From positions 1 through 64,000 of the IMG/VR virus record IMGVR_UViG_3300049571_000582: a DNA stretch of 64,000 nucleotides; one strand, 5' to 3'. A program made the translations under genes and the position numbers. This stretch comes from a virus. The notes below the pieces were generated by a model. The model saw only the letters and a list, made by a program, of their open reading frames with translations, was not told where the DNA came from and did not search any database. This document shows positions 1 to 64,000 of the stretch, one piece after another (position 1 is the first letter of the stretch; every line of letters starts with the position of its first letter).

Positions 1-1374
1 ATGCGGACCAACGAACGGGGCCTTGAACTCACTTTCCACAAGCCCAGCAAACGATGGTGCAAGGTCATCGACGGCAAGCGCCACTACTTCGGGTCGGGCT
101 CCGGCGTCAGTGATCGAGAGAGCTACAAGGCGGCGGTGAGCAAGTACCGCGACATGATCGACAAGCTCGACACCGAGCGCGAAGAAGCTCACAAGATGGG
201 GAAGGTGGAGCAGATCATCGCCAAGCACGCCTTCGATGAGGACGCTCCTCCGCTGACCACCGAAGAACTCTCCGCCATGGTCGCCGCCGGCGCGATGCCC
301 CAGGAGATCGCCGCGGTGGTCGACCCGGCCACGCGGGTGGTTGCCGCGCCCGACCGGGCCGTTGCCACCCTCGTCGAGAGCTACGTCGAAAAGGAAAAGC
401 AGCGGAGGGATCTGACCCGCTCCAATCCCACGGCCCTCCCCCGGAAGTCCCGGCTCTCGCCCCACTCGTTCCTCGGACTCAAATACTGCGTCAAGACCTT
501 CGAGGACTATGCCGTCAATCAGGCGAAGATCCCCACGCTGGAAGACGACGCTCAGGTCGAGCGGCTGCTCCTGGGGTACCGCCGCTTCCTCGAATCGGAG
601 ATGATCGGCGGCCGCATCGCTCCCTCGACGGTCAACGCCCGCATCGTCTACCTCGCCCCGTTCTTTCGCTGGGCATGGAAAGCGCGGCACATCGCCGAGA
701 TGCCCCGGTGTCTGGACGAGGTCTGCAAGAAGTACAGCCACACCCCGACCTCCAAGCCCCTCCCCATGGCCACGATCCAGAAACTCTGGAAGCATGCCGA
801 CGGGCGCATGAAGGCACTCATCGCCCTGGCACTCAACGCCGGCATGTATGCCGTCGAGATAGCGACCACCCAGGGCAAGCACATCAAGAATGGGTACATC
901 GCCCGGCACCGCAACAAGACCGGCGTGCCTTACAAGATCAAGCTCTGGCCACTCACCCAGAAACTGCTGACCAAGCACCGGGACGGCAAGGGGGCCGAGG
1001 AGTTCCTCTTCCTCACCAAGCAGGGCCACCCCCTCGTGCATGATGGCCCCGAGAGCAAGAGCAATGCCCTTGCCCAGTCCTTTGCCAAGCTGGTCGAGGA
1101 GGCCGAGGTCGAAGCAAGCTGGTCGCAGTTCCGCGACACCAGCGCCACGCTCGTCGAGAAGATCGCCACCACCGGCCGCGGCGAAGTGGACAAGGGGCTC
1201 GTGTCGATGTTCCTCGCCCACGCCGACACCCGCACAGCCCGGTTCTACGTCCACGTCGATCCCGACACCATTCCCACCGCAAAGCTGGATAAGGTGATCG
1301 ACAAGCTCGAAGCGGCGTACGGCCTGACCGTGAAGGAAGAGCCCGCCAAGGGCAGCGAGAAAGAGAAGTTGTAA
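1..1374 (+). CDS. Tyrosine recombinase/integrase family protein (atypical active site)
   Basis: N-terminal arm-type segment FHKPSKRWCKVIDGKRHYFG; core-binding 'APSTVNARI'; K in RNKTG; box II-like SQFRDT...FLAHAD...RFY. The box I Arg position reads Tyr (AGMYAVE). ATG is at base 1, so the start cannot be confirmed. Confidence 0.85.
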   Translation: MRTNERGLELTFHKPSKRWCKVIDGKRHYFGSGSGVSDRESYKAAVSKYRDMIDKLDTEREEAHKMGKVEQIIAKHAFDEDAPPLTTEELSAMVAAGAMPQEIAAVVDPATRVVAAPDRAVATLVESYVEKEKQRRDLTRSNPTALPRKSRLSPHSFLGLKYCVKTFEDYAVNQAKIPTLEDDAQVERLLLGYRRFLESEMIGGRIAPSTVNARIVYLAPFFRWAWKARHIAEMPRCLDEVCKKYSHTPTSKPLPMATIQKLWKHADGRMKALIALALNAGMYAVEIATTQGKHIKNGYIARHRNKTGVPYKIKLWPLTQKLLTKHRDGKGAEEFLFLTKQGHPLVHDGPESKSNALAQSFAKLVEEAEVEASWSQFRDTSATLVEKIATTGRGEVDKGLVSMFLAHADTRTARFYVHVDPDTIPTAKLDKVIDKLEAAYGLTVKEEPAKGSEKEKL

Positions 1375-1383
1375 ATTCTCTCG

Positions 1384-1413
1384 TGAATAATCCCAGCCCC
1401 CGCCCATAGCATT
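1384..1413 (+). promoter_or_regulatory. Putative phage late promoter, copy 1 (TGAA-N19-TAGCAT)
   Basis: GAA 1385-1387 and TAGCAT 1407-1412; intergenic, followed by a GGGGG SD and GTG at 1447. Confidence 0.65.
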
Positions 1414-1446
1414 GACGTAACACCACGTTGGGAATCGGGGGACACA

Positions 1447-1800
1447 GTGGATAAAGCTGAAGCCGGTCAGAAACTGACAAAGCTGGAGATTGAGAGCGAC
1501 GGCACCCGCGAGGGAACGACTCTCAAGGTCAACGGCAAGGCCGTCAAGGATCTGGCCTCCCTCTCGTTCTACTTCTGGAACGACGACATGCCAGGCAACG
1601 TCAGCCTGGGCTACAGCGTCAAGGACAATCCCGCCGAAGGCAGCGGCGAAATCGGCTCCACCACCTACTACAGCCTCTGCCCGCCCGCCTGCGGATGCGA
1701 CGCCACCCTCGCCCAGGCGTCCAAGGTTCCCTTCGAACATCTCCCGCGCGTCACCGGCGGCCAGCGTTCGCTCTTCGCGAAGATTGGTGCCCGCCAGTAA
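1447..1800 (+). CDS. Hypothetical protein (117 aa)
   Basis: GTG start with a GGGGGAC SD; codon usage typical of the window. Confidence 0.7.
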   Translation: MDKAEAGQKLTKLEIESDGTREGTTLKVNGKAVKDLASLSFYFWNDDMPGNVSLGYSVKDNPAEGSGEIGSTTYYSLCPPACGCDATLAQASKVPFEHLPRVTGGQRSLFAKIGARQ

Positions 1801-1895
1801 CCCACCCAAGCCAGTGCCCTGGATCACCCTCTCCCGGCCACGCGAGCCGGTGATGCCCCAGGGCCAAGACGACCACCGCGGCTGCGGACGAAGAT

Positions 1896-2912
1896 ATGAG
1901 CGATGACCTGATCACTATCGGCGGCAAGGACTTTGTGCGGGCGGAGGCCCGGGCGAAGGTCAAGGTCGTCGCACGCGAGTCGGTGCCGCAGGAGGTCACC
2001 AACCGCACCCGCGCCATCGCCAGCGATCTGCACTGGACCGGCAAGGAGAACCCGGATCTGGTCTATGTGCAGGTGATCATGGACACCGAAGGCCCCAATG
2101 CGAACTGGGACTATCAGCCCCGGGCCGTCCTGATGGCCAAGCATTCCACCGCCGTCTTCAAGCCCTGGGACATGGACCACGTTGTCGAGGAGAAGGGCTC
2201 CCTGACGACCATGTCCAAGGACAACCCGCCGGTGCGCAACACGATCTTCGGTGTCATGACGGCCACGGCCCTCTGCTGGGCATCGACTGGCGAGCTGCTC
2301 ACCGACGATGAGATCAAGACCGTTTCCCAGGAAGACAAGTGGGACCGCGAAGATGGCGAGAAGGTCGCCGTCATGGCGTGGGCCGCCCTCTACCGCTTCC
2401 TGTTTCCCAAGACCGTCGACGACATCGTCGAGCAGGCGAATGCCGGCGACATGTTCGTGTCGATGGAGCGGTGGATCGCCGAGTACGACTTCCTGGTGTG
2501 GGACACCGCCAGCAAGGACTACAAGGCGCAGAGCCTCGACACCGCCAAGGCCAACGGGATCTTCAACCGCTGGAAGACCCGCCAGACCGCCAACGGAAAA
2601 CCCGTGTACCGCCGGTCGCTCTCCTGCTTCTACGGCGGCATCGCAAGCACCACCAACCCCGCCAACAAGCTGGCGCGTTTCGTCGAACCCTCGTTCGTGA
2701 AATCCGCTGCCAGTGACAAAAATGATGCGGTCCTCGAAAAACTTTTAGAGCGACATGGCGAAGTTCATGCGGCCTTCGCCTTAGCATCTTGCGAAGATCA
2801 ACCGCGACTCATCGCCGAGCACGAACGAATCACCAGGGCGATCGCGGCCTACGTGGGGGACCAGGTAAGTGAGCCAGTCGATTCACGAATTGCTGGATCA
2901 AACGCTGCCTGA
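1896..2912 (+). CDS. Putative prohead maturation protease
   Basis: Motifs NANWD..KPWDMDH, VSME (candidate catalytic Ser) and a late NPAN resemble phage head proteases; sits directly before the scaffold, decoration and MCP genes. Confidence 0.65.
   Translation: MSDDLITIGGKDFVRAEARAKVKVVARESVPQEVTNRTRAIASDLHWTGKENPDLVYVQVIMDTEGPNANWDYQPRAVLMAKHSTAVFKPWDMDHVVEEKGSLTTMSKDNPPVRNTIFGVMTATALCWASTGELLTDDEIKTVSQEDKWDREDGEKVAVMAWAALYRFLFPKTVDDIVEQANAGDMFVSMERWIAEYDFLVWDTASKDYKAQSLDTAKANGIFNRWKTRQTANGKPVYRRSLSCFYGGIASTTNPANKLARFVEPSFVKSAASDKNDAVLEKLLERHGEVHAAFALASCEDQPRLIAEHERITRAIAAYVGDQVSEPVDSRIAGSNAA
2759..2789 (+). promoter_or_regulatory. Putative phage late promoter, copy 2 (CGAA-N19-TAGCATCT), inside the protease gene and upstream of the scaffold
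   Basis: GAA 2760-2762 and TAGCAT 2782-2787; preceded by the A/T tract GAAAAACTTTT in a locally AT-rich patch. Confidence 0.65.
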
Positions 2913-2973
2913 GAATCTCCGGACCGTAGTGAGTTTTAAGAACGCCGAACCATCCGATGGGGGGAAACCAATC

Positions 2974-3702
2974 ATGGCCGAAGCCGTCAACACCATCACG
3001 ATCGAGCAGGTGAAAGCGACCGTCTCCGAACTTCTGGCGCAGAAGGATGCGGAGAAGGCCGTGGCGACGAAGATCGCCAGCCTGGAAACCACGATCAACC
3101 AGGGCGCGGCCGACCTCGCGGCAGCCAAGGCCACCGCGACCGATCTCCAGGCGAAGCTCGCCCAGAAGGATCAGGACATCGACGCCGTCCGCGCGGAACT
3201 CGCCGCGGCCTCCAAGAAGATCGCCGAAGTCGAGACGGCCAAGGCCGATCTCCAGAAGCAGGTCAATCACCTGAACTCCGAGAAGGTCCAGGCCGCTCGC
3301 GTCGCCAAGCTGACCGAGAAGGGCATCGCCTCCGACGATCGCGTGGCGCGCATGACCGCCCGCAACGAAGACGGCACCTTCAAGGTCGCCGATGACATGT
3401 TTGAGCAGATGGTCGCGGATCTCGTCGAAGTGGCCGAAGCGGCCAAGAAGGCGATGACCGACAAGCAGAAGAAGGCGGCCGAAGACGCCAAGGACGGCGG
3501 CAAGGATGACGCCGACGAAGGGCCCGACGGCAAGAAGAAGAGCAAGGCGTCCAAGGATGGCCAGTCCACCGAAACGCCGGCGGCTCCGAACCTCGAAGGC
3601 GATGCAGGCACCCGCGCGACCGCGGCCCTGATCAACGGCCAGGGCGCTCCGGCGGCCTTCAGCCGCGAGTCCTTCGCCAAGTCGATCAAGCACCGCGTCT
3701 AA
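2974..3702 (+). CDS. Putative capsid scaffolding protein
   Basis: Long Ala/Lys/Glu coiled coil with a flexible C-terminus; ATG 2974 follows a GGGGGGAAA SD; located between the protease and MCP genes. Confidence 0.7.
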   Translation: MAEAVNTITIEQVKATVSELLAQKDAEKAVATKIASLETTINQGAADLAAAKATATDLQAKLAQKDQDIDAVRAELAAASKKIAEVETAKADLQKQVNHLNSEKVQAARVAKLTEKGIASDDRVARMTARNEDGTFKVADDMFEQMVADLVEVAEAAKKAMTDKQKKAAEDAKDGGKDDADEGPDGKKKSKASKDGQSTETPAAPNLEGDAGTRATAALINGQGAPAAFSRESFAKSIKHRV

Positions 3703-3779
3703 GACCCAGTCGTATTCCGAATTGATTTTCACCGTGAGAAAGCGGTGATCCAGCAAACCAACCGAGGGGGATCATTCAA

Positions 3780-4280
3780 ATGAGCGACAGCAGCTTCAGC
3801 CCGACCCTTAACCTTCCGAAGCGTTATGTGAAGGGCCTCCACAAGTCCTACGGCGGCCTGATGGCTCCGTGGTACATCCCGAACACCGTCTGTGTCGAAG
3901 GCCAGCCGATGAAATTCGGCGTGGCGCAGGACACGATGGACGTGTGCGGCGACACCGACGGCGCGAAGTGCGTGGGTCTCGCGGCCCAGATCGCCTACGA
4001 CGAGGCGGCTTTCGCCGAGCTCAAGGGCTACCAGTTCCTCAACAACACCAAGCAGCGGCTCGATGGCTCGCCGATCGGTCTTCTGACCGGCCAGGGCTAC
4101 GCTTTCACCAACTGCTACGTGGGCACCGTTGCCTGGGGCAACAAGGCCTACATCGATCCGACCACCAAGAAGCTGACGGCGGCGGTCTCCACGGGCAACG
4201 GTCTCCCGATCGTGTTCGAAGGTGCCGGCACCGACGGTGCGAAACTCGTGCGAATCCGGTTCAACTTCGTCATCGCCTAA
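3780..4280 (+). CDS. Putative capsid decoration/cement protein
   Basis: 166 aa, beta-rich; strong SD GAGGGGGA; immediately upstream of the MCP. Confidence 0.6.
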   Translation: MSDSSFSPTLNLPKRYVKGLHKSYGGLMAPWYIPNTVCVEGQPMKFGVAQDTMDVCGDTDGAKCVGLAAQIAYDEAAFAELKGYQFLNNTKQRLDGSPIGLLTGQGYAFTNCYVGTVAWGNKAYIDPTTKKLTAAVSTGNGLPIVFEGAGTDGAKLVRIRFNFVIA

Positions 4281-4370
4281 CGTAGGGCGATTGCCAAGAA
4301 ACCGACAAGAACCAATGTCACCGGCCGCATCCTATTGGGGGGTTAGCGGCAAATGAGGGGGATTATCACC

Positions 4371-5312
4371 ATGCCCGACAAAGTTGTACTTTCTCCGGAA
4401 GAGCTCGCCAAGGCGATCGAGGCCTTTAAGGCCACTGCGACCAACCAGCGGGCCCGTGAGGCCTTCGCGGAAAGCCGGGCGGACGTGATCCTCCCGCTTC
4501 TGCAGGAACAGTCCACGATCCGCAACATCTTCGACCCCGAGTTCATCGGGTACGATGAAGCGATCTACAACATCCCGCACGACGACATCGAAATGACCTG
4601 GCTCATGCCCCAGATCGGCGGGACGCCCGTCGTCCAGCTGGAAGGCACCGAGATGCGGGTCAGCACCTTCCTGGTGCACGGTGGCGTCGAGTGGCAACAG
4701 CGGATTGCCGCGGCCGGCCGGATCAACCAGGCCGAGCAGGCCACGACCCAGCTGCTCAACCGCTTCGTCCGCCAGGAAGAGCGTGCGGGCTGGTCGCTGA
4801 TCAAGACCCACGCCGCGGTCCTGCCGACCGAGCAGAAGGTCACCGCGTTCAAGGATGACGGCACCGCGGGTGGCAGTGGCGCTGGCCGCCTGAACATCTA
4901 CACGATCAGCGAGACGCTGACCGTGGCCGACAGCATCGGCATCGGTGGCCGTCGCGTGACGGACATCTATGTGTCGCCCCGCCGCTTCGGCGACCTCCGC
5001 AATGCGGTGACGATGGAAGCCCTGCCCATGACGATGCGGGAACGCCTCTGGGGCAACGGCACCAACCCCGAGTCGCCCGCCGGCGAGCTCCGGATCCACA
5101 AGGTCTACAACCCCGAGCTCGTCACCGACGCCAAGGCTTACGCCTTCACCCAGAAGGACGGCTATCGCTACGGCGTGATGCCCATCCGCGAGAAGCTGGT
5201 CACCCGCGACCGCCTGGCCTCGCAGGACGAGTGGAAGAACGGCGTCGAAGGGAAGGAAGAGATCGGCTTTGGCGTCCTGGACGACAAGGGCCTGATCGAA
5301 ATCACCTTCTAA
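4371..5312 (+). CDS. Major capsid protein (probable HK97 fold)
   Basis: 313 aa; follows protease, scaffold and decoration genes; C-terminal 'KEEIGFGVLDDKGL' resembles HK97-type capsid ends; strong SD; followed by a terminator. Confidence 0.8.
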   Translation: MPDKVVLSPEELAKAIEAFKATATNQRAREAFAESRADVILPLLQEQSTIRNIFDPEFIGYDEAIYNIPHDDIEMTWLMPQIGGTPVVQLEGTEMRVSTFLVHGGVEWQQRIAAAGRINQAEQATTQLLNRFVRQEERAGWSLIKTHAAVLPTEQKVTAFKDDGTAGGSGAGRLNIYTISETLTVADSIGIGGRRVTDIYVSPRRFGDLRNAVTMEALPMTMRERLWGNGTNPESPAGELRIHKVYNPELVTDAKAYAFTQKDGYRYGVMPIREKLVTRDRLASQDEWKNGVEGKEEIGFGVLDDKGLIEITF

Positions 5313-5341
5313 GCCACCCCCTCCAGAAGAGTGCAATCGCG

Positions 5342-5378
5342 AGAACGCCGGGACTAAACACCCCGGCGTTCTTCTTTT
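5342..5378 (+). terminator. Rho-independent terminator after the MCP
   Basis: 11-bp stem AGAACGCCGGG/CCCGGCGTTCT followed by TCTTTT. Confidence 0.8.
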
Positions 5379-5379
5379 G

Positions 5380-5410
5380 GCAAAGGACACAAGGCCAGGG
5401 CGTACCATCC
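5380..5410 (+). promoter_or_regulatory. Putative phage late promoter, copy 3 (GCAA-N19-TACCATCC)
   Basis: CAA 5381-5383 (one mismatch to GAA) and TACCAT 5403-5408; lies directly after the terminator; GTG start 6 nt downstream. Confidence 0.55.
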
Positions 5411-5414
5411 TAAC

Positions 5415-6056
5415 GTGCTGCACTTTTCGCGAAACGCCACCATCCTGCTTCCGGCAGACGTCGCCCTGTTCAACGGCCTGACCCCGCGACCCGGGGAGGC
5501 TGCCAACATCGGCTGCTCGGTCGTGTCCCTGGACACCGGCAAACTGCTGGACTTCTCCGACGGCACCTTCAAGACCTCGCCCACTCAGCCTTCCTCCACC
5601 GTCGCCGCGATGCCCGGCTTCACCTACGACTACATCGTCCGGCTCTCCACCGTCGGGTATCCCCGGGGCCATTACCGGGCGCTGTTCCGGCAGGTCGTCA
5701 CCGGCGAGGAGTTCAGCATCGACTTTTCCGTCGGGCTTCATGTGGGCCGCCGGCTCGGATACGCGGCCGCCTACGATGGATCCACCCTCACCCTCTCGCT
5801 GTGGGTCGAGGAGAATGGCGAGGCCCAGACGGACTATTCCAGTTTGAAGAATGTGACGATTCTTGATTCGTCCGGGGCTGCTGTCGACAACGGCACGTTC
5901 CCCGACAACTCCGCACCCACCAATGGGGTGTTTGGATTCCAAAAGACCATCGCCCTTGCTGCATCAAGTGTCTACATCGTGACGTGCAAGGCTGTCGTCC
6001 CAGGCCCGAGCGGCAATTATGAATTCTCGCTTCGGTTTGGGATGGCTCGGCCCTAA
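5415..6056 (+). CDS. Hypothetical beta-rich virion protein (possibly leaderless)
   Basis: 213-aa ORF with an Ig-like strand pattern; no SD; the start coincides with the predicted transcription start. Confidence 0.65.
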   Translation: MLHFSRNATILLPADVALFNGLTPRPGEAANIGCSVVSLDTGKLLDFSDGTFKTSPTQPSSTVAAMPGFTYDYIVRLSTVGYPRGHYRALFRQVVTGEEFSIDFSVGLHVGRRLGYAAAYDGSTLTLSLWVEENGEAQTDYSSLKNVTILDSSGAAVDNGTFPDNSAPTNGVFGFQKTIALAASSVYIVTCKAVVPGPSGNYEFSLRFGMARP

Positions 6057-6073
6057 GCATTTGGAGTCGTACC

Positions 6074-6478
6074 TTGGGGGCCCAGCGTAGAAATCTTCCG
6101 CCCAGCCTGCTGGTCAACGAGACCTCGCCGACTCTCTCGGCGGACCTCGATGCCAACGGGCACAAGGTTGTGAATGTCCCGACGCCCACCAATGCGGGGG
6201 ACCTGGTTCGCAAGTCCGACCTCGACGAGGTTTCAGCCCACGTCGATGCGGTTGTGACGGAGCTCCAGGACGAGATTGGTCAGGGTGCCACGCTTGAGTT
6301 TGACCAAACTGAGGCGTCGACGCTCTGGACCATCGCCCACAACCTCGGACGTCGGCCGTCTGTCACCACCGTCGATACGGTCGGCGATGAGATTGAAGGC
6401 CAGGTCCATTACGTCGATGCGAACACGGTGCAGGTTGCGTTCTCGCCCGCCGTTGCTGGTAAAGCGTTTCTCAATTAA
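6074..6478 (+). CDS. Short fibre-associated protein
   Basis: Trimeric neck-like motif KVVNVPTPTNAGDLVRK; C-terminal 'WTIAHNLG..P.V' domain shared with the next gene. Confidence 0.7.
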   Translation: MGAQRRNLPPSLLVNETSPTLSADLDANGHKVVNVPTPTNAGDLVRKSDLDEVSAHVDAVVTELQDEIGQGATLEFDQTEASTLWTIAHNLGRRPSVTTVDTVGDEIEGQVHYVDANTVQVAFSPAVAGKAFLN

Positions 6479-6487
6479 GGGGAAATC

Positions 6488-7816
6488 ATGGCAGTCGGGA
6501 AGTTCTACAAAGACATCAACCTCAATGGCAACCAGCTCCTGAATGCGGGGCTGGAAAAGCTCTCCGCGCCACCGACGCCCGGGACGCAGGGGCGGATCTT
6601 CTACAACACCACCTCCGCCCGCCTGTGCATCGACAACGGCTCCTCCATCGACACCTATGGCTTTGGCACTGTCACGAGCGTCGGCATCACCGGCCCCTCG
6701 ATCTTCAACTATGGATCGGCCGTCACGGGCTCGGGCAACCTGAGTCTCTCGCTGGCCAGCCAGAGTCCCTACACGGTCTTTGCCGCTCCTTCGGGTGGCG
6801 GCACGCCCTCCTTCACGACCATCGACCACAACTGGATCAGCGACTTCAACACTGCTGTCCGCGCCAACACGCTCAACCAAATGGCCTCGCCGGTAGGCCC
6901 GGTGGCCTTCAACAACCAGAAAATCACGGGCCTCGCGGACCCCACTGCAGCCCAGGACGCAGCCACGAAGAAGTATGTCGATTCCGCAATCCAGGGCCTG
7001 CAGGTCAAGCCGACCGCGGATCTCGCGACGACCGCCGCACTGCCTTCGTGCACGTATGCGAACGGGGTTTCAGGCGTCGGGGCCACCCTCACCGGAACGT
7101 CCAATGGTGCACTGTCGGCAATCGACGGCATCACGCCGACGGTTGGAATGGTCATCCTGGTGAAGGACCAGGCGACAGCGGCACAGAATGGGCTGTACAC
7201 CGTGACGGCCGTCGGCAGCGCGGGAGCCCAGTTCGTACTGACCCGCCACGTCGACATGGACGAAGCGGCCGAATTCTCCGGTGCGTTCATTCCGGTTTCC
7301 AGCCAGGGCACCGCCAATAAGAACTCGCTGTGGATCGCAAACCCCAGCGGCACCGTGACGGTGGGCACCACGAGCATCCCCCTGCAGCAGCTGGACAGCG
7401 CGGCAGATTTCACCGCCGGATCCGGCATCAGCATCTCCGGCAACACCATCTCCATTTCCGCGTCTTACACGGGGCAGACGTCCATCACTACGGTGGGGAC
7501 GATCGCGTCGGGCACCTGGCAGGGGGCCGCTGTTGCCGTGGGCTACGGCGGCACCGGTGCGAGCACGGCGGCGGGCGCTCGGGCGAACCTCGGGGCCTTG
7601 ACGCGAGTGACCGGGACGCTCAACGGCAATGGGTCCACGACCGTGTTCACCGCCACGCACAATCTCAATTCGACGGCTGTGCATGTGACGGTCTTTGATT
7701 CCACGGGGGCTCAGGTCGAGCCCGACATCCAGAACACCAGCGTGAACGCCACCACCATCACGTTCTCGCCCGCGCCGGCCAACGCATCGAGCTGGACGTG
7801 GGCCGCCATCGGATAA
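6488..7816 (+). CDS. Phage fibre protein
   Basis: KITGLADPTAAQDAATKKYVD neck motif; VILVKDQATAAQNGLY; YGGTGASTAAGARANLG; C-terminal 'THNLN' domain. These are common fibre motifs. Confidence 0.85.
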   Translation: MAVGKFYKDINLNGNQLLNAGLEKLSAPPTPGTQGRIFYNTTSARLCIDNGSSIDTYGFGTVTSVGITGPSIFNYGSAVTGSGNLSLSLASQSPYTVFAAPSGGGTPSFTTIDHNWISDFNTAVRANTLNQMASPVGPVAFNNQKITGLADPTAAQDAATKKYVDSAIQGLQVKPTADLATTAALPSCTYANGVSGVGATLTGTSNGALSAIDGITPTVGMVILVKDQATAAQNGLYTVTAVGSAGAQFVLTRHVDMDEAAEFSGAFIPVSSQGTANKNSLWIANPSGTVTVGTTSIPLQQLDSAADFTAGSGISISGNTISISASYTGQTSITTVGTIASGTWQGAAVAVGYGGTGASTAAGARANLGALTRVTGTLNGNGSTTVFTATHNLNSTAVHVTVFDSTGAQVEPDIQNTSVNATTITFSPAPANASSWTWAAIG

Positions 7817-7863
7817 GAAGACCCGGGCAGCAGCACAAGGATCGGGATCAGGGGGACAAAGGT

Positions 7864-10800
7864 TTGAAGAAGTTTCTCGTTGACGTCAGCATGTCCAACA
7901 ACCTCACGGTGACGGGGGCGTCTGCCGCGGGCACCCTCGTGTCCAGCGGGTTTGTGTATGGCAAGCAGCTGCAACTTGCTGGCCTGCTCAACAACATCGG
8001 ATCCGGCACGTTTTACACGGCCTACCTTGGATCGATCATCAACCAGCCCATCGGCGGAACGGCCTCGAATGTCGACCTGATGATCGACCGCACCGAAACC
8101 AACCCCGGAAGTGGGCCGCAGTACCTGATTCAGGCTCGCACCAACGGGACCGACAAGCTCACGCTCACTAACAATGGCATCCTGACGGTCCCGGGTGCCG
8201 TGCTGTCCAACAGCTTTCAGTTCATCGGGATCCCTGGTTATTTGGCCGGCGACGGGTCCGGCAATCTGGTGGTCTCCGCCGACACTGGCCAACTCCAGCT
8301 CAGTGGCGACGATGGAGTGCATGTTCTTAGTGACCTGAACGTCAACGGCGCTCTCGTGTTCGATGGGGCCAATTACGCCACCGGAATCAATCAGCTTCGC
8401 GACGTCGAAGACGTTCTGATCTACGACTGGGCCAGCGGCGACCGGCTGTTTTACGGCAGCGGGCAGAACCTCACCAACCTGAACGCCGACAATATCGCCT
8501 CCGGCCAAGTCGCACCGGCCCGTCTGGCGACCGGCACCCCTTCCGCTTCGACGTTCGTTCGAGGCGACGGCACGTGGTCGCCGGTGGTCGCCGGCTCCAA
8601 CACGCAGATCCAGTACAACAACAGCGGGGCTCCCGGGGCCAGCTCCAACTTCACCTTCAATCCTTCGAACGGCCTTTTCACCGTCGCGGGCAACGCGGTC
8701 GTCAACAGCGCCCGCAACTCTTACGGGCTCATCCTCAGCACCCCAGTGAACAACCTGTCATATTTTAACGTCTACGTTGACCCCAATGGGTGGGGCGGGG
8801 TCACCCTGGGGAGTGACTCCGGCACCGGCCAAGTCACATTTAGTGGGTATGGCGGCAACTGCATCAACAATGGGGATTACTGGAACGGCGGTGGGCTGTC
8901 CCTGGGATCCAACCTTCCGTGGGGCAACGGTGGGTGGGGTCTCCGAGTGGAGAATGCGTCCTCTGGCGCTGCATACTTTCGTGGGGCGGTGAAGTTTGAT
9001 CCTGCGGCGGCCCCGAGCTCACCCTCGGAGGGCATGTTCTATTACGACTCGACCGCCCATGCCCCCAAGTTCCACAACGGCAGTGGCTGGATCACCGTTG
9101 GTGCCGGCGGCGGTGGGTCAGTCTCCGCGCCCCTTGCCCTTGTCGGAACCACCGACGCCGTTCAGCTGTCGGTGAAAGCCAACGCCACGCAGAACACCAA
9201 CCCGGCGGTATTCGCCGTTCGAAACAGCAGCAACTCGATCGTGATGAGCGTCGATTCGTCTGGCAACGTCGTCTCCCCCAGCTTCTCGACTGGCTCGCCT
9301 GCGTCCATCGCCGATGACGGTAGCGGCGGCTGGTTAATTAGTGCCGACGCCGGCGGCGTGACCATCACGGGAGACAATGGCCTGGTCGTCGAAACATACG
9401 CGAATTTTGACCAGGGTGCTGCCTTCTACAATGGGGCCGATTTCTACGGTGGCTGCTATTTCGACGACGCCGGCATCTCGATCTTGCCTTGGTCCGGCCA
9501 AGGGGGCTGGATTGACATGCCCACGTGGGGCGCGTGTGGGATCGGCACTGGGGGGCCCGGCCAGAATGCGTGGATCGCGTATGCAGCATCGAGCAACCAG
9601 TGGTTCCCCGGGGCCAACGCAGGGGACGTTTGCTACCGGAATACGGCTGGTAGGATCCTGATCGGCACCAACTCTGGACGAACCCCCGACATCATCGTCG
9701 ACTCCGCCGGCACCGTTTCCATGGGGGGCAACGCCTCCGTCGCCGGGACCCTTACGGCGACGGTGGTTGAGAAGGTCAAGACCTTTACGCCCGGGTCCAC
9801 CGGCTGGTATCGCATTGCCACTCGCTCAAGCAATATGTCGGGCAAGCTGCTGATCACCGGGAGTGGGGGCGGTCGCCAGGCCGATGAGGAAATTCACTTC
9901 TTCGTGAATGGCTGGGAGTCTGTCTCTGCAATCAACCAGGTGAACTCGCTGCCTTATGGCGGTGGCGCGGTCCCCATCGTCGATCAGGTGCGTGCGTCGG
10001 GGAACGCAGGTGATGGCAGCACCTACCTTGATATTCATGTCAACGTCGCAAGCATTCCCCTGACCCTCTACCTGTACGGCAACAACGCGCCGGCGTTTCT
10101 CTCGACCCCGACGCTGAGCCCCACCATCGGACCCACGGGCCAAAGCGTCCTGACCGTACGGGCGGGCCTTCACACCACCGCCGCGATGTCGTGCAATGAC
10201 CTGACGGTCAGCTACGGCATCAACGTTACGGGGATGTCGGGTCCCGGAACCGTCGCGGCGTACCAGTTTTACGGCGCGGCATGGACCGATCTTCGAATTC
10301 ACAACCAGAATGGGGGCGTTCAGATCTGCGGCCCCAGCGACGGCGGAACCGTCGGCATTGGTTCTGTGCCGGGCACGGACAAGCTCACCGTCGGCGGCAC
10401 CGTCAAAGCTACGTCGCTCAACGGGCCGCTCTACAAGACCGACTGCACGAATGGAAATCAGTACATCACCCTGCACCAGACGGGATACACCAGCGGTGTC
10501 GACTTCGGCGTCTACAACGATGGGGGCTGGTTTCGCGTAGGTGCTTACAACAACTACTCCTACATGTCCTGCTCCACGGACAACGGATCTCCCCGGCTTA
10601 CCATGAATCGCGGAGACACGGGGGGTGAGCGATACATCCGCCTTTCCACTGGCGATAATTGGGGTGGATCTCACTTCTTTGGAAATTTCGCCAATGACGG
10701 CACAGGCATCAATTATTACACCACCGACACCTACAAACTGCTCAATTTCAATGGGACAATCCTGACTGTCACGGGGCGGGTGCGGCACAACGTTCTCGCC

Positions 10801-11109
10801 GCCACTGTCGCCTCCGGCGGAACCCTGAGTCCCGACTGGTCGACGGGCACGAGCGTGGATGTGACAGCCAACGGAAACATCAATTTGGGAAACCCCACCA
10901 ACGCCGCCAACGGGGACAAGTTCGAATACCGGATCTACAACAACACGGGATCCGCCATCACCGTCACGCTCAGCGGTAGCAACATTCGCAATCCCAACTA
11001 CACCATCGCCTCCATCGCCGCGGGGAAGCAGACCAAGATCGGCATGGAGTACACCACGCTCGGGGGCGTGACGAAGTTCGATGTCATTGGCTTGGCCGAG
11101 AACTACTAA
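7864..11109 (+). CDS. Long fibre/receptor-binding protein (~1081 aa)
   Basis: TTG start after GGGGGAC; fibre motifs NLTNLNADNIASG, TFVRGDGTW, GSNTQIQYNNSG, EGMFYYDST, GWYRIA, VGIGSVPGTDKLTVGG; Gly/Ser/Thr/Asn-rich. Confidence 0.85.
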   Translation: MKKFLVDVSMSNNLTVTGASAAGTLVSSGFVYGKQLQLAGLLNNIGSGTFYTAYLGSIINQPIGGTASNVDLMIDRTETNPGSGPQYLIQARTNGTDKLTLTNNGILTVPGAVLSNSFQFIGIPGYLAGDGSGNLVVSADTGQLQLSGDDGVHVLSDLNVNGALVFDGANYATGINQLRDVEDVLIYDWASGDRLFYGSGQNLTNLNADNIASGQVAPARLATGTPSASTFVRGDGTWSPVVAGSNTQIQYNNSGAPGASSNFTFNPSNGLFTVAGNAVVNSARNSYGLILSTPVNNLSYFNVYVDPNGWGGVTLGSDSGTGQVTFSGYGGNCINNGDYWNGGGLSLGSNLPWGNGGWGLRVENASSGAAYFRGAVKFDPAAAPSSPSEGMFYYDSTAHAPKFHNGSGWITVGAGGGGSVSAPLALVGTTDAVQLSVKANATQNTNPAVFAVRNSSNSIVMSVDSSGNVVSPSFSTGSPASIADDGSGGWLISADAGGVTITGDNGLVVETYANFDQGAAFYNGADFYGGCYFDDAGISILPWSGQGGWIDMPTWGACGIGTGGPGQNAWIAYAASSNQWFPGANAGDVCYRNTAGRILIGTNSGRTPDIIVDSAGTVSMGGNASVAGTLTATVVEKVKTFTPGSTGWYRIATRSSNMSGKLLITGSGGGRQADEEIHFFVNGWESVSAINQVNSLPYGGGAVPIVDQVRASGNAGDGSTYLDIHVNVASIPLTLYLYGNNAPAFLSTPTLSPTIGPTGQSVLTVRAGLHTTAAMSCNDLTVSYGINVTGMSGPGTVAAYQFYGAAWTDLRIHNQNGGVQICGPSDGGTVGIGSVPGTDKLTVGGTVKATSLNGPLYKTDCTNGNQYITLHQTGYTSGVDFGVYNDGGWFRVGAYNNYSYMSCSTDNGSPRLTMNRGDTGGERYIRLSTGDNWGGSHFFGNFANDGTGINYYTTDTYKLLNFNGTILTVTGRVRHNVLAATVASGGTLSPDWSTGTSVDVTANGNINLGNPTNAANGDKFEYRIYNNTGSAITVTLSGSNIRNPNYTIASIAAGKQTKIGMEYTTLGGVTKFDVIGLAENY

Positions 11110-11925
11110 ATGTCCGTAACCACCTACAACACCGCAGGGACTTTCACCTGGGTCTGTCCGGCCGGCGTCACCGCGGTCACAGTGGAAAGCTGGGGCGGCG
11201 GCGGAGGCGGCGGGGCCGCGGGCGTGGATCACGGGAGCGCCATTTATGGGCAGCCCGTCAGCGGCGGCGGGGGTGGCGGGGGTGGCGGTGCACGCACCAA
11301 GTACAGTGTCACGACCGTCCCCGGGCGAAGCTACACGGTGACCATTGGTGCCGGGGGTGCTGGCTCGGCAGACCCCTTCATGGGCGACTCGGACAATGAC
11401 GTGTACGAGGGCGGCAATGATTTCGCGGAGTATGGGGGCGACACGCTCTTTGTCGACAGCACCAATGGCCAGATTATGGCTGCCGCAGAGGGCGGTGGCG
11501 GGGCCGAGACCTTCTTCGGCCTGGGGGGAGGCGGCGGATTTGCCGATTACTCATACGATCACGGCGTCACGGTCTATGGCACGCTGGTCGACTCTGCAGA
11601 TGGCGAGCAGGGCGTCACGGCCTACAACTATCTCGGCGGAGACGGTGGATCGGCCGGCGGACCGGGAGGCGGGACGGGCGGCTCGGGGGATCCCAGTGGT
11701 GGCTTTGATGACTGGGGAGGAGACTCCGGGGGATCTCCGGGAGCCGGCGGTGGCGGGGCCACTGGCGTCATGCCGGGCGATGAGCAGTATTACGGCCCAG
11801 CCTCGGAGGGCTATTCGACGCTCAGTGGGTCAGGCGGCAACGGGGCCCCTGGAAAAATGATCATCACGACAGTTGCCTCGCCGCCGCCTGGCACATCACG
11901 GTCGAATTTTCTGATGTTTATGTGA
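11110..11925 (+). CDS. Glycine-rich fibre-tip/adhesin-like protein
   Basis: GTFTWVCPAGVTAVTVESWGGGGGGG...YTVTIGAGG...GGNGAPG matches the Gly-rich domain pattern of phage adhesins. Confidence 0.8.
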   Translation: MSVTTYNTAGTFTWVCPAGVTAVTVESWGGGGGGGAAGVDHGSAIYGQPVSGGGGGGGGGARTKYSVTTVPGRSYTVTIGAGGAGSADPFMGDSDNDVYEGGNDFAEYGGDTLFVDSTNGQIMAAAEGGGGAETFFGLGGGGGFADYSYDHGVTVYGTLVDSADGEQGVTAYNYLGGDGGSAGGPGGGTGGSGDPSGGFDDWGGDSGGSPGAGGGGATGVMPGDEQYYGPASEGYSTLSGSGGNGAPGKMIITTVASPPPGTSRSNFLMFM

Positions 11926-11932
11926 GGAAACA

Positions 11933-12268
11933 ATGGGGCTTTATCCAACCCAAAACTCCGTCACGCCGGAACAGGCGGTTGCCCAGGGAATCGACAGCCT
12001 GTTGATGCAGGCAGCGCAGGCCAACAAGGTCGCGTACGAAGGGATTCGCGCCCTGATCCACCAGAATGGGGCCAAGTTCACCGCGGAGCAGGTCTATGCG
12101 GCATGGACGGCGAACACCCAGACCGGCCTGACTCCGGAGCAACTGGCAGACGCGGCCATGCTGATGAAAGCGACGCTCAATCTGTTCACGCCCGGGACGA
12201 TTGTCGATGACGTTCCCGAGGCCACCATTACTTTTCCTCAGGCACCCTTGACGCCTGCTGGCCAGTAA
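11933..12268 (+). CDS. Small protein, paralog A (possible fibre chaperone)
   Basis: Aligns end to end with 12292-12645 (LYP, TGLT..QL..AA..K, TPG.I.D..PEA..TFPQ). Confidence 0.75.
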   Translation: MGLYPTQNSVTPEQAVAQGIDSLLMQAAQANKVAYEGIRALIHQNGAKFTAEQVYAAWTANTQTGLTPEQLADAAMLMKATLNLFTPGTIVDDVPEATITFPQAPLTPAGQ

Positions 12269-12291
12269 AACACCCTTTTGTGGAGATCGTT

Positions 12292-12645
12292 ATGTCCCTC
12301 TATCCCAACGAAGCACCCAACTCCAAGGAAGAAGCCCTTGCCGCCCAGATCGATCGCTGGCTTATCAAGGCCGCCGGCGTGACGTTTGACGCGTACACCC
12401 GGATCATGCAGTTGATCAATGCCAACCCGAACTTCAAGACCGAAGCCGGCGAGTTCGATCCGGCGGCGGCATTCGCCGCGTTTGCCGCTCATACCGAAAC
12501 CGGCTTGACGGACGTACAGCTGCGGGAGGCTGCCCAGTTCCTCAAGGCACTGGTGAATCGCTACACCCCCGGCAAGATCAGCGACAGTATTCCCGAAGCC
12601 GTGGTGACCTTCCCGCAGCCCCCGGCCCCCGCGCCGGCCGCCTAA
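12292..12645 (+). CDS. Small protein, paralog B (possible fibre chaperone)
   Basis: ATG 12292 after a GGAG SD; paralog of the preceding gene. Confidence 0.75.
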   Translation: MSLYPNEAPNSKEEALAAQIDRWLIKAAGVTFDAYTRIMQLINANPNFKTEAGEFDPAAAFAAFAAHTETGLTDVQLREAAQFLKALVNRYTPGKISDSIPEAVVTFPQPPAPAPAA

Positions 12646-12665
12646 ATTCTCCAAAATCTAAACGA

Positions 12666-12695
12666 CGAAGCGGGCAGTCGCGGGACGTACCATCT
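12666..12695 (+). promoter_or_regulatory. Putative phage late promoter, copy 4 (CGAA-N18-TACCATCT)
   Basis: GAA 12667-12669 and TACCAT 12688-12693; intergenic; upstream tract TCCAAAATCTAAA. Confidence 0.7.
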
Positions 12696-12735
12696 CAGCG
12701 AGGACAAGGTTCAACCGTAAGGAAAGGCACGCACC

Positions 12736-13401
12736 ATGACCACGACGATCGAAACACCCGAAAGCACGACCCCCGCTGCCCGCGAGGCAGCGTCCTCCCA
12801 TTACTCCATTGCGCCCGATACCAAGGAAGTCCGCCAGTGGTCCGAGACCGAGGCGGCCGGGGAAAAGGGCCTTCAGAAGACGCTGGTCTACGCTGAAGTG
12901 CTCGAAGATCGGTGGAACGAACGCGTGGCCCGCGAAGGCACTGTCGTCTGGGTCAACCCCTTCGAGCCCCGCAACAAGCAAACGACCTATGCCACCCCGG
13001 AGGAATGCCAGGCGGCGATGGACGCGGGCTACAAGATGCAGATCGAGGCCGCAAAGCTCACCAAAGAGCCCGAGCACGCATGGACCCCGCAAAAGAAAAT
13101 TCTCTCTCCCAAACGCACGATCGAGGACGTGGTCCCGCCCGCCCAGGCCAAGATGATGAAAGCGGCCATGGAGGCGGCGAAGAACAACACGCCAAGCACT
13201 CCCGCCAAGGGCGGCCCCCGCACCACCAGCGTGGACGAACTCACCGCCAACCGCGTGCTCAAGATGCCCGACCACGAAGCCGTGGAGCGAATTGGCGAAC
13301 TGAGCGCCCGCGAGCTCCAGCGACTGGTTCACCTGGCGGAAGCCTATGGCAAGCGGAAAATTATGAAGGAAGCCAAGGCGAAGCTGGCCGCGGCAAACTA
13401 A
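12736..13401 (+). CDS. Hypothetical protein (221 aa)
   Basis: AAGGAAAGG SD; typical codon usage; helical C-terminus. Confidence 0.75.
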   Translation: MTTTIETPESTTPAAREAASSHYSIAPDTKEVRQWSETEAAGEKGLQKTLVYAEVLEDRWNERVAREGTVVWVNPFEPRNKQTTYATPEECQAAMDAGYKMQIEAAKLTKEPEHAWTPQKKILSPKRTIEDVVPPAQAKMMKAAMEAAKNNTPSTPAKGGPRTTSVDELTANRVLKMPDHEAVERIGELSARELQRLVHLAEAYGKRKIMKEAKAKLAAAN

Positions 13402-13420
13402 GCAGTCACAGCCTGGGGGG

Positions 13421-14098
13421 ATGATGGATTTCGATCTCAGCACACTTGTCAGTTGGGCACGCCGCGCCGGCGGCGATCGCGTGCAGCGAACCCGGGAGAC
13501 TATCTCCTCGGACGGCACCGCCACCTTCACCCTCGGCAACGACGGATTCATCACCCTCGCACGGATCCGGGTGGATGGTGACGAAGTCGACCTCTCCAGT
13601 GCGACCCTGCAGGAGAACGATGTCACCCTCGGCACCGCCCCTGTTGATGGTGCCCAGATCGACGTGATCTATGGGCTGGCCCGCTACTCCGACGCCGAAG
13701 TGATTGAGTTCCTCTGCGACGCCGCGGGGTCGGTTGCATCCGACCTGCACTTCGAATGGACGGTTTCCCTGCAGGACGCCAAGATCGTGGATCTCCCGGA
13801 AGTGGCGTTCAATGCCGCCAAGGATGATCTCGACCTTGGCATCCAGCGGTTGATCGTCCTGCAGGCGGCCCTTGCCCTTGCAAGCGACAAGGGAAATCAG
13901 GCCGCCGACGACGCGATCGTGGTTCGCGACAACAAGACGCTGATCGACACCAGCAAGGCCTCGGCGAGTTCCGAAACCTCCCTCAAGAGGTTCCAGAAGA
14001 ACTATGACACGGCCTTGCTGGCGTACCGCCGTGATCACTTCAAGCCCGCGTCCGACGGGGACCGGGGTTGCCGCGGCTCCATCTTTTACGGGTGCTAA
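13421..14098 (+). CDS. Putative head-tail adaptor/neck protein
   Basis: First gene of the neck cluster; helical adaptor-like pattern ('YSDAEVIEFL') with an inserted small beta module. Confidence 0.55.
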   Translation: MMDFDLSTLVSWARRAGGDRVQRTRETISSDGTATFTLGNDGFITLARIRVDGDEVDLSSATLQENDVTLGTAPVDGAQIDVIYGLARYSDAEVIEFLCDAAGSVASDLHFEWTVSLQDAKIVDLPEVAFNAAKDDLDLGIQRLIVLQAALALASDKGNQAADDAIVVRDNKTLIDTSKASASSETSLKRFQKNYDTALLAYRRDHFKPASDGDRGCRGSIFYGC

Positions 14099-14101
14099 GC
14101 C

Positions 14102-14599
14102 ATGGCCAGAGAGCTGATCAAGCCAAGGCACGACCGCCTGTTTCGCGATCGAATTGCGGGACTGGTTTCAAGCCTGAGCAAGAAGTCCACGGCCTTTGCG
14201 GTCAGCGAGGCCAAGAACCGCTGCACCAACTGCGTGTTCGACGAATCCCGAAAGACGTCTTCCGGCCGATACAACGGCACGGGTCCGCGGCCGTTCACCA
14301 CCAAGGTGTGCCCTGTGTGCACCGGCGCTGGCGTTGTCCCATCGGTCAAAAAGACCAAGCTCGTCGCCACCGTCACCTGGGGAGAATCAACCGTCAATGA
14401 CGGGAACATCCCGCTGCCTGAAGGCGAGCTGCCGGTCGGACATGCCGAGATCAAGGTGCTGATTGCCCAGGTCTCGATTGCGGAAAACGCCACGTACTTT
14501 CTTGTCGATGGCGTTCGGTGCGAGCGGGTAGGGAGAATCACCACCAGTGGCCTGCTGACCAAGGCCACGGGAACGTTCGTGGTGAAGATCGAAAAATGA
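14102..14599 (+). CDS. Putative head closure protein with Zn finger
   Basis: CTNC...CPVCTGAG; second gene of the neck cluster. Confidence 0.55.
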   Translation: MARELIKPRHDRLFRDRIAGLVSSLSKKSTAFAVSEAKNRCTNCVFDESRKTSSGRYNGTGPRPFTTKVCPVCTGAGVVPSVKKTKLVATVTWGESTVNDGNIPLPEGELPVGHAEIKVLIAQVSIAENATYFLVDGVRCERVGRITTSGLLTKATGTFVVKIEK

Positions 14600-15312
14600 G
14601 CGACAGCGGGGTAAAAGTTCGCATCGTCGCCGGGGGCAACCCGACGGCGGTGAGCCTCGAATCTCTCGAGCGGCTCCCCGAGATCCTAGAAGAGGAGATC
14701 GACAAGGTCATGGTCGCCGCCGGCGAGCGGATCGAGTCGAACCTTCGCGAGCTCTACGAGCGGGTGATCCGCGAGCGGCCACGCAAGGAAGGCGAGAGCC
14801 TCAAGAAAGTCGTCCTGGAATCACTGCACCACATGGTCGACAAGGTCGGCGGCGTGGTGAAGGTGGGCGTTTTCGATGAAGGCGAAGCCGAAGCCAACAC
14901 ATCGGGCCAGGAGTTCGGTGCCGACGGCCGCGGTCTCTTCCACATCCTCGAAGAGGGCTATGGTCCCAGCGAGGAGTGGGGGTTCTGCCCACTGGACCTT
15001 GCGCAGGACCTCGCCAGGAAAGCCGCCGAAGAGGGCGGACACAACCCCCAGCAGGTGCAGGCCTTCGTCGACGAAATCATCGAGAAGTTCTCCGGACGCC
15101 ACGGCGACGGGATCATGGTGGATGTCGCCAAGCCCCTGTTCTTCAAATTTCCGGATTTTGGTACCCCCCTTGAGCACGGCATTCTTCCCCACGGGGGATG
15201 GGCCGGCTGGCACGTCCTGGACACCCAGGAGGAGCCCAAAAAAGGACACTGGCTGTATTCGCTTCTCGACGAGGCGGCCGACCGGGCCTTCCGTCGACTC
15301 ACGAGGGCTTAG
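14596..15312 (+). CDS. Putative neck/tail completion protein (HK97 gp10-like)
   Basis: ATGA overlap with the previous gene; 'VKVGVF...FHILEEG' and gene position fit gp10-like neck proteins. Confidence 0.55.
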   Translation: MSDSGVKVRIVAGGNPTAVSLESLERLPEILEEEIDKVMVAAGERIESNLRELYERVIRERPRKEGESLKKVVLESLHHMVDKVGGVVKVGVFDEGEAEANTSGQEFGADGRGLFHILEEGYGPSEEWGFCPLDLAQDLARKAAEEGGHNPQQVQAFVDEIIEKFSGRHGDGIMVDVAKPLFFKFPDFGTPLEHGILPHGGWAGWHVLDTQEEPKKGHWLYSLLDEAADRAFRRLTRA

Positions 15313-15315
15313 AGC

Positions 15316-16053
15316 ATGGCGGCACGCACACGGCAACTTCAGGACTCCATCGAGTATCGACTGAGCCAGATCCTGTTTCAGCAGGGGTGGGTGATCTCCC
15401 AGGAAAACCTGTCGCTGGTCGCGGTCGCAGGCGAAGCCGACACCTACACCATCACCTCCACCCTCCCGTGGGTGTTCTTCGATGTCGCCGGAAAGAACAC
15501 CTCCGACGCCAACGTTCGGGTCTACCGCGACGGGGCCATGCTTCCCAATTCGGACTACGAGGTGGACTATCGCCTCCGCCGCATCATCATCCTCTCGCCG
15601 GCCCCGGGATCGCTGACCGCGGACATCACCACGCTCGCCTGCCACCTGTGGCGCGGCTATCCCACCGAAGAGGAGCTGGAGCTTCTGGATCTTCCGGTGG
15701 TGGCCTTCACGGTGGACGATCAGTCGACGCAGCCATTTGCCATCGGGACATCCCTGCGGCACCGGATCTATCCGCTGCAGGTGGATCTGCTGGCGGCCAA
15801 TGACACGCAGCAGGTGGACCTGGCGGATGACATCGTCGATTTTCTGATTCGCACCGGGCTCATTGACACCAGCATCTCGTCGCCGCTGCAGGACAACGGA
15901 CGCCGGAACGAGCAGTTCGACTTCGACGCCGCCTTCGTCTGCTGGATCCAGGTTGCAGGCCTTCGGGGAAAGCGGGTGGCCCCGCGACAAAACGGCAGCG
16001 AGAAGGAACGCTTCCGGTCCCTGATCACTGCGGATTTGCGGATTGTGAGATAA
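15316..16053 (+). CDS. Putative tail terminator/completion protein
   Basis: LPVVAFTV...LQVDLLA...DLADDI pattern; directly upstream of the tail tube gene. Confidence 0.6.
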   Translation: MAARTRQLQDSIEYRLSQILFQQGWVISQENLSLVAVAGEADTYTITSTLPWVFFDVAGKNTSDANVRVYRDGAMLPNSDYEVDYRLRRIIILSPAPGSLTADITTLACHLWRGYPTEEELELLDLPVVAFTVDDQSTQPFAIGTSLRHRIYPLQVDLLAANDTQQVDLADDIVDFLIRTGLIDTSISSPLQDNGRRNEQFDFDAAFVCWIQVAGLRGKRVAPRQNGSEKERFRSLITADLRIVR

Positions 16054-16061
16054 GCAGACGG

Positions 16062-16091
16062 CGAAGCCGCCGCATTGCAGCCAATAGTATC
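16062..16091 (+). promoter_or_regulatory. Putative phage late promoter, copy 5 (CGAA-N19-TAGTATC)
   Basis: GAA 16063-16065 and TAGTAT 16085-16090; intergenic, before the tail tube gene. Confidence 0.7.
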
Positions 16092-16160
16092 AGGTGTCAA
16101 TCTGCATCTGCGGCCGTGCCGCATCATCTATTTGCGAACAACTCATGTTGAGGGGGGATA

Positions 16161-17111
16161 ATGAGCACCATTTTCACTCATGAACGCGTCGACCTGGCGG
16201 CGGGCCTTCTGGCCATTCCGACGCTCCTCTGGGGTGGCAACGCTCTCCAGACGATCCAGGTGACGCGCAACACGCCGCGTAATCCGCAGCAGGCGGTCGG
16301 CTACCTCGGCGTCGTCGACTACACCCGCGGCATCGTGACCTCGGACGTGTCGCTCGACACCTTCCTCGTCGAACACAACAGCGGCGGCGAAGCGGACCTG
16401 CTCGCGTCGGCGAACTCCGCGATCAACAAGTATGCCGCCGAGACCATCACCGCCGGCACCGAGTCCTACGCCCTGACCAGCTTCGCCCTCGCGTGCGCTG
16501 CTGGCGCTCCGACGACGGCCAACTACGGCTGGATGACCGCCGGTATGGCCTCCTACCTCAAGACCAAGGCGGCCCCGGCCGTCTCCAACGGCGACGTGTT
16601 CGCCATGGTCCTTGGCGACGAAGGTTCCGGCCTCGCGCTGGTCGCCGACTGGGCCGACATGGACAGCGGCACCGTCGGCAATCAGGGCCCGACGACCTCC
16701 ACCATTCCCGTCATCCACGACGATGGCACCTCCGGCACCGTCAGCGACGCGGGCATCCCCGCCGGCGTTCAGAACGTGAACATCCAGGGCAACATCAACC
16801 GCGACAACGTCCTGGACATCCGCTCGAGCTTGCCCTGTGCGTTCATCACCACCTACCCCGTGGGCATCACGATGGACATGGAAGTCTATCAGCTGCCGGG
16901 GACCTCCGACCCCTCGACCACGCCCCCCGCCTGGAGCTACCTCAAGAGCCTGTCGATCGTCTCGGCCGCGGACGCGACCAAGATCTACGCCAAGATCACG
17001 GGCTTGGCCAAGCAGACCGAGACCGAGTCCATCGGCGTCGGCCGGTACCTGTCCTACAACGTCAACTTCCAGGGCTCCGAAATCTGGATGCCCCTCAAGG
17101 CTCTCGCCTAA
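16161..17111 (+). CDS. Putative major tail tube protein
   Basis: 316 aa, beta-rich, strong codon bias, GAGGGGGGAT SD; lies between the terminator gene and the chaperones/TMP. Confidence 0.7.
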   Translation: MSTIFTHERVDLAAGLLAIPTLLWGGNALQTIQVTRNTPRNPQQAVGYLGVVDYTRGIVTSDVSLDTFLVEHNSGGEADLLASANSAINKYAAETITAGTESYALTSFALACAAGAPTTANYGWMTAGMASYLKTKAAPAVSNGDVFAMVLGDEGSGLALVADWADMDSGTVGNQGPTTSTIPVIHDDGTSGTVSDAGIPAGVQNVNIQGNINRDNVLDIRSSLPCAFITTYPVGITMDMEVYQLPGTSDPSTTPPAWSYLKSLSIVSAADATKIYAKITGLAKQTETESIGVGRYLSYNVNFQGSEIWMPLKALA

Positions 17112-17226
17112 TCCCACCCCAACACTGCGGGGCTTCGGGCCGACAGGTCCGAGGCCCCCTTCGGCCTGGGTCTCCGCGGGCCTTAAATGCGGAGTCGGTA
17201 AAGGTTCAATTTCAAGGAGCGGACCC

Positions 17227-17622
17227 ATGGGAAACAACACCCCTGTTGTTGGCGACGACACGTCCCCTTACACCCAGCCCACCACCGAGCAGATCGCCGC
17301 TGAACTTGCGGCGTGTGCGGCAGACAAGGTGAGCCTGCAGAACGAGTTCTCGCAGGTGATTCACCGCATCATGCTCGAGGGCCTCAAGGCCATCGAGAGC
17401 GCGCTGCCCAATCACAAGGTGGCAGGACATTCCGATAACCGTCTTCATTTCGCCCTGCGCCGGCAGCTTTTGAGCCACGGCAATGACCAGAAGCGTGCGC
17501 TTCCCGAGCTGCTCAAGGCCTATCGCGTTCGGCAGGTCATGGAGCGGACCGTGGTTGCCCGCATCGGGGCCAACATCCCACCGGAGCAGACGATCATCCG
17601 CGAAGGCGATCTCCAGCAGTAA
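17227..17622 (+). CDS. Hypothetical protein (131 aa)
   Basis: ATG 17227 after an AAGGAG SD. The upstream part of the 16837 ORF call overlaps the tube gene and is not credible. Confidence 0.7.
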   Translation: MGNNTPVVGDDTSPYTQPTTEQIAAELAACAADKVSLQNEFSQVIHRIMLEGLKAIESALPNHKVAGHSDNRLHFALRRQLLSHGNDQKRALPELLKAYRVRQVMERTVVARIGANIPPEQTIIREGDLQQ

Positions 17623-17638
17623 TCACGCAGCTGCGTGA
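17623..17638. promoter_or_regulatory. Perfect 16-bp palindrome TCACGCAGCTGCGTGA
   Basis: Exact intergenic inverted repeat with no spacer, upstream of the first chaperone-like gene. Confidence 0.45.
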
Positions 17639-17673
17639 GGTTAAAGGCATTTTCAAGGAAAGAGGATCCATTC

Positions 17674-18471
17674 ATGTTCGAGACGATCGACAACAAGGAA
17701 TCGCGCGTTTTCCGGGCCAAGACCAGCGCTGGCAAGGTGGTGGGGGTCCGGATCCGCAAGGCCACGACCCGCGAGCAGGAGCTGTCGGACCTGGAATACT
17801 CCCGGTCCTACAACGAGTCGCTTTTCGCGGGCCTCCCCACCCGCGTCCGCATGACCAACAAGCTCAAGGAAGCGGGCCAGTGGACGCCCGATGACGACGC
17901 CCGCCGGGAAGAAGTTCGCGTGACCTTCGTGGCGGCGGACCAGAAGATTGGCGAAGCCAACGAGATGATCAAGAAGCTCCTGACCGTCAACGGCAAGGAG
18001 ATCACGCTGGACGAAGCGCCCGCGGACGTGAAGGCCCGCCACGCCCAGCTGGTCGCCGATCGCGACGCACAGGTGGTTTCGCGGGCCAAGGCATACACCC
18101 AACTCCTGGCGATTCGCGGCGAGATCGATTCGCTCTTCGCCCACACTGCCGACCTCCGGGCTGAAGAGTCCCAGCGGGATTTCGTCATGGCCTGCACGAC
18201 CGAATACGTCGATGTCGCCGGCGGCGAAGTGCTCAAGGTCACCGGCCGCGTGTTCGACAGCGTCGAATCGCTTCGGTCCTGCACCGACGAACTGCTGCTG
18301 GAGCGGCTCGTGTACGAGCACTCCATGTTCGATGCCGGCATGCCCAGCGAGTTCAAGTACAAGGACGAACCGGCGGATGCCGGCGATGCCACGGGCGATG
18401 GCGGCAAGGATGCCGATTCCGCCCAGGTTGCGGACAAGGCGGGCGATGGCTCCGCCGATGTCGCAGCCTAA
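17674..18471 (+). CDS. Putative tail assembly chaperone 1
   Basis: Located between the tube and TMP genes; helical; paralog of the next gene (GLPTR/GLPSR, SLFAHTA). Confidence 0.6.
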   Translation: MFETIDNKESRVFRAKTSAGKVVGVRIRKATTREQELSDLEYSRSYNESLFAGLPTRVRMTNKLKEAGQWTPDDDARREEVRVTFVAADQKIGEANEMIKKLLTVNGKEITLDEAPADVKARHAQLVADRDAQVVSRAKAYTQLLAIRGEIDSLFAHTADLRAEESQRDFVMACTTEYVDVAGGEVLKVTGRVFDSVESLRSCTDELLLERLVYEHSMFDAGMPSEFKYKDEPADAGDATGDGGKDADSAQVADKAGDGSADVAA

Positions 18472-18497
18472 GCATGCCCGCCGCCAGGCGAGTGTGG

Positions 18498-18536
18498 GCC
18501 CAGGGCACCCGTGGGGGAGTGCCCTGGGCTTTTTTA
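18498..18536 (+). terminator. Rho-independent terminator
   Basis: 11-bp stem GCCCAGGGCAC/GTGCCCTGGGC followed by TTTTTT. Confidence 0.85.
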
Positions 18537-18549
18537 TTGGGGGGCCATC

Positions 18550-19557
18550 ATGGACGAAGCATACGGCGACCTGCTCGATGAACGCGGACAGATCCGGGAC
18601 TCGGTCCTCGACGATTTGCTCATCGAGATCATCTCGGGCAAGAGCATCTTTGAATCCGGCAACGAGCTCTATGCGAGCCGGCCGCCGGTGATGGCGGAAC
18701 TGGATGCCGCGCGGCTGGTGTACCGGAGGAAGGTGCACGAGGCGACAAAGTCCGGCCTCCCCAGCCGCGCGGAGATGGAGAAGATGGCGATCGCTCGGGG
18801 CATCGTTGACGCCCAGGAGCGGGCGGAGATTGCCTCGCTTGAATCGTACATGCAGCGGCTCAACGCCAGCCGAGAGGGATCCACGGACGAAAAGTATCGC
18901 ATCGAGCTGGCCGCCCAGATGGAGGAGACCTACCAGCGTCTTGCGGAACTCCGGGCGTCCGACGAATCGCTGTTTGCCCACACCGCTGAGTCCAAGGCCG
19001 AGTTCTGGCGGATTAGCTTTCTCACCTCCCGGTGTACCCTTTCCGGCGAGCTCCTGGACATCCCCCTGTGGGCGACGTGGGAGGACTTTCGCGCCTGCGA
19101 GAATCCTGTTCTTGTGCGGGATGCACGCAGGGCATTTGTGAGAGTTTTTAACGGTTTGCCCATTACCATCATCAGAGCTGTTGCCCGCACAACCGAGTGG
19201 CGAGCCCGCTGGAAGGCTTCCCGGGAATCGGGCACGCAGCTCTTCGACGGATCAAGTGCCGACTGGGACGCCAATAAGCGAAACCTGGTCTGGTGGTCCG
19301 ACTTCTACGACGCCATCTATCGTCACCCCGATTGCCCTCCGGATGAGACGATTCGGGATGACAAGAGCCTGCAGGATTGGGTCAACAAGCAGATCGCCAA
19401 GAGCAAGAAGGCATCTCGCGAGTCCAAGCGGCCGGATGCACCGGCCACGCCTCCTCGCACTTTCCGCCTGGGGGATGGACGACGCGTCCCGGCGGTGAAG
19501 GTTGGCGAAGAGAGCATCAAGGTCAACACGCCCATCAAGATCAGGGCTTCGCGATAA
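18550..19557 (+). CDS. Putative tail assembly chaperone 2
   Basis: Directly before the TMP; paralogous core plus a C-terminal extension (WSDFYDAIYRHPDCPPD). Confidence 0.6.
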   Translation: MDEAYGDLLDERGQIRDSVLDDLLIEIISGKSIFESGNELYASRPPVMAELDAARLVYRRKVHEATKSGLPSRAEMEKMAIARGIVDAQERAEIASLESYMQRLNASREGSTDEKYRIELAAQMEETYQRLAELRASDESLFAHTAESKAEFWRISFLTSRCTLSGELLDIPLWATWEDFRACENPVLVRDARRAFVRVFNGLPITIIRAVARTTEWRARWKASRESGTQLFDGSSADWDANKRNLVWWSDFYDAIYRHPDCPPDETIRDDKSLQDWVNKQIAKSKKASRESKRPDAPATPPRTFRLGDGRRVPAVKVGEESIKVNTPIKIRASR

Positions 19558-19575
19558 AGGCACAAGGGGGGATTG

Positions 19576-22500
19576 ATGGGCAGCCGCAAGTGGGGAATCG
19601 AAGTCGACATCGACCTGCGGAAGGTGCGTCAGCGCGTCAGCGAGATGACGAAGTCTGTCGCCGAGGTCGAATCCGCCACCGGACGCATCACCTCCGCCGT
19701 CTCCTCCCGCATGGGAAGGGCAGGCGGTTCCGCCGGCGCTGCCGTCGCCAGCCTCCACAAGGAAATCCAGCAGCTCCGCACCGAGATGAAGGCGATCGCC
19801 AAGGCGTCGATCACGCCGGCTGGGCCGCCCCGCACCACCACCCGGCGGATGTTCCAGAGCCGCTACGGCATCAATGACGACTACTTCAACCAGCCGGCGT
19901 CGGCCCGCGGCCCCATGCCCCGCCCCTTCACCATGGGCGGAAAGCGGTATTACGACTCCAACCAGGTGATGGCGACGCTGCTGCAGGCCAAGGTGGCCTT
20001 TCCGATCACCCAGAAGCTCGAAGAGATCAAGAGCGCCATCGAACGCGGTGTGGTGACCAACGCACCTCAGGCGGACGCGGGCCGCATGGTCAAGCAGGCG
20101 GTTGACCAGATCCAGAAAGTGGCAGGCGCTGCACGCCGCGGCGGCACCCCCTCGGGCTTCATCAGAAACCTTCCCACGCGAGCACAGGCCTTTGCCGACC
20201 AGGGGCGCGAGCTGGCCAACCAGATCTACGCGCTCAAGGCGAGCATTTCCTCCGAGCAGCACCGGATCGCCCGAGCGTCGGGCCTCAACCAGGAGGCCAG
20301 CTACAAAAACAACGTCGGTAAGCTGAACCGCTCCCGCACCCTCGGACGCCAGCTGGCGGCGAATCTTCAAAACTACCCCCAGGACATGGCCGTCGCCCAG
20401 CTCTATGACCAGCTGGTGAAAAGCGGGGCCACGCAGGGGGGCGGAAAGGGCCGCGGTGCCCGTTATGGGTTGACCAACACCCTGCGTCAGCCGGAGGTGG
20501 AGGCAGCGTTCCGCAAGGCCTTCGAGCTCAATGACAAGCAGTGGTCGATGCTGCTGCGCCGGTCCAACTCCGTCGCCAAGAACTACAAGGGTTTCCTGGA
20601 CCCTCAGGCGATCCTGGGCCCGCTGCAGAACCAGCTCAAGAGCCTCTCCGAAACTTCTCCCTCGGCCGGCGGCGATGCGAAGGTGGCGAAGGCTGCCCGT
20701 CAGCGCGTCACGAAGATTGTCGAGGCCGTTGAGGCCAAGGCAGCGGAGCAAATTGCAAAGGCTCCGGTCGCCACGAACGACTCCGCACTGGAGGCCCTCA
20801 AGAACGGTCGCGAGGCGATGATTGCCCGCACCATGGCCAACGCCAAGAAGGCCATGGCGAACCTTGAGTCCAAGGGTCTCAGCGACAAGTACAGCCGCCG
20901 CGTCGCCTCCGCATTCTCTGACCGCGTCCGCCTGATCAATGCCGGACACTACGACGTGCCGGCCAACAAGCGGAAGGTTCTGGTCGACGAACTGGAACTG
21001 GAAAATGACCGAACCCTCCGGGGTGGAACCTCCCGCGGATCCTTCCGTCACGCCGTTCGCCGGAGCGAACTTGCCGCATCCGGTCGCACGCGGACGTCAT
21101 CCGGCTCGAACGCCGGGGACGAGCCCAACGATCTTTCCGGCATGTGGACCCGCTTCAAGGGGGCCGCCGGTCGGGCGGCGTACTGGGGCGCAGCCGGCGG
21201 AGCGATCTACGGCGGCATCGGCGTGGCCCGTGACGGCCTCAAAACGATGGCGGACTTCGAAAATGCGATGATCCGCGTCCGCAAGGTCACCGATCCTGGT
21301 GCGCTGAACATGCGGGAGCTGGGCAAGTCGGCCCGCGAGATGGCCACCGAGTTCGGAGCCAGCCTCGACGAGGTCGGTTCCGCGATGGAGATCTACGCGG
21401 CCCAGGGGCTCAAGCAAAAGGACATCCTCGAGCAGACGCGCGTCGCCATGGTGGCCGCCAACGTCACCGATCTGGACATGGTCAAGGCCACCGAGGCCCT
21501 GACCGCCGCGGTCAAGCAGTTCAACCTCCCGATGGACCAGTCCATGCGGGTGCTCGACTCGTGGAACGAAGTCGAGAACAAAACCTCCGTCAACGCCAAG
21601 GTGCTCACCGAGGCCCTCAAGCACTCGGGCACCGTGGCTCGTGCCGCCGGCGTCGACTTCGACAGCTTCAACGGCATGGTCGCCGCCGTCGGCGAAGCCA
21701 CCCGCAAGTCGGGCGAGGAAATCGGCACCAGCTTCAAGTTCATCTTCCAGAATGCCCGCCGGGATCAGGCCGTCGAAGCCTTGCAGGACATCAACGTGCT
21801 GTCGGTGGATGCCTCCGGCAAATTCCGCAGCATGAAGAACGTTCTGGGGGAGGTCGCCGACAAGTGGGGATCGCTGACCGAGCGCCAGAAACAGAACGTC
21901 GGCGTGTCGATTGCTGGCATCCGTCGCCTCAACGACTTCTTTGTCTTGATGGAGAACTGGGACCGCGCCAAGGAAGTGGCGGACATCTCCAACCCCCTCA
22001 ACTCCTCCGAATCGGCGATGAAAGAAAACAAGATCGCCATGGAGTCGCTCAACAAGCAGATCGACCAGCTCAAAGCGTCTTACGACGGGCTGTGGGCGAG
22101 CCTGGGCGAATCGGGGGCGATTAACGTCCTCAAGGGCCTCACCAACGCCCTCAAGGGGCTGCTCGATCTGACCTCCGGCCTCAACAACTTGACCGGTGGA
22201 GCCGCCGGCGGGACCGCGGGCACCCTGGGTGCCGCCAGCCTCATCGCCGCCCCCTTCGTCGCCAACCTCGATGTGCTGGGGATGTTCTCTCCGACTCCCT
22301 CAAAGGCCACCCGCCGTCGCCGCGCGGCAGCCAAGTCCTTCGACAAGCAGGTCGTCGAAGGGCTCGTTGGCGAGCAATCCCTGGGCGATGCTGCCACGGG
22401 GAGCGGGGTTCCCAGGCTCCTGGCAGGACGCCGGTTTCAGTCGGCCATGGGCCTTTTGGGCGTGCATGCGGCGGCGAGCTACTACGACTCGCACCTGCGA

Positions 22501-25500
22501 CAGGGGTCCCCTGAGCGGCCCACCGCCCGTGACACCGCTGTCACCGTTGGTTCGAACCTTCTCGAATCGGGCTTGGCCGCATCGGCTCTCTGGAAGGGGA
22601 ACGTCTTTCAGGGCGGCCTCCTCAAGAACTTCCGAAGCCAAGGCATGGGCAGCAAGCTGGGCGTGATCCTGCTGGCACTCCAGGCCGCGGGCACGATCTC
22701 CGGTTCGCTCAGTGACTACTTCAAAGGTCGCGCGTCCGGCCCCGAGAAATCCCCACAGGTCGTGAAGGCAGGCACGCTCGATGCCGTGCAGGAAGGTGCC
22801 GAGGGGCAGTACGTCCTGACGGCCAAGCGGCTGAGTGAGTTCGTCACCGAATATGACAAGGCCCTCCGCAGTCTCGTCGACACCAACCGCGGCATCATGG
22901 AGACCCAGCAGCAGATCGCCGACGCGGTCGTCGACGCGGGCAGCCTCACGGGCGAAGCCCTTGCCTCCAATGGCACCGGTGTCCGCTCGGCCACCATGAA
23001 GGTCCGCGGCCTGGAGGAAATCGACCGTCGCGACATTCGCTCGTTTGGGAGCCCCGTGGGCACCGGCGATGCGTCCAACGTCCCGACGATGTACCGGGAA
23101 TTGATTGGGCACGCGATCCTCGCCCAGAAAAACGGGGCCACGGTGGGCCTCGAAGGATCCGTGCTTGGCGGCCTGGAGTTGAACCATGCTGTCACCGGGC
23201 TGGGATCGGAAATTGGCAAGCAGATCAACGCCCTCTTCAAGACCAAGGGCCTGTTGGACGTCAAGACCGCCGACAGCGACATTGCCCAGAATTTCAGCGA
23301 AGACACGCTGAAGTCTCTGCTGAAAAATGACACGATCTACGGGCAGATCAACAAGCTGATCACCGATGCCGAGAATGCCAAGAAGTCCGGCAACACGGAT
23401 CTCTCCGAGTCGTTCAAGACCCAGGCCCGACAGATCGCCGCAGAGGCCGTTCAGGATGAAGCCCACAAGGTCCTGGACATCCCGCGGGCTGAGGCCATCC
23501 GCCAGCTCTCCGATTACCGCACGACGGCCCGCGAATCCGTGGGCGTCCTCGGTGCACGCTACCAGAGCCTGCAGACCACGGGACAGGTCTCCAATGTGCA
23601 GGAGTTCCTGAGCCGCGCGGATGTCAAAGAACTCGTTGATGGTTTGCGGTCCCGCCGCTCCCGCGTGGACGCCGTCCGAGATCAGGCGGCGGCCCGGCTT
23701 GACGAGCTGCGGAATGCCCCGGACTCGACCAAGTCGACGGCCGGCTACACGGCGGAGCTGCGTAATGCAGAGGACATCGTCAAGCTGCTTCAGGGCACGT
23801 CGGAGGCCATGTCCAACAGCCTCGGCGATCTCGAAAAGAACGTCGAGCAGAGTGCCGTTGGATTCCAGAAGCTTTCCAGCGAACTGGACCTGGTCTCGGC
23901 CCGCGCCCGCAACGGTGGTGCCTTGGGGCTCTCGGGCGTCAGCGCCCTGGACTTTGGCCTCAAGCAGATCGGCGAAGAAATCCAGAAGGTCAGCGGCGAT
24001 GGGTCGCTGACGGAAAACAACCGCGACGCCGCCCTCAAACGCCTTGGCGAATTGAAAAACGAAATGGAGCTCCAGCGGAAGTTGGAACTCGATCAGCGTG
24101 AGTACGCCAAGAAGGGGCTGACCCAGTCGGTCCTGACCACCCGCCTGCTTTCGTCGGCAGGGCTGGAAGGCAATGGTGCGCAGCAGTACGTCGAGGCCGC
24201 CCTCTCCCAGTACAAGGAAACCGTGCAGAACCTCGTGGGCCGGTTCACCGAGTCGCACCCCGACGCCAGCCGCGACGACCGCGACAAGTTCCTCGGCGAC
24301 GCTTCGCAGGCCCTTGAGCCCCTGACCAATTCGCTCAAGGACTTGATCCGCAGCCAGGACGCGAACTTCCAGAAGAACTATTTGCTTGCCAGCCCCAGCG
24401 ATCGCGCCATGGCCGACCAGGTGCAGGCGGCGATGCGTCAGGGCATGACTGCCGACGACATCTTCTCCGACCCCTACGTGCGTGAAGGTGCGAAGAACAA
24501 CCCGCTGCTCAACGATCTGCTTGGCAAGGCGGTCGATTCGCAGGTCGCCGAGCAGGCCCTTTCGGTGCAGCAGGACTCCCGCGGCATCCTCGCCCAGATC
24601 GAAAAGAACACCGCCGGACTTGGGGAGAAATATGGGCTTCCCACGAGCTCGCACGCCTCCGGGACCCTCCACCAGCGGGGCACCCGCAACGTCGACGGCC
24701 GCGGCCGCATCAGTCGCGACGGCACGATCGCCGAACTCCACAAGGGTGAGATCGTCCTGAACAAGCGGCAGTCCGACGAACTGCTGATGAACCGCTTTGA
24801 GACCGGCACGGCCCCTGATCTGAGAATGGGCGGAGCGAAGGATCTCTACCGCTGGCTCCGCACCAAGGGCTGGTCGCTGCAGTCCGTCCCCGGCGAGGGC
24901 TACGGGGCAAGCAACGCCAAGTTCCCGGGCCAGATGCCCGTTCGCCCTGAGCCGACGGTGCTCGCCGCCCTGAAGCGGACCGAAGCCCAGGACCGGTTCT
25001 TCCGCAGCATGGGGATGCTGGCCGCCGGCCGCGGTGCCGCCGATCAGTTCTCGCAGCTCGTCGCCGGCCCGTCGGCTGAGATGTTCCGCCTCGCTGGCGG
25101 CAGCAATGCCACCAACCTGATCGAACGGATGAAGCTCCGGGCGTCGAACCTGGACATCCTGGGTATTGGATCGGGCAAGACCAAGTCCCTCTTCGCCAGT
25201 GCGGTCATTCGCGACCGGCTGCTCAAAAGCGGGGCGAGCGCTCAGTTCCTCAAGCCCACTTTCGTCGCCGACGGGAAGCTCGTCCCGGGAACGAGGATCC
25301 ACGCCGTTGATCCGGCCACCATCGAGCTCTCCCGCTTCCTGGCATCCGGCGGCGTCAACGCCCCCAAGGGTGCCGTCAACCGGGGTGCGGGAGTCCTCGG
25401 GCACGAGGCAAACCATCTCCTCGACCGGATGTGGCGTGGCCAGGTTTACCCCAACGATCTGCCCAAGCAGCGGCAGGTGATCGGCAAGCTCTGGGGCATG

Positions 25501-28500
25501 GTCTCGGGCAACGATGACCCGCTGATGAAGATCGCCCGCGAGCGTTTCTTCTCGGTGGCCAGCAGCGGCAAGAAGAACTATTACGGCCAGCTGCTTTCCC
25601 GCTTCTCCAAGAACCCCTCGCAGCAGATGTACAGCGGCATCGGCCAGCGAATGATCTCGGAAATCATGTCGCACTACGTGGAGCTGGCCAAGGCCACCGG
25701 CAAGCCGCTGCCCGAAGTGATGCGCCAGATGAACGCCGCGAAGGCGGAGAACTGGCTCTCCCTGTCTTCCAAGATCCAGAAGGCCGGCAGCAGCGGCGTC
25801 CCGATGCGGGATTACGGGAACGCCAAGAGTGCGACGATCTCCAAGATGCTCGAAGCGCTCTCGGAGCACCCCGAAGTCACTGGCTTCCGGAACGCCGAAT
25901 CGCTGCTCGCTGGCAAGTGGCGCAACAGCCGCTACTTCCCCACCTTCAGCCGATTGATCCCCGGGATGGCCTCGAGCGCTGGCAATGCCGGACGTTCGTT
26001 CCTTCGCTATCTCGCCGAGAACGGCGGCAACGGCGGAAGCAACTACGGGCCCTACACGCCCGGTCGCCTCTCGCAGGCACTCGCCGGCGAATGGGGCCGC
26101 ATCCGCACCTCGGCGGTCAACAGCACCGCCCAGTGGTACCGGGAATCCGACACGCTCAACCTGATTCGCCGCGGGTGGGGCGTCGGCAAGAAAGCCGCCT
26201 CTGCCATCGGCTCTGAATTGAAGGACATGGGACGCCTGTCCTGGCAGTCGGCCACCACCAGCACCGCCCAGTGGTACCGCGAGTCGGACACGCTGAACCT
26301 GCTCCGCCGCGGGGCATCCAAGGGTCGTTCGATCTTTGGGGACTGGTACAGCGATCTCCGGAATCCCGAGCTGAGCAATCAGGCGGTGGCCCCGTTCGAG
26401 TGGCTTTCCGCCGGCCCCAAAACCACGCCGGTGTACCGCTACGGGATCAACAAGTATCTCAGTTCCTGGGGCTCCCGCATCGCCTCGGGGGCCAGCCGCG
26501 CCGGCGATGCGATGGGCGGCCTGCGTGAAGCCGCGGGAATCCGCCTCGCCCCTGTCGCCGGTCGTCTGGGTGCGTTTGGTGGCCGCCTTGGAGCCTTTGG
26601 CGGACGTGTCGCCGGTACCCTCCGTGAGGGTCTGGAGCTTGGCGGCGAAGGCCTGCGACTTGGCGGTCGCTTTGCCGGCAAGTACGGAAACATCGGGGCC
26701 ACCGTCGGGTTGGCGGCCGCTCAATACTTCGGCTACCACCTTCCTCGCCCGATTGACTCCACGCTGGGGGTGGTGGCGGCCCACGGTCTTGCGGAAAGCG
26801 GCACCCTCACGGGCCTGGGCATCCGGTCCCGGCTGATCTCCCGCGCCTCGACTGCTCTTGAATCGCTTGCTGTCAACGGCGGCAGGCTTTCCGGGGCCGC
26901 CGGCGCTGGGTCCCGCGGTTTGATTTCGCTGGGACGATTCAGCAGCGGTGCTACCCGCCTCGGCGGCAAGATCCTCGAACCCATCGCGGTGGCGCAGGCA
27001 GGTTATGACCTGTCGATCGTCCCGTCGTGGCTGCTGCACAAGACCGGTGCGATGTCCGACGGTACCTACAAGCGGACCGCCGAAGCTCACGCCGCGCTGG
27101 GAGCCGGCGTCGGCGGGCTGCTGGGCGATTCGCTCTCGACGATCTGGAGCCCCGACGCCCGCACCGCGTGGGGACTCGTTGGCTCCAAGTACGGTGCCAA
27201 TCTCACCAAGGGAGACATCTGGTCGCAGGCCTACGACAGCAAGAGCTGGTACAACCCGATGGGCCTCTACGACGTCGCCGGCGTCACCGCCAACAAGCTC
27301 CTCGCCGGCTGGGCCGACGCCAAGGGTCAGGTGCTCGACGAGCAGGACACCAACCAGTGGAAGTTCGGCCGCAACGTCACCGACCACCTGATGTTCGAGA
27401 AGTTGCTGCTGGGCGATCCGGCGACGCGTGCAATGGTCGAAAAGCGGATTGATTCCGCTTCCGGAAACGGCGGAGCCAGCGACTACCAGGGCTCGCTGAA
27501 GGACCGCATTGCCCAACTCGACGCCCAGATCAACCAGGGCGAGAAGTATTCCCGGAGCCTGGACCAGACCGACCCGCGGGTGAAGTCCATTCTCGCGAGC
27601 CTCGATTCGGCCCGGTCCTACCGCGAATCGCTGCAGGGACGCCTGGGCAAATACGGGAACATCAAGTCCGCTCGCGGAAAGATGCTCGAGCAGTACGCCC
27701 AGACCATCCGCGAGGTTTCGCCCGACGGCTACAAGCAGATGATGACCTCGGGCGCTCGGCGGCTCCTCGGGGATGTCGCAAGTGCCTTTGGAATCACCGC
27801 CGACGGCAAGGTGATCGATCGCCTCGCGGCCGGTGCCGCCGGCATGCCCAGCGACGCAACCCTTGTGGACCTGCTCAACGCCAGCGGCGCAGGAATCGAC
27901 GCCGGGGCGATCGCCTCGATGCTTGATCCGAGCCAGGGCGGCATCGCGGGCACCCAGAAACTCAAGGGCCAGATCGCCACGGCTTTCACCGACGGTGGTG
28001 CCGACAAGCTGGGGAAGGCGGGGGTTGCCGACAAGCTCACCCCCGATCAGATCAAGGGGATCCAGAAGTCGCTGGGCGACGTGACCTCCGAGTCCGATTC
28101 CTTCTCCACGCTCTCGCAGATCGCATCGAACTTCGGCCCCCGATACTCGGCGTGGAAGAAGTCCAGCGACATGCTTTCCCAGCAGGCCAGCGGTCTTCTG
28201 GGCAGCCTGACGATCCCGTCGTACGACCCGGTCAAGGCCCCGGCGGCCATCCGCAGCCTCATCGAGCGGTACAACCGTGCGATGCCCGGGTTGTCCCAGG
28301 GGTATGCCTCGGTGTCGGCGGAGGGCGGCGATCTCCGCAACGCCTACACCCTTGCTGGCGATCTCTTTGGGAAGCTCCCGGATTACGCCCAAAAGGCCCT
28401 CGCTCGCCGACTCAAGCCCGGTACCCCTGTCACCGCGGCCGCCTTGCTGGGCGTCGAGAGCTTCCAGGGCAACGATGCCCTCGACAAGCTGTTGGGCCCC

Positions 28501-29526
28501 GGCGGATCTTTGACCGCATGGAGTGCTGCCGCCCAGAACGCCCTGTCGGCTTACGACGGAGCGTCGACTTCGGCCAAGGCCCTCGCCGATCGCGATGCGG
28601 CCATGCGTATCGAGCGTCAGAAGATCGAACTGGTCAACGCCAAGGGCAAGCGGGTCGGGTCCCGCGATGCCGGGCGGCTTGCCGGCACCGGCGGCGACCT
28701 GCTCACCGGCCACGCCCTGACGGCCCTGTACGGGTCGGCCAGCGACCACAACACCAACGTGGCCAAGCGTCGCGCCCTCGGAAACGCCATCCTGTTTGGA
28801 ATCGCCAAGGACCAGATGTCCGGGAATTTCAGCGGCGGAGCGTCGGCGTACATCCAGCGGCTCGACCTGGCCGACAAGGGCCTGGGCCAGAGCGTCATGG
28901 AGTACGCCAAGGTTTCCAACGAGCTCGCGGCTGCCCAGTCCCGCGGAGACGGCATCAGCGCCGCCGCCATGGACAAGCGGCGGGCCGAACTGGTCCTCGG
29001 TCGTGACTACACGGAAGACTTCTACAAGGAGGCCATCCGGAACATCAACGCCCTTGCCCGCAAGGAAGCCCCGGAGACCGCCGCGACCCGTCCGTCCGAA
29101 AAGCTCGGCTACCGCTCCGGAAATACCGAGTATGACCTCGTGGGGGATCACTTTGTGCCCCGCCGCCACGCGGGCGGCCTGGCCCAAGGCGAAACGATCA
29201 TCCGGACCGGCAGCCAGCCCGAGTGGGTCATGCCGCCGTCAATGGTCGACTCGTTCAAGTCCTCCGTCGCCGGGCTGCACGAGGCCCTGGGCAAACTCAA
29301 CGGACGGCAGGAAATCATGCGGTCGGACGCCGGCGAGTTCATGAGCTCGCAGTCCGACGCCAGCTCCGTCGATCACAGCGTCTCGGGCGAAGTGAAGATC
29401 TCCGCCGACGCCTCCTTCGAGGCCCTTGTGCAGCAGCTCACCGACGCGATCAAGAGCCAGTTGCCCAAGCAGGCCGGCGGCGGCGGCAAGGTTGGCGACA
29501 AGCTGTATCGGCGAACGGTCGGATAA
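19576..29526 (+). CDS. Tape measure protein (3316 aa) with TP901-type core and HExxH metallopeptidase-like region
   Basis: TP901-like core (ADFENAMIRVRKVT...ATRKSGEEIGTSFK...SIAG); HASG...IAELHKGEIVLN motif; LGHEANH...SE; terminal HAGG...PEWVMP. Confidence 0.9.
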   Translation: MGSRKWGIEVDIDLRKVRQRVSEMTKSVAEVESATGRITSAVSSRMGRAGGSAGAAVASLHKEIQQLRTEMKAIAKASITPAGPPRTTTRRMFQSRYGINDDYFNQPASARGPMPRPFTMGGKRYYDSNQVMATLLQAKVAFPITQKLEEIKSAIERGVVTNAPQADAGRMVKQAVDQIQKVAGAARRGGTPSGFIRNLPTRAQAFADQGRELANQIYALKASISSEQHRIARASGLNQEASYKNNVGKLNRSRTLGRQLAANLQNYPQDMAVAQLYDQLVKSGATQGGGKGRGARYGLTNTLRQPEVEAAFRKAFELNDKQWSMLLRRSNSVAKNYKGFLDPQAILGPLQNQLKSLSETSPSAGGDAKVAKAARQRVTKIVEAVEAKAAEQIAKAPVATNDSALEALKNGREAMIARTMANAKKAMANLESKGLSDKYSRRVASAFSDRVRLINAGHYDVPANKRKVLVDELELENDRTLRGGTSRGSFRHAVRRSELAASGRTRTSSGSNAGDEPNDLSGMWTRFKGAAGRAAYWGAAGGAIYGGIGVARDGLKTMADFENAMIRVRKVTDPGALNMRELGKSAREMATEFGASLDEVGSAMEIYAAQGLKQKDILEQTRVAMVAANVTDLDMVKATEALTAAVKQFNLPMDQSMRVLDSWNEVENKTSVNAKVLTEALKHSGTVARAAGVDFDSFNGMVAAVGEATRKSGEEIGTSFKFIFQNARRDQAVEALQDINVLSVDASGKFRSMKNVLGEVADKWGSLTERQKQNVGVSIAGIRRLNDFFVLMENWDRAKEVADISNPLNSSESAMKENKIAMESLNKQIDQLKASYDGLWASLGESGAINVLKGLTNALKGLLDLTSGLNNLTGGAAGGTAGTLGAASLIAAPFVANLDVLGMFSPTPSKATRRRRAAAKSFDKQVVEGLVGEQSLGDAATGSGVPRLLAGRRFQSAMGLLGVHAAASYYDSHLRQGSPERPTARDTAVTVGSNLLESGLAASALWKGNVFQGGLLKNFRSQGMGSKLGVILLALQAAGTISGSLSDYFKGRASGPEKSPQVVKAGTLDAVQEGAEGQYVLTAKRLSEFVTEYDKALRSLVDTNRGIMETQQQIADAVVDAGSLTGEALASNGTGVRSATMKVRGLEEIDRRDIRSFGSPVGTGDASNVPTMYRELIGHAILAQKNGATVGLEGSVLGGLELNHAVTGLGSEIGKQINALFKTKGLLDVKTADSDIAQNFSEDTLKSLLKNDTIYGQINKLITDAENAKKSGNTDLSESFKTQARQIAAEAVQDEAHKVLDIPRAEAIRQLSDYRTTARESVGVLGARYQSLQTTGQVSNVQEFLSRADVKELVDGLRSRRSRVDAVRDQAAARLDELRNAPDSTKSTAGYTAELRNAEDIVKLLQGTSEAMSNSLGDLEKNVEQSAVGFQKLSSELDLVSARARNGGALGLSGVSALDFGLKQIGEEIQKVSGDGSLTENNRDAALKRLGELKNEMELQRKLELDQREYAKKGLTQSVLTTRLLSSAGLEGNGAQQYVEAALSQYKETVQNLVGRFTESHPDASRDDRDKFLGDASQALEPLTNSLKDLIRSQDANFQKNYLLASPSDRAMADQVQAAMRQGMTADDIFSDPYVREGAKNNPLLNDLLGKAVDSQVAEQALSVQQDSRGILAQIEKNTAGLGEKYGLPTSSHASGTLHQRGTRNVDGRGRISRDGTIAELHKGEIVLNKRQSDELLMNRFETGTAPDLRMGGAKDLYRWLRTKGWSLQSVPGEGYGASNAKFPGQMPVRPEPTVLAALKRTEAQDRFFRSMGMLAAGRGAADQFSQLVAGPSAEMFRLAGGSNATNLIERMKLRASNLDILGIGSGKTKSLFASAVIRDRLLKSGASAQFLKPTFVADGKLVPGTRIHAVDPATIELSRFLASGGVNAPKGAVNRGAGVLGHEANHLLDRMWRGQVYPNDLPKQRQVIGKLWGMVSGNDDPLMKIARERFFSVASSGKKNYYGQLLSRFSKNPSQQMYSGIGQRMISEIMSHYVELAKATGKPLPEVMRQMNAAKAENWLSLSSKIQKAGSSGVPMRDYGNAKSATISKMLEALSEHPEVTGFRNAESLLAGKWRNSRYFPTFSRLIPGMASSAGNAGRSFLRYLAENGGNGGSNYGPYTPGRLSQALAGEWGRIRTSAVNSTAQWYRESDTLNLIRRGWGVGKKAASAIGSELKDMGRLSWQSATTSTAQWYRESDTLNLLRRGASKGRSIFGDWYSDLRNPELSNQAVAPFEWLSAGPKTTPVYRYGINKYLSSWGSRIASGASRAGDAMGGLREAAGIRLAPVAGRLGAFGGRLGAFGGRVAGTLREGLELGGEGLRLGGRFAGKYGNIGATVGLAAAQYFGYHLPRPIDSTLGVVAAHGLAESGTLTGLGIRSRLISRASTALESLAVNGGRLSGAAGAGSRGLISLGRFSSGATRLGGKILEPIAVAQAGYDLSIVPSWLLHKTGAMSDGTYKRTAEAHAALGAGVGGLLGDSLSTIWSPDARTAWGLVGSKYGANLTKGDIWSQAYDSKSWYNPMGLYDVAGVTANKLLAGWADAKGQVLDEQDTNQWKFGRNVTDHLMFEKLLLGDPATRAMVEKRIDSASGNGGASDYQGSLKDRIAQLDAQINQGEKYSRSLDQTDPRVKSILASLDSARSYRESLQGRLGKYGNIKSARGKMLEQYAQTIREVSPDGYKQMMTSGARRLLGDVASAFGITADGKVIDRLAAGAAGMPSDATLVDLLNASGAGIDAGAIASMLDPSQGGIAGTQKLKGQIATAFTDGGADKLGKAGVADKLTPDQIKGIQKSLGDVTSESDSFSTLSQIASNFGPRYSAWKKSSDMLSQQASGLLGSLTIPSYDPVKAPAAIRSLIERYNRAMPGLSQGYASVSAEGGDLRNAYTLAGDLFGKLPDYAQKALARRLKPGTPVTAAALLGVESFQGNDALDKLLGPGGSLTAWSAAAQNALSAYDGASTSAKALADRDAAMRIERQKIELVNAKGKRVGSRDAGRLAGTGGDLLTGHALTALYGSASDHNTNVAKRRALGNAILFGIAKDQMSGNFSGGASAYIQRLDLADKGLGQSVMEYAKVSNELAAAQSRGDGISAAAMDKRRAELVLGRDYTEDFYKEAIRNINALARKEAPETAATRPSEKLGYRSGNTEYDLVGDHFVPRRHAGGLAQGETIIRTGSQPEWVMPPSMVDSFKSSVAGLHEALGKLNGRQEIMRSDAGEFMSSQSDASSVDHSVSGEVKISADASFEALVQQLTDAIKSQLPKQAGGGGKVGDKLYRRTVG
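26121..26313 (+). repeat. 55-nt imperfect direct repeat (2 copies, 138 nt apart) inside the TMP
   Basis: 26121-26175 and 26259-26313 both encode STAQWYRESDTLNL(I/L)RRG; differences are mostly synonymous. Confidence 0.9.
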
Positions 29527-29538
29527 AGGGAAAAGGTC

Positions 29539-30381
29539 ATGGCGTTACCGGATGTGAGTTTCACCAACAACCTGGGCACCATCGTGTTCAAGCGGGCGCT
29601 GGTCGACATCGCCGACCAGTTCACCAGCGATGGCCGCTCGGTGGTGCGGGCCAAGCGTGTCACCGTGGATGCCCAGGTCGCCCGGGCGACGGCGGAGCGG
29701 CTCGAGGGCGTGATGGGTGCTTCCGCGCCGGGCCTTCCCGGAACCCTCACGCTTCCCTGGGGTGCGATCTCCAACGTCAAGATCGAATCCCTTGAAGCGG
29801 ACGTCGGTGCGTGGCAGGACTTTTGTCCCGTCACGGTGTCATTTTTGGACGACCGCCCCGAGAACAACATCTACACCCTGATGGTCATGGGGTACGAACT
29901 CCACAACCCGCGCATCACCATGCCCGTCGCGGCCAAGAGGACCTACGACTACTACCTGCAAATCCCCTCACAGCAGCAGGGGGCGATCGCCCCATCGAAT
30001 CCCTACTACGGCCCGATCAGGTTCCGCACCGGCTACGGCATGATGGAGATCAACATCTCCGGCTCACTGGTCCTCCCTTCGGGCACGCTGCCCGAGGGCC
30101 TGCGGGAACGGCTGGTCCAGCGAATTGGAGTCGATCCCCCTGCAATGGACGGATACACCGAGATCGTGAATTTGGCGACAACCCTGCCCCCGGGCTACCC
30201 CAAGGTGTTTCGGCTCAAGGATGCAATCCCCCAGATCGACGGCCAGCTGAGCACCACGTGCGTCTTCGTGGCCAGCGGAAAGGTGATCTGGGACATCGAG
30301 AAGCTCTCGGCCCGGGTGAATCTGACGCTCCTTGCCCAGCCGCAGGCATGGCGCGGGGTGGAAGCAGGAGGCGGAAACTAA
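29539..30381 (+). CDS. Putative distal tail protein
   Basis: First gene after the TMP; beta-rich; 280 aa. Confidence 0.5.
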   Translation: MALPDVSFTNNLGTIVFKRALVDIADQFTSDGRSVVRAKRVTVDAQVARATAERLEGVMGASAPGLPGTLTLPWGAISNVKIESLEADVGAWQDFCPVTVSFLDDRPENNIYTLMVMGYELHNPRITMPVAAKRTYDYYLQIPSQQQGAIAPSNPYYGPIRFRTGYGMMEINISGSLVLPSGTLPEGLRERLVQRIGVDPPAMDGYTEIVNLATTLPPGYPKVFRLKDAIPQIDGQLSTTCVFVASGKVIWDIEKLSARVNLTLLAQPQAWRGVEAGGGN

Positions 30382-31274
30382 TGGCCATCGTGTGCTTTGA
30401 CAAGATCCTGCAGATCACCCGCGACCAGACGTCGGAAATCGCCGGCGGCTTTGGTGCCGTGGGGCCGACCAACCAGACCTCCCGGCCGACCCTCTACGAT
30501 CCGGACTGGGGCTATTTCATCTTCGGGCAAAGCGTGAGCTTCGAATACAACGAGGCCAATGCGTATCAGCCCGCCGCCACCTTCACGATCAAGGGCGTTT
30601 TCACCCACAATGCCAGCGGCACAACCCTGTCCAGTGACGACACGTCCATGACGACACTGGCGGGAAAGTTCCTTGCCCTCTCTGCGATGCTCCAGGCGAA
30701 AGCCATGGCCGCTGCACCAGACGATATTTCGCAGTGGGGATCCGCCGACGACCTCCGCACCGTGGTGCTTCCGCTTCCGCTGGTGGACAAGGATGGGAAC
30801 CGAATCCGTGCCATCCCGACGGAGATCCGTGCCGAGAAGGGGCAGTTCGCCAACGAGGTGGCCTACAGCGCCACGCTCACGGAAGCCCGGGTTCCCGCCG
30901 CGAAGCTGATCATCAATGACGTCATTGTGGATCATGGCGTTATCACCATCACCCTGCCCTCTCCGGAAATGGCGCGGCATGAACTTGTGGGCACTTCTGG
31001 CGAAGTCCTGCAGATCCTGCATTATAAAACTATGGAAGTGGATGTTGCCGGCACCCTTCCCCTCACAGAGCAAGACCAGATCGCCACCGACGCGGCCGCC
31101 GAACTGGCGGATTCGCTGGCGTCGGGGGAACTGGCCTTGAGGCTCGCCACGTCTCTAAGCGGAACGGTTTCCGTGGGAGATCTGTGGCAAGGTTTGGCAA
31201 TCACCGACCAGCCCGTCGTGGACTTGGATTACGCCAATGCCATTGCAGCTGTGTCTGTGCGGGCAAGGGAGTAG
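30381..31274 (+). CDS. Putative tail/baseplate protein (297 aa)
   Basis: TAATG coupling with the previous gene; GGAGG SD; starts MAIVCFD. Confidence 0.6.
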   Translation: MAIVCFDKILQITRDQTSEIAGGFGAVGPTNQTSRPTLYDPDWGYFIFGQSVSFEYNEANAYQPAATFTIKGVFTHNASGTTLSSDDTSMTTLAGKFLALSAMLQAKAMAAAPDDISQWGSADDLRTVVLPLPLVDKDGNRIRAIPTEIRAEKGQFANEVAYSATLTEARVPAAKLIINDVIVDHGVITITLPSPEMARHELVGTSGEVLQILHYKTMEVDVAGTLPLTEQDQIATDAAAELADSLASGELALRLATSLSGTVSVGDLWQGLAITDQPVVDLDYANAIAAVSVRARE

Positions 31275-31278
31275 CTGA

Positions 31279-34200
31279 ATGTCACTAATGCTTCAATCGC
31301 CGGCGCTGCTGGAATCCAGCGGCGGCCACGGGATCCGCCCTTTCGGCTACAAAGTGGAGTTCGCCTACCCGCCCGACGAAAACGAATTCGTCGACTCGCG
31401 TCACGCCTCGTGGCGGGAAAAGCTCGTCCAGCTCGACCAGGTCACCCAGACCTACGGCAGCGAGGCGCAGACCGCCAGCATTGTCAGCTGGGATCCCGAT
31501 GCGATCGACCCTGCCTCCGTGTCCGACCCTGAATCGATCCTCGGCGTGCCCAAGAATGGGCAGGCCATCCGAATCACCGTCAAAGATGCCGCAGGCGACG
31601 ATCATGTGATCTTCAAGGGAACGATCATGAGCGTCCACAGCGACAAGCGATCCAGCGGCGTGACGTGGCGGGCCGAGGCTGTCAGCGAGATCCAGAGACT
31701 CAGCGAGCCGACCTTCACTGGTGCGTTCAACCCCGAGCAGGATCCGGTCAACCCGCACCCCTATTTCGACGGCACCGGCAAGGTCCTGGCCAAGCGGTAC
31801 ACGGTCAAGGAGATCATCACCGAGATCGTCCGTTACCCTGATGCGTGGGGGACGCAGGAGTATTTTCAGCTTGCCGACATCGACTGGAACGGCCTGGACA
31901 CCGACCCGCGGTGCGGGGGCTTCAAGCCCGAGTCGCTCGTTTTCGACAACACGCCCAAGGGCAAGGCCATCGAAGAAACCCTTCAACGTGCCGGCAATTT
32001 CACCTTCCTCTACGTCGCCGCCACCGACAAGATTCGGATCGTCGAACTCAATCGGAATTGCACCGACTGCGGAAGCCAGTGGCCCGTGTCGTTTGCCTCC
32101 ACCGACGCTGACGATGCCAGCAATTCCTATGCGTACCAGTTCACGGTCGCTGAAGACAAGACCGAGTGGTCCAGCACGCGATCGGCCAACCTCTGTCGCA
32201 TCATGACCGGCCCGATCCAATTCTATTCCGGCCACAGCGTGGTGCCCGAGCGGGCCACCGGCACAAACGACCAGCATGTTGTCGCCGACGACGCCGACGA
32301 CGCCGCCAGCCAGAAGCGAAAGTCCGTCAACCCCGACGGCACGTTTTTCCGCCTGGTGTATCCCACCAAGATCGGCGTCAACGACACGCGCAAGATCATC
32401 CGGATGTTCACCGGCATGCCCCTTTTCCCGGACTGGAACATCTTCGAAGACTTCATGCCGGCGGTGTACGAGATTGGCGAAGTTCAGCCGCCGTACCCCA
32501 CGCCCGCCGGGTTCAACGCCGCCCAGTACCGCGGCAAGGTCGAATTCCAGCCCTTCAGCGCCGGCGACCAGATCGCCCGCGGCGAAACGCACCTGGGCAA
32601 GACCGACAACCTCCGCAGCTATGGCCTGTGGTTCTGCAAGGATGTCTGCCCCGCCTGTCAGGGATGGGGCGTGGTCAAGAAGATCTATTCGAACGCGGAG
32701 AATGAGCCCAACATCACGTTTGTGCTCAAGGGCCCGACGGGCGCGCAGCGGTACCTCCCCGAGGTGACCAACTACATCTTCAAGCCCTCGGACTTTGGTT
32801 CTCCCACGGCCTCCCCCGAAGGGCTCTCCCCGTTTTACAACGGATCCGGCGAGCCGCAGGACCCCGAGGATCCAGTGGTGGTCGCCACCGGCGGCTACCC
32901 ACTCCCCTGGAAAAACACCTGCCCGTTCTGCCGCGGCGTCGGCATGAAGCCCGAGTTCCGGATCCGCAACTTGAGCCAGGGGCTGTTCCGCGGCCGCAAC
33001 CTCAAGGCCTCCCCGGACCCTGCATCCACGGCGACAGAGCTCCCCGCAGACCCCGACGCAACGGCGACCGGTCCGGAAACATGGGAAGAAGCCAATAACC
33101 GCATGGCCCACAACGAAGGGCCGGTCCTGCAGGTCGAGGTACCCGTGAGCACGGCCAAGTACGTGCTGCCGGCATACGAATACCGCAATCGTCCATTCAC
33201 CGGCACCGATTCCCTGGCAACGCTCACCGACGGCAGCGGCGGCACACCGGATGTGAAGGTCAAGAAGTTTCCCCACCCGCTGCAGTTTACCTCTCTCACC
33301 AAGCACCTGCTGGGGCTCCAGGGGGTGGGCGTTCAGGCGGGGGATCCGGCCGGCCGCGACAAGATCGCACCGTCGACCTGGTATGCGACCGTTCCCTTCA
33401 CCACCATTTACACCGGCTCGATCGGGTCCCCACGGTTTGACCCGGAAGAGGGGCGGGTGCTGTTTCAGGAACCCATCTTCATTCCCTGCACGAAGAACTT
33501 TGCCACCATCCAGACGGTCAACGGCAACAAGGCGCGTGTGGATGCCACAGGACTGCTCGCGACGGGATCGGTCGCCGGTGGCTGCGTCACCGCCGACGCG
33601 CGGGGGCTCCCCACGGGATACTGGCGTCCTGCCCGCGTGTGGATGATGTTCAACTACGAACGCGAGCACTATTTCCATGACGGCCGCAAGGATCCCGGTG
33701 GGCAGGACATCCCGACGACCGAGTTCACCTACACCTCGCCCGAAGGCGAAACCGGCCAATTCCAGGCCCGGGCCTCGATCGTCGACGGGCGCTACTGCCT
33801 GGACGTGCGAAAGAAGGTCTCGGAGGACACGCCCCAGAACATTGAGATCGGCTCCTACAACCGCCTGATCCCGGTCGTCTACAACGAGCCCCGCGCGGTG
33901 GTTCAGGTCCACGAAGCGGATTTCTGGAAGATGCCCGTACCGCCCCAGCCCGATCTTTCCGACGGCGATTATGACACCGCCCGGAAGGACGCAGAGGCCA
34001 AGTACGTGTACGGAAAGCTGATCAAGTGGGAAAGGACCACGACCGGCGAGGCACTCGTTGAGAACGCGGGGTGGAGCGATGCCGACCACTACGGCTCCCT
34101 GATGCGGCCCAAGGCCTACCAGTGGCGGATGCAGGACGACCGGCCCCGCCTCCTGGGCCTGGCGGCCCGACGCCTCGACGTGATCAATGACCTGCAGGTG

Positions 34201-34533
34201 CAAGGTACCCTCAAACTCGTCGGCCCCGTTCATGACGTGGACGCCGGGCTTGGGTTTGTCGATTATCCCGACAGGGGCAAGGCCGCGGTTGTGCGGGTGA
34301 CCTACAACTTCAGCGGCGAATTCTCCACGGAGATCGAGCTTCACCGGGAAGAGAATCGCCTCGGCGAATTGCCGCCCGACGACAAGGACAAGCAAAACCG
34401 CGTGGAGCGGGAGCTGGCGTCCCTCCGCAAGACCGTCGACGTTCAGCGGGCGGTGAAGCCCGGTGACGATGGTGCCCGGCCGGAAAGCTCGCTGGATGAT
34501 GACCCCATGGGCATGTTCACGGGAGGCCGGTAA
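31279..34533 (+). CDS. Putative baseplate hub/Tal-like protein (1084 aa)
   Basis: Hub-like N-terminus (GQAIRITV...IFKGTI...EIITEI) and C-terminus (VRVTYNFSGEFSTEIEL); a split CxxCxGxG pair. Confidence 0.6.
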   Translation: MSLMLQSPALLESSGGHGIRPFGYKVEFAYPPDENEFVDSRHASWREKLVQLDQVTQTYGSEAQTASIVSWDPDAIDPASVSDPESILGVPKNGQAIRITVKDAAGDDHVIFKGTIMSVHSDKRSSGVTWRAEAVSEIQRLSEPTFTGAFNPEQDPVNPHPYFDGTGKVLAKRYTVKEIITEIVRYPDAWGTQEYFQLADIDWNGLDTDPRCGGFKPESLVFDNTPKGKAIEETLQRAGNFTFLYVAATDKIRIVELNRNCTDCGSQWPVSFASTDADDASNSYAYQFTVAEDKTEWSSTRSANLCRIMTGPIQFYSGHSVVPERATGTNDQHVVADDADDAASQKRKSVNPDGTFFRLVYPTKIGVNDTRKIIRMFTGMPLFPDWNIFEDFMPAVYEIGEVQPPYPTPAGFNAAQYRGKVEFQPFSAGDQIARGETHLGKTDNLRSYGLWFCKDVCPACQGWGVVKKIYSNAENEPNITFVLKGPTGAQRYLPEVTNYIFKPSDFGSPTASPEGLSPFYNGSGEPQDPEDPVVVATGGYPLPWKNTCPFCRGVGMKPEFRIRNLSQGLFRGRNLKASPDPASTATELPADPDATATGPETWEEANNRMAHNEGPVLQVEVPVSTAKYVLPAYEYRNRPFTGTDSLATLTDGSGGTPDVKVKKFPHPLQFTSLTKHLLGLQGVGVQAGDPAGRDKIAPSTWYATVPFTTIYTGSIGSPRFDPEEGRVLFQEPIFIPCTKNFATIQTVNGNKARVDATGLLATGSVAGGCVTADARGLPTGYWRPARVWMMFNYEREHYFHDGRKDPGGQDIPTTEFTYTSPEGETGQFQARASIVDGRYCLDVRKKVSEDTPQNIEIGSYNRLIPVVYNEPRAVVQVHEADFWKMPVPPQPDLSDGDYDTARKDAEAKYVYGKLIKWERTTTGEALVENAGWSDADHYGSLMRPKAYQWRMQDDRPRLLGLAARRLDVINDLQVQGTLKLVGPVHDVDAGLGFVDYPDRGKAAVVRVTYNFSGEFSTEIELHREENRLGELPPDDKDKQNRVERELASLRKTVDVQRAVKPGDDGARPESSLDDDPMGMFTGGR

Positions 34534-34940
34534 TGAACAAGCAAAGCGAAAACGCGCTGGTGCAGTACACCGCCAAGCAAATCAGCTCGAGCCTCCTGCG
34601 GGCGATTGCCTTGGCCACGGGCGCTTCGGACGCCGACATGAAGCAGTGGCGCATGGACGTGTCCAAGATCCACTTCCATGACACCAGTTCCGGCGAAATC
34701 GCCTGGAACGACGTGCAGGCCATCACCATGTTCAACGCGGCGACGGGCCAGCAGGTCCCGGTGCCTGAGACCGCGTCGGAGGGGTACAACCGCCACTACC
34801 ATACCTCTGAGTTCGATGGCGGATTCATCCCGGGGATGGGGCCCCACGACCACCGCAGCAACGATCCTGCATACGGGGGATTTGCCTTCGCCGTGTACCA
34901 CCCGGGAACGGCGCTGCCGCAGATGCCATGGGCGGTTTAA
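34533..34940 (+). CDS. Putative tail spike/tip protein with HxH motifs
   Basis: HYH and HDH near the C-terminus; translationally coupled to the hub gene. Confidence 0.5.
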   Translation: MNKQSENALVQYTAKQISSSLLRAIALATGASDADMKQWRMDVSKIHFHDTSSGEIAWNDVQAITMFNAATGQQVPVPETASEGYNRHYHTSEFDGGFIPGMGPHDHRSNDPAYGGFAFAVYHPGTALPQMPWAV

Positions 34941-34946
34941 TTGCGG

Positions 34947-34977
34947 CGAATACCACCCTCGGCCGCCATTACTATCT
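34947..34977 (+). promoter_or_regulatory. Putative phage late promoter, copy 6 (CGAA-N19-TACTATCT)
   Basis: GAA 34948-34950 and TACTAT 34970-34975; SD and ATG 34995 follow immediately. Confidence 0.7.
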
Positions 34978-34994
34978 GGCAACGAGGGGGGAAC

Positions 34995-35900
34995 ATGGGC
35001 AAGCCATTCAGGATTGCGACATTCGACGGCGGCGGAATCTGCGGACTCTACTCCGTCGGCCTGATGCGCCGCATTATTCAGCAGTTCCCCGGCATCACCG
35101 ACAGCATCGATCTTTTCGCCGGCACCTCCACCGGCGGGCTCATCGCCCTTTCCTTGGCTGCGAACCTGTCGATCGACACCGTGCGCGACCTGTATCTCAA
35201 CAAGGCAAAAAGCATTTTCGCCAAGCCGCTGGGCTGGCGGATCAAGAGCGTGTTCGGGGCCGCGGAGTCCAAGTATTCCAACAAGGGCCTGATCAAGGCC
35301 GCGTATGAGGTCTTTGGCGGGACCTTTCTGGGCGAGCTGCCCAAGAAAGTCGTCGTGCCGGCATTTGACCTCTGCTCCGAAGCGTCGCCCGAAGATCCCT
35401 CGTGGCGGACCCGCTTCTTCCACAACCTCACCCCCGACGACAAGCTGGAGCTGGTTTCGGACATCGCCGTCAGGACCGCCTCCGCCCCCACCTTCTTCCC
35501 CTCGTATCAGGGCTATGTCGACGGCGGGGTTTTCGCCAACTTCCCCGCACTCGTGGCCGTCTCCCAGGCGATGGAAAAGAACCCCAGCCTCCAGCTCGAA
35601 GACATCCGCCTGCTGGCGGTGGGGACCGGCGGGCAGATCAAGTACATCTCCGGACAGGACCTCTCGTGGGGTGCCGTCCAGTGGATCCGTCCCATTCTCG
35701 ACATCTTCATGGGGGCGCAGTCCCTGCTGGTCGACAGCCTCTGCAAGAAACTCCTCAGCGAGCGGTACTGTCGTCTGAGTCCCGCCATCCCCGGCATCGC
35801 AATGGACGATGTCTCCCGCATGGGTGAACTGGTGTCACTGGCTGAAAACACCGACCTGGGACCAACTTTTGATTGGGTTGAGAAAACATTTCTCGCCTGA
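34995..35900 (+). CDS. Patatin-like phospholipase
   Basis: DGGG oxyanion loop; GTSTG nucleophile; ASAPTFF; DGG catalytic Asp; GAGGGGGG SD. Confidence 0.93.
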   Translation: MGKPFRIATFDGGGICGLYSVGLMRRIIQQFPGITDSIDLFAGTSTGGLIALSLAANLSIDTVRDLYLNKAKSIFAKPLGWRIKSVFGAAESKYSNKGLIKAAYEVFGGTFLGELPKKVVVPAFDLCSEASPEDPSWRTRFFHNLTPDDKLELVSDIAVRTASAPTFFPSYQGYVDGGVFANFPALVAVSQAMEKNPSLQLEDIRLLAVGTGGQIKYISGQDLSWGAVQWIRPILDIFMGAQSLLVDSLCKKLLSERYCRLSPAIPGIAMDDVSRMGELVSLAENTDLGPTFDWVEKTFLA

Positions 35901-35979
35901 TGCCCGATCTATGAACGCCAGCGGAGTGGAAGTGGCCCGCGGGGTCGCCCGCAGGCTACTTACAACGGAGGCACATAGC

Positions 35980-36480
35980 GTGCAGGAACAACTCAAAAAC
36001 GAACTCAGAAAACGGTTTTCTGATTACGGCATTCAGAGCGAAGCCCACCTCGACATCGCCATGAACCGGTCCGCCTCGATTGTGGAAAAGAACGTCGTCC
36101 CCGCCGATGCCGCCAAGATCGCCGAATTCGTCCGCATGCAGTACGGGGGGTTGTTTGGCGCAGAGCCGGGGACTGTTGCTGCAACTCCGCCGGCGGTAAC
36201 CAAAGCGCCGCCCGCGCAGAAGCCCCAGCAGCCCCCGGCTCCGACGGAAGGGGAACCCTCTTCGGTCAAGGTTGAAGGCAAGGAACACCCGCCCGCACCC
36301 GCAGCCCCCGTCGCTCCCGCCGCGCCGGCGACCACTCCGGCGTCCGCCAAGGGCAACGCTGGCAAGCCCCAGAACAAGAAGGACCCCAAGCCCGCAGCTC
36401 CGGCACCCTCGGCCGAAGTGAAGCAGGAGCCCAAGTCCGACGCCAAAAACGAACACAAGGCCGAAGGCACCAACGCCTAA
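35980..36480 (+). CDS. Hypothetical protein with a long Pro/Ala/Lys disordered tail
   Basis: GTG 35980 after GGAGG; low-complexity C-terminal two-thirds. Confidence 0.7.
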   Translation: MQEQLKNELRKRFSDYGIQSEAHLDIAMNRSASIVEKNVVPADAAKIAEFVRMQYGGLFGAEPGTVAATPPAVTKAPPAQKPQQPPAPTEGEPSSVKVEGKEHPPAPAAPVAPAAPATTPASAKGNAGKPQNKKDPKPAAPAPSAEVKQEPKSDAKNEHKAEGTNA

Positions 36481-36613
36481 CGCCTGCTGAAAAGGGGAAG
36501 CCGTCGCCGCGGGTTCATTGGGAGCCCTCGGCCAGTTCTTCGCCATCATTACCCGAGAGGGTGATCCGCGGCGACGGCAACATTTTTCGGGGTTCATTTC
36601 TAAGGGGGGGACC

Positions 36614-36910
36614 TTGGCGACGGAAAGTCCGCATGAAGCCAATCTGCGAAAACTCAGATCTCAGGCCCACGACCTTTTCGATCCCCTCTGGAACCAATCT
36701 CACCATCGCGAAATGAGACACATCTGCTACCGCTGGCTGACATCCCAGCTTGGCGTGCCTACCGCCAGAGCCCACTTTTCTGCCATGGGCGTCGGTGAAC
36801 TTCACAGGGCCATCAAGGTCCTGCGAAAGGCCAATGTGGGCATCGTCATCTCCTGGTGGTTGTCAAAACCTCCAAAACCTAAAATGAAGAAGACCCCTCG
36901 CGCGTCGTAG
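36614..36910 (+). CDS. DUF3268-like protein lacking the N-terminal Zn finger
   Basis: LRKLRSQAHDLFDPLW...YRWLTSQLGVP...HF resembles the C-terminal half of phage DUF3268 proteins; TTG 36614 after a poly-G SD. Confidence 0.6.
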   Translation: MATESPHEANLRKLRSQAHDLFDPLWNQSHHREMRHICYRWLTSQLGVPTARAHFSAMGVGELHRAIKVLRKANVGIVISWWLSKPPKPKMKKTPRAS

Positions 36911-36915
36911 CATCT
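36885..36915 (+). promoter_or_regulatory. Putative phage late promoter, copy 7 (TGAA-N19-TAGCATCT)
   Basis: GAA 36886-36888 and TAGCAT 36908-36913; upstream repeated A-tracts TCAAAACCTCCAAAACCTAAAA. Confidence 0.7.
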
Positions 36916-36957
36916 TCCTAGAAGACCCACATTGCACGGCCACGGGGGAGAAACGCC

Positions 36958-37167
36958 ATGTCTGCTGAGCAGCCCACCCTGAAAACCTATTCCATCGGAG
37001 AGGTGGCGAGGCTTACCAGCGCCAGCACCCAGTCGATCCGCAACTGGGAGAAGCTCCTGCCGCCCCTGCATAAGACCCCCGGTGGCCACCGGCGATATAC
37101 CGACGCCCATGTCGACGCCATCCGCAAACTCCTGGGTCAACCGTCTCCGGAAGTGAGCAATGCCTAA
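36958..37167 (+). CDS. MerR-family winged HTH DNA-binding protein (69 aa)
   Basis: YSIGEVARLTSASTQSIRNWE...KTPGGHRRY. Confidence 0.9.
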   Translation: MSAEQPTLKTYSIGEVARLTSASTQSIRNWEKLLPPLHKTPGGHRRYTDAHVDAIRKLLGQPSPEVSNA

Positions 37168-40100
37168 TCCAACCGCCTACCAGCAGGAAAACTGGTACTG
37201 GTCGGACGGCTCGGGCTTTCAATTCGATTTACCCCCCAAAGACGTCAAGATCGGCTGGACCAACACGCTCGTCGGAGACATCTACGACGTGCCTGCCCTG
37301 CCATGGACATCGTTCGCGCCGGCGTACACCGGGTGGACGAACTGGGTCGACAAGTTCCAGCCCGACTATCGCTTCGCCGCCACCAGCGACGCCAATGCGA
37401 TCTGCCAGCTGTTTCCGGAAGTCAGCGACCCTTGGATGTTCACCGAATACGTCTTTGAAGGCACCGGATCCGAGGATGCGGCCACCGCCGCGGCGGCCGT
37501 CGGAATCGTTGAGCCCCCGCTGGCGATGCCCCACCGCCTCCTTCGCCAATTCATCAATGGAGCGATCAGCGAATCACAGCCTCAGTTCCTCAACGAAACG
37601 CCCACGACCTTTGTGCCTGGCGAGCAGCGTTTTGCGTTCGAACAGGACTACCGGTGGCAGAGCAAGGCCGGAACCCACAAGACCTACTACGAATCCGAAC
37701 TGAACATCATGGGCTGGCAAGAGCTCGTTGATGGCCAGGTCAACACCGAGTTCACCCGGCTCGACGAGTATCGCCGGCGCATCGCTTTCCTCCATCCCTC
37801 CAACAATGCCGGCGTGGCCTTGAACCGCGTCAAGGTGTGGGCCAACTCCACACGGTGGGGCCAGAGCCAGAACGTCCCCGCCCGCACCCTCAACATGACG
37901 GCCCCGGCGGACTTCGTTCGCGCCAAGGACATGGCCACCGACAAGATCGTTTCGCACGTTCAGATCATCAAGGGCGAGCCGATCTACGACAACGCCGACA
38001 AGATCGGCGGCCAGGGCTCCATCTACTACCAGAGCATCACGGTGGGGGAGTGGAACTGGGCCTCGCAGAAAATCGGGATGATGGCAGTGTCGCCCACGGG
38101 GCAGGTCGGAGTTCCCGATGCGAACTTCGTCTACGATGTACCGGCGAACGTCTCCCAGACCACGCCCCTGGTAATGCCCAAGCAACCGGAGAATCCCAAC
38201 TCCGAGCCCGCCTACGAGTGGGTGGACAAGCGGTATGACACCGGGGCGCTGGTGCATCGCGGGTGCGCGTTCTGGAAGGGGTCCGACGGAACGGTCACAT
38301 GCGACTACGCGGCCCAGCGGATGTCCACGTTTGTCCGATCCGAACAATCCCAGGCCATCGATGCCGGTGCCGGCCAGACGGTCATCTCCCTCTCGGCTCC
38401 GGCGGCAACAACCGACACCGTTGTCGAAGTGATGGTGTCGGATGCCAGCTCCGGGCCATGGGTGATCGCCTCCGCGGGTGGGTGGGACGCGGTGCCGACG
38501 TCCTCCGGAGGGAGCGTCACCGCCATCACCATGACGCCCTCGGGGGGGTCGACGCCCAAGACCCACGCCCGGATCCGCGTGCTTGCCAAGAACCGGCCCA
38601 TCCCGGACCCCGGCCTCTGCTCCTTTTATGACCCCGATGCCAAGGACAAGAAGGCCGCTTACCGCTCCCGTGCCGGCTCTTCGGCATGCCCCTACTACAC
38701 CGCCCAGGGACAGCGGATCGTCGCAACCTATCAGGGCATTGCCAGCAACGGCGCTGAATGGGCCAACATGCAGCGGGGCCTTCCCGCAGGTTATAAGAAG
38801 AGCCCGATCGAAACTTCCCAGGGCCAGTCGCTCAACGAGTTCACCGGTGGCACCGGCGGCATCGGTGGGGGGGTTGTGGCGGGTCTCGCCGGCGCATATC
38901 TGGCCAACGTCCAGACGCCCGATCCGTACACGGCGGGCGTCCCCAAGGATGACACGATCCACTACGACGTGACCTTCGGCCCCGAGACCATTCCCGTCGC
39001 CGGCAAGCAGCAGTATTACGACACCAAAACCGGTGCACCGCCGCGGGTGGATCCCGAGAGCAAGCTGTTGCTCCGTGCCGGCACCGGCTACCACATGATC
39101 GACTGGAAGGAAGAAGAGGCCTACGGCGGCGTCGACACGGTCTTCTTCGGCTTCGTCAACCAGATCAACTACCGGCTGATGCACTCGGTGCAGCACTGCT
39201 ACCGCACCGACAAGTGCAATCCGATCATCCTCGGCGGATCGCCGGCCCCCGGATGGCGGCGGGGCCGCTACAGCGGCGTAAACTTCACCAACCATCCCCT
39301 CCGCCCGCCGGGCTACCCCGCCTTCGATGGCTCGAAGCTGCACTGCCACTACGGCAACCATCGCTGCCCCAAGCAAAACACCGATCGCCGGGCGGTGGAG
39401 TATTCGCACAACTACCAGCTCCTGATCGATGAGATCCTGCTGCCATTTCGCACGGGCGGGCTGGAGGCCTTCGGCTTCCTCGTTGAGAAGTTCATCGAGA
39501 ACGGGCAGATCGTGGACCTGTCCCCCGAGACCCTCCCTGATCACCCCACGGCCATCTGCGTCGCCGTCACCCCCGATTCCTCGGTCCCTGCCCTGCTGGG
39601 GCATTACCAGCCGGTGGTGAAAGACGCGTCGAACAACGCCTGGCGTGTGTTCTTCTGGTACGACCTTCCCTCGTGGGATCCGTCCCACCGCCGGTCGCGG
39701 GTCTTTGCCCACATCGTGCAATTCAACGACAGCGACGAGGCGTGCTACGCCGACACCGCTGTCATGCCTGATCCGGACAAGCAGGCCCTTGCCCTGATGT
39801 ACGGAGACGCGAGCAAAGTCCCCTGGCTCGTGGAGATCAGCGAAGACTACGTCGCCCCGCTGGGCAATGCGATCTTCGCGACCAACCCGCTTCCCACGGC
39901 CGGCGGCCGCAACCCAGAATACAAGGACCTCACCAAGCGAGGCCAGGAAATCATTGTGCAGAACGCCGGCGATCTCGAAGACGTCGGCGCTTCGGGTCGA
40001 ACGGCAACCAATCAATTCGGCGGCCCCCTGGACAACGTCGTCGCCGTCGGTGCCAAGACGCGAATCAGCTACTGGGTGGACAAGGATGGCGAGTTCATCC

Positions 40101-43100
40101 TCAAGGCCATGCCGATCGTCGACACGGCGGTCGCCCCCACGATTCCCAGCCAGCCGCCGCCCTATGTGCCTGTCGAGGCCCGCATCTACAACCACCCCAA
40201 ATACTTCAACGGTGCCGCCCCGATCGCCGGCGAGCCCCACACGTCCATCCAGCGGGATGCCAGCGACGACGGCAGCGATCCGGGCGTGAACATCGCCCAG
40301 AGCAACTACGCCGCGACCGGCCACACCTACACCACCGACACCGCCGCACTCCTGCACTGGTTCACCCAGGCCGCCTATGTCGACGAAGATGGCGTCCCGG
40401 TGAGCAACTGGGAGACGCTGGTTCAGTCGGTCACCGCGCCCGACGAAGAGGGGAATTACCCGCACATCGGCGTCCCTTCATTCGCCCCCGACCTGCTTCC
40501 GCTGGAACGCAACTGGTACGAATGCTCCAAATGCAAAGTCGACTTCTCGGAAGAAGAGGTCAAGTTCTTCCAGCAGCATCCACAGCTCGCGGTCATGCCC
40601 GATTCACCCCCGCCGGGCGCTGCGTGCGGCTGCCCGCGCGGGTGCGGCGGAGCACTCATGAACCGGGGGGCCTACACCCACATCCTCGACACCCGCTCCC
40701 GCGGTCAAATCGATGTCTGGGCACCGCCGGGATCGACCGTGCGGAGGGATGGCTTTTTCTGGAAGAACCCGACGCTCGTCTCGCGGCTTCACCAGGACCA
40801 GATCTTCCACAAGCTGGGCACCTACAACCCCAATGGCGGCGGCTACGACTTCTCGCACGTCGACACCAGCGTCAACGTCATGGGGGCGATGCCCCACACC
40901 ATCAGCCAGTTTTACAACGCCGGCCTCAATCGCCAGCTCACAGCGCCCTGGGCCACAAAGGGAGATTCGGTGGCGGACGTGAGGTCCCGGGTCGAGCTGG
41001 CCCTGGATATTTCCGCCGGCGATGTCGCCCGCATCCATCGGGTGGGGGAGCCCACCAGCTTACCGGTTGCCACGGGCGACGAGGGATCCACGACGCTCAA
41101 CCAGGGCGACGCGGTGGTGTTCTGGAGAACCGACCCCCGCGGCCTGGTGCAACTCACCCAGCCGATTGTCGCCGTGGGCGGCCCCAGCACCCTGCTGATG
41201 AACGAATCGATCGTGCAAAGCGACACGCCTCGGCCGATCCGCGACAGCTTCGCCGACGACGATCTCGGCGAGCGACTTTACCGCGACGCGATCCGCCAGT
41301 GGATGATCGGCGTGGTGCAGGACTCGCTGTACCTCTGGGGCACGGCGGCAAACGTCGGCATGTCGGAAAACCTCATGGCCGAGCAGCTCACCGCCCGCGG
41401 CCTGCCCACCGACGCCGCCCACTCCTTCGACCCCAAGACCGGCGAAACGATCCACGTCGACGAGCGGGTGCAGGCACCCTACGCCCAGACGCCCGACACC
41501 GCACTGGGGATGATCTCCATTCCCGGCCTCAAGCGGCTCCGCAACCGCGTCATTCCGATGCTGGCTTATGACCTGACGGATCCGGGCTACACCGCCGGCG
41601 GCGATTACGTGCAGACCCAGCAGGCGGGATACGCCGACCGCACCACCCGCATTGCACGAAAGCTGCCCATCCGCAAGTGGGGCTCGATCCCTCCGCAGGT
41701 CATGGCCGCGACCGAGACCGGCAAGGATTACTACGTCGAGTGGGAGGTGGGGGACATCCTCGGGAGCACGGCCCGGGCCTACTACCCCGTGGGCACCACC
41801 TGGTGGCGCATGAACCAGATGGTCGGCCAGATCAAGCGATCCGGCGGCACGAACCCCCTGCATCTCGATGACTCGACAGAGAGCCACGGCATCCCGTACA
41901 CCGGGGATGTGATCACCAGCGTGTGTGCGTTTTTTCTTCACGGGAAGATCCCCATGCACATGGAGGTGGTCAAGGCTTACCTGGTCTACACCAACGGCCC
42001 CGGACCCAGCGCCGCCCCGCTGGGGTGCCAGGGACGCTACACCGGATACACCGCTGTTCAGCACGAGGACGGTCCGAACTGGGACAACAAGGAATTCGTG
42101 GGTCACCGCAGCTGCTTCTTCCAGCACTACCACCCTTGGACAATGGAGACGCAGCACGAGGCCGACCACGGCGATTACGCCTACTGGGATGCGCGGGCCA
42201 AGCTCCACACCGACACCTACACCACCTGGGAAATGCGCAACGAGCTGCCGCCGCCGGCCCCGCAGTCGGACCTGGCGATTGTTCCCCAGGCGGGCGAGCT
42301 TCCTGCCGATGAGGCGTACAACCCCTGGATGGAGCTCGACGACCAGCACTACTACTACGACCACGTCGACCTTCTCCAGATGCAGTTCGTCGACATGCAG
42401 TTTGGCTTCGGCTTCACCCAGCCCTTTTTCAACGAGTGGAGCTGGGGGCAGGACATCACCCAGAAGGTGACCGAATACCAGGTCTGGAAGGACATCGATT
42501 TCGCCAAGTACGACGAGCTCAAGGAGCGTTACCACACCATCGTGAAGGCAGCGGTGAACACAACCGAGTCCATCCAGACCTTCGACTACTATGCCCCGGA
42601 GTTCCGCAACAGCGTCTGGGCGCGGGAGAACCAGGGCATCGTCGGCTGGATCGACTACAGCAGCTACGCAAACTCCTCGCGGTTTGGCAAGAAGATCTCC
42701 GAGGAGATCCAGCGAACCGATGCGTCCTGGGCCAACGGGCCGCAGATCATCGTGCAGGCCGCCAGCGACGGTGGGAACAACACCCAGCAGGCCGGCGACG
42801 CCGAGCGTGCCCTGGACATCACGGCCACCGTGCGTCGCCTCTACAACGACCGCGTCGCTCGCTTCTACCAGTGCCAGCTTGGCTGGGGCCTTGACCAGCT
42901 GAAGGTGGAGATTCCCAAGCTCACCGACACCAACCTCGCCCAGGCCCCCCGCATGCACACGGGCTACAACGAGCCGCAGTTCTTCATCAATTACCGCTAC
43001 ATCGATGCGACCTACGGCATGTGGCTCAATGACCCGTGGCACCACCCCCAGACCGTGGGGGACGTTGTCATTCCGCCTTCGCCCGATGGCGATCCCATCT

Positions 43101-45349
43101 CCACCTCCGTCGCCGACCGGGAGGCCCGGATCTTCAACGTCACCGCGTGGGACACCAAGGGCCTCGCCGCCGATGACCCCGACTACAAGAAGTTCCACCC
43201 CTGGTCGCTCTGCCGCGCGAGCGTTGATCTTGTTCCCGACGGGCCGATCGTCAACCCCGCCCCGCAGGAAGCGGCGGGATCCTTCTGGCAGGTCACATCG
43301 GACAAGCGGGATTCGCAGAGCTTCGAAATGGATCTTCAGCAAACGCCGCTGGAGCTCTCGCGGAGGGCGTGGCGGCACCAGTCCCCCACGATCGATTCGT
43401 CACAGGCGGTCTGCCCGAATGTCGCCGGCTGCTTTGTCGCCCAGAAGGGCTGGACGGTGGGGCAATTCTATGAGCGGGCAACGTCGACGTGGGGAATGAA
43501 CATCATCCCCAGCACGACCTCCGACCACTGCGCCAACTGTGGCACCAAGCTCGTGGGCGTTCAGTATCTCGACGGAGACGGGATCACCACCTGCACCTAC
43601 GACACCTCGTGGGAGCCCAACCCGCTGGTGAGTGCGATCCAGATCTCCTCCAGCGATGGAACCGCATCAAGCCCGCGGCATGGCTTCTCCATCGAATACT
43701 TCAACTCGCAGGCACAGGCATGGAGGCCCCTCTTTGAGGTCGACTACGACCTGGGGACCCACAAGTACGTCTACCGCCAGTGGTCGGGATCCGCCTGGCA
43801 GTCGGTGAGCTCCGACACGCTGCCCGTCACGTTCGTCGGGGTTGAGGGCGTGGGCGTGGATCCCAAGTTTGCAGCGCCGGCGACGGGTGCCCACTTCGTG
43901 ATCGTGGCGGCGTCAAAACTCCGCTGCAAGGTGGCCCGGCCGGATGTTCGCCAGCAGGCATTCCCCACCGACGGCAGCTTCGCGTCGTGTGTTCCGGACG
44001 CAGCCACCAGCTCCGTGGTGGTCACGTCCCTTCCGGGCAACCCTGCGGACTTCGTGCAGCGGTCGATCACCCTCAAACGCACCAACGGGACAACCCGCGA
44101 CATGTACATCCTTGGCGCGGAGGTGGTCGCCAACTCCTCGCCCCAGCAGGTGCGGCTCACCCTTGCCGCCGCCGTCACCGCCGAGGACACCGCGTGCAAG
44201 ATCGCGTGGACGGAGTATCGCACGGTCATCTCGAAGTTCCGGGTCTTTGGTTGGCCCTACCGCACCGGCGATGTGACGATCACGCCGCCGGCCATCAGCC
44301 AGCCGGTGTATTTCTCCGCCGGAAACAACGCCTTCCGGCTCAACACCTGGGCAACGAAGATCCTCCGCGTGGAAGCATCCACCGGCGATCGCCTGGGCAT
44401 CATCCTCCAGCGTGCCGAGGGCATGGATGAATCGTTCCTGTGGCAGGTGGTCAAAGACACCTACGATGCCCCGCACCTGGAGATTTCCGGCGGCCAGTTC
44501 TACTTCGACAGCGAGAAGAACCAGATCATCCTCCCCACCCAGTACGCCGACCCCGACACCGGCGAACTCAAGAACATCTGGGAGATGAACAACGAGCTGT
44601 ACAGCGATCCCGCTTCCGACTTTGACCTGAGCACCCAGCCGCGGCAGCTTCGCGTGGAATACATCTGGGGCACCGGCGTCAAGATCGATGTGCCAGTGGT
44701 CGCCGCCGGCACCGGCCCCAGCTACCAGGTGGACAAGGAGGCGGTCTGTTTCATCGCCGGCCACGGCACCGACAACGAGGACATCCCGGGCTTCGTCCAG
44801 ACCAATGCTTCCCAGGTCCTTCCGGACATGGGGTTCTCGGAAAAGATCTCCACGAATGGGGGAAATCCCTGTCGGCTCTACTGGCAGGCCTACAACCACG
44901 AGCCCCTGGTCTGGGACCGCAGCCTCGGCTGGCTCGTGGGTGACGAGCTTGGCCCCGGGGCCTCGGACGACGAGAGCGTCCTGAGCGTCTTCTCCGGCGG
45001 CAATGGCAGCGACCTGTCCGAGATCGGCCCGGGCGGTGCCCTGACCGGAAAAGCCAACGGCAAGATCAGCCTTTACGGCCTGCCAAACACGATTCTCTCC
45101 GGCAACCTCGCGGTTTATGCGAAAGCGTTTACGTCCCGGACGTACCATCTACCAGACGGACAGATTGTTCAGACGGCCGAACGCACGGGCGGGTTCCGCT
45201 CCGGGGCGTTTGTCTTCCGTCTGACGATCAATGAAAACGTCGCAAATGGACGAAAAGGCGTGAGCTGCGGTGTTCCCCGCGTGCTCGTTTACATGCGGGA
45301 AAGAGACTTGGACCCGACCAAGGACTCTGCCCCGCTCCGGACTGGATAA
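37160..45349 (+). CDS. Giant putative virion structural protein (2729 aa)
   Basis: Uninterrupted ORF with phage codon bias; Pro/Trp/Tyr/Asp-rich beta character; several Cys/His clusters; located in the tail-distal block. Confidence 0.75.
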   Translation: MPNPTAYQQENWYWSDGSGFQFDLPPKDVKIGWTNTLVGDIYDVPALPWTSFAPAYTGWTNWVDKFQPDYRFAATSDANAICQLFPEVSDPWMFTEYVFEGTGSEDAATAAAAVGIVEPPLAMPHRLLRQFINGAISESQPQFLNETPTTFVPGEQRFAFEQDYRWQSKAGTHKTYYESELNIMGWQELVDGQVNTEFTRLDEYRRRIAFLHPSNNAGVALNRVKVWANSTRWGQSQNVPARTLNMTAPADFVRAKDMATDKIVSHVQIIKGEPIYDNADKIGGQGSIYYQSITVGEWNWASQKIGMMAVSPTGQVGVPDANFVYDVPANVSQTTPLVMPKQPENPNSEPAYEWVDKRYDTGALVHRGCAFWKGSDGTVTCDYAAQRMSTFVRSEQSQAIDAGAGQTVISLSAPAATTDTVVEVMVSDASSGPWVIASAGGWDAVPTSSGGSVTAITMTPSGGSTPKTHARIRVLAKNRPIPDPGLCSFYDPDAKDKKAAYRSRAGSSACPYYTAQGQRIVATYQGIASNGAEWANMQRGLPAGYKKSPIETSQGQSLNEFTGGTGGIGGGVVAGLAGAYLANVQTPDPYTAGVPKDDTIHYDVTFGPETIPVAGKQQYYDTKTGAPPRVDPESKLLLRAGTGYHMIDWKEEEAYGGVDTVFFGFVNQINYRLMHSVQHCYRTDKCNPIILGGSPAPGWRRGRYSGVNFTNHPLRPPGYPAFDGSKLHCHYGNHRCPKQNTDRRAVEYSHNYQLLIDEILLPFRTGGLEAFGFLVEKFIENGQIVDLSPETLPDHPTAICVAVTPDSSVPALLGHYQPVVKDASNNAWRVFFWYDLPSWDPSHRRSRVFAHIVQFNDSDEACYADTAVMPDPDKQALALMYGDASKVPWLVEISEDYVAPLGNAIFATNPLPTAGGRNPEYKDLTKRGQEIIVQNAGDLEDVGASGRTATNQFGGPLDNVVAVGAKTRISYWVDKDGEFILKAMPIVDTAVAPTIPSQPPPYVPVEARIYNHPKYFNGAAPIAGEPHTSIQRDASDDGSDPGVNIAQSNYAATGHTYTTDTAALLHWFTQAAYVDEDGVPVSNWETLVQSVTAPDEEGNYPHIGVPSFAPDLLPLERNWYECSKCKVDFSEEEVKFFQQHPQLAVMPDSPPPGAACGCPRGCGGALMNRGAYTHILDTRSRGQIDVWAPPGSTVRRDGFFWKNPTLVSRLHQDQIFHKLGTYNPNGGGYDFSHVDTSVNVMGAMPHTISQFYNAGLNRQLTAPWATKGDSVADVRSRVELALDISAGDVARIHRVGEPTSLPVATGDEGSTTLNQGDAVVFWRTDPRGLVQLTQPIVAVGGPSTLLMNESIVQSDTPRPIRDSFADDDLGERLYRDAIRQWMIGVVQDSLYLWGTAANVGMSENLMAEQLTARGLPTDAAHSFDPKTGETIHVDERVQAPYAQTPDTALGMISIPGLKRLRNRVIPMLAYDLTDPGYTAGGDYVQTQQAGYADRTTRIARKLPIRKWGSIPPQVMAATETGKDYYVEWEVGDILGSTARAYYPVGTTWWRMNQMVGQIKRSGGTNPLHLDDSTESHGIPYTGDVITSVCAFFLHGKIPMHMEVVKAYLVYTNGPGPSAAPLGCQGRYTGYTAVQHEDGPNWDNKEFVGHRSCFFQHYHPWTMETQHEADHGDYAYWDARAKLHTDTYTTWEMRNELPPPAPQSDLAIVPQAGELPADEAYNPWMELDDQHYYYDHVDLLQMQFVDMQFGFGFTQPFFNEWSWGQDITQKVTEYQVWKDIDFAKYDELKERYHTIVKAAVNTTESIQTFDYYAPEFRNSVWARENQGIVGWIDYSSYANSSRFGKKISEEIQRTDASWANGPQIIVQAASDGGNNTQQAGDAERALDITATVRRLYNDRVARFYQCQLGWGLDQLKVEIPKLTDTNLAQAPRMHTGYNEPQFFINYRYIDATYGMWLNDPWHHPQTVGDVVIPPSPDGDPISTSVADREARIFNVTAWDTKGLAADDPDYKKFHPWSLCRASVDLVPDGPIVNPAPQEAAGSFWQVTSDKRDSQSFEMDLQQTPLELSRRAWRHQSPTIDSSQAVCPNVAGCFVAQKGWTVGQFYERATSTWGMNIIPSTTSDHCANCGTKLVGVQYLDGDGITTCTYDTSWEPNPLVSAIQISSSDGTASSPRHGFSIEYFNSQAQAWRPLFEVDYDLGTHKYVYRQWSGSAWQSVSSDTLPVTFVGVEGVGVDPKFAAPATGAHFVIVAASKLRCKVARPDVRQQAFPTDGSFASCVPDAATSSVVVTSLPGNPADFVQRSITLKRTNGTTRDMYILGAEVVANSSPQQVRLTLAAAVTAEDTACKIAWTEYRTVISKFRVFGWPYRTGDVTITPPAISQPVYFSAGNNAFRLNTWATKILRVEASTGDRLGIILQRAEGMDESFLWQVVKDTYDAPHLEISGGQFYFDSEKNQIILPTQYADPDTGELKNIWEMNNELYSDPASDFDLSTQPRQLRVEYIWGTGVKIDVPVVAAGTGPSYQVDKEAVCFIAGHGTDNEDIPGFVQTNASQVLPDMGFSEKISTNGGNPCRLYWQAYNHEPLVWDRSLGWLVGDELGPGASDDESVLSVFSGGNGSDLSEIGPGGALTGKANGKISLYGLPNTILSGNLAVYAKAFTSRTYHLPDGQIVQTAERTGGFRSGAFVFRLTINENVANGRKGVSCGVPRVLVYMRERDLDPTKDSAPLRTG
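45120..45150 (+). promoter_or_regulatory. Putative phage late promoter, copy 8 (CGAA-N19-TACCATCT)
   Basis: GAA 45121-45123 and TACCAT 45143-45148; near the 3' end of the giant gene, ~220 nt before the next start. Confidence 0.65.
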
Positions 45350-45364
45350 AGGAGGGGGTGTCGC

Positions 45365-46471
45365 ATCGCTGTTCCGTACATCAAGATCTACCAGCTCCCT
45401 CAAGGCTACGTCGAAAACGCCGATTCCGACATTCAGTTTCTCAAAGACGATGAACTGGTCTCGATCGTCCCGAAGCTGGAGCTTCTCAAGGACGTCCGTG
45501 ACAAGTCCCCCCTCGTCGGGGCCATCCTCTCCGACAAGCTGCCCCTGATCTGCTTCGATCATGCCGCCGGCGCGGTGACCGAGAACCTCGTCGCCCACCC
45601 CACCAAGGCCGGCGTGTTTGTCCCCCAGACCACCTCCTGGTCGACGGTCATGTACGAGACCGTTGGCGTGTTTGCCGCCGTTGTCCGCAACGCCCTCAAC
45701 AACGTGATGGATGCGACGGAATTCACCTTCACCGCCGACGGCGTGAGATTCACAGCGACGGCGGGCACCACCATCCAGTTCTACAAGAAGGCGGCCATCG
45801 GATCCTCCGACACGTTCGCATTCCTTGGCGACACGTTCTACCGCGGGGCGAACCCGGTGTGGAACCGCCTGCTGCTCTCGATCGACAATGGCCCATGGGG
45901 CATCTATACCCGGCCCGCCGATGGCGTGGGGTACCTTCAAATCTCCAGCGTCACCGTGGGGGTCGTCGCCACCTACGCCGTCACCTCGACTCGGGCCAGG
46001 CAGTTCATCAGCCCCGACCAGAACTGGGTCACCGAGCACTGGCGCATGTGGCCGGACGTGTTCGTGGGCACCTACGACTATCCGGGCGACACCTACCAGG
46101 ACAGCAATGCAACGCCCGTCGAACCCGGACCCATGCCGCTGTTCCGGGATCCTGGCACCTACTCGCTCAACGTGCGTGACGGCGTCGTGGAATTTCCCGA
46201 ATGGATCGATTCGACGGCCAACCCCGTCCGCGCCAACTATGCCCACCTCGCCGGCGTCGACAATGTCACGGGGATGAAACTCGACGTGGTCGCGGGGTCA
46301 AGCAACAAGAAGTTCAAGGCGGCCACCGAGACGCTCTTTACAGCCGCCCACGGGAAAAGAATTGTGAATCGCGATGACCCGTACACGCCGATCAATGTGT
46401 ACGTCAACGGCGTCTTGTCGCCGCAGGAAATCCCGATCGCACCTTATGACACTCTCGAGGTGATCCGATGA
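45365..46471 (+). CDS. Putative virion protein (368 aa) with an apparent ATC start
   Basis: The frame is open and coding-like for 70 codons upstream of the GTG at 45575; AGGAGG at 45350-45355 sits 9 nt before ATC-GCT-GTT-CCG. Confidence 0.7.
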   Translation: MAVPYIKIYQLPQGYVENADSDIQFLKDDELVSIVPKLELLKDVRDKSPLVGAILSDKLPLICFDHAAGAVTENLVAHPTKAGVFVPQTTSWSTVMYETVGVFAAVVRNALNNVMDATEFTFTADGVRFTATAGTTIQFYKKAAIGSSDTFAFLGDTFYRGANPVWNRLLLSIDNGPWGIYTRPADGVGYLQISSVTVGVVATYAVTSTRARQFISPDQNWVTEHWRMWPDVFVGTYDYPGDTYQDSNATPVEPGPMPLFRDPGTYSLNVRDGVVEFPEWIDSTANPVRANYAHLAGVDNVTGMKLDVVAGSSNKKFKAATETLFTAAHGKRIVNRDDPYTPINVYVNGVLSPQEIPIAPYDTLEVIR

Positions 46472-46770
46472 CGCCCCAGGCGATTGTCGAATTGCTCAAT
46501 GACCTGCTCGCCACCGATCCGGCGGCGATGCACTCGCTGGTCGGCATGGCCGTCCCGGTCAACGAAGCGATGCTGTCGCACCCGACGGCCATGTGCCGGG
46601 TCCGCAACAGCCTCATGCAGTTCCCGACGTTTGGCGTTCTGGGGCTGCTCTCGACGATCGTGCAGATGGATGGACCCTTCGTGGTCGAGGCGATCTTCGA
46701 TGACGCCACCCACTGCATTCGGGAATTCAAGGTTGGAAAGATCGACGCACCGCAGGGGGCAACCTGCTAA
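46468..46770 (+). CDS. Hypothetical protein (100 aa)
   Basis: ATGA overlap; GAGGTG SD. Confidence 0.7.
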   Translation: MTPQAIVELLNDLLATDPAAMHSLVGMAVPVNEAMLSHPTAMCRVRNSLMQFPTFGVLGLLSTIVQMDGPFVVEAIFDDATHCIREFKVGKIDAPQGATC

Positions 46771-46785
46771 TTGGCCGGGGGATCC

Positions 46786-49776
46786 ATGAGCATCACCGTA
46801 AGTTCAATCTCTGTTGTTCAAGGCACCGGCAGCTATGTCATGCAGTCCGTGCTGGAGGTGACTTACACCCTCGCCGCCGACGGATCCAACGCTGACCACC
46901 TCTTTGATCTGGAGGCACAGTTTCAGCTCACGACAGCGCTGCCCGCGTGGCACACGGCCTACCTGCATCCCAATCCCCCCGCCGCCGACGTCGCCCAGAC
47001 ATCGGTGTCCCCGGGCACCCACAAGCTGCTGATCCGCGTGCCCACCAGCCTTGACCAGGCGGGGATCGCAAGCCCCTATGCCAACTACACCGCCCAGCTG
47101 CTGGTGCGGGTGCGGGCCAAGGACACGACCACCAACGAATACTCCGCCTACGCCCAGAACACCTCCGCGGTCGACCTCAAGGCCAAGAAGCCCCAGATGA
47201 CCGCCGCGACGATGCCCCAGTGGATCGGCAACATCGGGACCCCCGTTCCCTACATCGCCGTGCCCATCACCCTGGGCGGCAATGATGGGGCCACGCCGAC
47301 CACCGGCGATCCCTCGTTCTACCGCGTCTCCCAGGATCTCTCGAACCTCGCCGACGGCGTGGGCCCCTTCACGGTGTGGGAAACCACCGGCGAGTTTGCC
47401 TTCAGCTACAGCGATGCCGACGGCGAAAAGGTCGTCTACGCCAAGTGCTATGACCAGTTTTACAACTCCTCGGACGCGATGGAGTTCACCTACTCCGGCA
47501 CCGCCGGCGAATATCCCTACCTCCAGAAAGCACGGCCATCGAAGACCCGCATCCGGTTGGTCGGCTCGGCGGGCAACGAAGATTACACCGGCATTGCCAT
47601 CAGCGAGAACGGGAGCTTTTCCGCGGATCGCAGCTGCAAGCTCTATGTCTCGGCCGAGTCCCCGGTCCCCATGACCTTCCGCATCCTCCCCCAGTCCGAC
47701 GTGGAAGCCGCGGCGAATGTGAACGTGGACATCGATTATCAGCCGGCCAACGTGCTGCAGATCGTGCACCTGACAACCAATCCCCTGAGCCCCTCCGACG
47801 ACGACAAAGACATGGACGCGACGGTGACCGTCGTTGTGTCCGTCGCCGATGCGGCCGGGAACGGCGACACGCTCTATGCCTCCATCCGCCTCAACACCCG
47901 CCTCTACGCCTCCCACTTCAAGCCGCTCAAGGCGGAGGACGCCAACTACCGCCACATGCTTCGGGAAGTCGGAAGCAGCGGCAACGAAGCAACCATCCCG
48001 CGCAGCACCCTGGTCTCCGACCGCCCGGTTCGCGCGTGGCCCGACATCTTTTATCCCTCCAGCCACAGCTACCCCACCGACGCCTTTGGGCAATTCGACG
48101 AGGCCGCGGCCATTGCCATGAATGGCGTGTCCAATTCCATGTTCGACGCGGTGACCCTGCAAGCGAGCACCGCGGGCATCAACGGCAGTGGCAAGGTGGT
48201 GGTGTATGACGATCAGGGGCGGCCGGTCACCAGCGGCTGGACCTCCGATGGATCGAAGAACTACCAGGGAATGCTTTCGTCCAGCGTCGCGAACATGACC
48301 TACTGGACGATCGACAACGACGGCTTTGGCGACTTCGCCCTGGACTTTGAATACTTCGATCTCGACCCCAACGCCTACGGCCCCCCATTCAACCCGCTCT
48401 CGCCCTATCGCGGCGACGTGCTGTGCATCTATGACGCGACCACGCCAGGTGCGATGAGCGTGGCAGTGGATCCGGCTACGGGACGAAAGCAGTACACCCT
48501 CGCCGACTCCACGAAGCTCAAGCTCCTCATGGCATTCACCGGCGGAGGCACCCACGTGATGGACCTCGTGTCGCGGAAGATCGTCAACGCCAACACGCAG
48601 GGCGGCTTTACCACCGAGGTGATCCGCGGGATCCCGCAGGTGGTCATGATCCTCTACACCGACGCCGACGGCGAGAGCGCCGGGTTCAAACTCAAGAGCG
48701 GACCGCGGCATGACCACGAGTGGACCAATTACGACGTCGACGAGAAGAACGGTCAGTTCTGGGTGCACAAGCATGAAACCCTCGGCACCGCCCCGGGGGC
48801 CTCGGACGACACGACCAAGCGTTTGATCGGCACGTATCTCAGCAGCGATGTGACGATTCACCACGACACAGGTGAGATCGAGTTCGCTGTCGCACCGGTT
48901 GGCACGGTCACCGCCGATTACACCTACTACACCTCGGACACCTTCCCCACGACGACGCTGATGGCCAGCAAGGACGACATCGTTCATTACAGCGAGCCGG
49001 AAGTGTACATCCTGCAGGCCGGGGAATCGGTGCCCAGCGATACGACCCGCAACGCGATCTTTGAGATTGACGGCTTCGGGAGAATCACCACGGGCATCAG
49101 CTGGAACAAGGATGCGGGCCTCGTCGAATTCGAGGACATCTCCGTGCTCCCCACCGGCCGGCGTCTGTGCGCGGAATTCCACCACCACACCTACAAACGC
49201 ATCAGCAGCGACGGCTTTGGCGACCTGACGTTCAATGACTCGATCCTGGTTGCGGACAACACGCCTTCGTATCCCGACTACACCTTCACCGACATCAAGA
49301 TGGTCAACGAAGGCGACGCGATGATCGAGACCGGAAAGATGGTCTTTGTCGCCCGCGGCTTTGACACCAACGGCGATGGCGTGGTGCTGGTGCCGGGCAT
49401 TGATCCGCAATACCCCACCCCCGAAAGCATCGTGGACCGGGTGCTGGACATCAACCGCCCCTGGGATGTTCAGCGCGGCACCAAGGAGGAGACCTACGAC
49501 GTGATGGCCTGCGCCTTCTCGTCGAGCTTCATCTGGACGCGGGCATGCCTCAAGAGTGGCGGCACCGATGCCTCGAACACCTCGGCCACCGGGATCCTGG
49601 GCACCTGGAAGAACAAGAGCTTCGGGAACATCCCCGCTCGCGGGCATCTCTTTGGCCGCGTGGTGTGGGTGCTGGGCGGGACCTCGGGGACAAGCTATCC
49701 CCAGAAGACCACCGCCGGCCCCAAACGCTGCAGCTTCGAGGTTTCGGGCAAGTATTACGTGCCTCCCACCATCTAA
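46786..49776 (+). CDS. Large virion protein with Ig-like and CUB-like domains (996 aa)
   Basis: Ig-like motifs DGEKVVYAKCYDQFYN and VSVADAAGN; CUB-like YWTI...LDFEYFDLD...DVLCIYD...YTDADGESAGF. Confidence 0.75.
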   Translation: MSITVSSISVVQGTGSYVMQSVLEVTYTLAADGSNADHLFDLEAQFQLTTALPAWHTAYLHPNPPAADVAQTSVSPGTHKLLIRVPTSLDQAGIASPYANYTAQLLVRVRAKDTTTNEYSAYAQNTSAVDLKAKKPQMTAATMPQWIGNIGTPVPYIAVPITLGGNDGATPTTGDPSFYRVSQDLSNLADGVGPFTVWETTGEFAFSYSDADGEKVVYAKCYDQFYNSSDAMEFTYSGTAGEYPYLQKARPSKTRIRLVGSAGNEDYTGIAISENGSFSADRSCKLYVSAESPVPMTFRILPQSDVEAAANVNVDIDYQPANVLQIVHLTTNPLSPSDDDKDMDATVTVVVSVADAAGNGDTLYASIRLNTRLYASHFKPLKAEDANYRHMLREVGSSGNEATIPRSTLVSDRPVRAWPDIFYPSSHSYPTDAFGQFDEAAAIAMNGVSNSMFDAVTLQASTAGINGSGKVVVYDDQGRPVTSGWTSDGSKNYQGMLSSSVANMTYWTIDNDGFGDFALDFEYFDLDPNAYGPPFNPLSPYRGDVLCIYDATTPGAMSVAVDPATGRKQYTLADSTKLKLLMAFTGGGTHVMDLVSRKIVNANTQGGFTTEVIRGIPQVVMILYTDADGESAGFKLKSGPRHDHEWTNYDVDEKNGQFWVHKHETLGTAPGASDDTTKRLIGTYLSSDVTIHHDTGEIEFAVAPVGTVTADYTYYTSDTFPTTTLMASKDDIVHYSEPEVYILQAGESVPSDTTRNAIFEIDGFGRITTGISWNKDAGLVEFEDISVLPTGRRLCAEFHHHTYKRISSDGFGDLTFNDSILVADNTPSYPDYTFTDIKMVNEGDAMIETGKMVFVARGFDTNGDGVVLVPGIDPQYPTPESIVDRVLDINRPWDVQRGTKEETYDVMACAFSSSFIWTRACLKSGGTDASNTSATGILGTWKNKSFGNIPARGHLFGRVVWVLGGTSGTSYPQKTTAGPKRCSFEVSGKYYVPPTI

Positions 49777-49797
49777 GGAAAAAGGCTTAGACACACC

Positions 49798-52700
49798 ATG
49801 GCAACGGTTCGGCCGGACATTCTCGTGAAGGTCGGGTCCGGTCCGCTCGACGCTGTTGGCGAATGGGCGGCCGTGGACACCCCCACGCCCTACGTTGAGT
49901 GGTCCGCCCCGCTCCTGAACCAGTTTCGCTTCTCGGTGAAGATTGCATGCGTGGAATCCGGTGCGACTGCAGTCGCCACCAGCGGGCCGCGCACGGGAAC
50001 TGACCAGCATTTCCGTTTCCCCGTGGGCGTGGGAATGGGGCCGGGGTTTGCCGGCCTTTGCACCGTCGAAGTGGCCCTCAGCCAGAACTCCACCGGCGAC
50101 TTCGAATTCATCTCGCCGCCTTTCTACTTCGTCTACGATCCCTACACCGAAAATCTTTTCCGGGCACGCAAACTCACGCTGCGGTTCAATCCTGGTGATG
50201 ATCCCGATGCCTTGCCGCAAAATGGGGGACGCCAATATCACGCGCAGGTGGCGTCGGATCCTCTGTTCATGAACGTGCTCTGGGAGAACAGCGCCATCGC
50301 CGCCGGCCCCGCGGCCGAGGTGTCCTACGACGTTCCTCAGGAAGATCTCACCCTTGAGACCAACCGTATCTACTTCTTCCGCGTGCGCATGTCCGACGGC
50401 CTCGATTTTGGCGACTGGTCGATCGTCAATGCCTTCCGCAATTTTCAGGATCTGCCGCCGGTTGTGCGGTTCGTCTCCGTGGGTCCCTCCACTGGCGACG
50501 CCGGCGACGTGCTGATCACCTTCGACATCGACGACGCCGCGCGGGTGCCGGCAAGCGTCGAGTTCTACTACGTCGATGGAACTGGTCCGGGAGACCGACA
50601 GCCCCTGAGCCTCGTGGAGTCCGCCGGTCACCTGATGCCTGGACGCCACAGCGTCACGTGGCGGACCATGAACCAGCTCTCCCGCAGCAAGCATGACCAG
50701 ATCATGCTCTTTGCGCGGGCACGGGATTCAAGGAACTACGGCCCAGAGGCGGCATTTGGCCCGGCGGTCATCGACAACTCGGCGATCCCCGTGCCCGTGG
50801 GCGGCATCGGCACTGACCGCTGGAGATTCTCTGTGGCCGGCTGGGCCGCCAATCCCGGCAAGTCGCTGGACCTTGACCCCGTCGACATGCCCGTCCAAAT
50901 GGCCATCGGCGACGATGCCCTGAATGTCGATCAGCAGTTGCCGGTGGCGGCGGGGCAGGTGTGGAAGCCCAGCACGTACGACCAGGTCCTCCCAACGCAG
51001 ATGCCGACCCTTGTCGACAGCATCCTCCACATCGCCGGCCAGGGGCTCTCCCCACTCGACGGGGTCTACGTTTGGGTTCCCCAGCAAACGCCCGATGGTC
51101 CGGGGGCCATGACCAAGAAGCTCGACCATTTCCTCCTGCAGACGCCCACCGGTCCGGTGCGTTTGCCGGCGACGGTGACGACGGTTCATGGCACCACGGC
51201 GATCAATGAAACCAGCGTCACTCGCCAGTTCGACGGTGGCTGCGTTGCCACCACGGGCACCTACCCCGGCGGCATCACCGCGGACATGAACCCGATCGAC
51301 TTTCCCGCCCGCGGCATTCTCTGGCGGTCCGAAGCCCTTTCGCTCTCGGGTCCTGTCGCCGGCGAGACGGCCCAGCCATTCAACTATTTCTTCTCTGGCA
51401 TCTCCCCCGACAGCCACCCCGGCCACGCCCTCCAGCCCCGCCCCGGCCAGCTGGGCGGCTTTCGCGTCTCGGGCTCGCTGGGTCGCTCGTGGAGCACGGT
51501 GGATCTGGGCTTTGCGTTTCTCCAGGCGTACTGGGACGCCTACAACACCGTGCACTGGCGGGCGACGGCATCCGAGACCTCCTCGGTGCGGATTCAGTTT
51601 TGCCGGGTGCTCGACGATGGCAGCGAGCCCGTCTTCATCGACGTTCGCGGTGACAATGCCGCCTTCTCTGAAGAGACCGGCCGCTGGATCACCGACCCGC
51701 TGGTGTTCAACATCTACTGGGACACCTCCGACCGCACGGCGATCCCCAGCGGGGGAACCTACCGGCTGCGGATCCGCCAGTGCGACCCGAAGTCACGCAC
51801 CATCGGCGACTGGGTGTACAGCAGCGACTTTCAAATCATCAACGGCATCACCAACCCCGTCAGCATTCTCAGCGAGATCTATGAGCCGTGGTCCAAGACG
51901 GTGACGATCGAGCTTCGATGCGACAGCAGCACGGGGGAGTATTACACCCTCACCAACTTCTGGTACTCCACCGATGACGGGTTCACCTGGAAACGCATCA
52001 GCATCGGCGACATCTCCGGGGCCCGCGCACATCTTTCCAGCCTCCCCGGTGAGAACCGGCACGTGATTGTTTGGGACACCAGCGGCTACAACGTGAGCGC
52101 CTCCAACAACGTCCGGGTGAAAATCGCCTGTGCGCCCGCAGAGGCCCTTTCGGCGATTCAGGTGCCCTTCTTCAAGTGGCTCACACCCGCCAATCCCTAC
52201 GTCGACGCCGCGGAAAGTCAGGCCGTCGATCTGCTGGGCCGCTGGGAAACGCGGGTCTACGATCCCGCCACCGGGACCATCGTTCCGGCGGTCCCGCCGG
52301 TGCGGGTGCCTGGAACCCTGACCATGCTCCAGCAGCAGGCTGAAGGGGTCCGGCAGGATCCATCGACGGGAGCACCGCAGGGGGCCTACAGCTTTTTGAC
52401 GCCCGATGCCAACGGCTTGATCACTGGAAAGAGCTGGCCCGGCGGCGGGGGGAGCCGGTGGGCCGTCGCCGACCAGGACGGATACAAGGCATGGCTGGCG
52501 GCTCCCTTCACGCCGATCGAGACCCACGCCCAGGCCCTCTCCCGCATCAGCCAACAGATGGACTACATCACGGCTGTGCAACTTCCCGCCCTTCAGAAAA
52601 CCATCGCCGCCGGCGAGAAGCGGGTGCGCAAGCGGCTCATGGATCAGGGATACTTCGCCGAGGAATTCTTCCCGGTCATCAATGGCAAGATCACCGAGAC

Positions 52701-54642
52701 GATCACGGCTCCCGCCAACGGCGTGGAGATCAGCAACGTGGGAAACGATGGCGTCCGCGACGTGGTCCGGTGGTGGCGATTCCGTGTGCAGACCAGGGCC
52801 GAGGGCCCCGACGGTGTGTACGAGGCCGACGGCAACTATGCGCCGGTGGATCTGTGCGACCTCGAGCGCGTCCTCTACGAATTTGAACTCGACGCTGCAC
52901 CCACCTTTGACAGCCAGTCCGGAGGCAATCCTCTTCGCCGCAAATTCAGCAACTACGACGGCTCACTGCTGGCGGTCGCGACGGCGACATCGCAGGCGGA
53001 CTCCCCCGACGCCCCCGCGGCCTATCAGGGGGCGGTGCTCAAACTGCCTCCCTCCGAGCTGCCCGGGAAGGTCGCCGGCGATGAGCCCGCGTCTGGCCAG
53101 GAGAGTTTCGAGGCGACCTACCAGTGGCGGGTCGCCGCATACAACCGCTTCACCGGCGATGTCACCGCCCGCCCGCGGCCGCGGATCACCGCCGCCTCGG
53201 TGGATCACGACACCGGCACCGGCGTTTTCGAGTACCTCGCCCAGGCCCACCCGATGATCACCACGATGAGTCTTGGGGTCGATCCGGAGATGGGCGGGAG
53301 CCACGTCAACGGCTACGCGATCAGCGGCACCTTCCTGGCGATGCCGGCGTGGGTCGATGAGACCGAGCTGGCATGGATCTCCGATCGCCGCGCACCGCTT
53401 GAAGATGGAAATCCCAGCCGGCAGATCAACAGCCTCAACTGGGTGTGGCCCAACACCGACCGCAAGCGCGTCTCGTTTCTCTACGACGAAGCGAAGGGCC
53501 AGTACGTCGGGTTCATGGCCAAGAGCGATCCCAACGATCTCAGTGGGCAGCGTCATCGAATCGTCGGCATCCGCGCGATGGAGTTGGGAAAGCCCTGCGA
53601 ATACGACGTCTACTTCGCCGACAACCCGGCGCTTGCGATTTATGGACCGTGCGTGGTCCGCGTCAACGGGACGTACCGGCTCTATGTGACGGTGCAGGAC
53701 ACGGCTGCATCCCAGCCGCGGATCATGACCGCCAGCAGCAGCGACGGTGACTCCTGGTCCGCGCTTGTGGAAACCGGCGTCGACCTGGGTGCCAACCCCA
53801 GCGTGGTCTTCGACGGCACACACTTTGTGATGTTCTTTGAGAAGCCCTCGACGGCTGTTCAGTCACCCGATCCCTCGCCTGAATCCCCCTCGATCGAGTC
53901 GAGCGGATATGCGCTGCTGGAAACCGGCGGGTCGGCGAGGGTCCGCGCGCCCCAGCAGGCGACGATCCACGGTGCCGCCTCGGGGCCGGCGTCGGTGCAG
54001 ATCCACTACGCCACCTCGGTTGATGGTGTGAACTTCGGCGTCAGCACACAGGCCACCGCCGACCCCTACGGTGCACAGGCACCCGGGGCGGTCCGCCTCA
54101 ACGGTGCATGGGTTGTCTACTACCAGAGCGGCAACTTCATCGTCTCGGTCGCGGGGCTGACGCCGGGCACCCTCTCGGGGCGAAGGACCGAGCGGTCGCC
54201 GGTGAATGGATTTTCCCCGATGCACCCGATGCCTTTTGTCGATCTTTACCAGGGCAACGAAGAGCTCTTCCTTGCCTACACCGCGCGGAAGGGGTCCGAC
54301 TATCGCACCCGGATCGTTCGTCTGGAGGACCGGGTGTGGGTTCAGGGGAACACCGACAAGATCTTTGGAGCCCCGGGCCACCTGCTGAACGTTCCAAGTT
54401 CCGCCGCGGGCATTGAGCGACAGGTGCGTGTCGACTTGCTGAGTCACGGCATCAGCGAAGGGGCGAGCATCAAGGTCCGCCTCAACTTCACGGACTGGTC
54501 CCCGACATCCAAGACCTACCTGCGGCAATCCGACTGGGTGTCGGCAAGCAACGCGGAGGAGACCGGCAGCGTCGTGAGCCCGGAGAGCTTCACCTACACG
54601 TCACTGCTTGATGCGTTTCCCTATTTGAGGATTGCCTCATGA
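49798..54642 (+). CDS. Large virion protein with FN3/Ig-like repeats and a glycosidase-like beta-propeller (1614 aa)
   Basis: FN3-like YFFRVRMSDG..GDWS, YRLRIRQ and YQWRVAAYN; Asp-box-like STDDGFTW, SSDGDSW and SVDGVNF; blade motifs GPCVV..NGTYRLY and NPSVVFDG..FVMFF. Confidence 0.75.
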   Translation: MATVRPDILVKVGSGPLDAVGEWAAVDTPTPYVEWSAPLLNQFRFSVKIACVESGATAVATSGPRTGTDQHFRFPVGVGMGPGFAGLCTVEVALSQNSTGDFEFISPPFYFVYDPYTENLFRARKLTLRFNPGDDPDALPQNGGRQYHAQVASDPLFMNVLWENSAIAAGPAAEVSYDVPQEDLTLETNRIYFFRVRMSDGLDFGDWSIVNAFRNFQDLPPVVRFVSVGPSTGDAGDVLITFDIDDAARVPASVEFYYVDGTGPGDRQPLSLVESAGHLMPGRHSVTWRTMNQLSRSKHDQIMLFARARDSRNYGPEAAFGPAVIDNSAIPVPVGGIGTDRWRFSVAGWAANPGKSLDLDPVDMPVQMAIGDDALNVDQQLPVAAGQVWKPSTYDQVLPTQMPTLVDSILHIAGQGLSPLDGVYVWVPQQTPDGPGAMTKKLDHFLLQTPTGPVRLPATVTTVHGTTAINETSVTRQFDGGCVATTGTYPGGITADMNPIDFPARGILWRSEALSLSGPVAGETAQPFNYFFSGISPDSHPGHALQPRPGQLGGFRVSGSLGRSWSTVDLGFAFLQAYWDAYNTVHWRATASETSSVRIQFCRVLDDGSEPVFIDVRGDNAAFSEETGRWITDPLVFNIYWDTSDRTAIPSGGTYRLRIRQCDPKSRTIGDWVYSSDFQIINGITNPVSILSEIYEPWSKTVTIELRCDSSTGEYYTLTNFWYSTDDGFTWKRISIGDISGARAHLSSLPGENRHVIVWDTSGYNVSASNNVRVKIACAPAEALSAIQVPFFKWLTPANPYVDAAESQAVDLLGRWETRVYDPATGTIVPAVPPVRVPGTLTMLQQQAEGVRQDPSTGAPQGAYSFLTPDANGLITGKSWPGGGGSRWAVADQDGYKAWLAAPFTPIETHAQALSRISQQMDYITAVQLPALQKTIAAGEKRVRKRLMDQGYFAEEFFPVINGKITETITAPANGVEISNVGNDGVRDVVRWWRFRVQTRAEGPDGVYEADGNYAPVDLCDLERVLYEFELDAAPTFDSQSGGNPLRRKFSNYDGSLLAVATATSQADSPDAPAAYQGAVLKLPPSELPGKVAGDEPASGQESFEATYQWRVAAYNRFTGDVTARPRPRITAASVDHDTGTGVFEYLAQAHPMITTMSLGVDPEMGGSHVNGYAISGTFLAMPAWVDETELAWISDRRAPLEDGNPSRQINSLNWVWPNTDRKRVSFLYDEAKGQYVGFMAKSDPNDLSGQRHRIVGIRAMELGKPCEYDVYFADNPALAIYGPCVVRVNGTYRLYVTVQDTAASQPRIMTASSSDGDSWSALVETGVDLGANPSVVFDGTHFVMFFEKPSTAVQSPDPSPESPSIESSGYALLETGGSARVRAPQQATIHGAASGPASVQIHYATSVDGVNFGVSTQATADPYGAQAPGAVRLNGAWVVYYQSGNFIVSVAGLTPGTLSGRRTERSPVNGFSPMHPMPFVDLYQGNEELFLAYTARKGSDYRTRIVRLEDRVWVQGNTDKIFGAPGHLLNVPSSAAGIERQVRVDLLSHGISEGASIKVRLNFTDWSPTSKTYLRQSDWVSASNAEETGSVVSPESFTYTSLLDAFPYLRIAS

Positions 54643-55034
54643 GCACGATCCCAACAGAGAACCCCGGCGTCAGCCCCCCGTTTCCAGTCAGTGGCGAGGA
54701 GTTCATTCTTCGGCACATCCAGGCGATCACCCGCGTGCAGATCGAGGGCGTCGAGCCGCCGACCCTTGGGCTTCAAGCGGGCTACTCGCCGGCGGTGGTG
54801 ATGACCAACCGGTGGTTTCCATGGATCGATGAGAAGCTCGTCGAGCCCAAATATGACGGGGTGTCGCAGTACCTGGGGATCCCCTCGAACCAGCCCACTC
54901 CCATTCGCGATTACCACATGCTGTCCTTGTTCCGGGCCGTTGATGCGATCCTCGCGCCCGCGTACACGGGCCTCATTATGTCGCAGGTCGACTCAATCAT
55001 GCCGGAGAGTCCGCCTTTATCGCCAAGTCATTGA
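54639..55034 (+). CDS. Hypothetical protein (131 aa)
   Basis: ATGA overlap; GAGG SD. Confidence 0.7.
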   Translation: MSTIPTENPGVSPPFPVSGEEFILRHIQAITRVQIEGVEPPTLGLQAGYSPAVVMTNRWFPWIDEKLVEPKYDGVSQYLGIPSNQPTPIRDYHMLSLFRAVDAILAPAYTGLIMSQVDSIMPESPPLSPSH

Positions 55035-55056
55035 AGATAAAGCCTTTTGAGACTAC

Positions 55057-55086
55057 CGAAGTTGTGAATGAGTTGCCATAGCATCT
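55057..55086 (+). promoter_or_regulatory. Putative phage late promoter, copy 9 (CGAA-N18-TAGCATCT)
   Basis: GAA 55058-55060 and TAGCAT 55079-55084; intergenic, followed by a poly-G SD and ATG 55114. Confidence 0.7.
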
Positions 55087-55113
55087 GATGAAGATGTCCG
55101 GGGGGTTCTGCGC

Positions 55114-55776
55114 ATGTGGCTACAAATTTGGCTCACCATCCTCGGAGAGGCGCTCAAGTCGCCTCTCGAGTATTGCGGGGGGAAAGTGGGCAAATGGCTT
55201 GGCGTACATGTAACACATCGCCTGACGCTCCCGGAAACGATCGAACGGACCCAGGCGCTCCGGAACAAGATGGCCGAGCTTCGCGTCCTCGTCGGCGCTG
55301 ACCGGGTCGGGATTTTCCAGTTTCACAACGGCGGCACCTTCAGCAACAAGAATCCGCAGTGGCGCGTGAGCTGCACCGACGAAGTTCACGCCCCTGGCGT
55401 GGAGCCCGCCGACGCCTCCACCCAGGCCGTCTTCGCCAGCCGGCTCATGGAAATGGTTGCCCACCTGTTCGACAAAAAGTTGATGCAGGATCACGTGTCC
55501 TGCCCCGGTGAAAACACCTTCCTGCTGTCGGTCGACCGCATGGCCGATGGGTTCACCAGGAACCTGTTGTGCGTGCAGGGCGTTCGCTCCATCCTCCAGT
55601 CGCCCCTCTTTGATCGCGACGGAATGATCTGCGGCTACCTCGCTGCAGACTTTTGCGACTTTGGACATGGGACGCACGTGGGCGACCAAAAGATCGTCGA
55701 GAACCTCGCGGCGTTTCAGCGGTATGTGCCCCAGATCGAGTTTGCCCTTGTGGCGAAAACACCGATGGGGGATTAA
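55114..55776 (+). CDS. GAF-like domain protein, possible holin/antiholin
   Basis: ADRVGIFQFHNGG...SCTDE...GVRSILQSPL...ICGYLAADF is a GAF-like pattern; short hydrophobic N-terminus. The holin role is inferred by analogy to T4 holin T. Confidence 0.55.
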   Translation: MWLQIWLTILGEALKSPLEYCGGKVGKWLGVHVTHRLTLPETIERTQALRNKMAELRVLVGADRVGIFQFHNGGTFSNKNPQWRVSCTDEVHAPGVEPADASTQAVFASRLMEMVAHLFDKKLMQDHVSCPGENTFLLSVDRMADGFTRNLLCVQGVRSILQSPLFDRDGMICGYLAADFCDFGHGTHVGDQKIVENLAAFQRYVPQIEFALVAKTPMGD

Positions 55777-55804
55777 GGAAAAAGGTTCGGGGGAAGCACC
55801 GGCT

Positions 55805-56407
55805 ATGGTGGCGACGATGGAGCCGCAACGGCTAAAGACCTGCACCAGGTGCCAGGTCTCAATGCCTGCGACCACTGAATTCTTCAACCGCAAGGCAGAT
55901 GCCCCATCTGGATTGCACGCAAGGTGCAAGCAGTGTGTTCGGGACTACCACAAGCAATGGCGCAAGTCTCCGTCAGGTGCTGCCTCCACTCGCAAGACGT
56001 ATGAGAAGAAAGGCACCCTGCCGCGACCGGCGATCAGCGCCTTAGCCTGTGCACGATGCAAGGTCGAAAAACCTGCCACGGCCGAATTCTTCTACCGGAA
56101 TGCAAAGAACGCCACGGGTTGGGGGAGCTACTGCAAGGGCTGCCACAAGCCGCTCGCCAAGGCTTGGAAAAGGTCCCACCGCTACAAGATCACACCAGAC
56201 GAATTCCACTCGCTCACTCAAAAGCACCAGTCCTGTGCCATCTGCAAGTTGCCATTCAATGGATCGCCGCAGGTCGACCACTGCCATGTCACCGGAAAGG
56301 TGCGTGGTCTCCTCTGCTACAAGTGCAACACGCTCCTGGGGCATGCAGACGACAGTCCAGAAATTCTTGAATCGGCGATCCGCTACCTGAAGGAGCATGG
56401 AAACTAA
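55805..56407 (+). CDS. Endonuclease VII-family HNH (homing) endonuclease
   Basis: CAIC...VDHCHVTGKVRGLLCYKCN; two N-terminal CxxC..PAT.EFF.R....G....CKxC repeats; codon usage more AT-rich than its neighbours. Confidence 0.9.
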   Translation: MVATMEPQRLKTCTRCQVSMPATTEFFNRKADAPSGLHARCKQCVRDYHKQWRKSPSGAASTRKTYEKKGTLPRPAISALACARCKVEKPATAEFFYRNAKNATGWGSYCKGCHKPLAKAWKRSHRYKITPDEFHSLTQKHQSCAICKLPFNGSPQVDHCHVTGKVRGLLCYKCNTLLGHADDSPEILESAIRYLKEHGN

Positions 56408-57612
56408 TGGCAATCACAGGACAAGGCCTTAGGTTCGCGCCGCTGTTTTGGATCTTTCACGACCAGTGGAAATACTTCGATCCCGGCCCCAATGGCAACG
56501 CGATCCACAACCACCGCGGACATCTCCACTTCTTCATGCCCAGCTTCAGCCCCACCGCTCCAACCCAGGATGCGTTTTCGGGGCAGCAGAACTACAAATT
56601 CGACATCAAGGACATCTGGGGTCCCCGATCGGGAGATCCCAACCAGTCGTTCCAGTACACGGTTGTCGGCAAGCCCAAGTGGTTCTTCCACATCACCGAA
56701 CTGTGGCGGCGCGTCTTCATTCAGCCGTGGGACGCAGGTCCGGGCGACAAGCCGGCCTGGTCCCGCACCGGGGTCAAATACGACGCCTCGCCCGCCGACA
56801 AGACGATGGGTCCATTTCGCGAGGGCGTCAGCGGTCTGACCACCTATGCCCCCGTGTATATCGAGGGTGCGAGGAGCCTGCCTGTCGACTACTTCACCTC
56901 CTCCGCCCTCTCGCAGGCGGCCCGGGGCAATGCGGTGGCCCAGCGCGCAAAGGCGATTCTGGGAAGCCGCTACGTTGATGAAAAGTACAACCTGCAGCAC
57001 AGCAACCTTGTGGCCAACGATTCGCCGCCGGGGGCCCCGGCATTCTCCGACAACTTGTACATCTTCCCCGTCCTGGAATACCAGAAGGTGATCCAGCTCA
57101 ATTGGGAGCCGATGCCAGGCTCTCCTCCGGATGTGGCAAGCCTCGACGATGCCGACGAAACCTACGGCGACGGCTGGTCATTCGAAGTCCCCATCCCCTT
57201 TATCAATCCTCTCACCGGCATCTACCGCAGCCCATTTGCACTGCAGACCGGCGTCGTTCTGCCCTTTGGCGAGTACAACGATCTCACCCTGCCTGGCGAT
57301 CGAAAGCTCATCCCCGACGAGCACAAGTTGCGCTATCGGTCGACTCCCTATTCGCTGCAGCATGCACCGGATCCGGCGCTGGATCTGCCGCCTGAGAAAC
57401 TCGGCCAGCTCATTGAGCAGTGGCACAACCCCTGGGGCGACGCCGCCGGCGGGAAGATCGTGCAGCAGTGTCTCGGCGGCGTGATCAATGCCCGGGCAAA
57501 GGTCATCGCGCAGCACAAGCTCGGCGGCCGGGTCTCCTTTGACGTGACGGCCTCGCAGTTTCTCCCGACGACCGATTTTGCCGGCACCGACCAGGACGGA
57601 GCCCCGTCGTGA
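56407..57612 (+). CDS. Hypothetical protein, probably virion-associated (401 aa)
   Basis: TAATG coupling; Pro/aromatic-rich like the upstream structural genes. Confidence 0.7.
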   Translation: MAITGQGLRFAPLFWIFHDQWKYFDPGPNGNAIHNHRGHLHFFMPSFSPTAPTQDAFSGQQNYKFDIKDIWGPRSGDPNQSFQYTVVGKPKWFFHITELWRRVFIQPWDAGPGDKPAWSRTGVKYDASPADKTMGPFREGVSGLTTYAPVYIEGARSLPVDYFTSSALSQAARGNAVAQRAKAILGSRYVDEKYNLQHSNLVANDSPPGAPAFSDNLYIFPVLEYQKVIQLNWEPMPGSPPDVASLDDADETYGDGWSFEVPIPFINPLTGIYRSPFALQTGVVLPFGEYNDLTLPGDRKLIPDEHKLRYRSTPYSLQHAPDPALDLPPEKLGQLIEQWHNPWGDAAGGKIVQQCLGGVINARAKVIAQHKLGGRVSFDVTASQFLPTTDFAGTDQDGAPS

Positions 57613-58238
57613 TAGCACCACCGGCATGGATGGAATCCCGCGGCCGCGGTGCAAAGGTGATGATCCTAGACACAGGCGTCAGCGCAGAGGTGTTCCCATT
57701 CGAGGCAAGAAAGTTCGTATCCTCCTCCGTCGCTTGCGATCACGGCACCCGGGTCTTCAAGGTCATCGCCGGTGATGATGGGATCTCTCCGGCGTGCGAG
57801 GCCTATGTCGCCGAGGTGGTGGGCACCGGAACATGGGGGGCCGTCGCCGGCGCTTTGAGGTGGGCCGTGGATCTGGGCGTCGACGTCGTGAACATGAGCT
57901 TCGCGTGCCCCGCCTCGGACGCGGATGCCGACAAGTTGCTCGACCAGCTCAACCATCGAGGTGTCCTGCTGGTCGCTGCCTACAACCGGTGGCTTCACTG
58001 GCCCCACGCCCACGAAGCAGTCATCGCCGTCGGCCCTGAGGGGGAGACACGCTGCGATCTGGAGGCACCAAAAGAATACCCCGTGGAGATCTCGGGCAAA
58101 TCCGAGCTCTTCACGGGGTCGTCCGCATCCGCTGCGGTGGTGTCGGGGATCGCGGCGTGCGCCAAGGCGACAGATCGGTCAATCAATCGCCTGCGGTTCC
58201 TCCGCGACCTCCGAGGTCGTCAGGACTTGAGGCGGTAA
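57609..58238 (+). CDS. Minimal S8 (subtilisin-like) serine peptidase
   Basis: Triad motifs VMILDTGV (D), DHGT (H) and TGSSASAAVVSG (S); VDVVNMSF. The start is uncertain. Confidence 0.85.
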   Translation: MIAPPAWMESRGRGAKVMILDTGVSAEVFPFEARKFVSSSVACDHGTRVFKVIAGDDGISPACEAYVAEVVGTGTWGAVAGALRWAVDLGVDVVNMSFACPASDADADKLLDQLNHRGVLLVAAYNRWLHWPHAHEAVIAVGPEGETRCDLEAPKEYPVEISGKSELFTGSSASAAVVSGIAACAKATDRSINRLRFLRDLRGRQDLRR

Positions 58239-58462
58239 CCCGTCGCCGTCGGGCGGAAGCGGCGGATCGAGACGCGGGTCTTGGGTACGTGGCCGTTGCG
58301 GCTGGACTTGGAGTTGGTGCCTGTGAGCACCGTGCACTGGGCGTACTGGCCGTCGTCGGAGATGCTGTCGATGCGAAGCGTGCGGCCCTTCGCACGCTTG
58401 TCGCAATCCTCCCAGACCTGACCGACTTTGACTTTGGGCATTTCCTTCATCGGGTTCTCCAT
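58220..58462 (-). CDS. Small basic hypothetical protein (SH3-like KVGQVWED)
   Basis: 80 aa; last gene of the minus-strand block; overlaps the end of the S8 gene by 19 nt. Confidence 0.65.
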   Translation of the reverse strand: MENPMKEMPKVKVGQVWEDCDKRAKGRTLRIDSISDDGQYAQCTVLTGTNSKSSRNGHVPKTRVSIRRFRPTATGYRLKS

Positions 58463-58465
58463 GTT

Positions 58466-58810
58466 TCAGGCGGGCACATGCTCCCGCAGGTCATCATCTT
58501 CGCCTTCGTCGTCATCCTCGTCATCGCCCTCTTCGCTGCCGATGTTGGACGCCTGGACTTCGAGGATGTCCTTGTTGGCGTCGAGCATCATGGTGGCCCA
58601 CTCGCTCCCCATCTTGGCGAGGGATTCGAGCGTCGCGACGACCAGCTTGGCAGAATCCTCAGCCGTGATCGACATGTGCTCGAGCGAGCCCTCCTGGGCA
58701 AGGGCGACGATCACCATGGGGATCTGGACGTAGGCCTGTGTCGGCATCACGACGCCGGTCATCTGCCCCGGATCTGCCCCCATGAACGTCTTGTATGGTG
58801 CAGTCAGCAT
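58466..58810 (-). CDS. Hypothetical protein with an acidic C-terminus (114 aa)
   Basis: ATG at 58810 after a GGAG SD, just downstream of the thyA stop. Confidence 0.65.
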   Translation of the reverse strand: MLTAPYKTFMGADPGQMTGVVMPTQAYVQIPMVIVALAQEGSLEHMSITAEDSAKLVVATLESLAKMGSEWATMMLDANKDILEVQASNIGSEEGDDEDDDEGEDDDLREHVPA

Positions 58811-58829
58811 GGCTGCGGTTACTCCGAAG

Positions 58830-59792
58830 TTAGACGGCCACCTTGAACTTGATCGCCGGGTGCGGGTTGTAGCCTTCGAGCTTGAAGTCCTCGAACACCA
58901 ACTCGTTGAAGGGCTTCTTGGCGATCGTGAGCTTGGGCAGGGGCCGGAACTCGCGGGTGAGCTGCTCCTGCAGCCCGGGCACGTGATCGAACTCGGCTCC
59001 CGACCCGTCCGCCTTGGCGGTGTAGATGTGGGCGTCAATGATGGTGTGGGCGAACTCGCCAACCTCCATCCCGACTTCCTGGGCGATCATCTGGGTGAGG
59101 GTCGCGTAGCTGGCCAGGTTGAAGGGGATGCCCAGGGCGATGTCACCGGACCGCTGGGTGAGGTGGCAGTTGAGTTTGCTGACCCCGGCCGCGGCATTAT
59201 CGACGTAGCAATCGCAGTCTCCACAGAATCCTGCGCCATGACGAACTGCAAGGGGGGCACGGCAATGAGGGCACACTTCCGTGGGCGTCACGTTGAAGGC
59301 AAATGTGTAGTGGCACGGAGGCAGCTTCGACTTCGTCGCGTTGCCCGGCTCCCACGCCGAGACGACCAGCCGGCGGCTCATGGGGTTGCGTTTGAGCTCG
59401 TCGATGACGAACTGGATCTGGTCGACACTCTGGTTGCTGGCGTTGGTAAAACTCGACTCCTCGTAGGTGTCCATGCGGCCGCAGGGGCTGGGGAAGTTCC
59501 TCCAGTAGTGGCCGTAAGCCGTCTCCAGGTTCCCAGCCGCGTCTGCCCAGTCGTTCCAGATCTTCGACTTCTCGCGGAAATTCCGGATATGGTTCTCGCC
59601 GGAGAGGAACCACAAAAGCTCGTGCAGGCACGCGTCGAAGTTGACCTTCTTCGTGGTCAGCAGGGGGAATCCCTCCGCCAGGTCCACCTTGTAGAAGGCC
59701 CCGAAGTAGCTGATGGTGTCGACGCCGGTGCGGGAGGGCTTGCGGACGCCCTTGTCGATGACGAGCTTAATGAGATCGTGATATTGCTTCAC
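58830..59792 (-). CDS. thyA: Thymidylate synthase with a Zn-ribbon-like insertion
   Basis: RTGVDT; FPLLTTKK; ELLWFLSG; SRRLVVSAW; LPPCH; QRSGD; GIPFN; DAHIY; terminal VAV. Confidence 0.97.
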   Translation of the reverse strand: MKQYHDLIKLVIDKGVRKPSRTGVDTISYFGAFYKVDLAEGFPLLTTKKVNFDACLHELLWFLSGENHIRNFREKSKIWNDWADAAGNLETAYGHYWRNFPSPCGRMDTYEESSFTNASNQSVDQIQFVIDELKRNPMSRRLVVSAWEPGNATKSKLPPCHYTFAFNVTPTEVCPHCRAPLAVRHGAGFCGDCDCYVDNAAAGVSKLNCHLTQRSGDIALGIPFNLASYATLTQMIAQEVGMEVGEFAHTIIDAHIYTAKADGSGAEFDHVPGLQEQLTREFRPLPKLTIAKKPFNELVFEDFKLEGYNPHPAIKFKVAV

Positions 59793-59977
59793 GTGGATTT
59801 CCTTTTGTATTTGTTCCGTGCCCTGCTGCGGTCGACGCGGATCACGTCGGCGACCACATAGGCCAGCAGGGCCCTTTGTTCTCTGCTCAAGAAGTCGTGG
59901 CGTGTGTGCTCAACGAATTTCTCGCACACTCGCTGACCCATCTTGAACGCATTGGGCAGACGCTTCAGCTTCGGCAC
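59789..59977 (-). CDS. Small hypothetical protein (62 aa)
   Basis: AAGGAGG SD before GTG; stop overlaps the thyA start. Confidence 0.65.
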   Translation of the reverse strand: MPKLKRLPNAFKMGQRVCEKFVEHTRHDFLSREQRALLAYVVADVIRVDRSRARNKYKRKST

Positions 59978-59986
59978 AAGGCCTCC

Positions 59987-60988
59987 TTATTCGGTCCGCT
60001 CATTCTCCGCGGCCACCACATCGGCCATCTCGCCAATGGGCTCACCGCTCGATTCTTCGGGGGTGCTGGCCGGGGCCTCCGCGGCAGCCTCGCCGCCATC
60101 GGTGGCCGACGTGGCCGGCTCATCGAAGTTCACTGGCGCGGACTCGGTGTCGCTGGGCGATTCGCTGGAGGTCTCCATGGCATCGCCCATGGCCTTGGCG
60201 ACTTCGCTGGCGAAGGTGTCGGCGACGGGCGTGGACACTTCGCCCGGGGCCTTGGCCAGAGCGCCCGCGAGGCGACGGCAGATGTTCATGGCCTTGGTCT
60301 CGTCGGCTTCGCTGGCGTTGAAGGTGAAGAAGGCCGAGGGGCGAAGGGTGAGGGTGATGGGCTTGGAGAGCTGCTGGCCGCTGTACTTGACGCGGACCGT
60401 GGCGAGGCGTTCGCGGTGCTCCTGGATGAAGGACATCGCGTTGGCCGCCGGCAGTTCCTTGGGAAACTTCACGGTGTAGCCGCCCTTGATCTGGTCGTCG
60501 GTGGCGTCGACGTAGCTGTTGACCTTGGCCGACACGAGCGTGAGGCTCTTGGTCTCGGGGTGGTCGCGCAGCTTGATGACCGACTCGTAGACATCCATCG
60601 GGATGAACCGCACCGTCGGGGCGTCGTCGGAGAATTCCAGAACGCCCAGGAGCTCGGCAACCTTGTCGAGGCTCTTGACCGAGCCGGTGAAGACTTCCAG
60701 CACGCCCACCTTGTCGGTCGGCGAGAATTCCCGCAGCATCGCTTCAAAAAGCTGCGTCTTGGGGAGCTGCTTGGTCTCCAGGCCGCCCTTGACCGTCTCG
60801 ATCTGCGGCACCTTGATGGTCTGGGTGGTGTAGGAGGTGAACTGCAGCTTGCCCTCGATGATGTCGTGGACGACCTGCACACCATATTCCTTGTCGGAGG
60901 GGCGGCCGAGCTGGTCGAGGGCGACCTTGGCGACCATGAGCGAGGGAGCTCGGTCGACCAAACCAATGTTGATTTTGAACGAAGTCAT
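59987..60988 (-). CDS. Hypothetical protein with an acidic disordered C-terminus (333 aa)
   Basis: ATG 60988 after GGAGAG; strong codon bias. Confidence 0.75.
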   Translation of the reverse strand: MTSFKINIGLVDRAPSLMVAKVALDQLGRPSDKEYGVQVVHDIIEGKLQFTSYTTQTIKVPQIETVKGGLETKQLPKTQLFEAMLREFSPTDKVGVLEVFTGSVKSLDKVAELLGVLEFSDDAPTVRFIPMDVYESVIKLRDHPETKSLTLVSAKVNSYVDATDDQIKGGYTVKFPKELPAANAMSFIQEHRERLATVRVKYSGQQLSKPITLTLRPSAFFTFNASEADETKAMNICRRLAGALAKAPGEVSTPVADTFASEVAKAMGDAMETSSESPSDTESAPVNFDEPATSATDGGEAAAEAPASTPEESSGEPIGEMADVVAAENERTE

Positions 60989-61013
60989 TGTGCTCTCCAG
61001 AGGAAAAAACGAA

Positions 61014-61500
61014 CTACCACACCAGCGACTCTGCCGGCATGATGGAATCAAAACCTTCTTGAATCGTGGGGGGTTCCCACATCTCTTGGTGGCGATGAGC
61101 GGCCCGCACCCAGTGCTCCAAGTTCAGCCCGCGGGAATCCCGCTGAGTGTCGCCGCCGGGCGTGGACCTCTGGGCCATCATTGGGAAACAGGACGCCATG
61201 CACTGATGCATCGAGAGACTTGGCCGAGGCGATGAATCGAGCTCGCGCCAGCCGCCCCATGTTCGGGCGGTCGACGACGACATCCCGACCCAGCGACAAG
61301 GCGGAGTTGAGCATGCTCATCTCGATCGACTTGTAGAGGTGCTTCAGCGACTTGGAGTAGCGGCCATAGAGCCCGCCGTGACACATGGCCACAATCGCAT
61401 CATCGTTAATGACGATGGAGCCGGCGGCCGCCGCCTCTCTTGCCTTGGTGGACTTTCCCGAACAGATGGGGCCGATGAAAATGAAAACTTGTGGTGTCAT
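61014..61500 (-). pseudogene. AAA_33/polynucleotide kinase-like P-loop protein interrupted by a 1-nt frameshift
   Basis: Walker A GPICSGKST and DVVVDRPN...RARF are in one frame; the family-typical ending EPPTIQEGFD is in another; the break is at a G3 run (plus-strand 61139-61141). Confidence 0.75.
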
Positions 61501-61535
61501 CGCCTCAAAGATCGGGCAAACCACGAAGTTTGTTT

Positions 61536-61850
61536 TTAGTCGGGCAGGCGAGTGTCGATATTGATAGCCGCCGTCCGCCGTACGTCCTCGGCGACCTTGA
61601 GCGCCTTGGCGAGCCCGTCGTGCTCGAGCCGGCCATCGGCCTTGATGGCGGAGATGTAGGAGTCGAGCCCGTTGAGGGCGAACTCGTCTTTCATGTTGAG
61701 GACAAAGAACAGGTCATTGACCGACTTGCCCGCCGTGCGCCTGGCTTCCTGGATCGTCTTGAGGATGTCCAGCAGCTGGGCCTTCTGGGCTTGATTGAGA
61801 TACATCTTCGCGTCTTCGTTCTTGAAGATGACGTATTTGTTCTGGGCCAC
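61536..61850 (-). CDS. Hypothetical protein (104 aa)
   Basis: GTG start after an AGAGGAGGGGG SD. Confidence 0.75.
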   Translation of the reverse strand: MAQNKYVIFKNEDAKMYLNQAQKAQLLDILKTIQEARRTAGKSVNDLFFVLNMKDEFALNGLDSYISAIKADGRLEHDGLAKALKVAEDVRRTAAINIDTRLPD

Positions 61851-61867
61851 TGCCCCCTCCTCTGAAA

Positions 61868-64000
61868 TCAGGCCGCCAGTTTCATGACGGTGTTGGTGAG
61901 ACGTTCCATTAGGTACGTGTTACGCTTTGAGACCTGGTTGTTGCGGACAGCCATGGAAACGGCCTGCGGGTGGGCGACGAGAATCACGAGCTTGCGGCTT
62001 CTCGTCACGCCGGTGTAGAGCATGTTCCGCTGGAGCATTTTGAAGTGCCCAGTGTGCAAGCACATGATCACAACCGGGTATTCAGACCCCTGGCTCTTGT
62101 GGACGGTGCAGGCATACGCCAGCATCAAATCGTTCCAGTCGACACGCTCCAACTCTTTGTCCTGGCCGTCGAAGGAGCCAATCAGCTTGACGACCTCGGC
62201 CTCGGCGTTGCGTTCGAATCGCACGATTCGCCCCTGATCGCCGTTGCACAGGCCCGTTTCCCGGTTGTTGCGGGTGTTCATCATCCGGTCGCCGGACCCC
62301 CACCGCGTGCCGAAACGATCAATGCTGTCTTCTGGATTGGGGTTGATGACGTCCTGCACCTGCTTGTTCAGATTCTCCACACCAGCAGCGCCCTTTTTCA
62401 TGGGCGAGAGAACCTGAACATCCTCAGCGGGGTTGAAGCCAAACGCAGGCACGAGCTTCGACACGCACCACCGCACGATGGCGGCCTGCTTTTCCTGGTC
62501 GTCGCACTCGATGAGCATCATGTCGGTCTTGGGCCAGCCCCGGGCCTTGATGATTTCCCGGCTGACCTTCTGGATCTGCGGCGTCACGCCGTTGTTGATG
62601 TCGTGGGCATGGCGGACAATGTCGGACCCCACCGCCTGACGCTGGGGCTTGGTGAGTTTGGTGGCGGCGATTTTCGGGCACCCGAGGAGGTCCCGGAGAA
62701 CCGACCCGGGGCCGACCGACGGGAGCTGGTCGGCGTCTCCAACGAAGATAACGATGCAGCTGGGGTGGACGTAGCTTAGGAGCCATGCAAGAACCTCGAT
62801 GTCGACCATCGACACTTCGTCGATGATCAGCACGCCACGCATCAGCACGTCTTCGATCGCCGCTCCATCCTTGATCATTTTGGAGAGACTGTGAAGCCGG
62901 CGGTGGATCGTCTCGGCGTACCTGCCGATCACCTCGCTCATTCGCTTGGCCGCACGGCCGGTGGGGGCCAGCATGTTGATCATGAGGCCGGCCCGTTCGT
63001 AGCCGGCGACGAGGGCGCGAGTGATGGTGGTCTTGCCGGTGCCGGGGCCGCCGGTGAGAACCGCCAGCTTGCTTCGAAGCGTGCGATCGATGGCCTCGAT
63101 CTGCACAGGATCCAGTGTCAGGCCGGTGGAGGAGGAGGCACCTTCGATGATTGCATCGAGGTCATCGCCGGCAAGTTCCGGTGGCATGGGCTGGGAAAGA
63201 ATCGCGAGCAGCTTTTCTGCAGCCTTGGTCTCGCAGTTAAAGATCTTCGGGTCGTAGATCCGGCCTGAATCGTCGATCACGATACCCCGCTCCGCCGCAT
63301 CGCTGACGGCCGCGTCGACATCTTCGACAGTTATCTGGCGATGATTCAGGAGCTCGTGGGTGACGCGGATCAGGTCTTGGCGGTACAGGAAACACTCGCC
63401 CGGACCTGAGGACGCTTCCTGGAGCACGAACAGGGCACACGCCCGGACGCGGCGAATGTCCGTCTCAGCAAGGCCCAGGTGGATGGCGATTTCGTCAGCC
63501 TTCTTGAAGCCGATCCCCTTGATGTCGCGGCACAGGCAGTAGGGGTCTTCCGATACCTTTTGCTCCGCCTGGTCGCCATATTCCCGCAGGATTCGGGACA
63601 CAAAGGTGCCGGTGATGCCGGCGCGGGTAGCGAACTGAAGAAACTTCCGCTCCGCCCGCTTCTCGTCCCACGCCTTCTTAATACCCTCCGCACGCACCTT
63701 GTCGATGCCGGGAACGTCGTAGAGTCGGTCGAGGTCGTCGTCGAGGATCTTGAACGTGTCCATACCGAACGTGTCGACGATGGCACGTGCGGTCTTGGGG
63801 CCAACGCTGTAAACGTTGTGCGTGAGGTACTTGAGAATCTCGGTGACGGTCTGAGGCTCAAGGACACTGACGTCGGTGACCTGGAGCTGCGGTCCATACT
63901 TCGATCGAGTGATCTCACCAGAGACTGATACTCGCTGACCCACCGCCAGGGACGCGATCCCGCCAACGATCGTGACCCGTCCCCGGTCGTCCTTGTAGGG
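61868..64000 (-). CDS. recD2: RecD2/TraA-family SF1B DNA helicase (5' end beyond the window)
   Basis: HhH repeats (VGPKTA, GIGFKKAD); TGGPGTGKTT; APTGRAAKRM; IIDEVSM; VGDADQLPSVGPG; YACTVHKSQGSE; LYTGVTR. The frame is open to the window edge. Confidence 0.95.
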   Translation of the reverse strand, partial: PYKDDRGRVTIVGGIASLAVGQRVSVSGEITRSKYGPQLQVTDVSVLEPQTVTEILKYLTHNVYSVGPKTARAIVDTFGMDTFKILDDDLDRLYDVPGIDKVRAEGIKKAWDEKRAERKFLQFATRAGITGTFVSRILREYGDQAEQKVSEDPYCLCRDIKGIGFKKADEIAIHLGLAETDIRRVRACALFVLQEASSGPGECFLYRQDLIRVTHELLNHRQITVEDVDAAVSDAAERGIVIDDSGRIYDPKIFNCETKAAEKLLAILSQPMPPELAGDDLDAIIEGASSSTGLTLDPVQIEAIDRTLRSKLAVLTGGPGTGKTTITRALVAGYERAGLMINMLAPTGRAAKRMSEVIGRYAETIHRRLHSLSKMIKDGAAIEDVLMRGVLIIDEVSMVDIEVLAWLLSYVHPSCIVIFVGDADQLPSVGPGSVLRDLLGCPKIAATKLTKPQRQAVGSDIVRHAHDINNGVTPQIQKVSREIIKARGWPKTDMMLIECDDQEKQAAIVRWCVSKLVPAFGFNPAEDVQVLSPMKKGAAGVENLNKQVQDVINPNPEDSIDRFGTRWGSGDRMMNTRNNRETGLCNGDQGRIVRFERNAEAEVVKLIGSFDGQDKELERVDWNDLMLAYACTVHKSQGSEYPVVIMCLHTGHFKMLQRNMLYTGVTRSRKLVILVAHPQAVSMAVRNNQVSKRNTYLMERLTNTVMKLAA

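Follow-up and report, generated by a model that had tools for sequence, protein, structure and literature searches.

Phage-specific late-promoter classes are in themselves ordinary and represent a known kind of system. Bacillus phage SPO1 uses a sigma cascade in which gp28 is followed by gp33/34, the late promoters of P2 and Mu depend on the activators Ogr and C, respectively, and the middle promoters of T4 combine a MotA box near -30 with a sigma-70 -10 element, TAnnnT, and involve AsiA. In Salmonella phage 7-11, late promoters of the form GTAAtg-N16-aCTA are read by the phage sigma SaPh711_gp47, and in phiEco32 single-element tAATGTAtA promoters are read by gp36 (PMC8948821).

We analyzed a 64,000-nt window, the first part of IMG/VR record IMGVR_UViG_3300049571_000582 (G000; 110,669 bp, 48% complete), whose source is most likely a large temperate phage infecting an uncultured, planctomycete-like bacterium. 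Structural genes form a block at positions 1-58,238 (~58 kb), and the remaining 52 kb is early/middle DNA, the replication half. No terminase or portal gene was found in the 110,669-bp record, the window had no match in a phage collection, searches of the window for tRNAs and Rfam families found neither, and the capsid and tube proteins gave no matches as single-protein queries. A relative, L022, appearing as a prophage in a Chloroflexia genome was dropped as a host clue and treated as a chimeric contig because of a junction in the middle of the capsid gene and a jump in G+C. Throughout the structural block runs a late motif with the consensus c(G/T)AAg-N17/18-TAsyATC; the coordinates of ten sites claimed in a first-pass annotation all hold, and all are on the + strand inside the 58-kb block. 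The sites and the terminator after the capsid gene are as follows:

1383-1413, + strand: predicted late promoter 1, gtGAAt-N19-TAGCATT; predicted start ~1419; next gene 1447-1800
2758-2788, + strand: predicted late promoter 2, gcGAAg-N19-TAGCATC; within the 3' end of gene 1935-2912
5345-5378, + strand: predicted intrinsic terminator after the capsid gene, 8-bp G+C stem then UUCUUCUUUU; fold -21.1 kcal/mol, z -2.4
5379-5409, + strand: predicted late promoter 3, ggCAAa-N18-TACCATC; terminator directly upstream
12665-12694, + strand: predicted late promoter 4, acGAAg-N18-TACCATC; next gene 12736-13401
16061-16091, + strand: predicted late promoter 5, gcGAAg-N19-TAGTATC; the tail-tube candidate, 16161-17111, comes next
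19140-19170, + strand: weak candidate site, gaGAGt-N19-TACCATC; inside gene 18511/18733-19557, ~400 nt before the tape-measure gene
34946-34976, + strand: predicted late promoter 7, gcGAAt-N19-TACTATC; next gene is a patatin-like phospholipase, 34995-35900
36884-36914, + strand: predicted late promoter 8, atGAAg-N19-TAGCATC; the DUF3268 gene 36518-36910 uses the TAG of this box as its stop codon
45119-45149, + strand: predicted late promoter 9, gcGAAa-N19-TACCATC; ~200 nt before the giant-gene stop, preceding the genes from 45350 on
55056-55085, + strand: predicted late promoter 10, ccGAAg-N18-TAGCATC; next gene 55114-55776

Within positions 1-58,238, TASYATC occurs nine times on the + strand and never on the - strand, against a third-order Markov expectation of 3.6 ± 1.9, and the bipartite pattern GAA-N18/19-TASYAT[CT] occurs in eight copies (nine with CAA) where 0.16 (0.37) are expected and where 300 simulations gave a maximum of two (three with CAA). 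Over the full 110,669 bp, the bipartite pattern was found seven to eight times on the + strand, with none past 58 kb; on the - strand there were no matches, which answers the concern, raised in the first-pass annotation, that the motif might be equally common there. A PWM scan scored nine of the ten sites at 18 or above, the best other match on either strand reaching 15.5, a gap that is circular for the training sites because the matrix was built from them, yet one that rules out further copies. Independently of the matrix, TA..ATC is the most enriched word of the form XX..XXX in the non-coding part of the late block (2,060 nt), which contains 6 of its 14 copies (p = 2.8e-6; ~0.003 after 1,024 tests). 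Two TASYATC copies in a low-GC island (98368, +; 100429, -) are mid-gene or antisense and were set aside.

At all ten sites TA..AT is invariant, giving a -10 hexamer with T-12, A-11 and T-7 (also A-8), and the hexamer-to-hexamer spacer is 17-18 bp when the boxes are taken as nnGAAn and TAsyAT. This two-box layout and spacing on the coding strand is that of a bipartite promoter of the sigma-70 family. The hexamer is followed by a C at 9/10 sites here and 10/12 in related phages. A purine stands at hexamer end +7 at 9/10 and 11/12 sites, respectively (20/22 in total; P = 6e-5), and the A/T content at -50 to -20 is 0.51-0.54 versus 0.37 overall, marking an A/T-rich tract upstream, both of these statistics having been computed after the sites had been seen. 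Six to seven of the sites are intergenic and all are co-oriented with the genes, lying 13-64 nt upstream of start codons, with three at 180-400 nt. We consider it very probable that the ten sites are promoters, from which RNA would start at the purine 7 nt past the hexamer, with predicted leaders of 0-64 nt at seven of them. That the motif instead marks gene boundaries on one strand for some purpose other than initiation, be it RNA processing or the binding of a structural or regulatory protein to DNA, or that it is filler passed on by descent, appears very improbable: three of the sites do fall inside genes, but the pairing of two boxes across a fixed gap of free sequence, the placement shortly ahead of start codons, the purine at +7, the succession of terminator and motif after the capsid gene, and the fact that relatives have canonical or FliA-type promoters where the motif would stand all argue for initiation of transcription.

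Read as promoters, the sites would split the structural block into units comprising head, scaffold-capsid, decoration/fibres, neck, tube, patatin, MerR plus giant protein, accessory proteins and the gene at 55114. Terminators follow the capsid gene and gene 17674-18471, and a hairpin with a T-run occupies the capsid-terminator position also in L014, L015, L019, L022, L038, L039 and L041. Downstream of late promoter 2 lie a scaffold-like gene (2974-3702), gene 3780-4280 and the capsid gene (4371-5312). The site listed at 5403 has CAA as its box, and its hexamer lies 6 nt before a GTG start at 5415. This start is fixed by homologues in L037, L040 and L053 that begin MIHFPR, and as hexamer end +7 coincides with the G of the GTG, a leaderless mRNA is predicted. 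The site at 36908, described as preceding the giant protein, does lie upstream of it, but the next gene is a 69-aa MerR-like ORF (36958-37167). A MerR-type mechanism, in which this 69-aa protein would realign an over-long spacer, was rejected in view of the 17-18 bp spacers and the absence of a dyad. The site at 19164 is the weakest of the ten (PWM total 18.2, -35 part 3.2), and no orthologous support was obtained for it.

At least six related phages carry these two boxes at the starts of the same genes, with spacers that drift, and PWM matches of at least 16 in the relatives number ten on the late strand and none on the other. In G007, a related phage genome of 194 kb that is 97% complete, the late motif was found at six orthologous places. 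The sites ahead of g1447, after the capsid gene/ahead of g12736, and ahead of the tube gene keep TAGCAT, TACCAT and TAGTAT, respectively, down to the degenerate letters of the consensus, while their spacers differ: orthologous TAGCAT sites precede the g1447 homologue at L014:4227, L040:6773 and L041:6809 (= G007r:57111), late promoter 4 is matched by TACCAT/TACTAT at L022:10351, L038:1927, L040:14944, L042:1877 and G007r:64132, and four of four orthologues of late promoter 5 read TAGTAT (L014:13916, L040:19236, L044:14439 and G007r:73670). A strong site at G007r:98723, after the homologue of gene 34533-34940, matches late promoter 7, TACCATT at G007r:111273 precedes the MerR homologue and so matches late promoter 8, and TAGAATT at G007r:129423 precedes the homologue of gene 55114-55776. 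At the position of late promoter 2, L014:5724 and L039:566 carry GAA-N19-TATCAAC, but within coding sequence. As proposed in the first-pass annotation, the class is tied to the late, structural block; it is co-oriented with the genes and mostly intergenic, and relatives keep it at orthologous gene starts.

The -35 region does not resemble that of the host primary-sigma consensus, TTGACA-N17-TATAAT, since TTG in register at -35 occurs at 0/10 sites here and 0/12 in relatives, and the canonical form TTGnnn-N16-18-TAnnAT has no copy on the + strand of the record. Nor do the sites fit ECF promoters, which have AAC in the -35 box and a CGT-type -10: the -35 box here reads GAAG, GAAT or GAAA, CG precedes TA at only 4/10 sites, and what is conserved at -10 is TA..ATC. 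The CCGAT core of the FliA/sigma-28 -10 element is likewise absent from the late sites, which share only the ATC(T) tail with such promoters. The -35 box carries only 3-4 informative bases, and no conserved dyad or box longer than c(G/T)AAg plus the A/T tract was detected in the spacers or upstream tracts. Like the T4 middle, P2 and Mu promoters, the late sites thus combine a good primary-sigma-like -10 with a short conserved box in place of a -35 TTG, in a class limited to one temporal gene group; they differ in that the box is only GAA plus flanks and that the conserved C after the hexamer has no counterpart there.

In the main rival reading, the host primary sigma might read the sites despite their poor -35, with a phage late activator, or a T4-middle-like sigma-appropriation pair, recruiting polymerase at or near the GAA box or A/T tract. 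TAsyAT keeps T-12, A-11, A-8 and T-7 at the usual 17-18 bp spacing, G007 retains the late motif while lacking both sigmas encoded in our record, and low-GC relatives carry a plain promoter at the same position, as in L018 (TTGACA-N17-TATAGT). The early region of G007 contains canonical promoters (TTGCAT-N16-TACAAT, TTGCCA-N17-TAGAAT and TTGCAA-N17-TATGAT) whose -35 is unlike the late box; because their -10 has the same TAnnAT form, an activator-dependent promoter of the host sigma stays a live alternative. We nonetheless regard it as rather doubtful: no activator candidate was found, the spacers and upstream tracts hold no conserved dyad, and a sigma-like gene of G007 is placed where a late regulator would sit. 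Moreover, neither the C after the hexamer nor the fixed GAA is, to our knowledge, recognized by primary sigmas. A search of the literature for a planctomycete promoter consensus returned nothing usable.

A second motif, motif 2 (AAWC-N13-TTGCCCGATC), precedes replication and DNA-modification genes; ten copies of TTGCCCGATC, running in the direction of the genes, are spread over the 52 kb of early/middle DNA, and the late block has a single copy. The search for a sigma70-family gene elsewhere in the genome, advised in the first-pass annotation, yielded two, both outside the window and divergent. Two motif-2 sites and the two sigma genes are:

35880-35909, + strand: motif-2 site, AAAC-N13-gatGCCCGATC; before gene 35980-36480; only copy in the late block
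61505-61545, - strand: motif-2 site, AAAC-N13-TTGCCCGATC; before - strand genes
G000 69349-70011, - strand: 220-aa FliA-like sigma, sigma-70 family
G000 86455-87030, + strand: 191-aa two-domain sigma with r2 and r4; TIGR02937 66.7 bits

The model of the 191-aa sigma has two helical domains matching ECF, SigB and WhiG structures, and its gene is part of the replication operon, where a terminator and a weak motif-2 variant precede it. The protein is nearly an orphan, with three proteins at E<=1e-10 among 1.84 billion; single-protein scans with both sigmas and a profile of the 191-aa sigma against IMG/VR gave no matches. FliA/sigma-28 promoters have the consensus TAAA-N15-GCCGATAA, and this -10 element is resembled both by the CCGAT core present in all ten copies of motif 2 and by the CCGATAA of late promoters in two relatives, G002 and L044; for motif 2 the likeness fits the FliA/WhiG-like sequences of both sigmas. 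Profile and tblastn searches and inspection of the syntenic slots found no homologue of either sigma in G007, and G007 has one copy of motif 2 versus ten here, yet it keeps the late motif. Both sigmas therefore co-vary with motif 2 and not with the late motif, and motif 2 is most likely what they would read.

The expectation that GAA is a novel -35 element read by one of these two sigmas was accordingly not borne out, and we now hold it to be improbable. Several observations speak for it, particularly for the 191-aa protein: both proteins belong to the sigma-70 family, the 191-aa sigma has both r2 and r4 and few relatives, its gene in the replication operon is in the right place for a late regulator, and neither a homologue of it nor the late motif is present in G002. 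However, G007 carries the late motif at six orthologous promoters with no homologue of either sigma, and the FliA-like core of motif 2 fits the FliA/WhiG-like sequences of the two proteins.

The only sigma-like gene of G007, a neighbour of the terminase gene at the head of the terminase-portal operon, stands behind a late-type variant, GTGAGT-N18-TATCATC. Its product falls below curated cut-offs (TIGR02937, 36 versus 42.9 bits; Pfam r2, 22 versus 24 bits), has no detectable homologue in this record or IMG/VR, and is not significantly similar to any other sigma of the family in pairwise comparison, so that the sigmas of these phages cannot be paired by sequence. The terminase-portal block of G007 is absent from our half-complete record; the matching block of this prophage would lie outside the recovered part, and a terminase-linked sigma in this phage would be an extrapolation from synteny. 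We give close to even chances that the late motif is read by a small, divergent sigma whose gene immediately precedes that of the terminase, as in G007. Dependence of the late promoters on some phage-made factor is somewhat more probable, if only slightly favoured: a prophage cannot leave ten structural-gene promoters on, and the class is absent from the replication half, so a phage-made factor would be needed to switch it on. A non-canonical motif confined to 1-58 kb, together with two sigma genes in the record and one sigma-like gene in G007, is the arrangement expected of a late class read by a phage sigma. The likeness to 7-11 and phiEco32 extends to a non-canonical motif of two parts, present ~8-10 times ahead of late genes, to a phage family encoding small divergent sigmas with regions 2 and 4, and to related phages keeping promoter positions but not sequences (PMC8948821). 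In contrast to those systems, the late class here is known from sequence alone, its -10 is primary-sigma-like, only a relative shows the candidate sigma, and the phage is temperate, with hosts among uncultured PVC-type bacteria.

The clade concerned comprises 110-195-kb phages of uncultured PVC-type (Planctomycetota-like) hosts, essentially without transcription data, for which the analysis supplies a testable map of ten predicted starts, operon borders and two promoter classes, and motifs that may serve as parts for genetics in PVC-type hosts. Tentatively, and with more doubt than certainty, we suggest that promoter positions have stayed fixed while their sequences were swapped several times (canonical TTGACA/TATAAT, FliA-type CCGATAA and GAA/TAsyATC), and that the present phage may run a three-tier cascade with three phage sigmas, in which the entire early/middle programme would have passed to two FliA/WhiG-like sigmas, leaving almost no host-type promoter in the record, and reading of the late class would fall to a third sigma, linked to the terminase. 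SPO1 similarly has several phage sigmas and promoter classes per genome, the sigma gene of one class being expressed from promoters of the previous class, but the order of the cascade here is read from gene positions only, and for this record a third sigma is a hypothesis. The family is also a natural setting for comparing how promoters and sigmas are replaced while their genome positions stay fixed, which bears on the rewiring of phage timing: at the positions of the late motif, G002 has CCGATAA instead and carries a FliA-type sigma, and CCGATAA-type late promoters are also found in L044.

The first-pass annotation had described a two-box motif across the late block, the structural genes at 1-58,238, and on re-check its motif coordinates were all correct. 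Aligned with one another, the late sites (ten on the + strand, named here by the position of the -10 box) read c-G-A-A-g, then 17-18 free bases, then TA-s-y-ATC-t. The claim that the motif is confined to the + strand was borne out, as TASYATC occurs nine times on the + strand of the late block versus zero times on the - strand, with the bipartite pattern observed 8-9 times there versus 0.2-0.4 expected; across the other 52 kb of the source record, G000, no copy of the late motif was found on either strand. A count of gapped words across the late block's 2,060 non-coding bases, which is independent of the pattern first proposed, returned TA..ATC as the top enriched word, while the top plain word was GGGGGA, the ribosome-binding site. 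This 6-mer, the most enriched in non-coding DNA, has 12 of its 40 copies there, and ribosome-binding sites are unusually G-rich window-wide (GGGGGGA or GAGGGGG, e.g. 2960-2973, 16145-16160, and 34983-34994).

Relatives of the capsid gene (4371-5312) number about 100 and lie on 150-190-kb contigs; gene order is kept in those whose capsid proteins are 51-60% identical. Searching these relatives with a position weight matrix built from the late sites gave ten matches on the late strand versus zero on the other. Three orthologous positions retain the boxes and have unrelated spacers, and the two degenerate letters of the hexamer are specific to position across relatives: TAGCAT before the homologue of g1447 (window genes are named by start coordinate), TACCAT downstream of the capsid gene or ahead of the g12736 homologue, and TAGTAT before the tube gene, a tail-tube candidate at 16161-17111. 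The related genome G007 (193,655 bp, 97% complete) is syntenic with G000 throughout, and its late motif lies ahead of the counterparts of g1447, g12736, the tube gene, a MerR-like gene, g55114, and the gene after g34533.

We read the late sites as promoters, with the comparative evidence providing the strongest support. Their layout matches that of a sigma-70-family promoter and the hexamer retains T-12, A-11, A-8, and T-7. By post hoc statistics, a purine lies 7 nt past the hexamer in 9/10 sites here and 11/12 in relatives, and an A/T-rich stretch spans -50 to -20, the sequence directly 5' of the hexamer being G+C-rich. Transcription from nine of the sites is predicted to begin, to within 1 nt, at 1419, 2794, 5415, 12700, 16097, 34982, 36920, 45155, and 55091. 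The predicted leaders of seven sites measure 0-64 nt, and the placement of terminators also argues for this reading: a clean intrinsic terminator lies between the capsid gene and site 5403, and the tube gene is flanked by site 16085 on one side and a strong hairpin on the other. Support is weaker for sites 19164, 2782, and 45143 than for those that are intergenic; 2782 and 45143 are within genes.

Several individual sites have features of their own. At 5403-5417, the predicted start of promoter 3 is the G of a GTG start codon at 5415 that is confirmed by homologues, so the mRNA is predicted to be leaderless and GUG-initiated; relatives have a normal ribosome-binding site at this position. The seven genes between the capsid gene and g12736 (5415-12645; decoration- or fibre-like matches at 6488-7816) are missing or far shorter in the related contigs L014, L015, and L022 and partly there in L039 and L040, and this block looks like an insertion with a late-promoter copy at each side. 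Within 36518-37167, a DUF3268 zinc-finger-family gene lacks an obvious start context; between it and the 2,700-aa giant protein is a 69-aa MerR-family HTH protein, whose gene is kept in G007. Directly 3' of the giant gene's stop codon, a coding-like open frame (45350-45574) has no ATG, GTG, or TTG start, and an ATC 9 nt past AGGAGG may serve as a non-canonical start.

G000 is classed as a provirus in IMG/VR and comprises 110,669 bp at ~62% G+C, with a completeness estimate of 48%; its first 64 kb make up the window. Rough GC3-based gene calls and family searches gave the following layout:

1-1374: tyrosine integrase
up to 58,238, all +: structural genes
58.2-72.3 kb, leftward: RecD2-like helicase, class II ribonucleotide reductase, dCMP deaminase, and FliA-like sigma
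72.3-73.0 kb: control region with iterons
73-95.3 kb, rightward: replication block with RecA, DnaB-like helicase, primase, nuclease, and split DnaE, a sigma gene lying between the two DnaE halves
after the replication block (95.3 kb): low-GC island
after the low-GC island, leftward: DNA-modification block

Family searches of the gene calls found no terminase or portal gene in G000. In the divergent control region, at 72640-72830, CCCGCTATCGGGACAAAA is repeated in 3-4 copies, and paired TGCGCAGCGCGC, TGTATATGAYAAT, and CAGTAAGTAT also occur; these repeats are candidate origin or operator sites. The host is probably a PVC-type bacterium, because two of the few named capsid relatives are from Phycisphaerales and Planctomycetota bins, and a glycosidase gene in the flank of the prophage L040 has named homologues from Verrucomicrobiae, Kiritimatiellia, Hydrogenedentota, and Planctomycetota. 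At ~10,075 in L022 (CAWHDI010000021.1), Chloroflexia housekeeping genes (UvrB, RuvABC, and YebC) are fused to the final 72 codons of the phage capsid gene, and G+C content shifts abruptly at the junction; this contig is probably an assembly chimera, and its bin taxonomy is thus unfit as a host call.

The search for a sigma70-family gene that the first-pass annotation had suggested revealed two such proteins encoded in G000, both outside the window. G000 also has a second promoter-like class, motif 2 (AAWC-N13-TTGCCCGATC). The proteins and the motif-2 copies in the window are as follows:

86455-87030 of G000: 191-aa sigma (TIGR02937, 66.7 bits)
69349-70011 of G000: 220-aa sigma, FliA/WhiG-like, a weaker match
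61517, -: motif-2 copy in the window
35902, +: degenerate motif-2 copy, one in the late block

The predicted structure of the 191-aa protein has two helical domains with top structural matches that are all sigma factors, and the protein has almost no relatives among 1.84 billion representative proteins. The 191-aa sigma is also recorded on a contig of 144.5 kb. Ten exact copies of TTGCCCGATC, each with AAWC 13 nt upstream, occur at 61-103 kb of G000 and share the orientation of the replication, nucleotide-metabolism, and modification genes. Motif-2 sites head the operons of both sigma genes, the gene of the 191-aa sigma being preceded by a terminator and a degenerate copy. Motif 2 resembles the FliA -10 element GCCGATAA. 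Host-type promoter candidates are almost absent from the visible half of the phage, with TTGnnn-N16-18-TAnnAT found zero times on + and twice on - over the 110 kb of G000, versus 8-9 times each in G007 and the related genome G002.

By elimination, the 191-aa sigma had been paired with the late motif, a pairing overturned by G007, which keeps the motif and lacks this sigma. Profile and tblastn searches of G007 found no homologue of either G000 sigma, and there is none at the syntenic slots, which are occupied by transferase genes and an unrelated ORF. As G007 lacks both sigmas, has one copy of TTGCCCGATC versus ten in G000, and keeps the late motif, the two visible sigmas co-vary with motif 2, and the late-motif reader would be common to both phages. 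Sigma genes are thus present in G000, but it is unlikely that either of the two reads the late motif. The early region of G007 contains canonical promoters (TTGCAT-N16-TACAAT, TTGCCA-N17-TAGAAT, and TTGCAA-N17-TATGAT).

G007 encodes one sigma-like gene at 150710-151216 of its contig, scoring below curated cut-offs, directly upstream of its terminase and portal genes and behind a late-type variant site. This whole block is missing from the G000 record, which fits a prophage cut at the integrase, its packaging genes lying at the opposite end that was not sampled. Judging from gene content and order, our preferred reader, at close to an even chance, is a sigma homologous to that of G007, encoded in the half of the prophage that is missing. 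The main rival, that the host primary sigma reads the late sites aided by a phage activator, is rather unlikely: the -10 box does have the primary-sigma form and low-GC relatives carry canonical promoters at the same positions, but TTG is wholly absent from the late sites, GAA is fixed, and the C after the hexamer is conserved. Whether the reader is the terminase-linked sigma or a host sigma with an activator, a phage factor would be required, since lysogeny would not tolerate ten structural-gene promoters left unregulated.

Among documented systems the nearest is phage 7-11, in which the phage's own sigma recognizes eight late promoters (GTAAtg-N16-aCTA); in the related phiEco32, different promoters occupy the corresponding genome positions (PMC8948821). 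Like this pair, the family of the present phage has differing promoter sequences at the same gene starts: GAA/TAsyATC in its own clade, canonical boxes in the contigs L018 and L019, and CCGATAA in G002 and L044, with G002 encoding a full FliA-type sigma.
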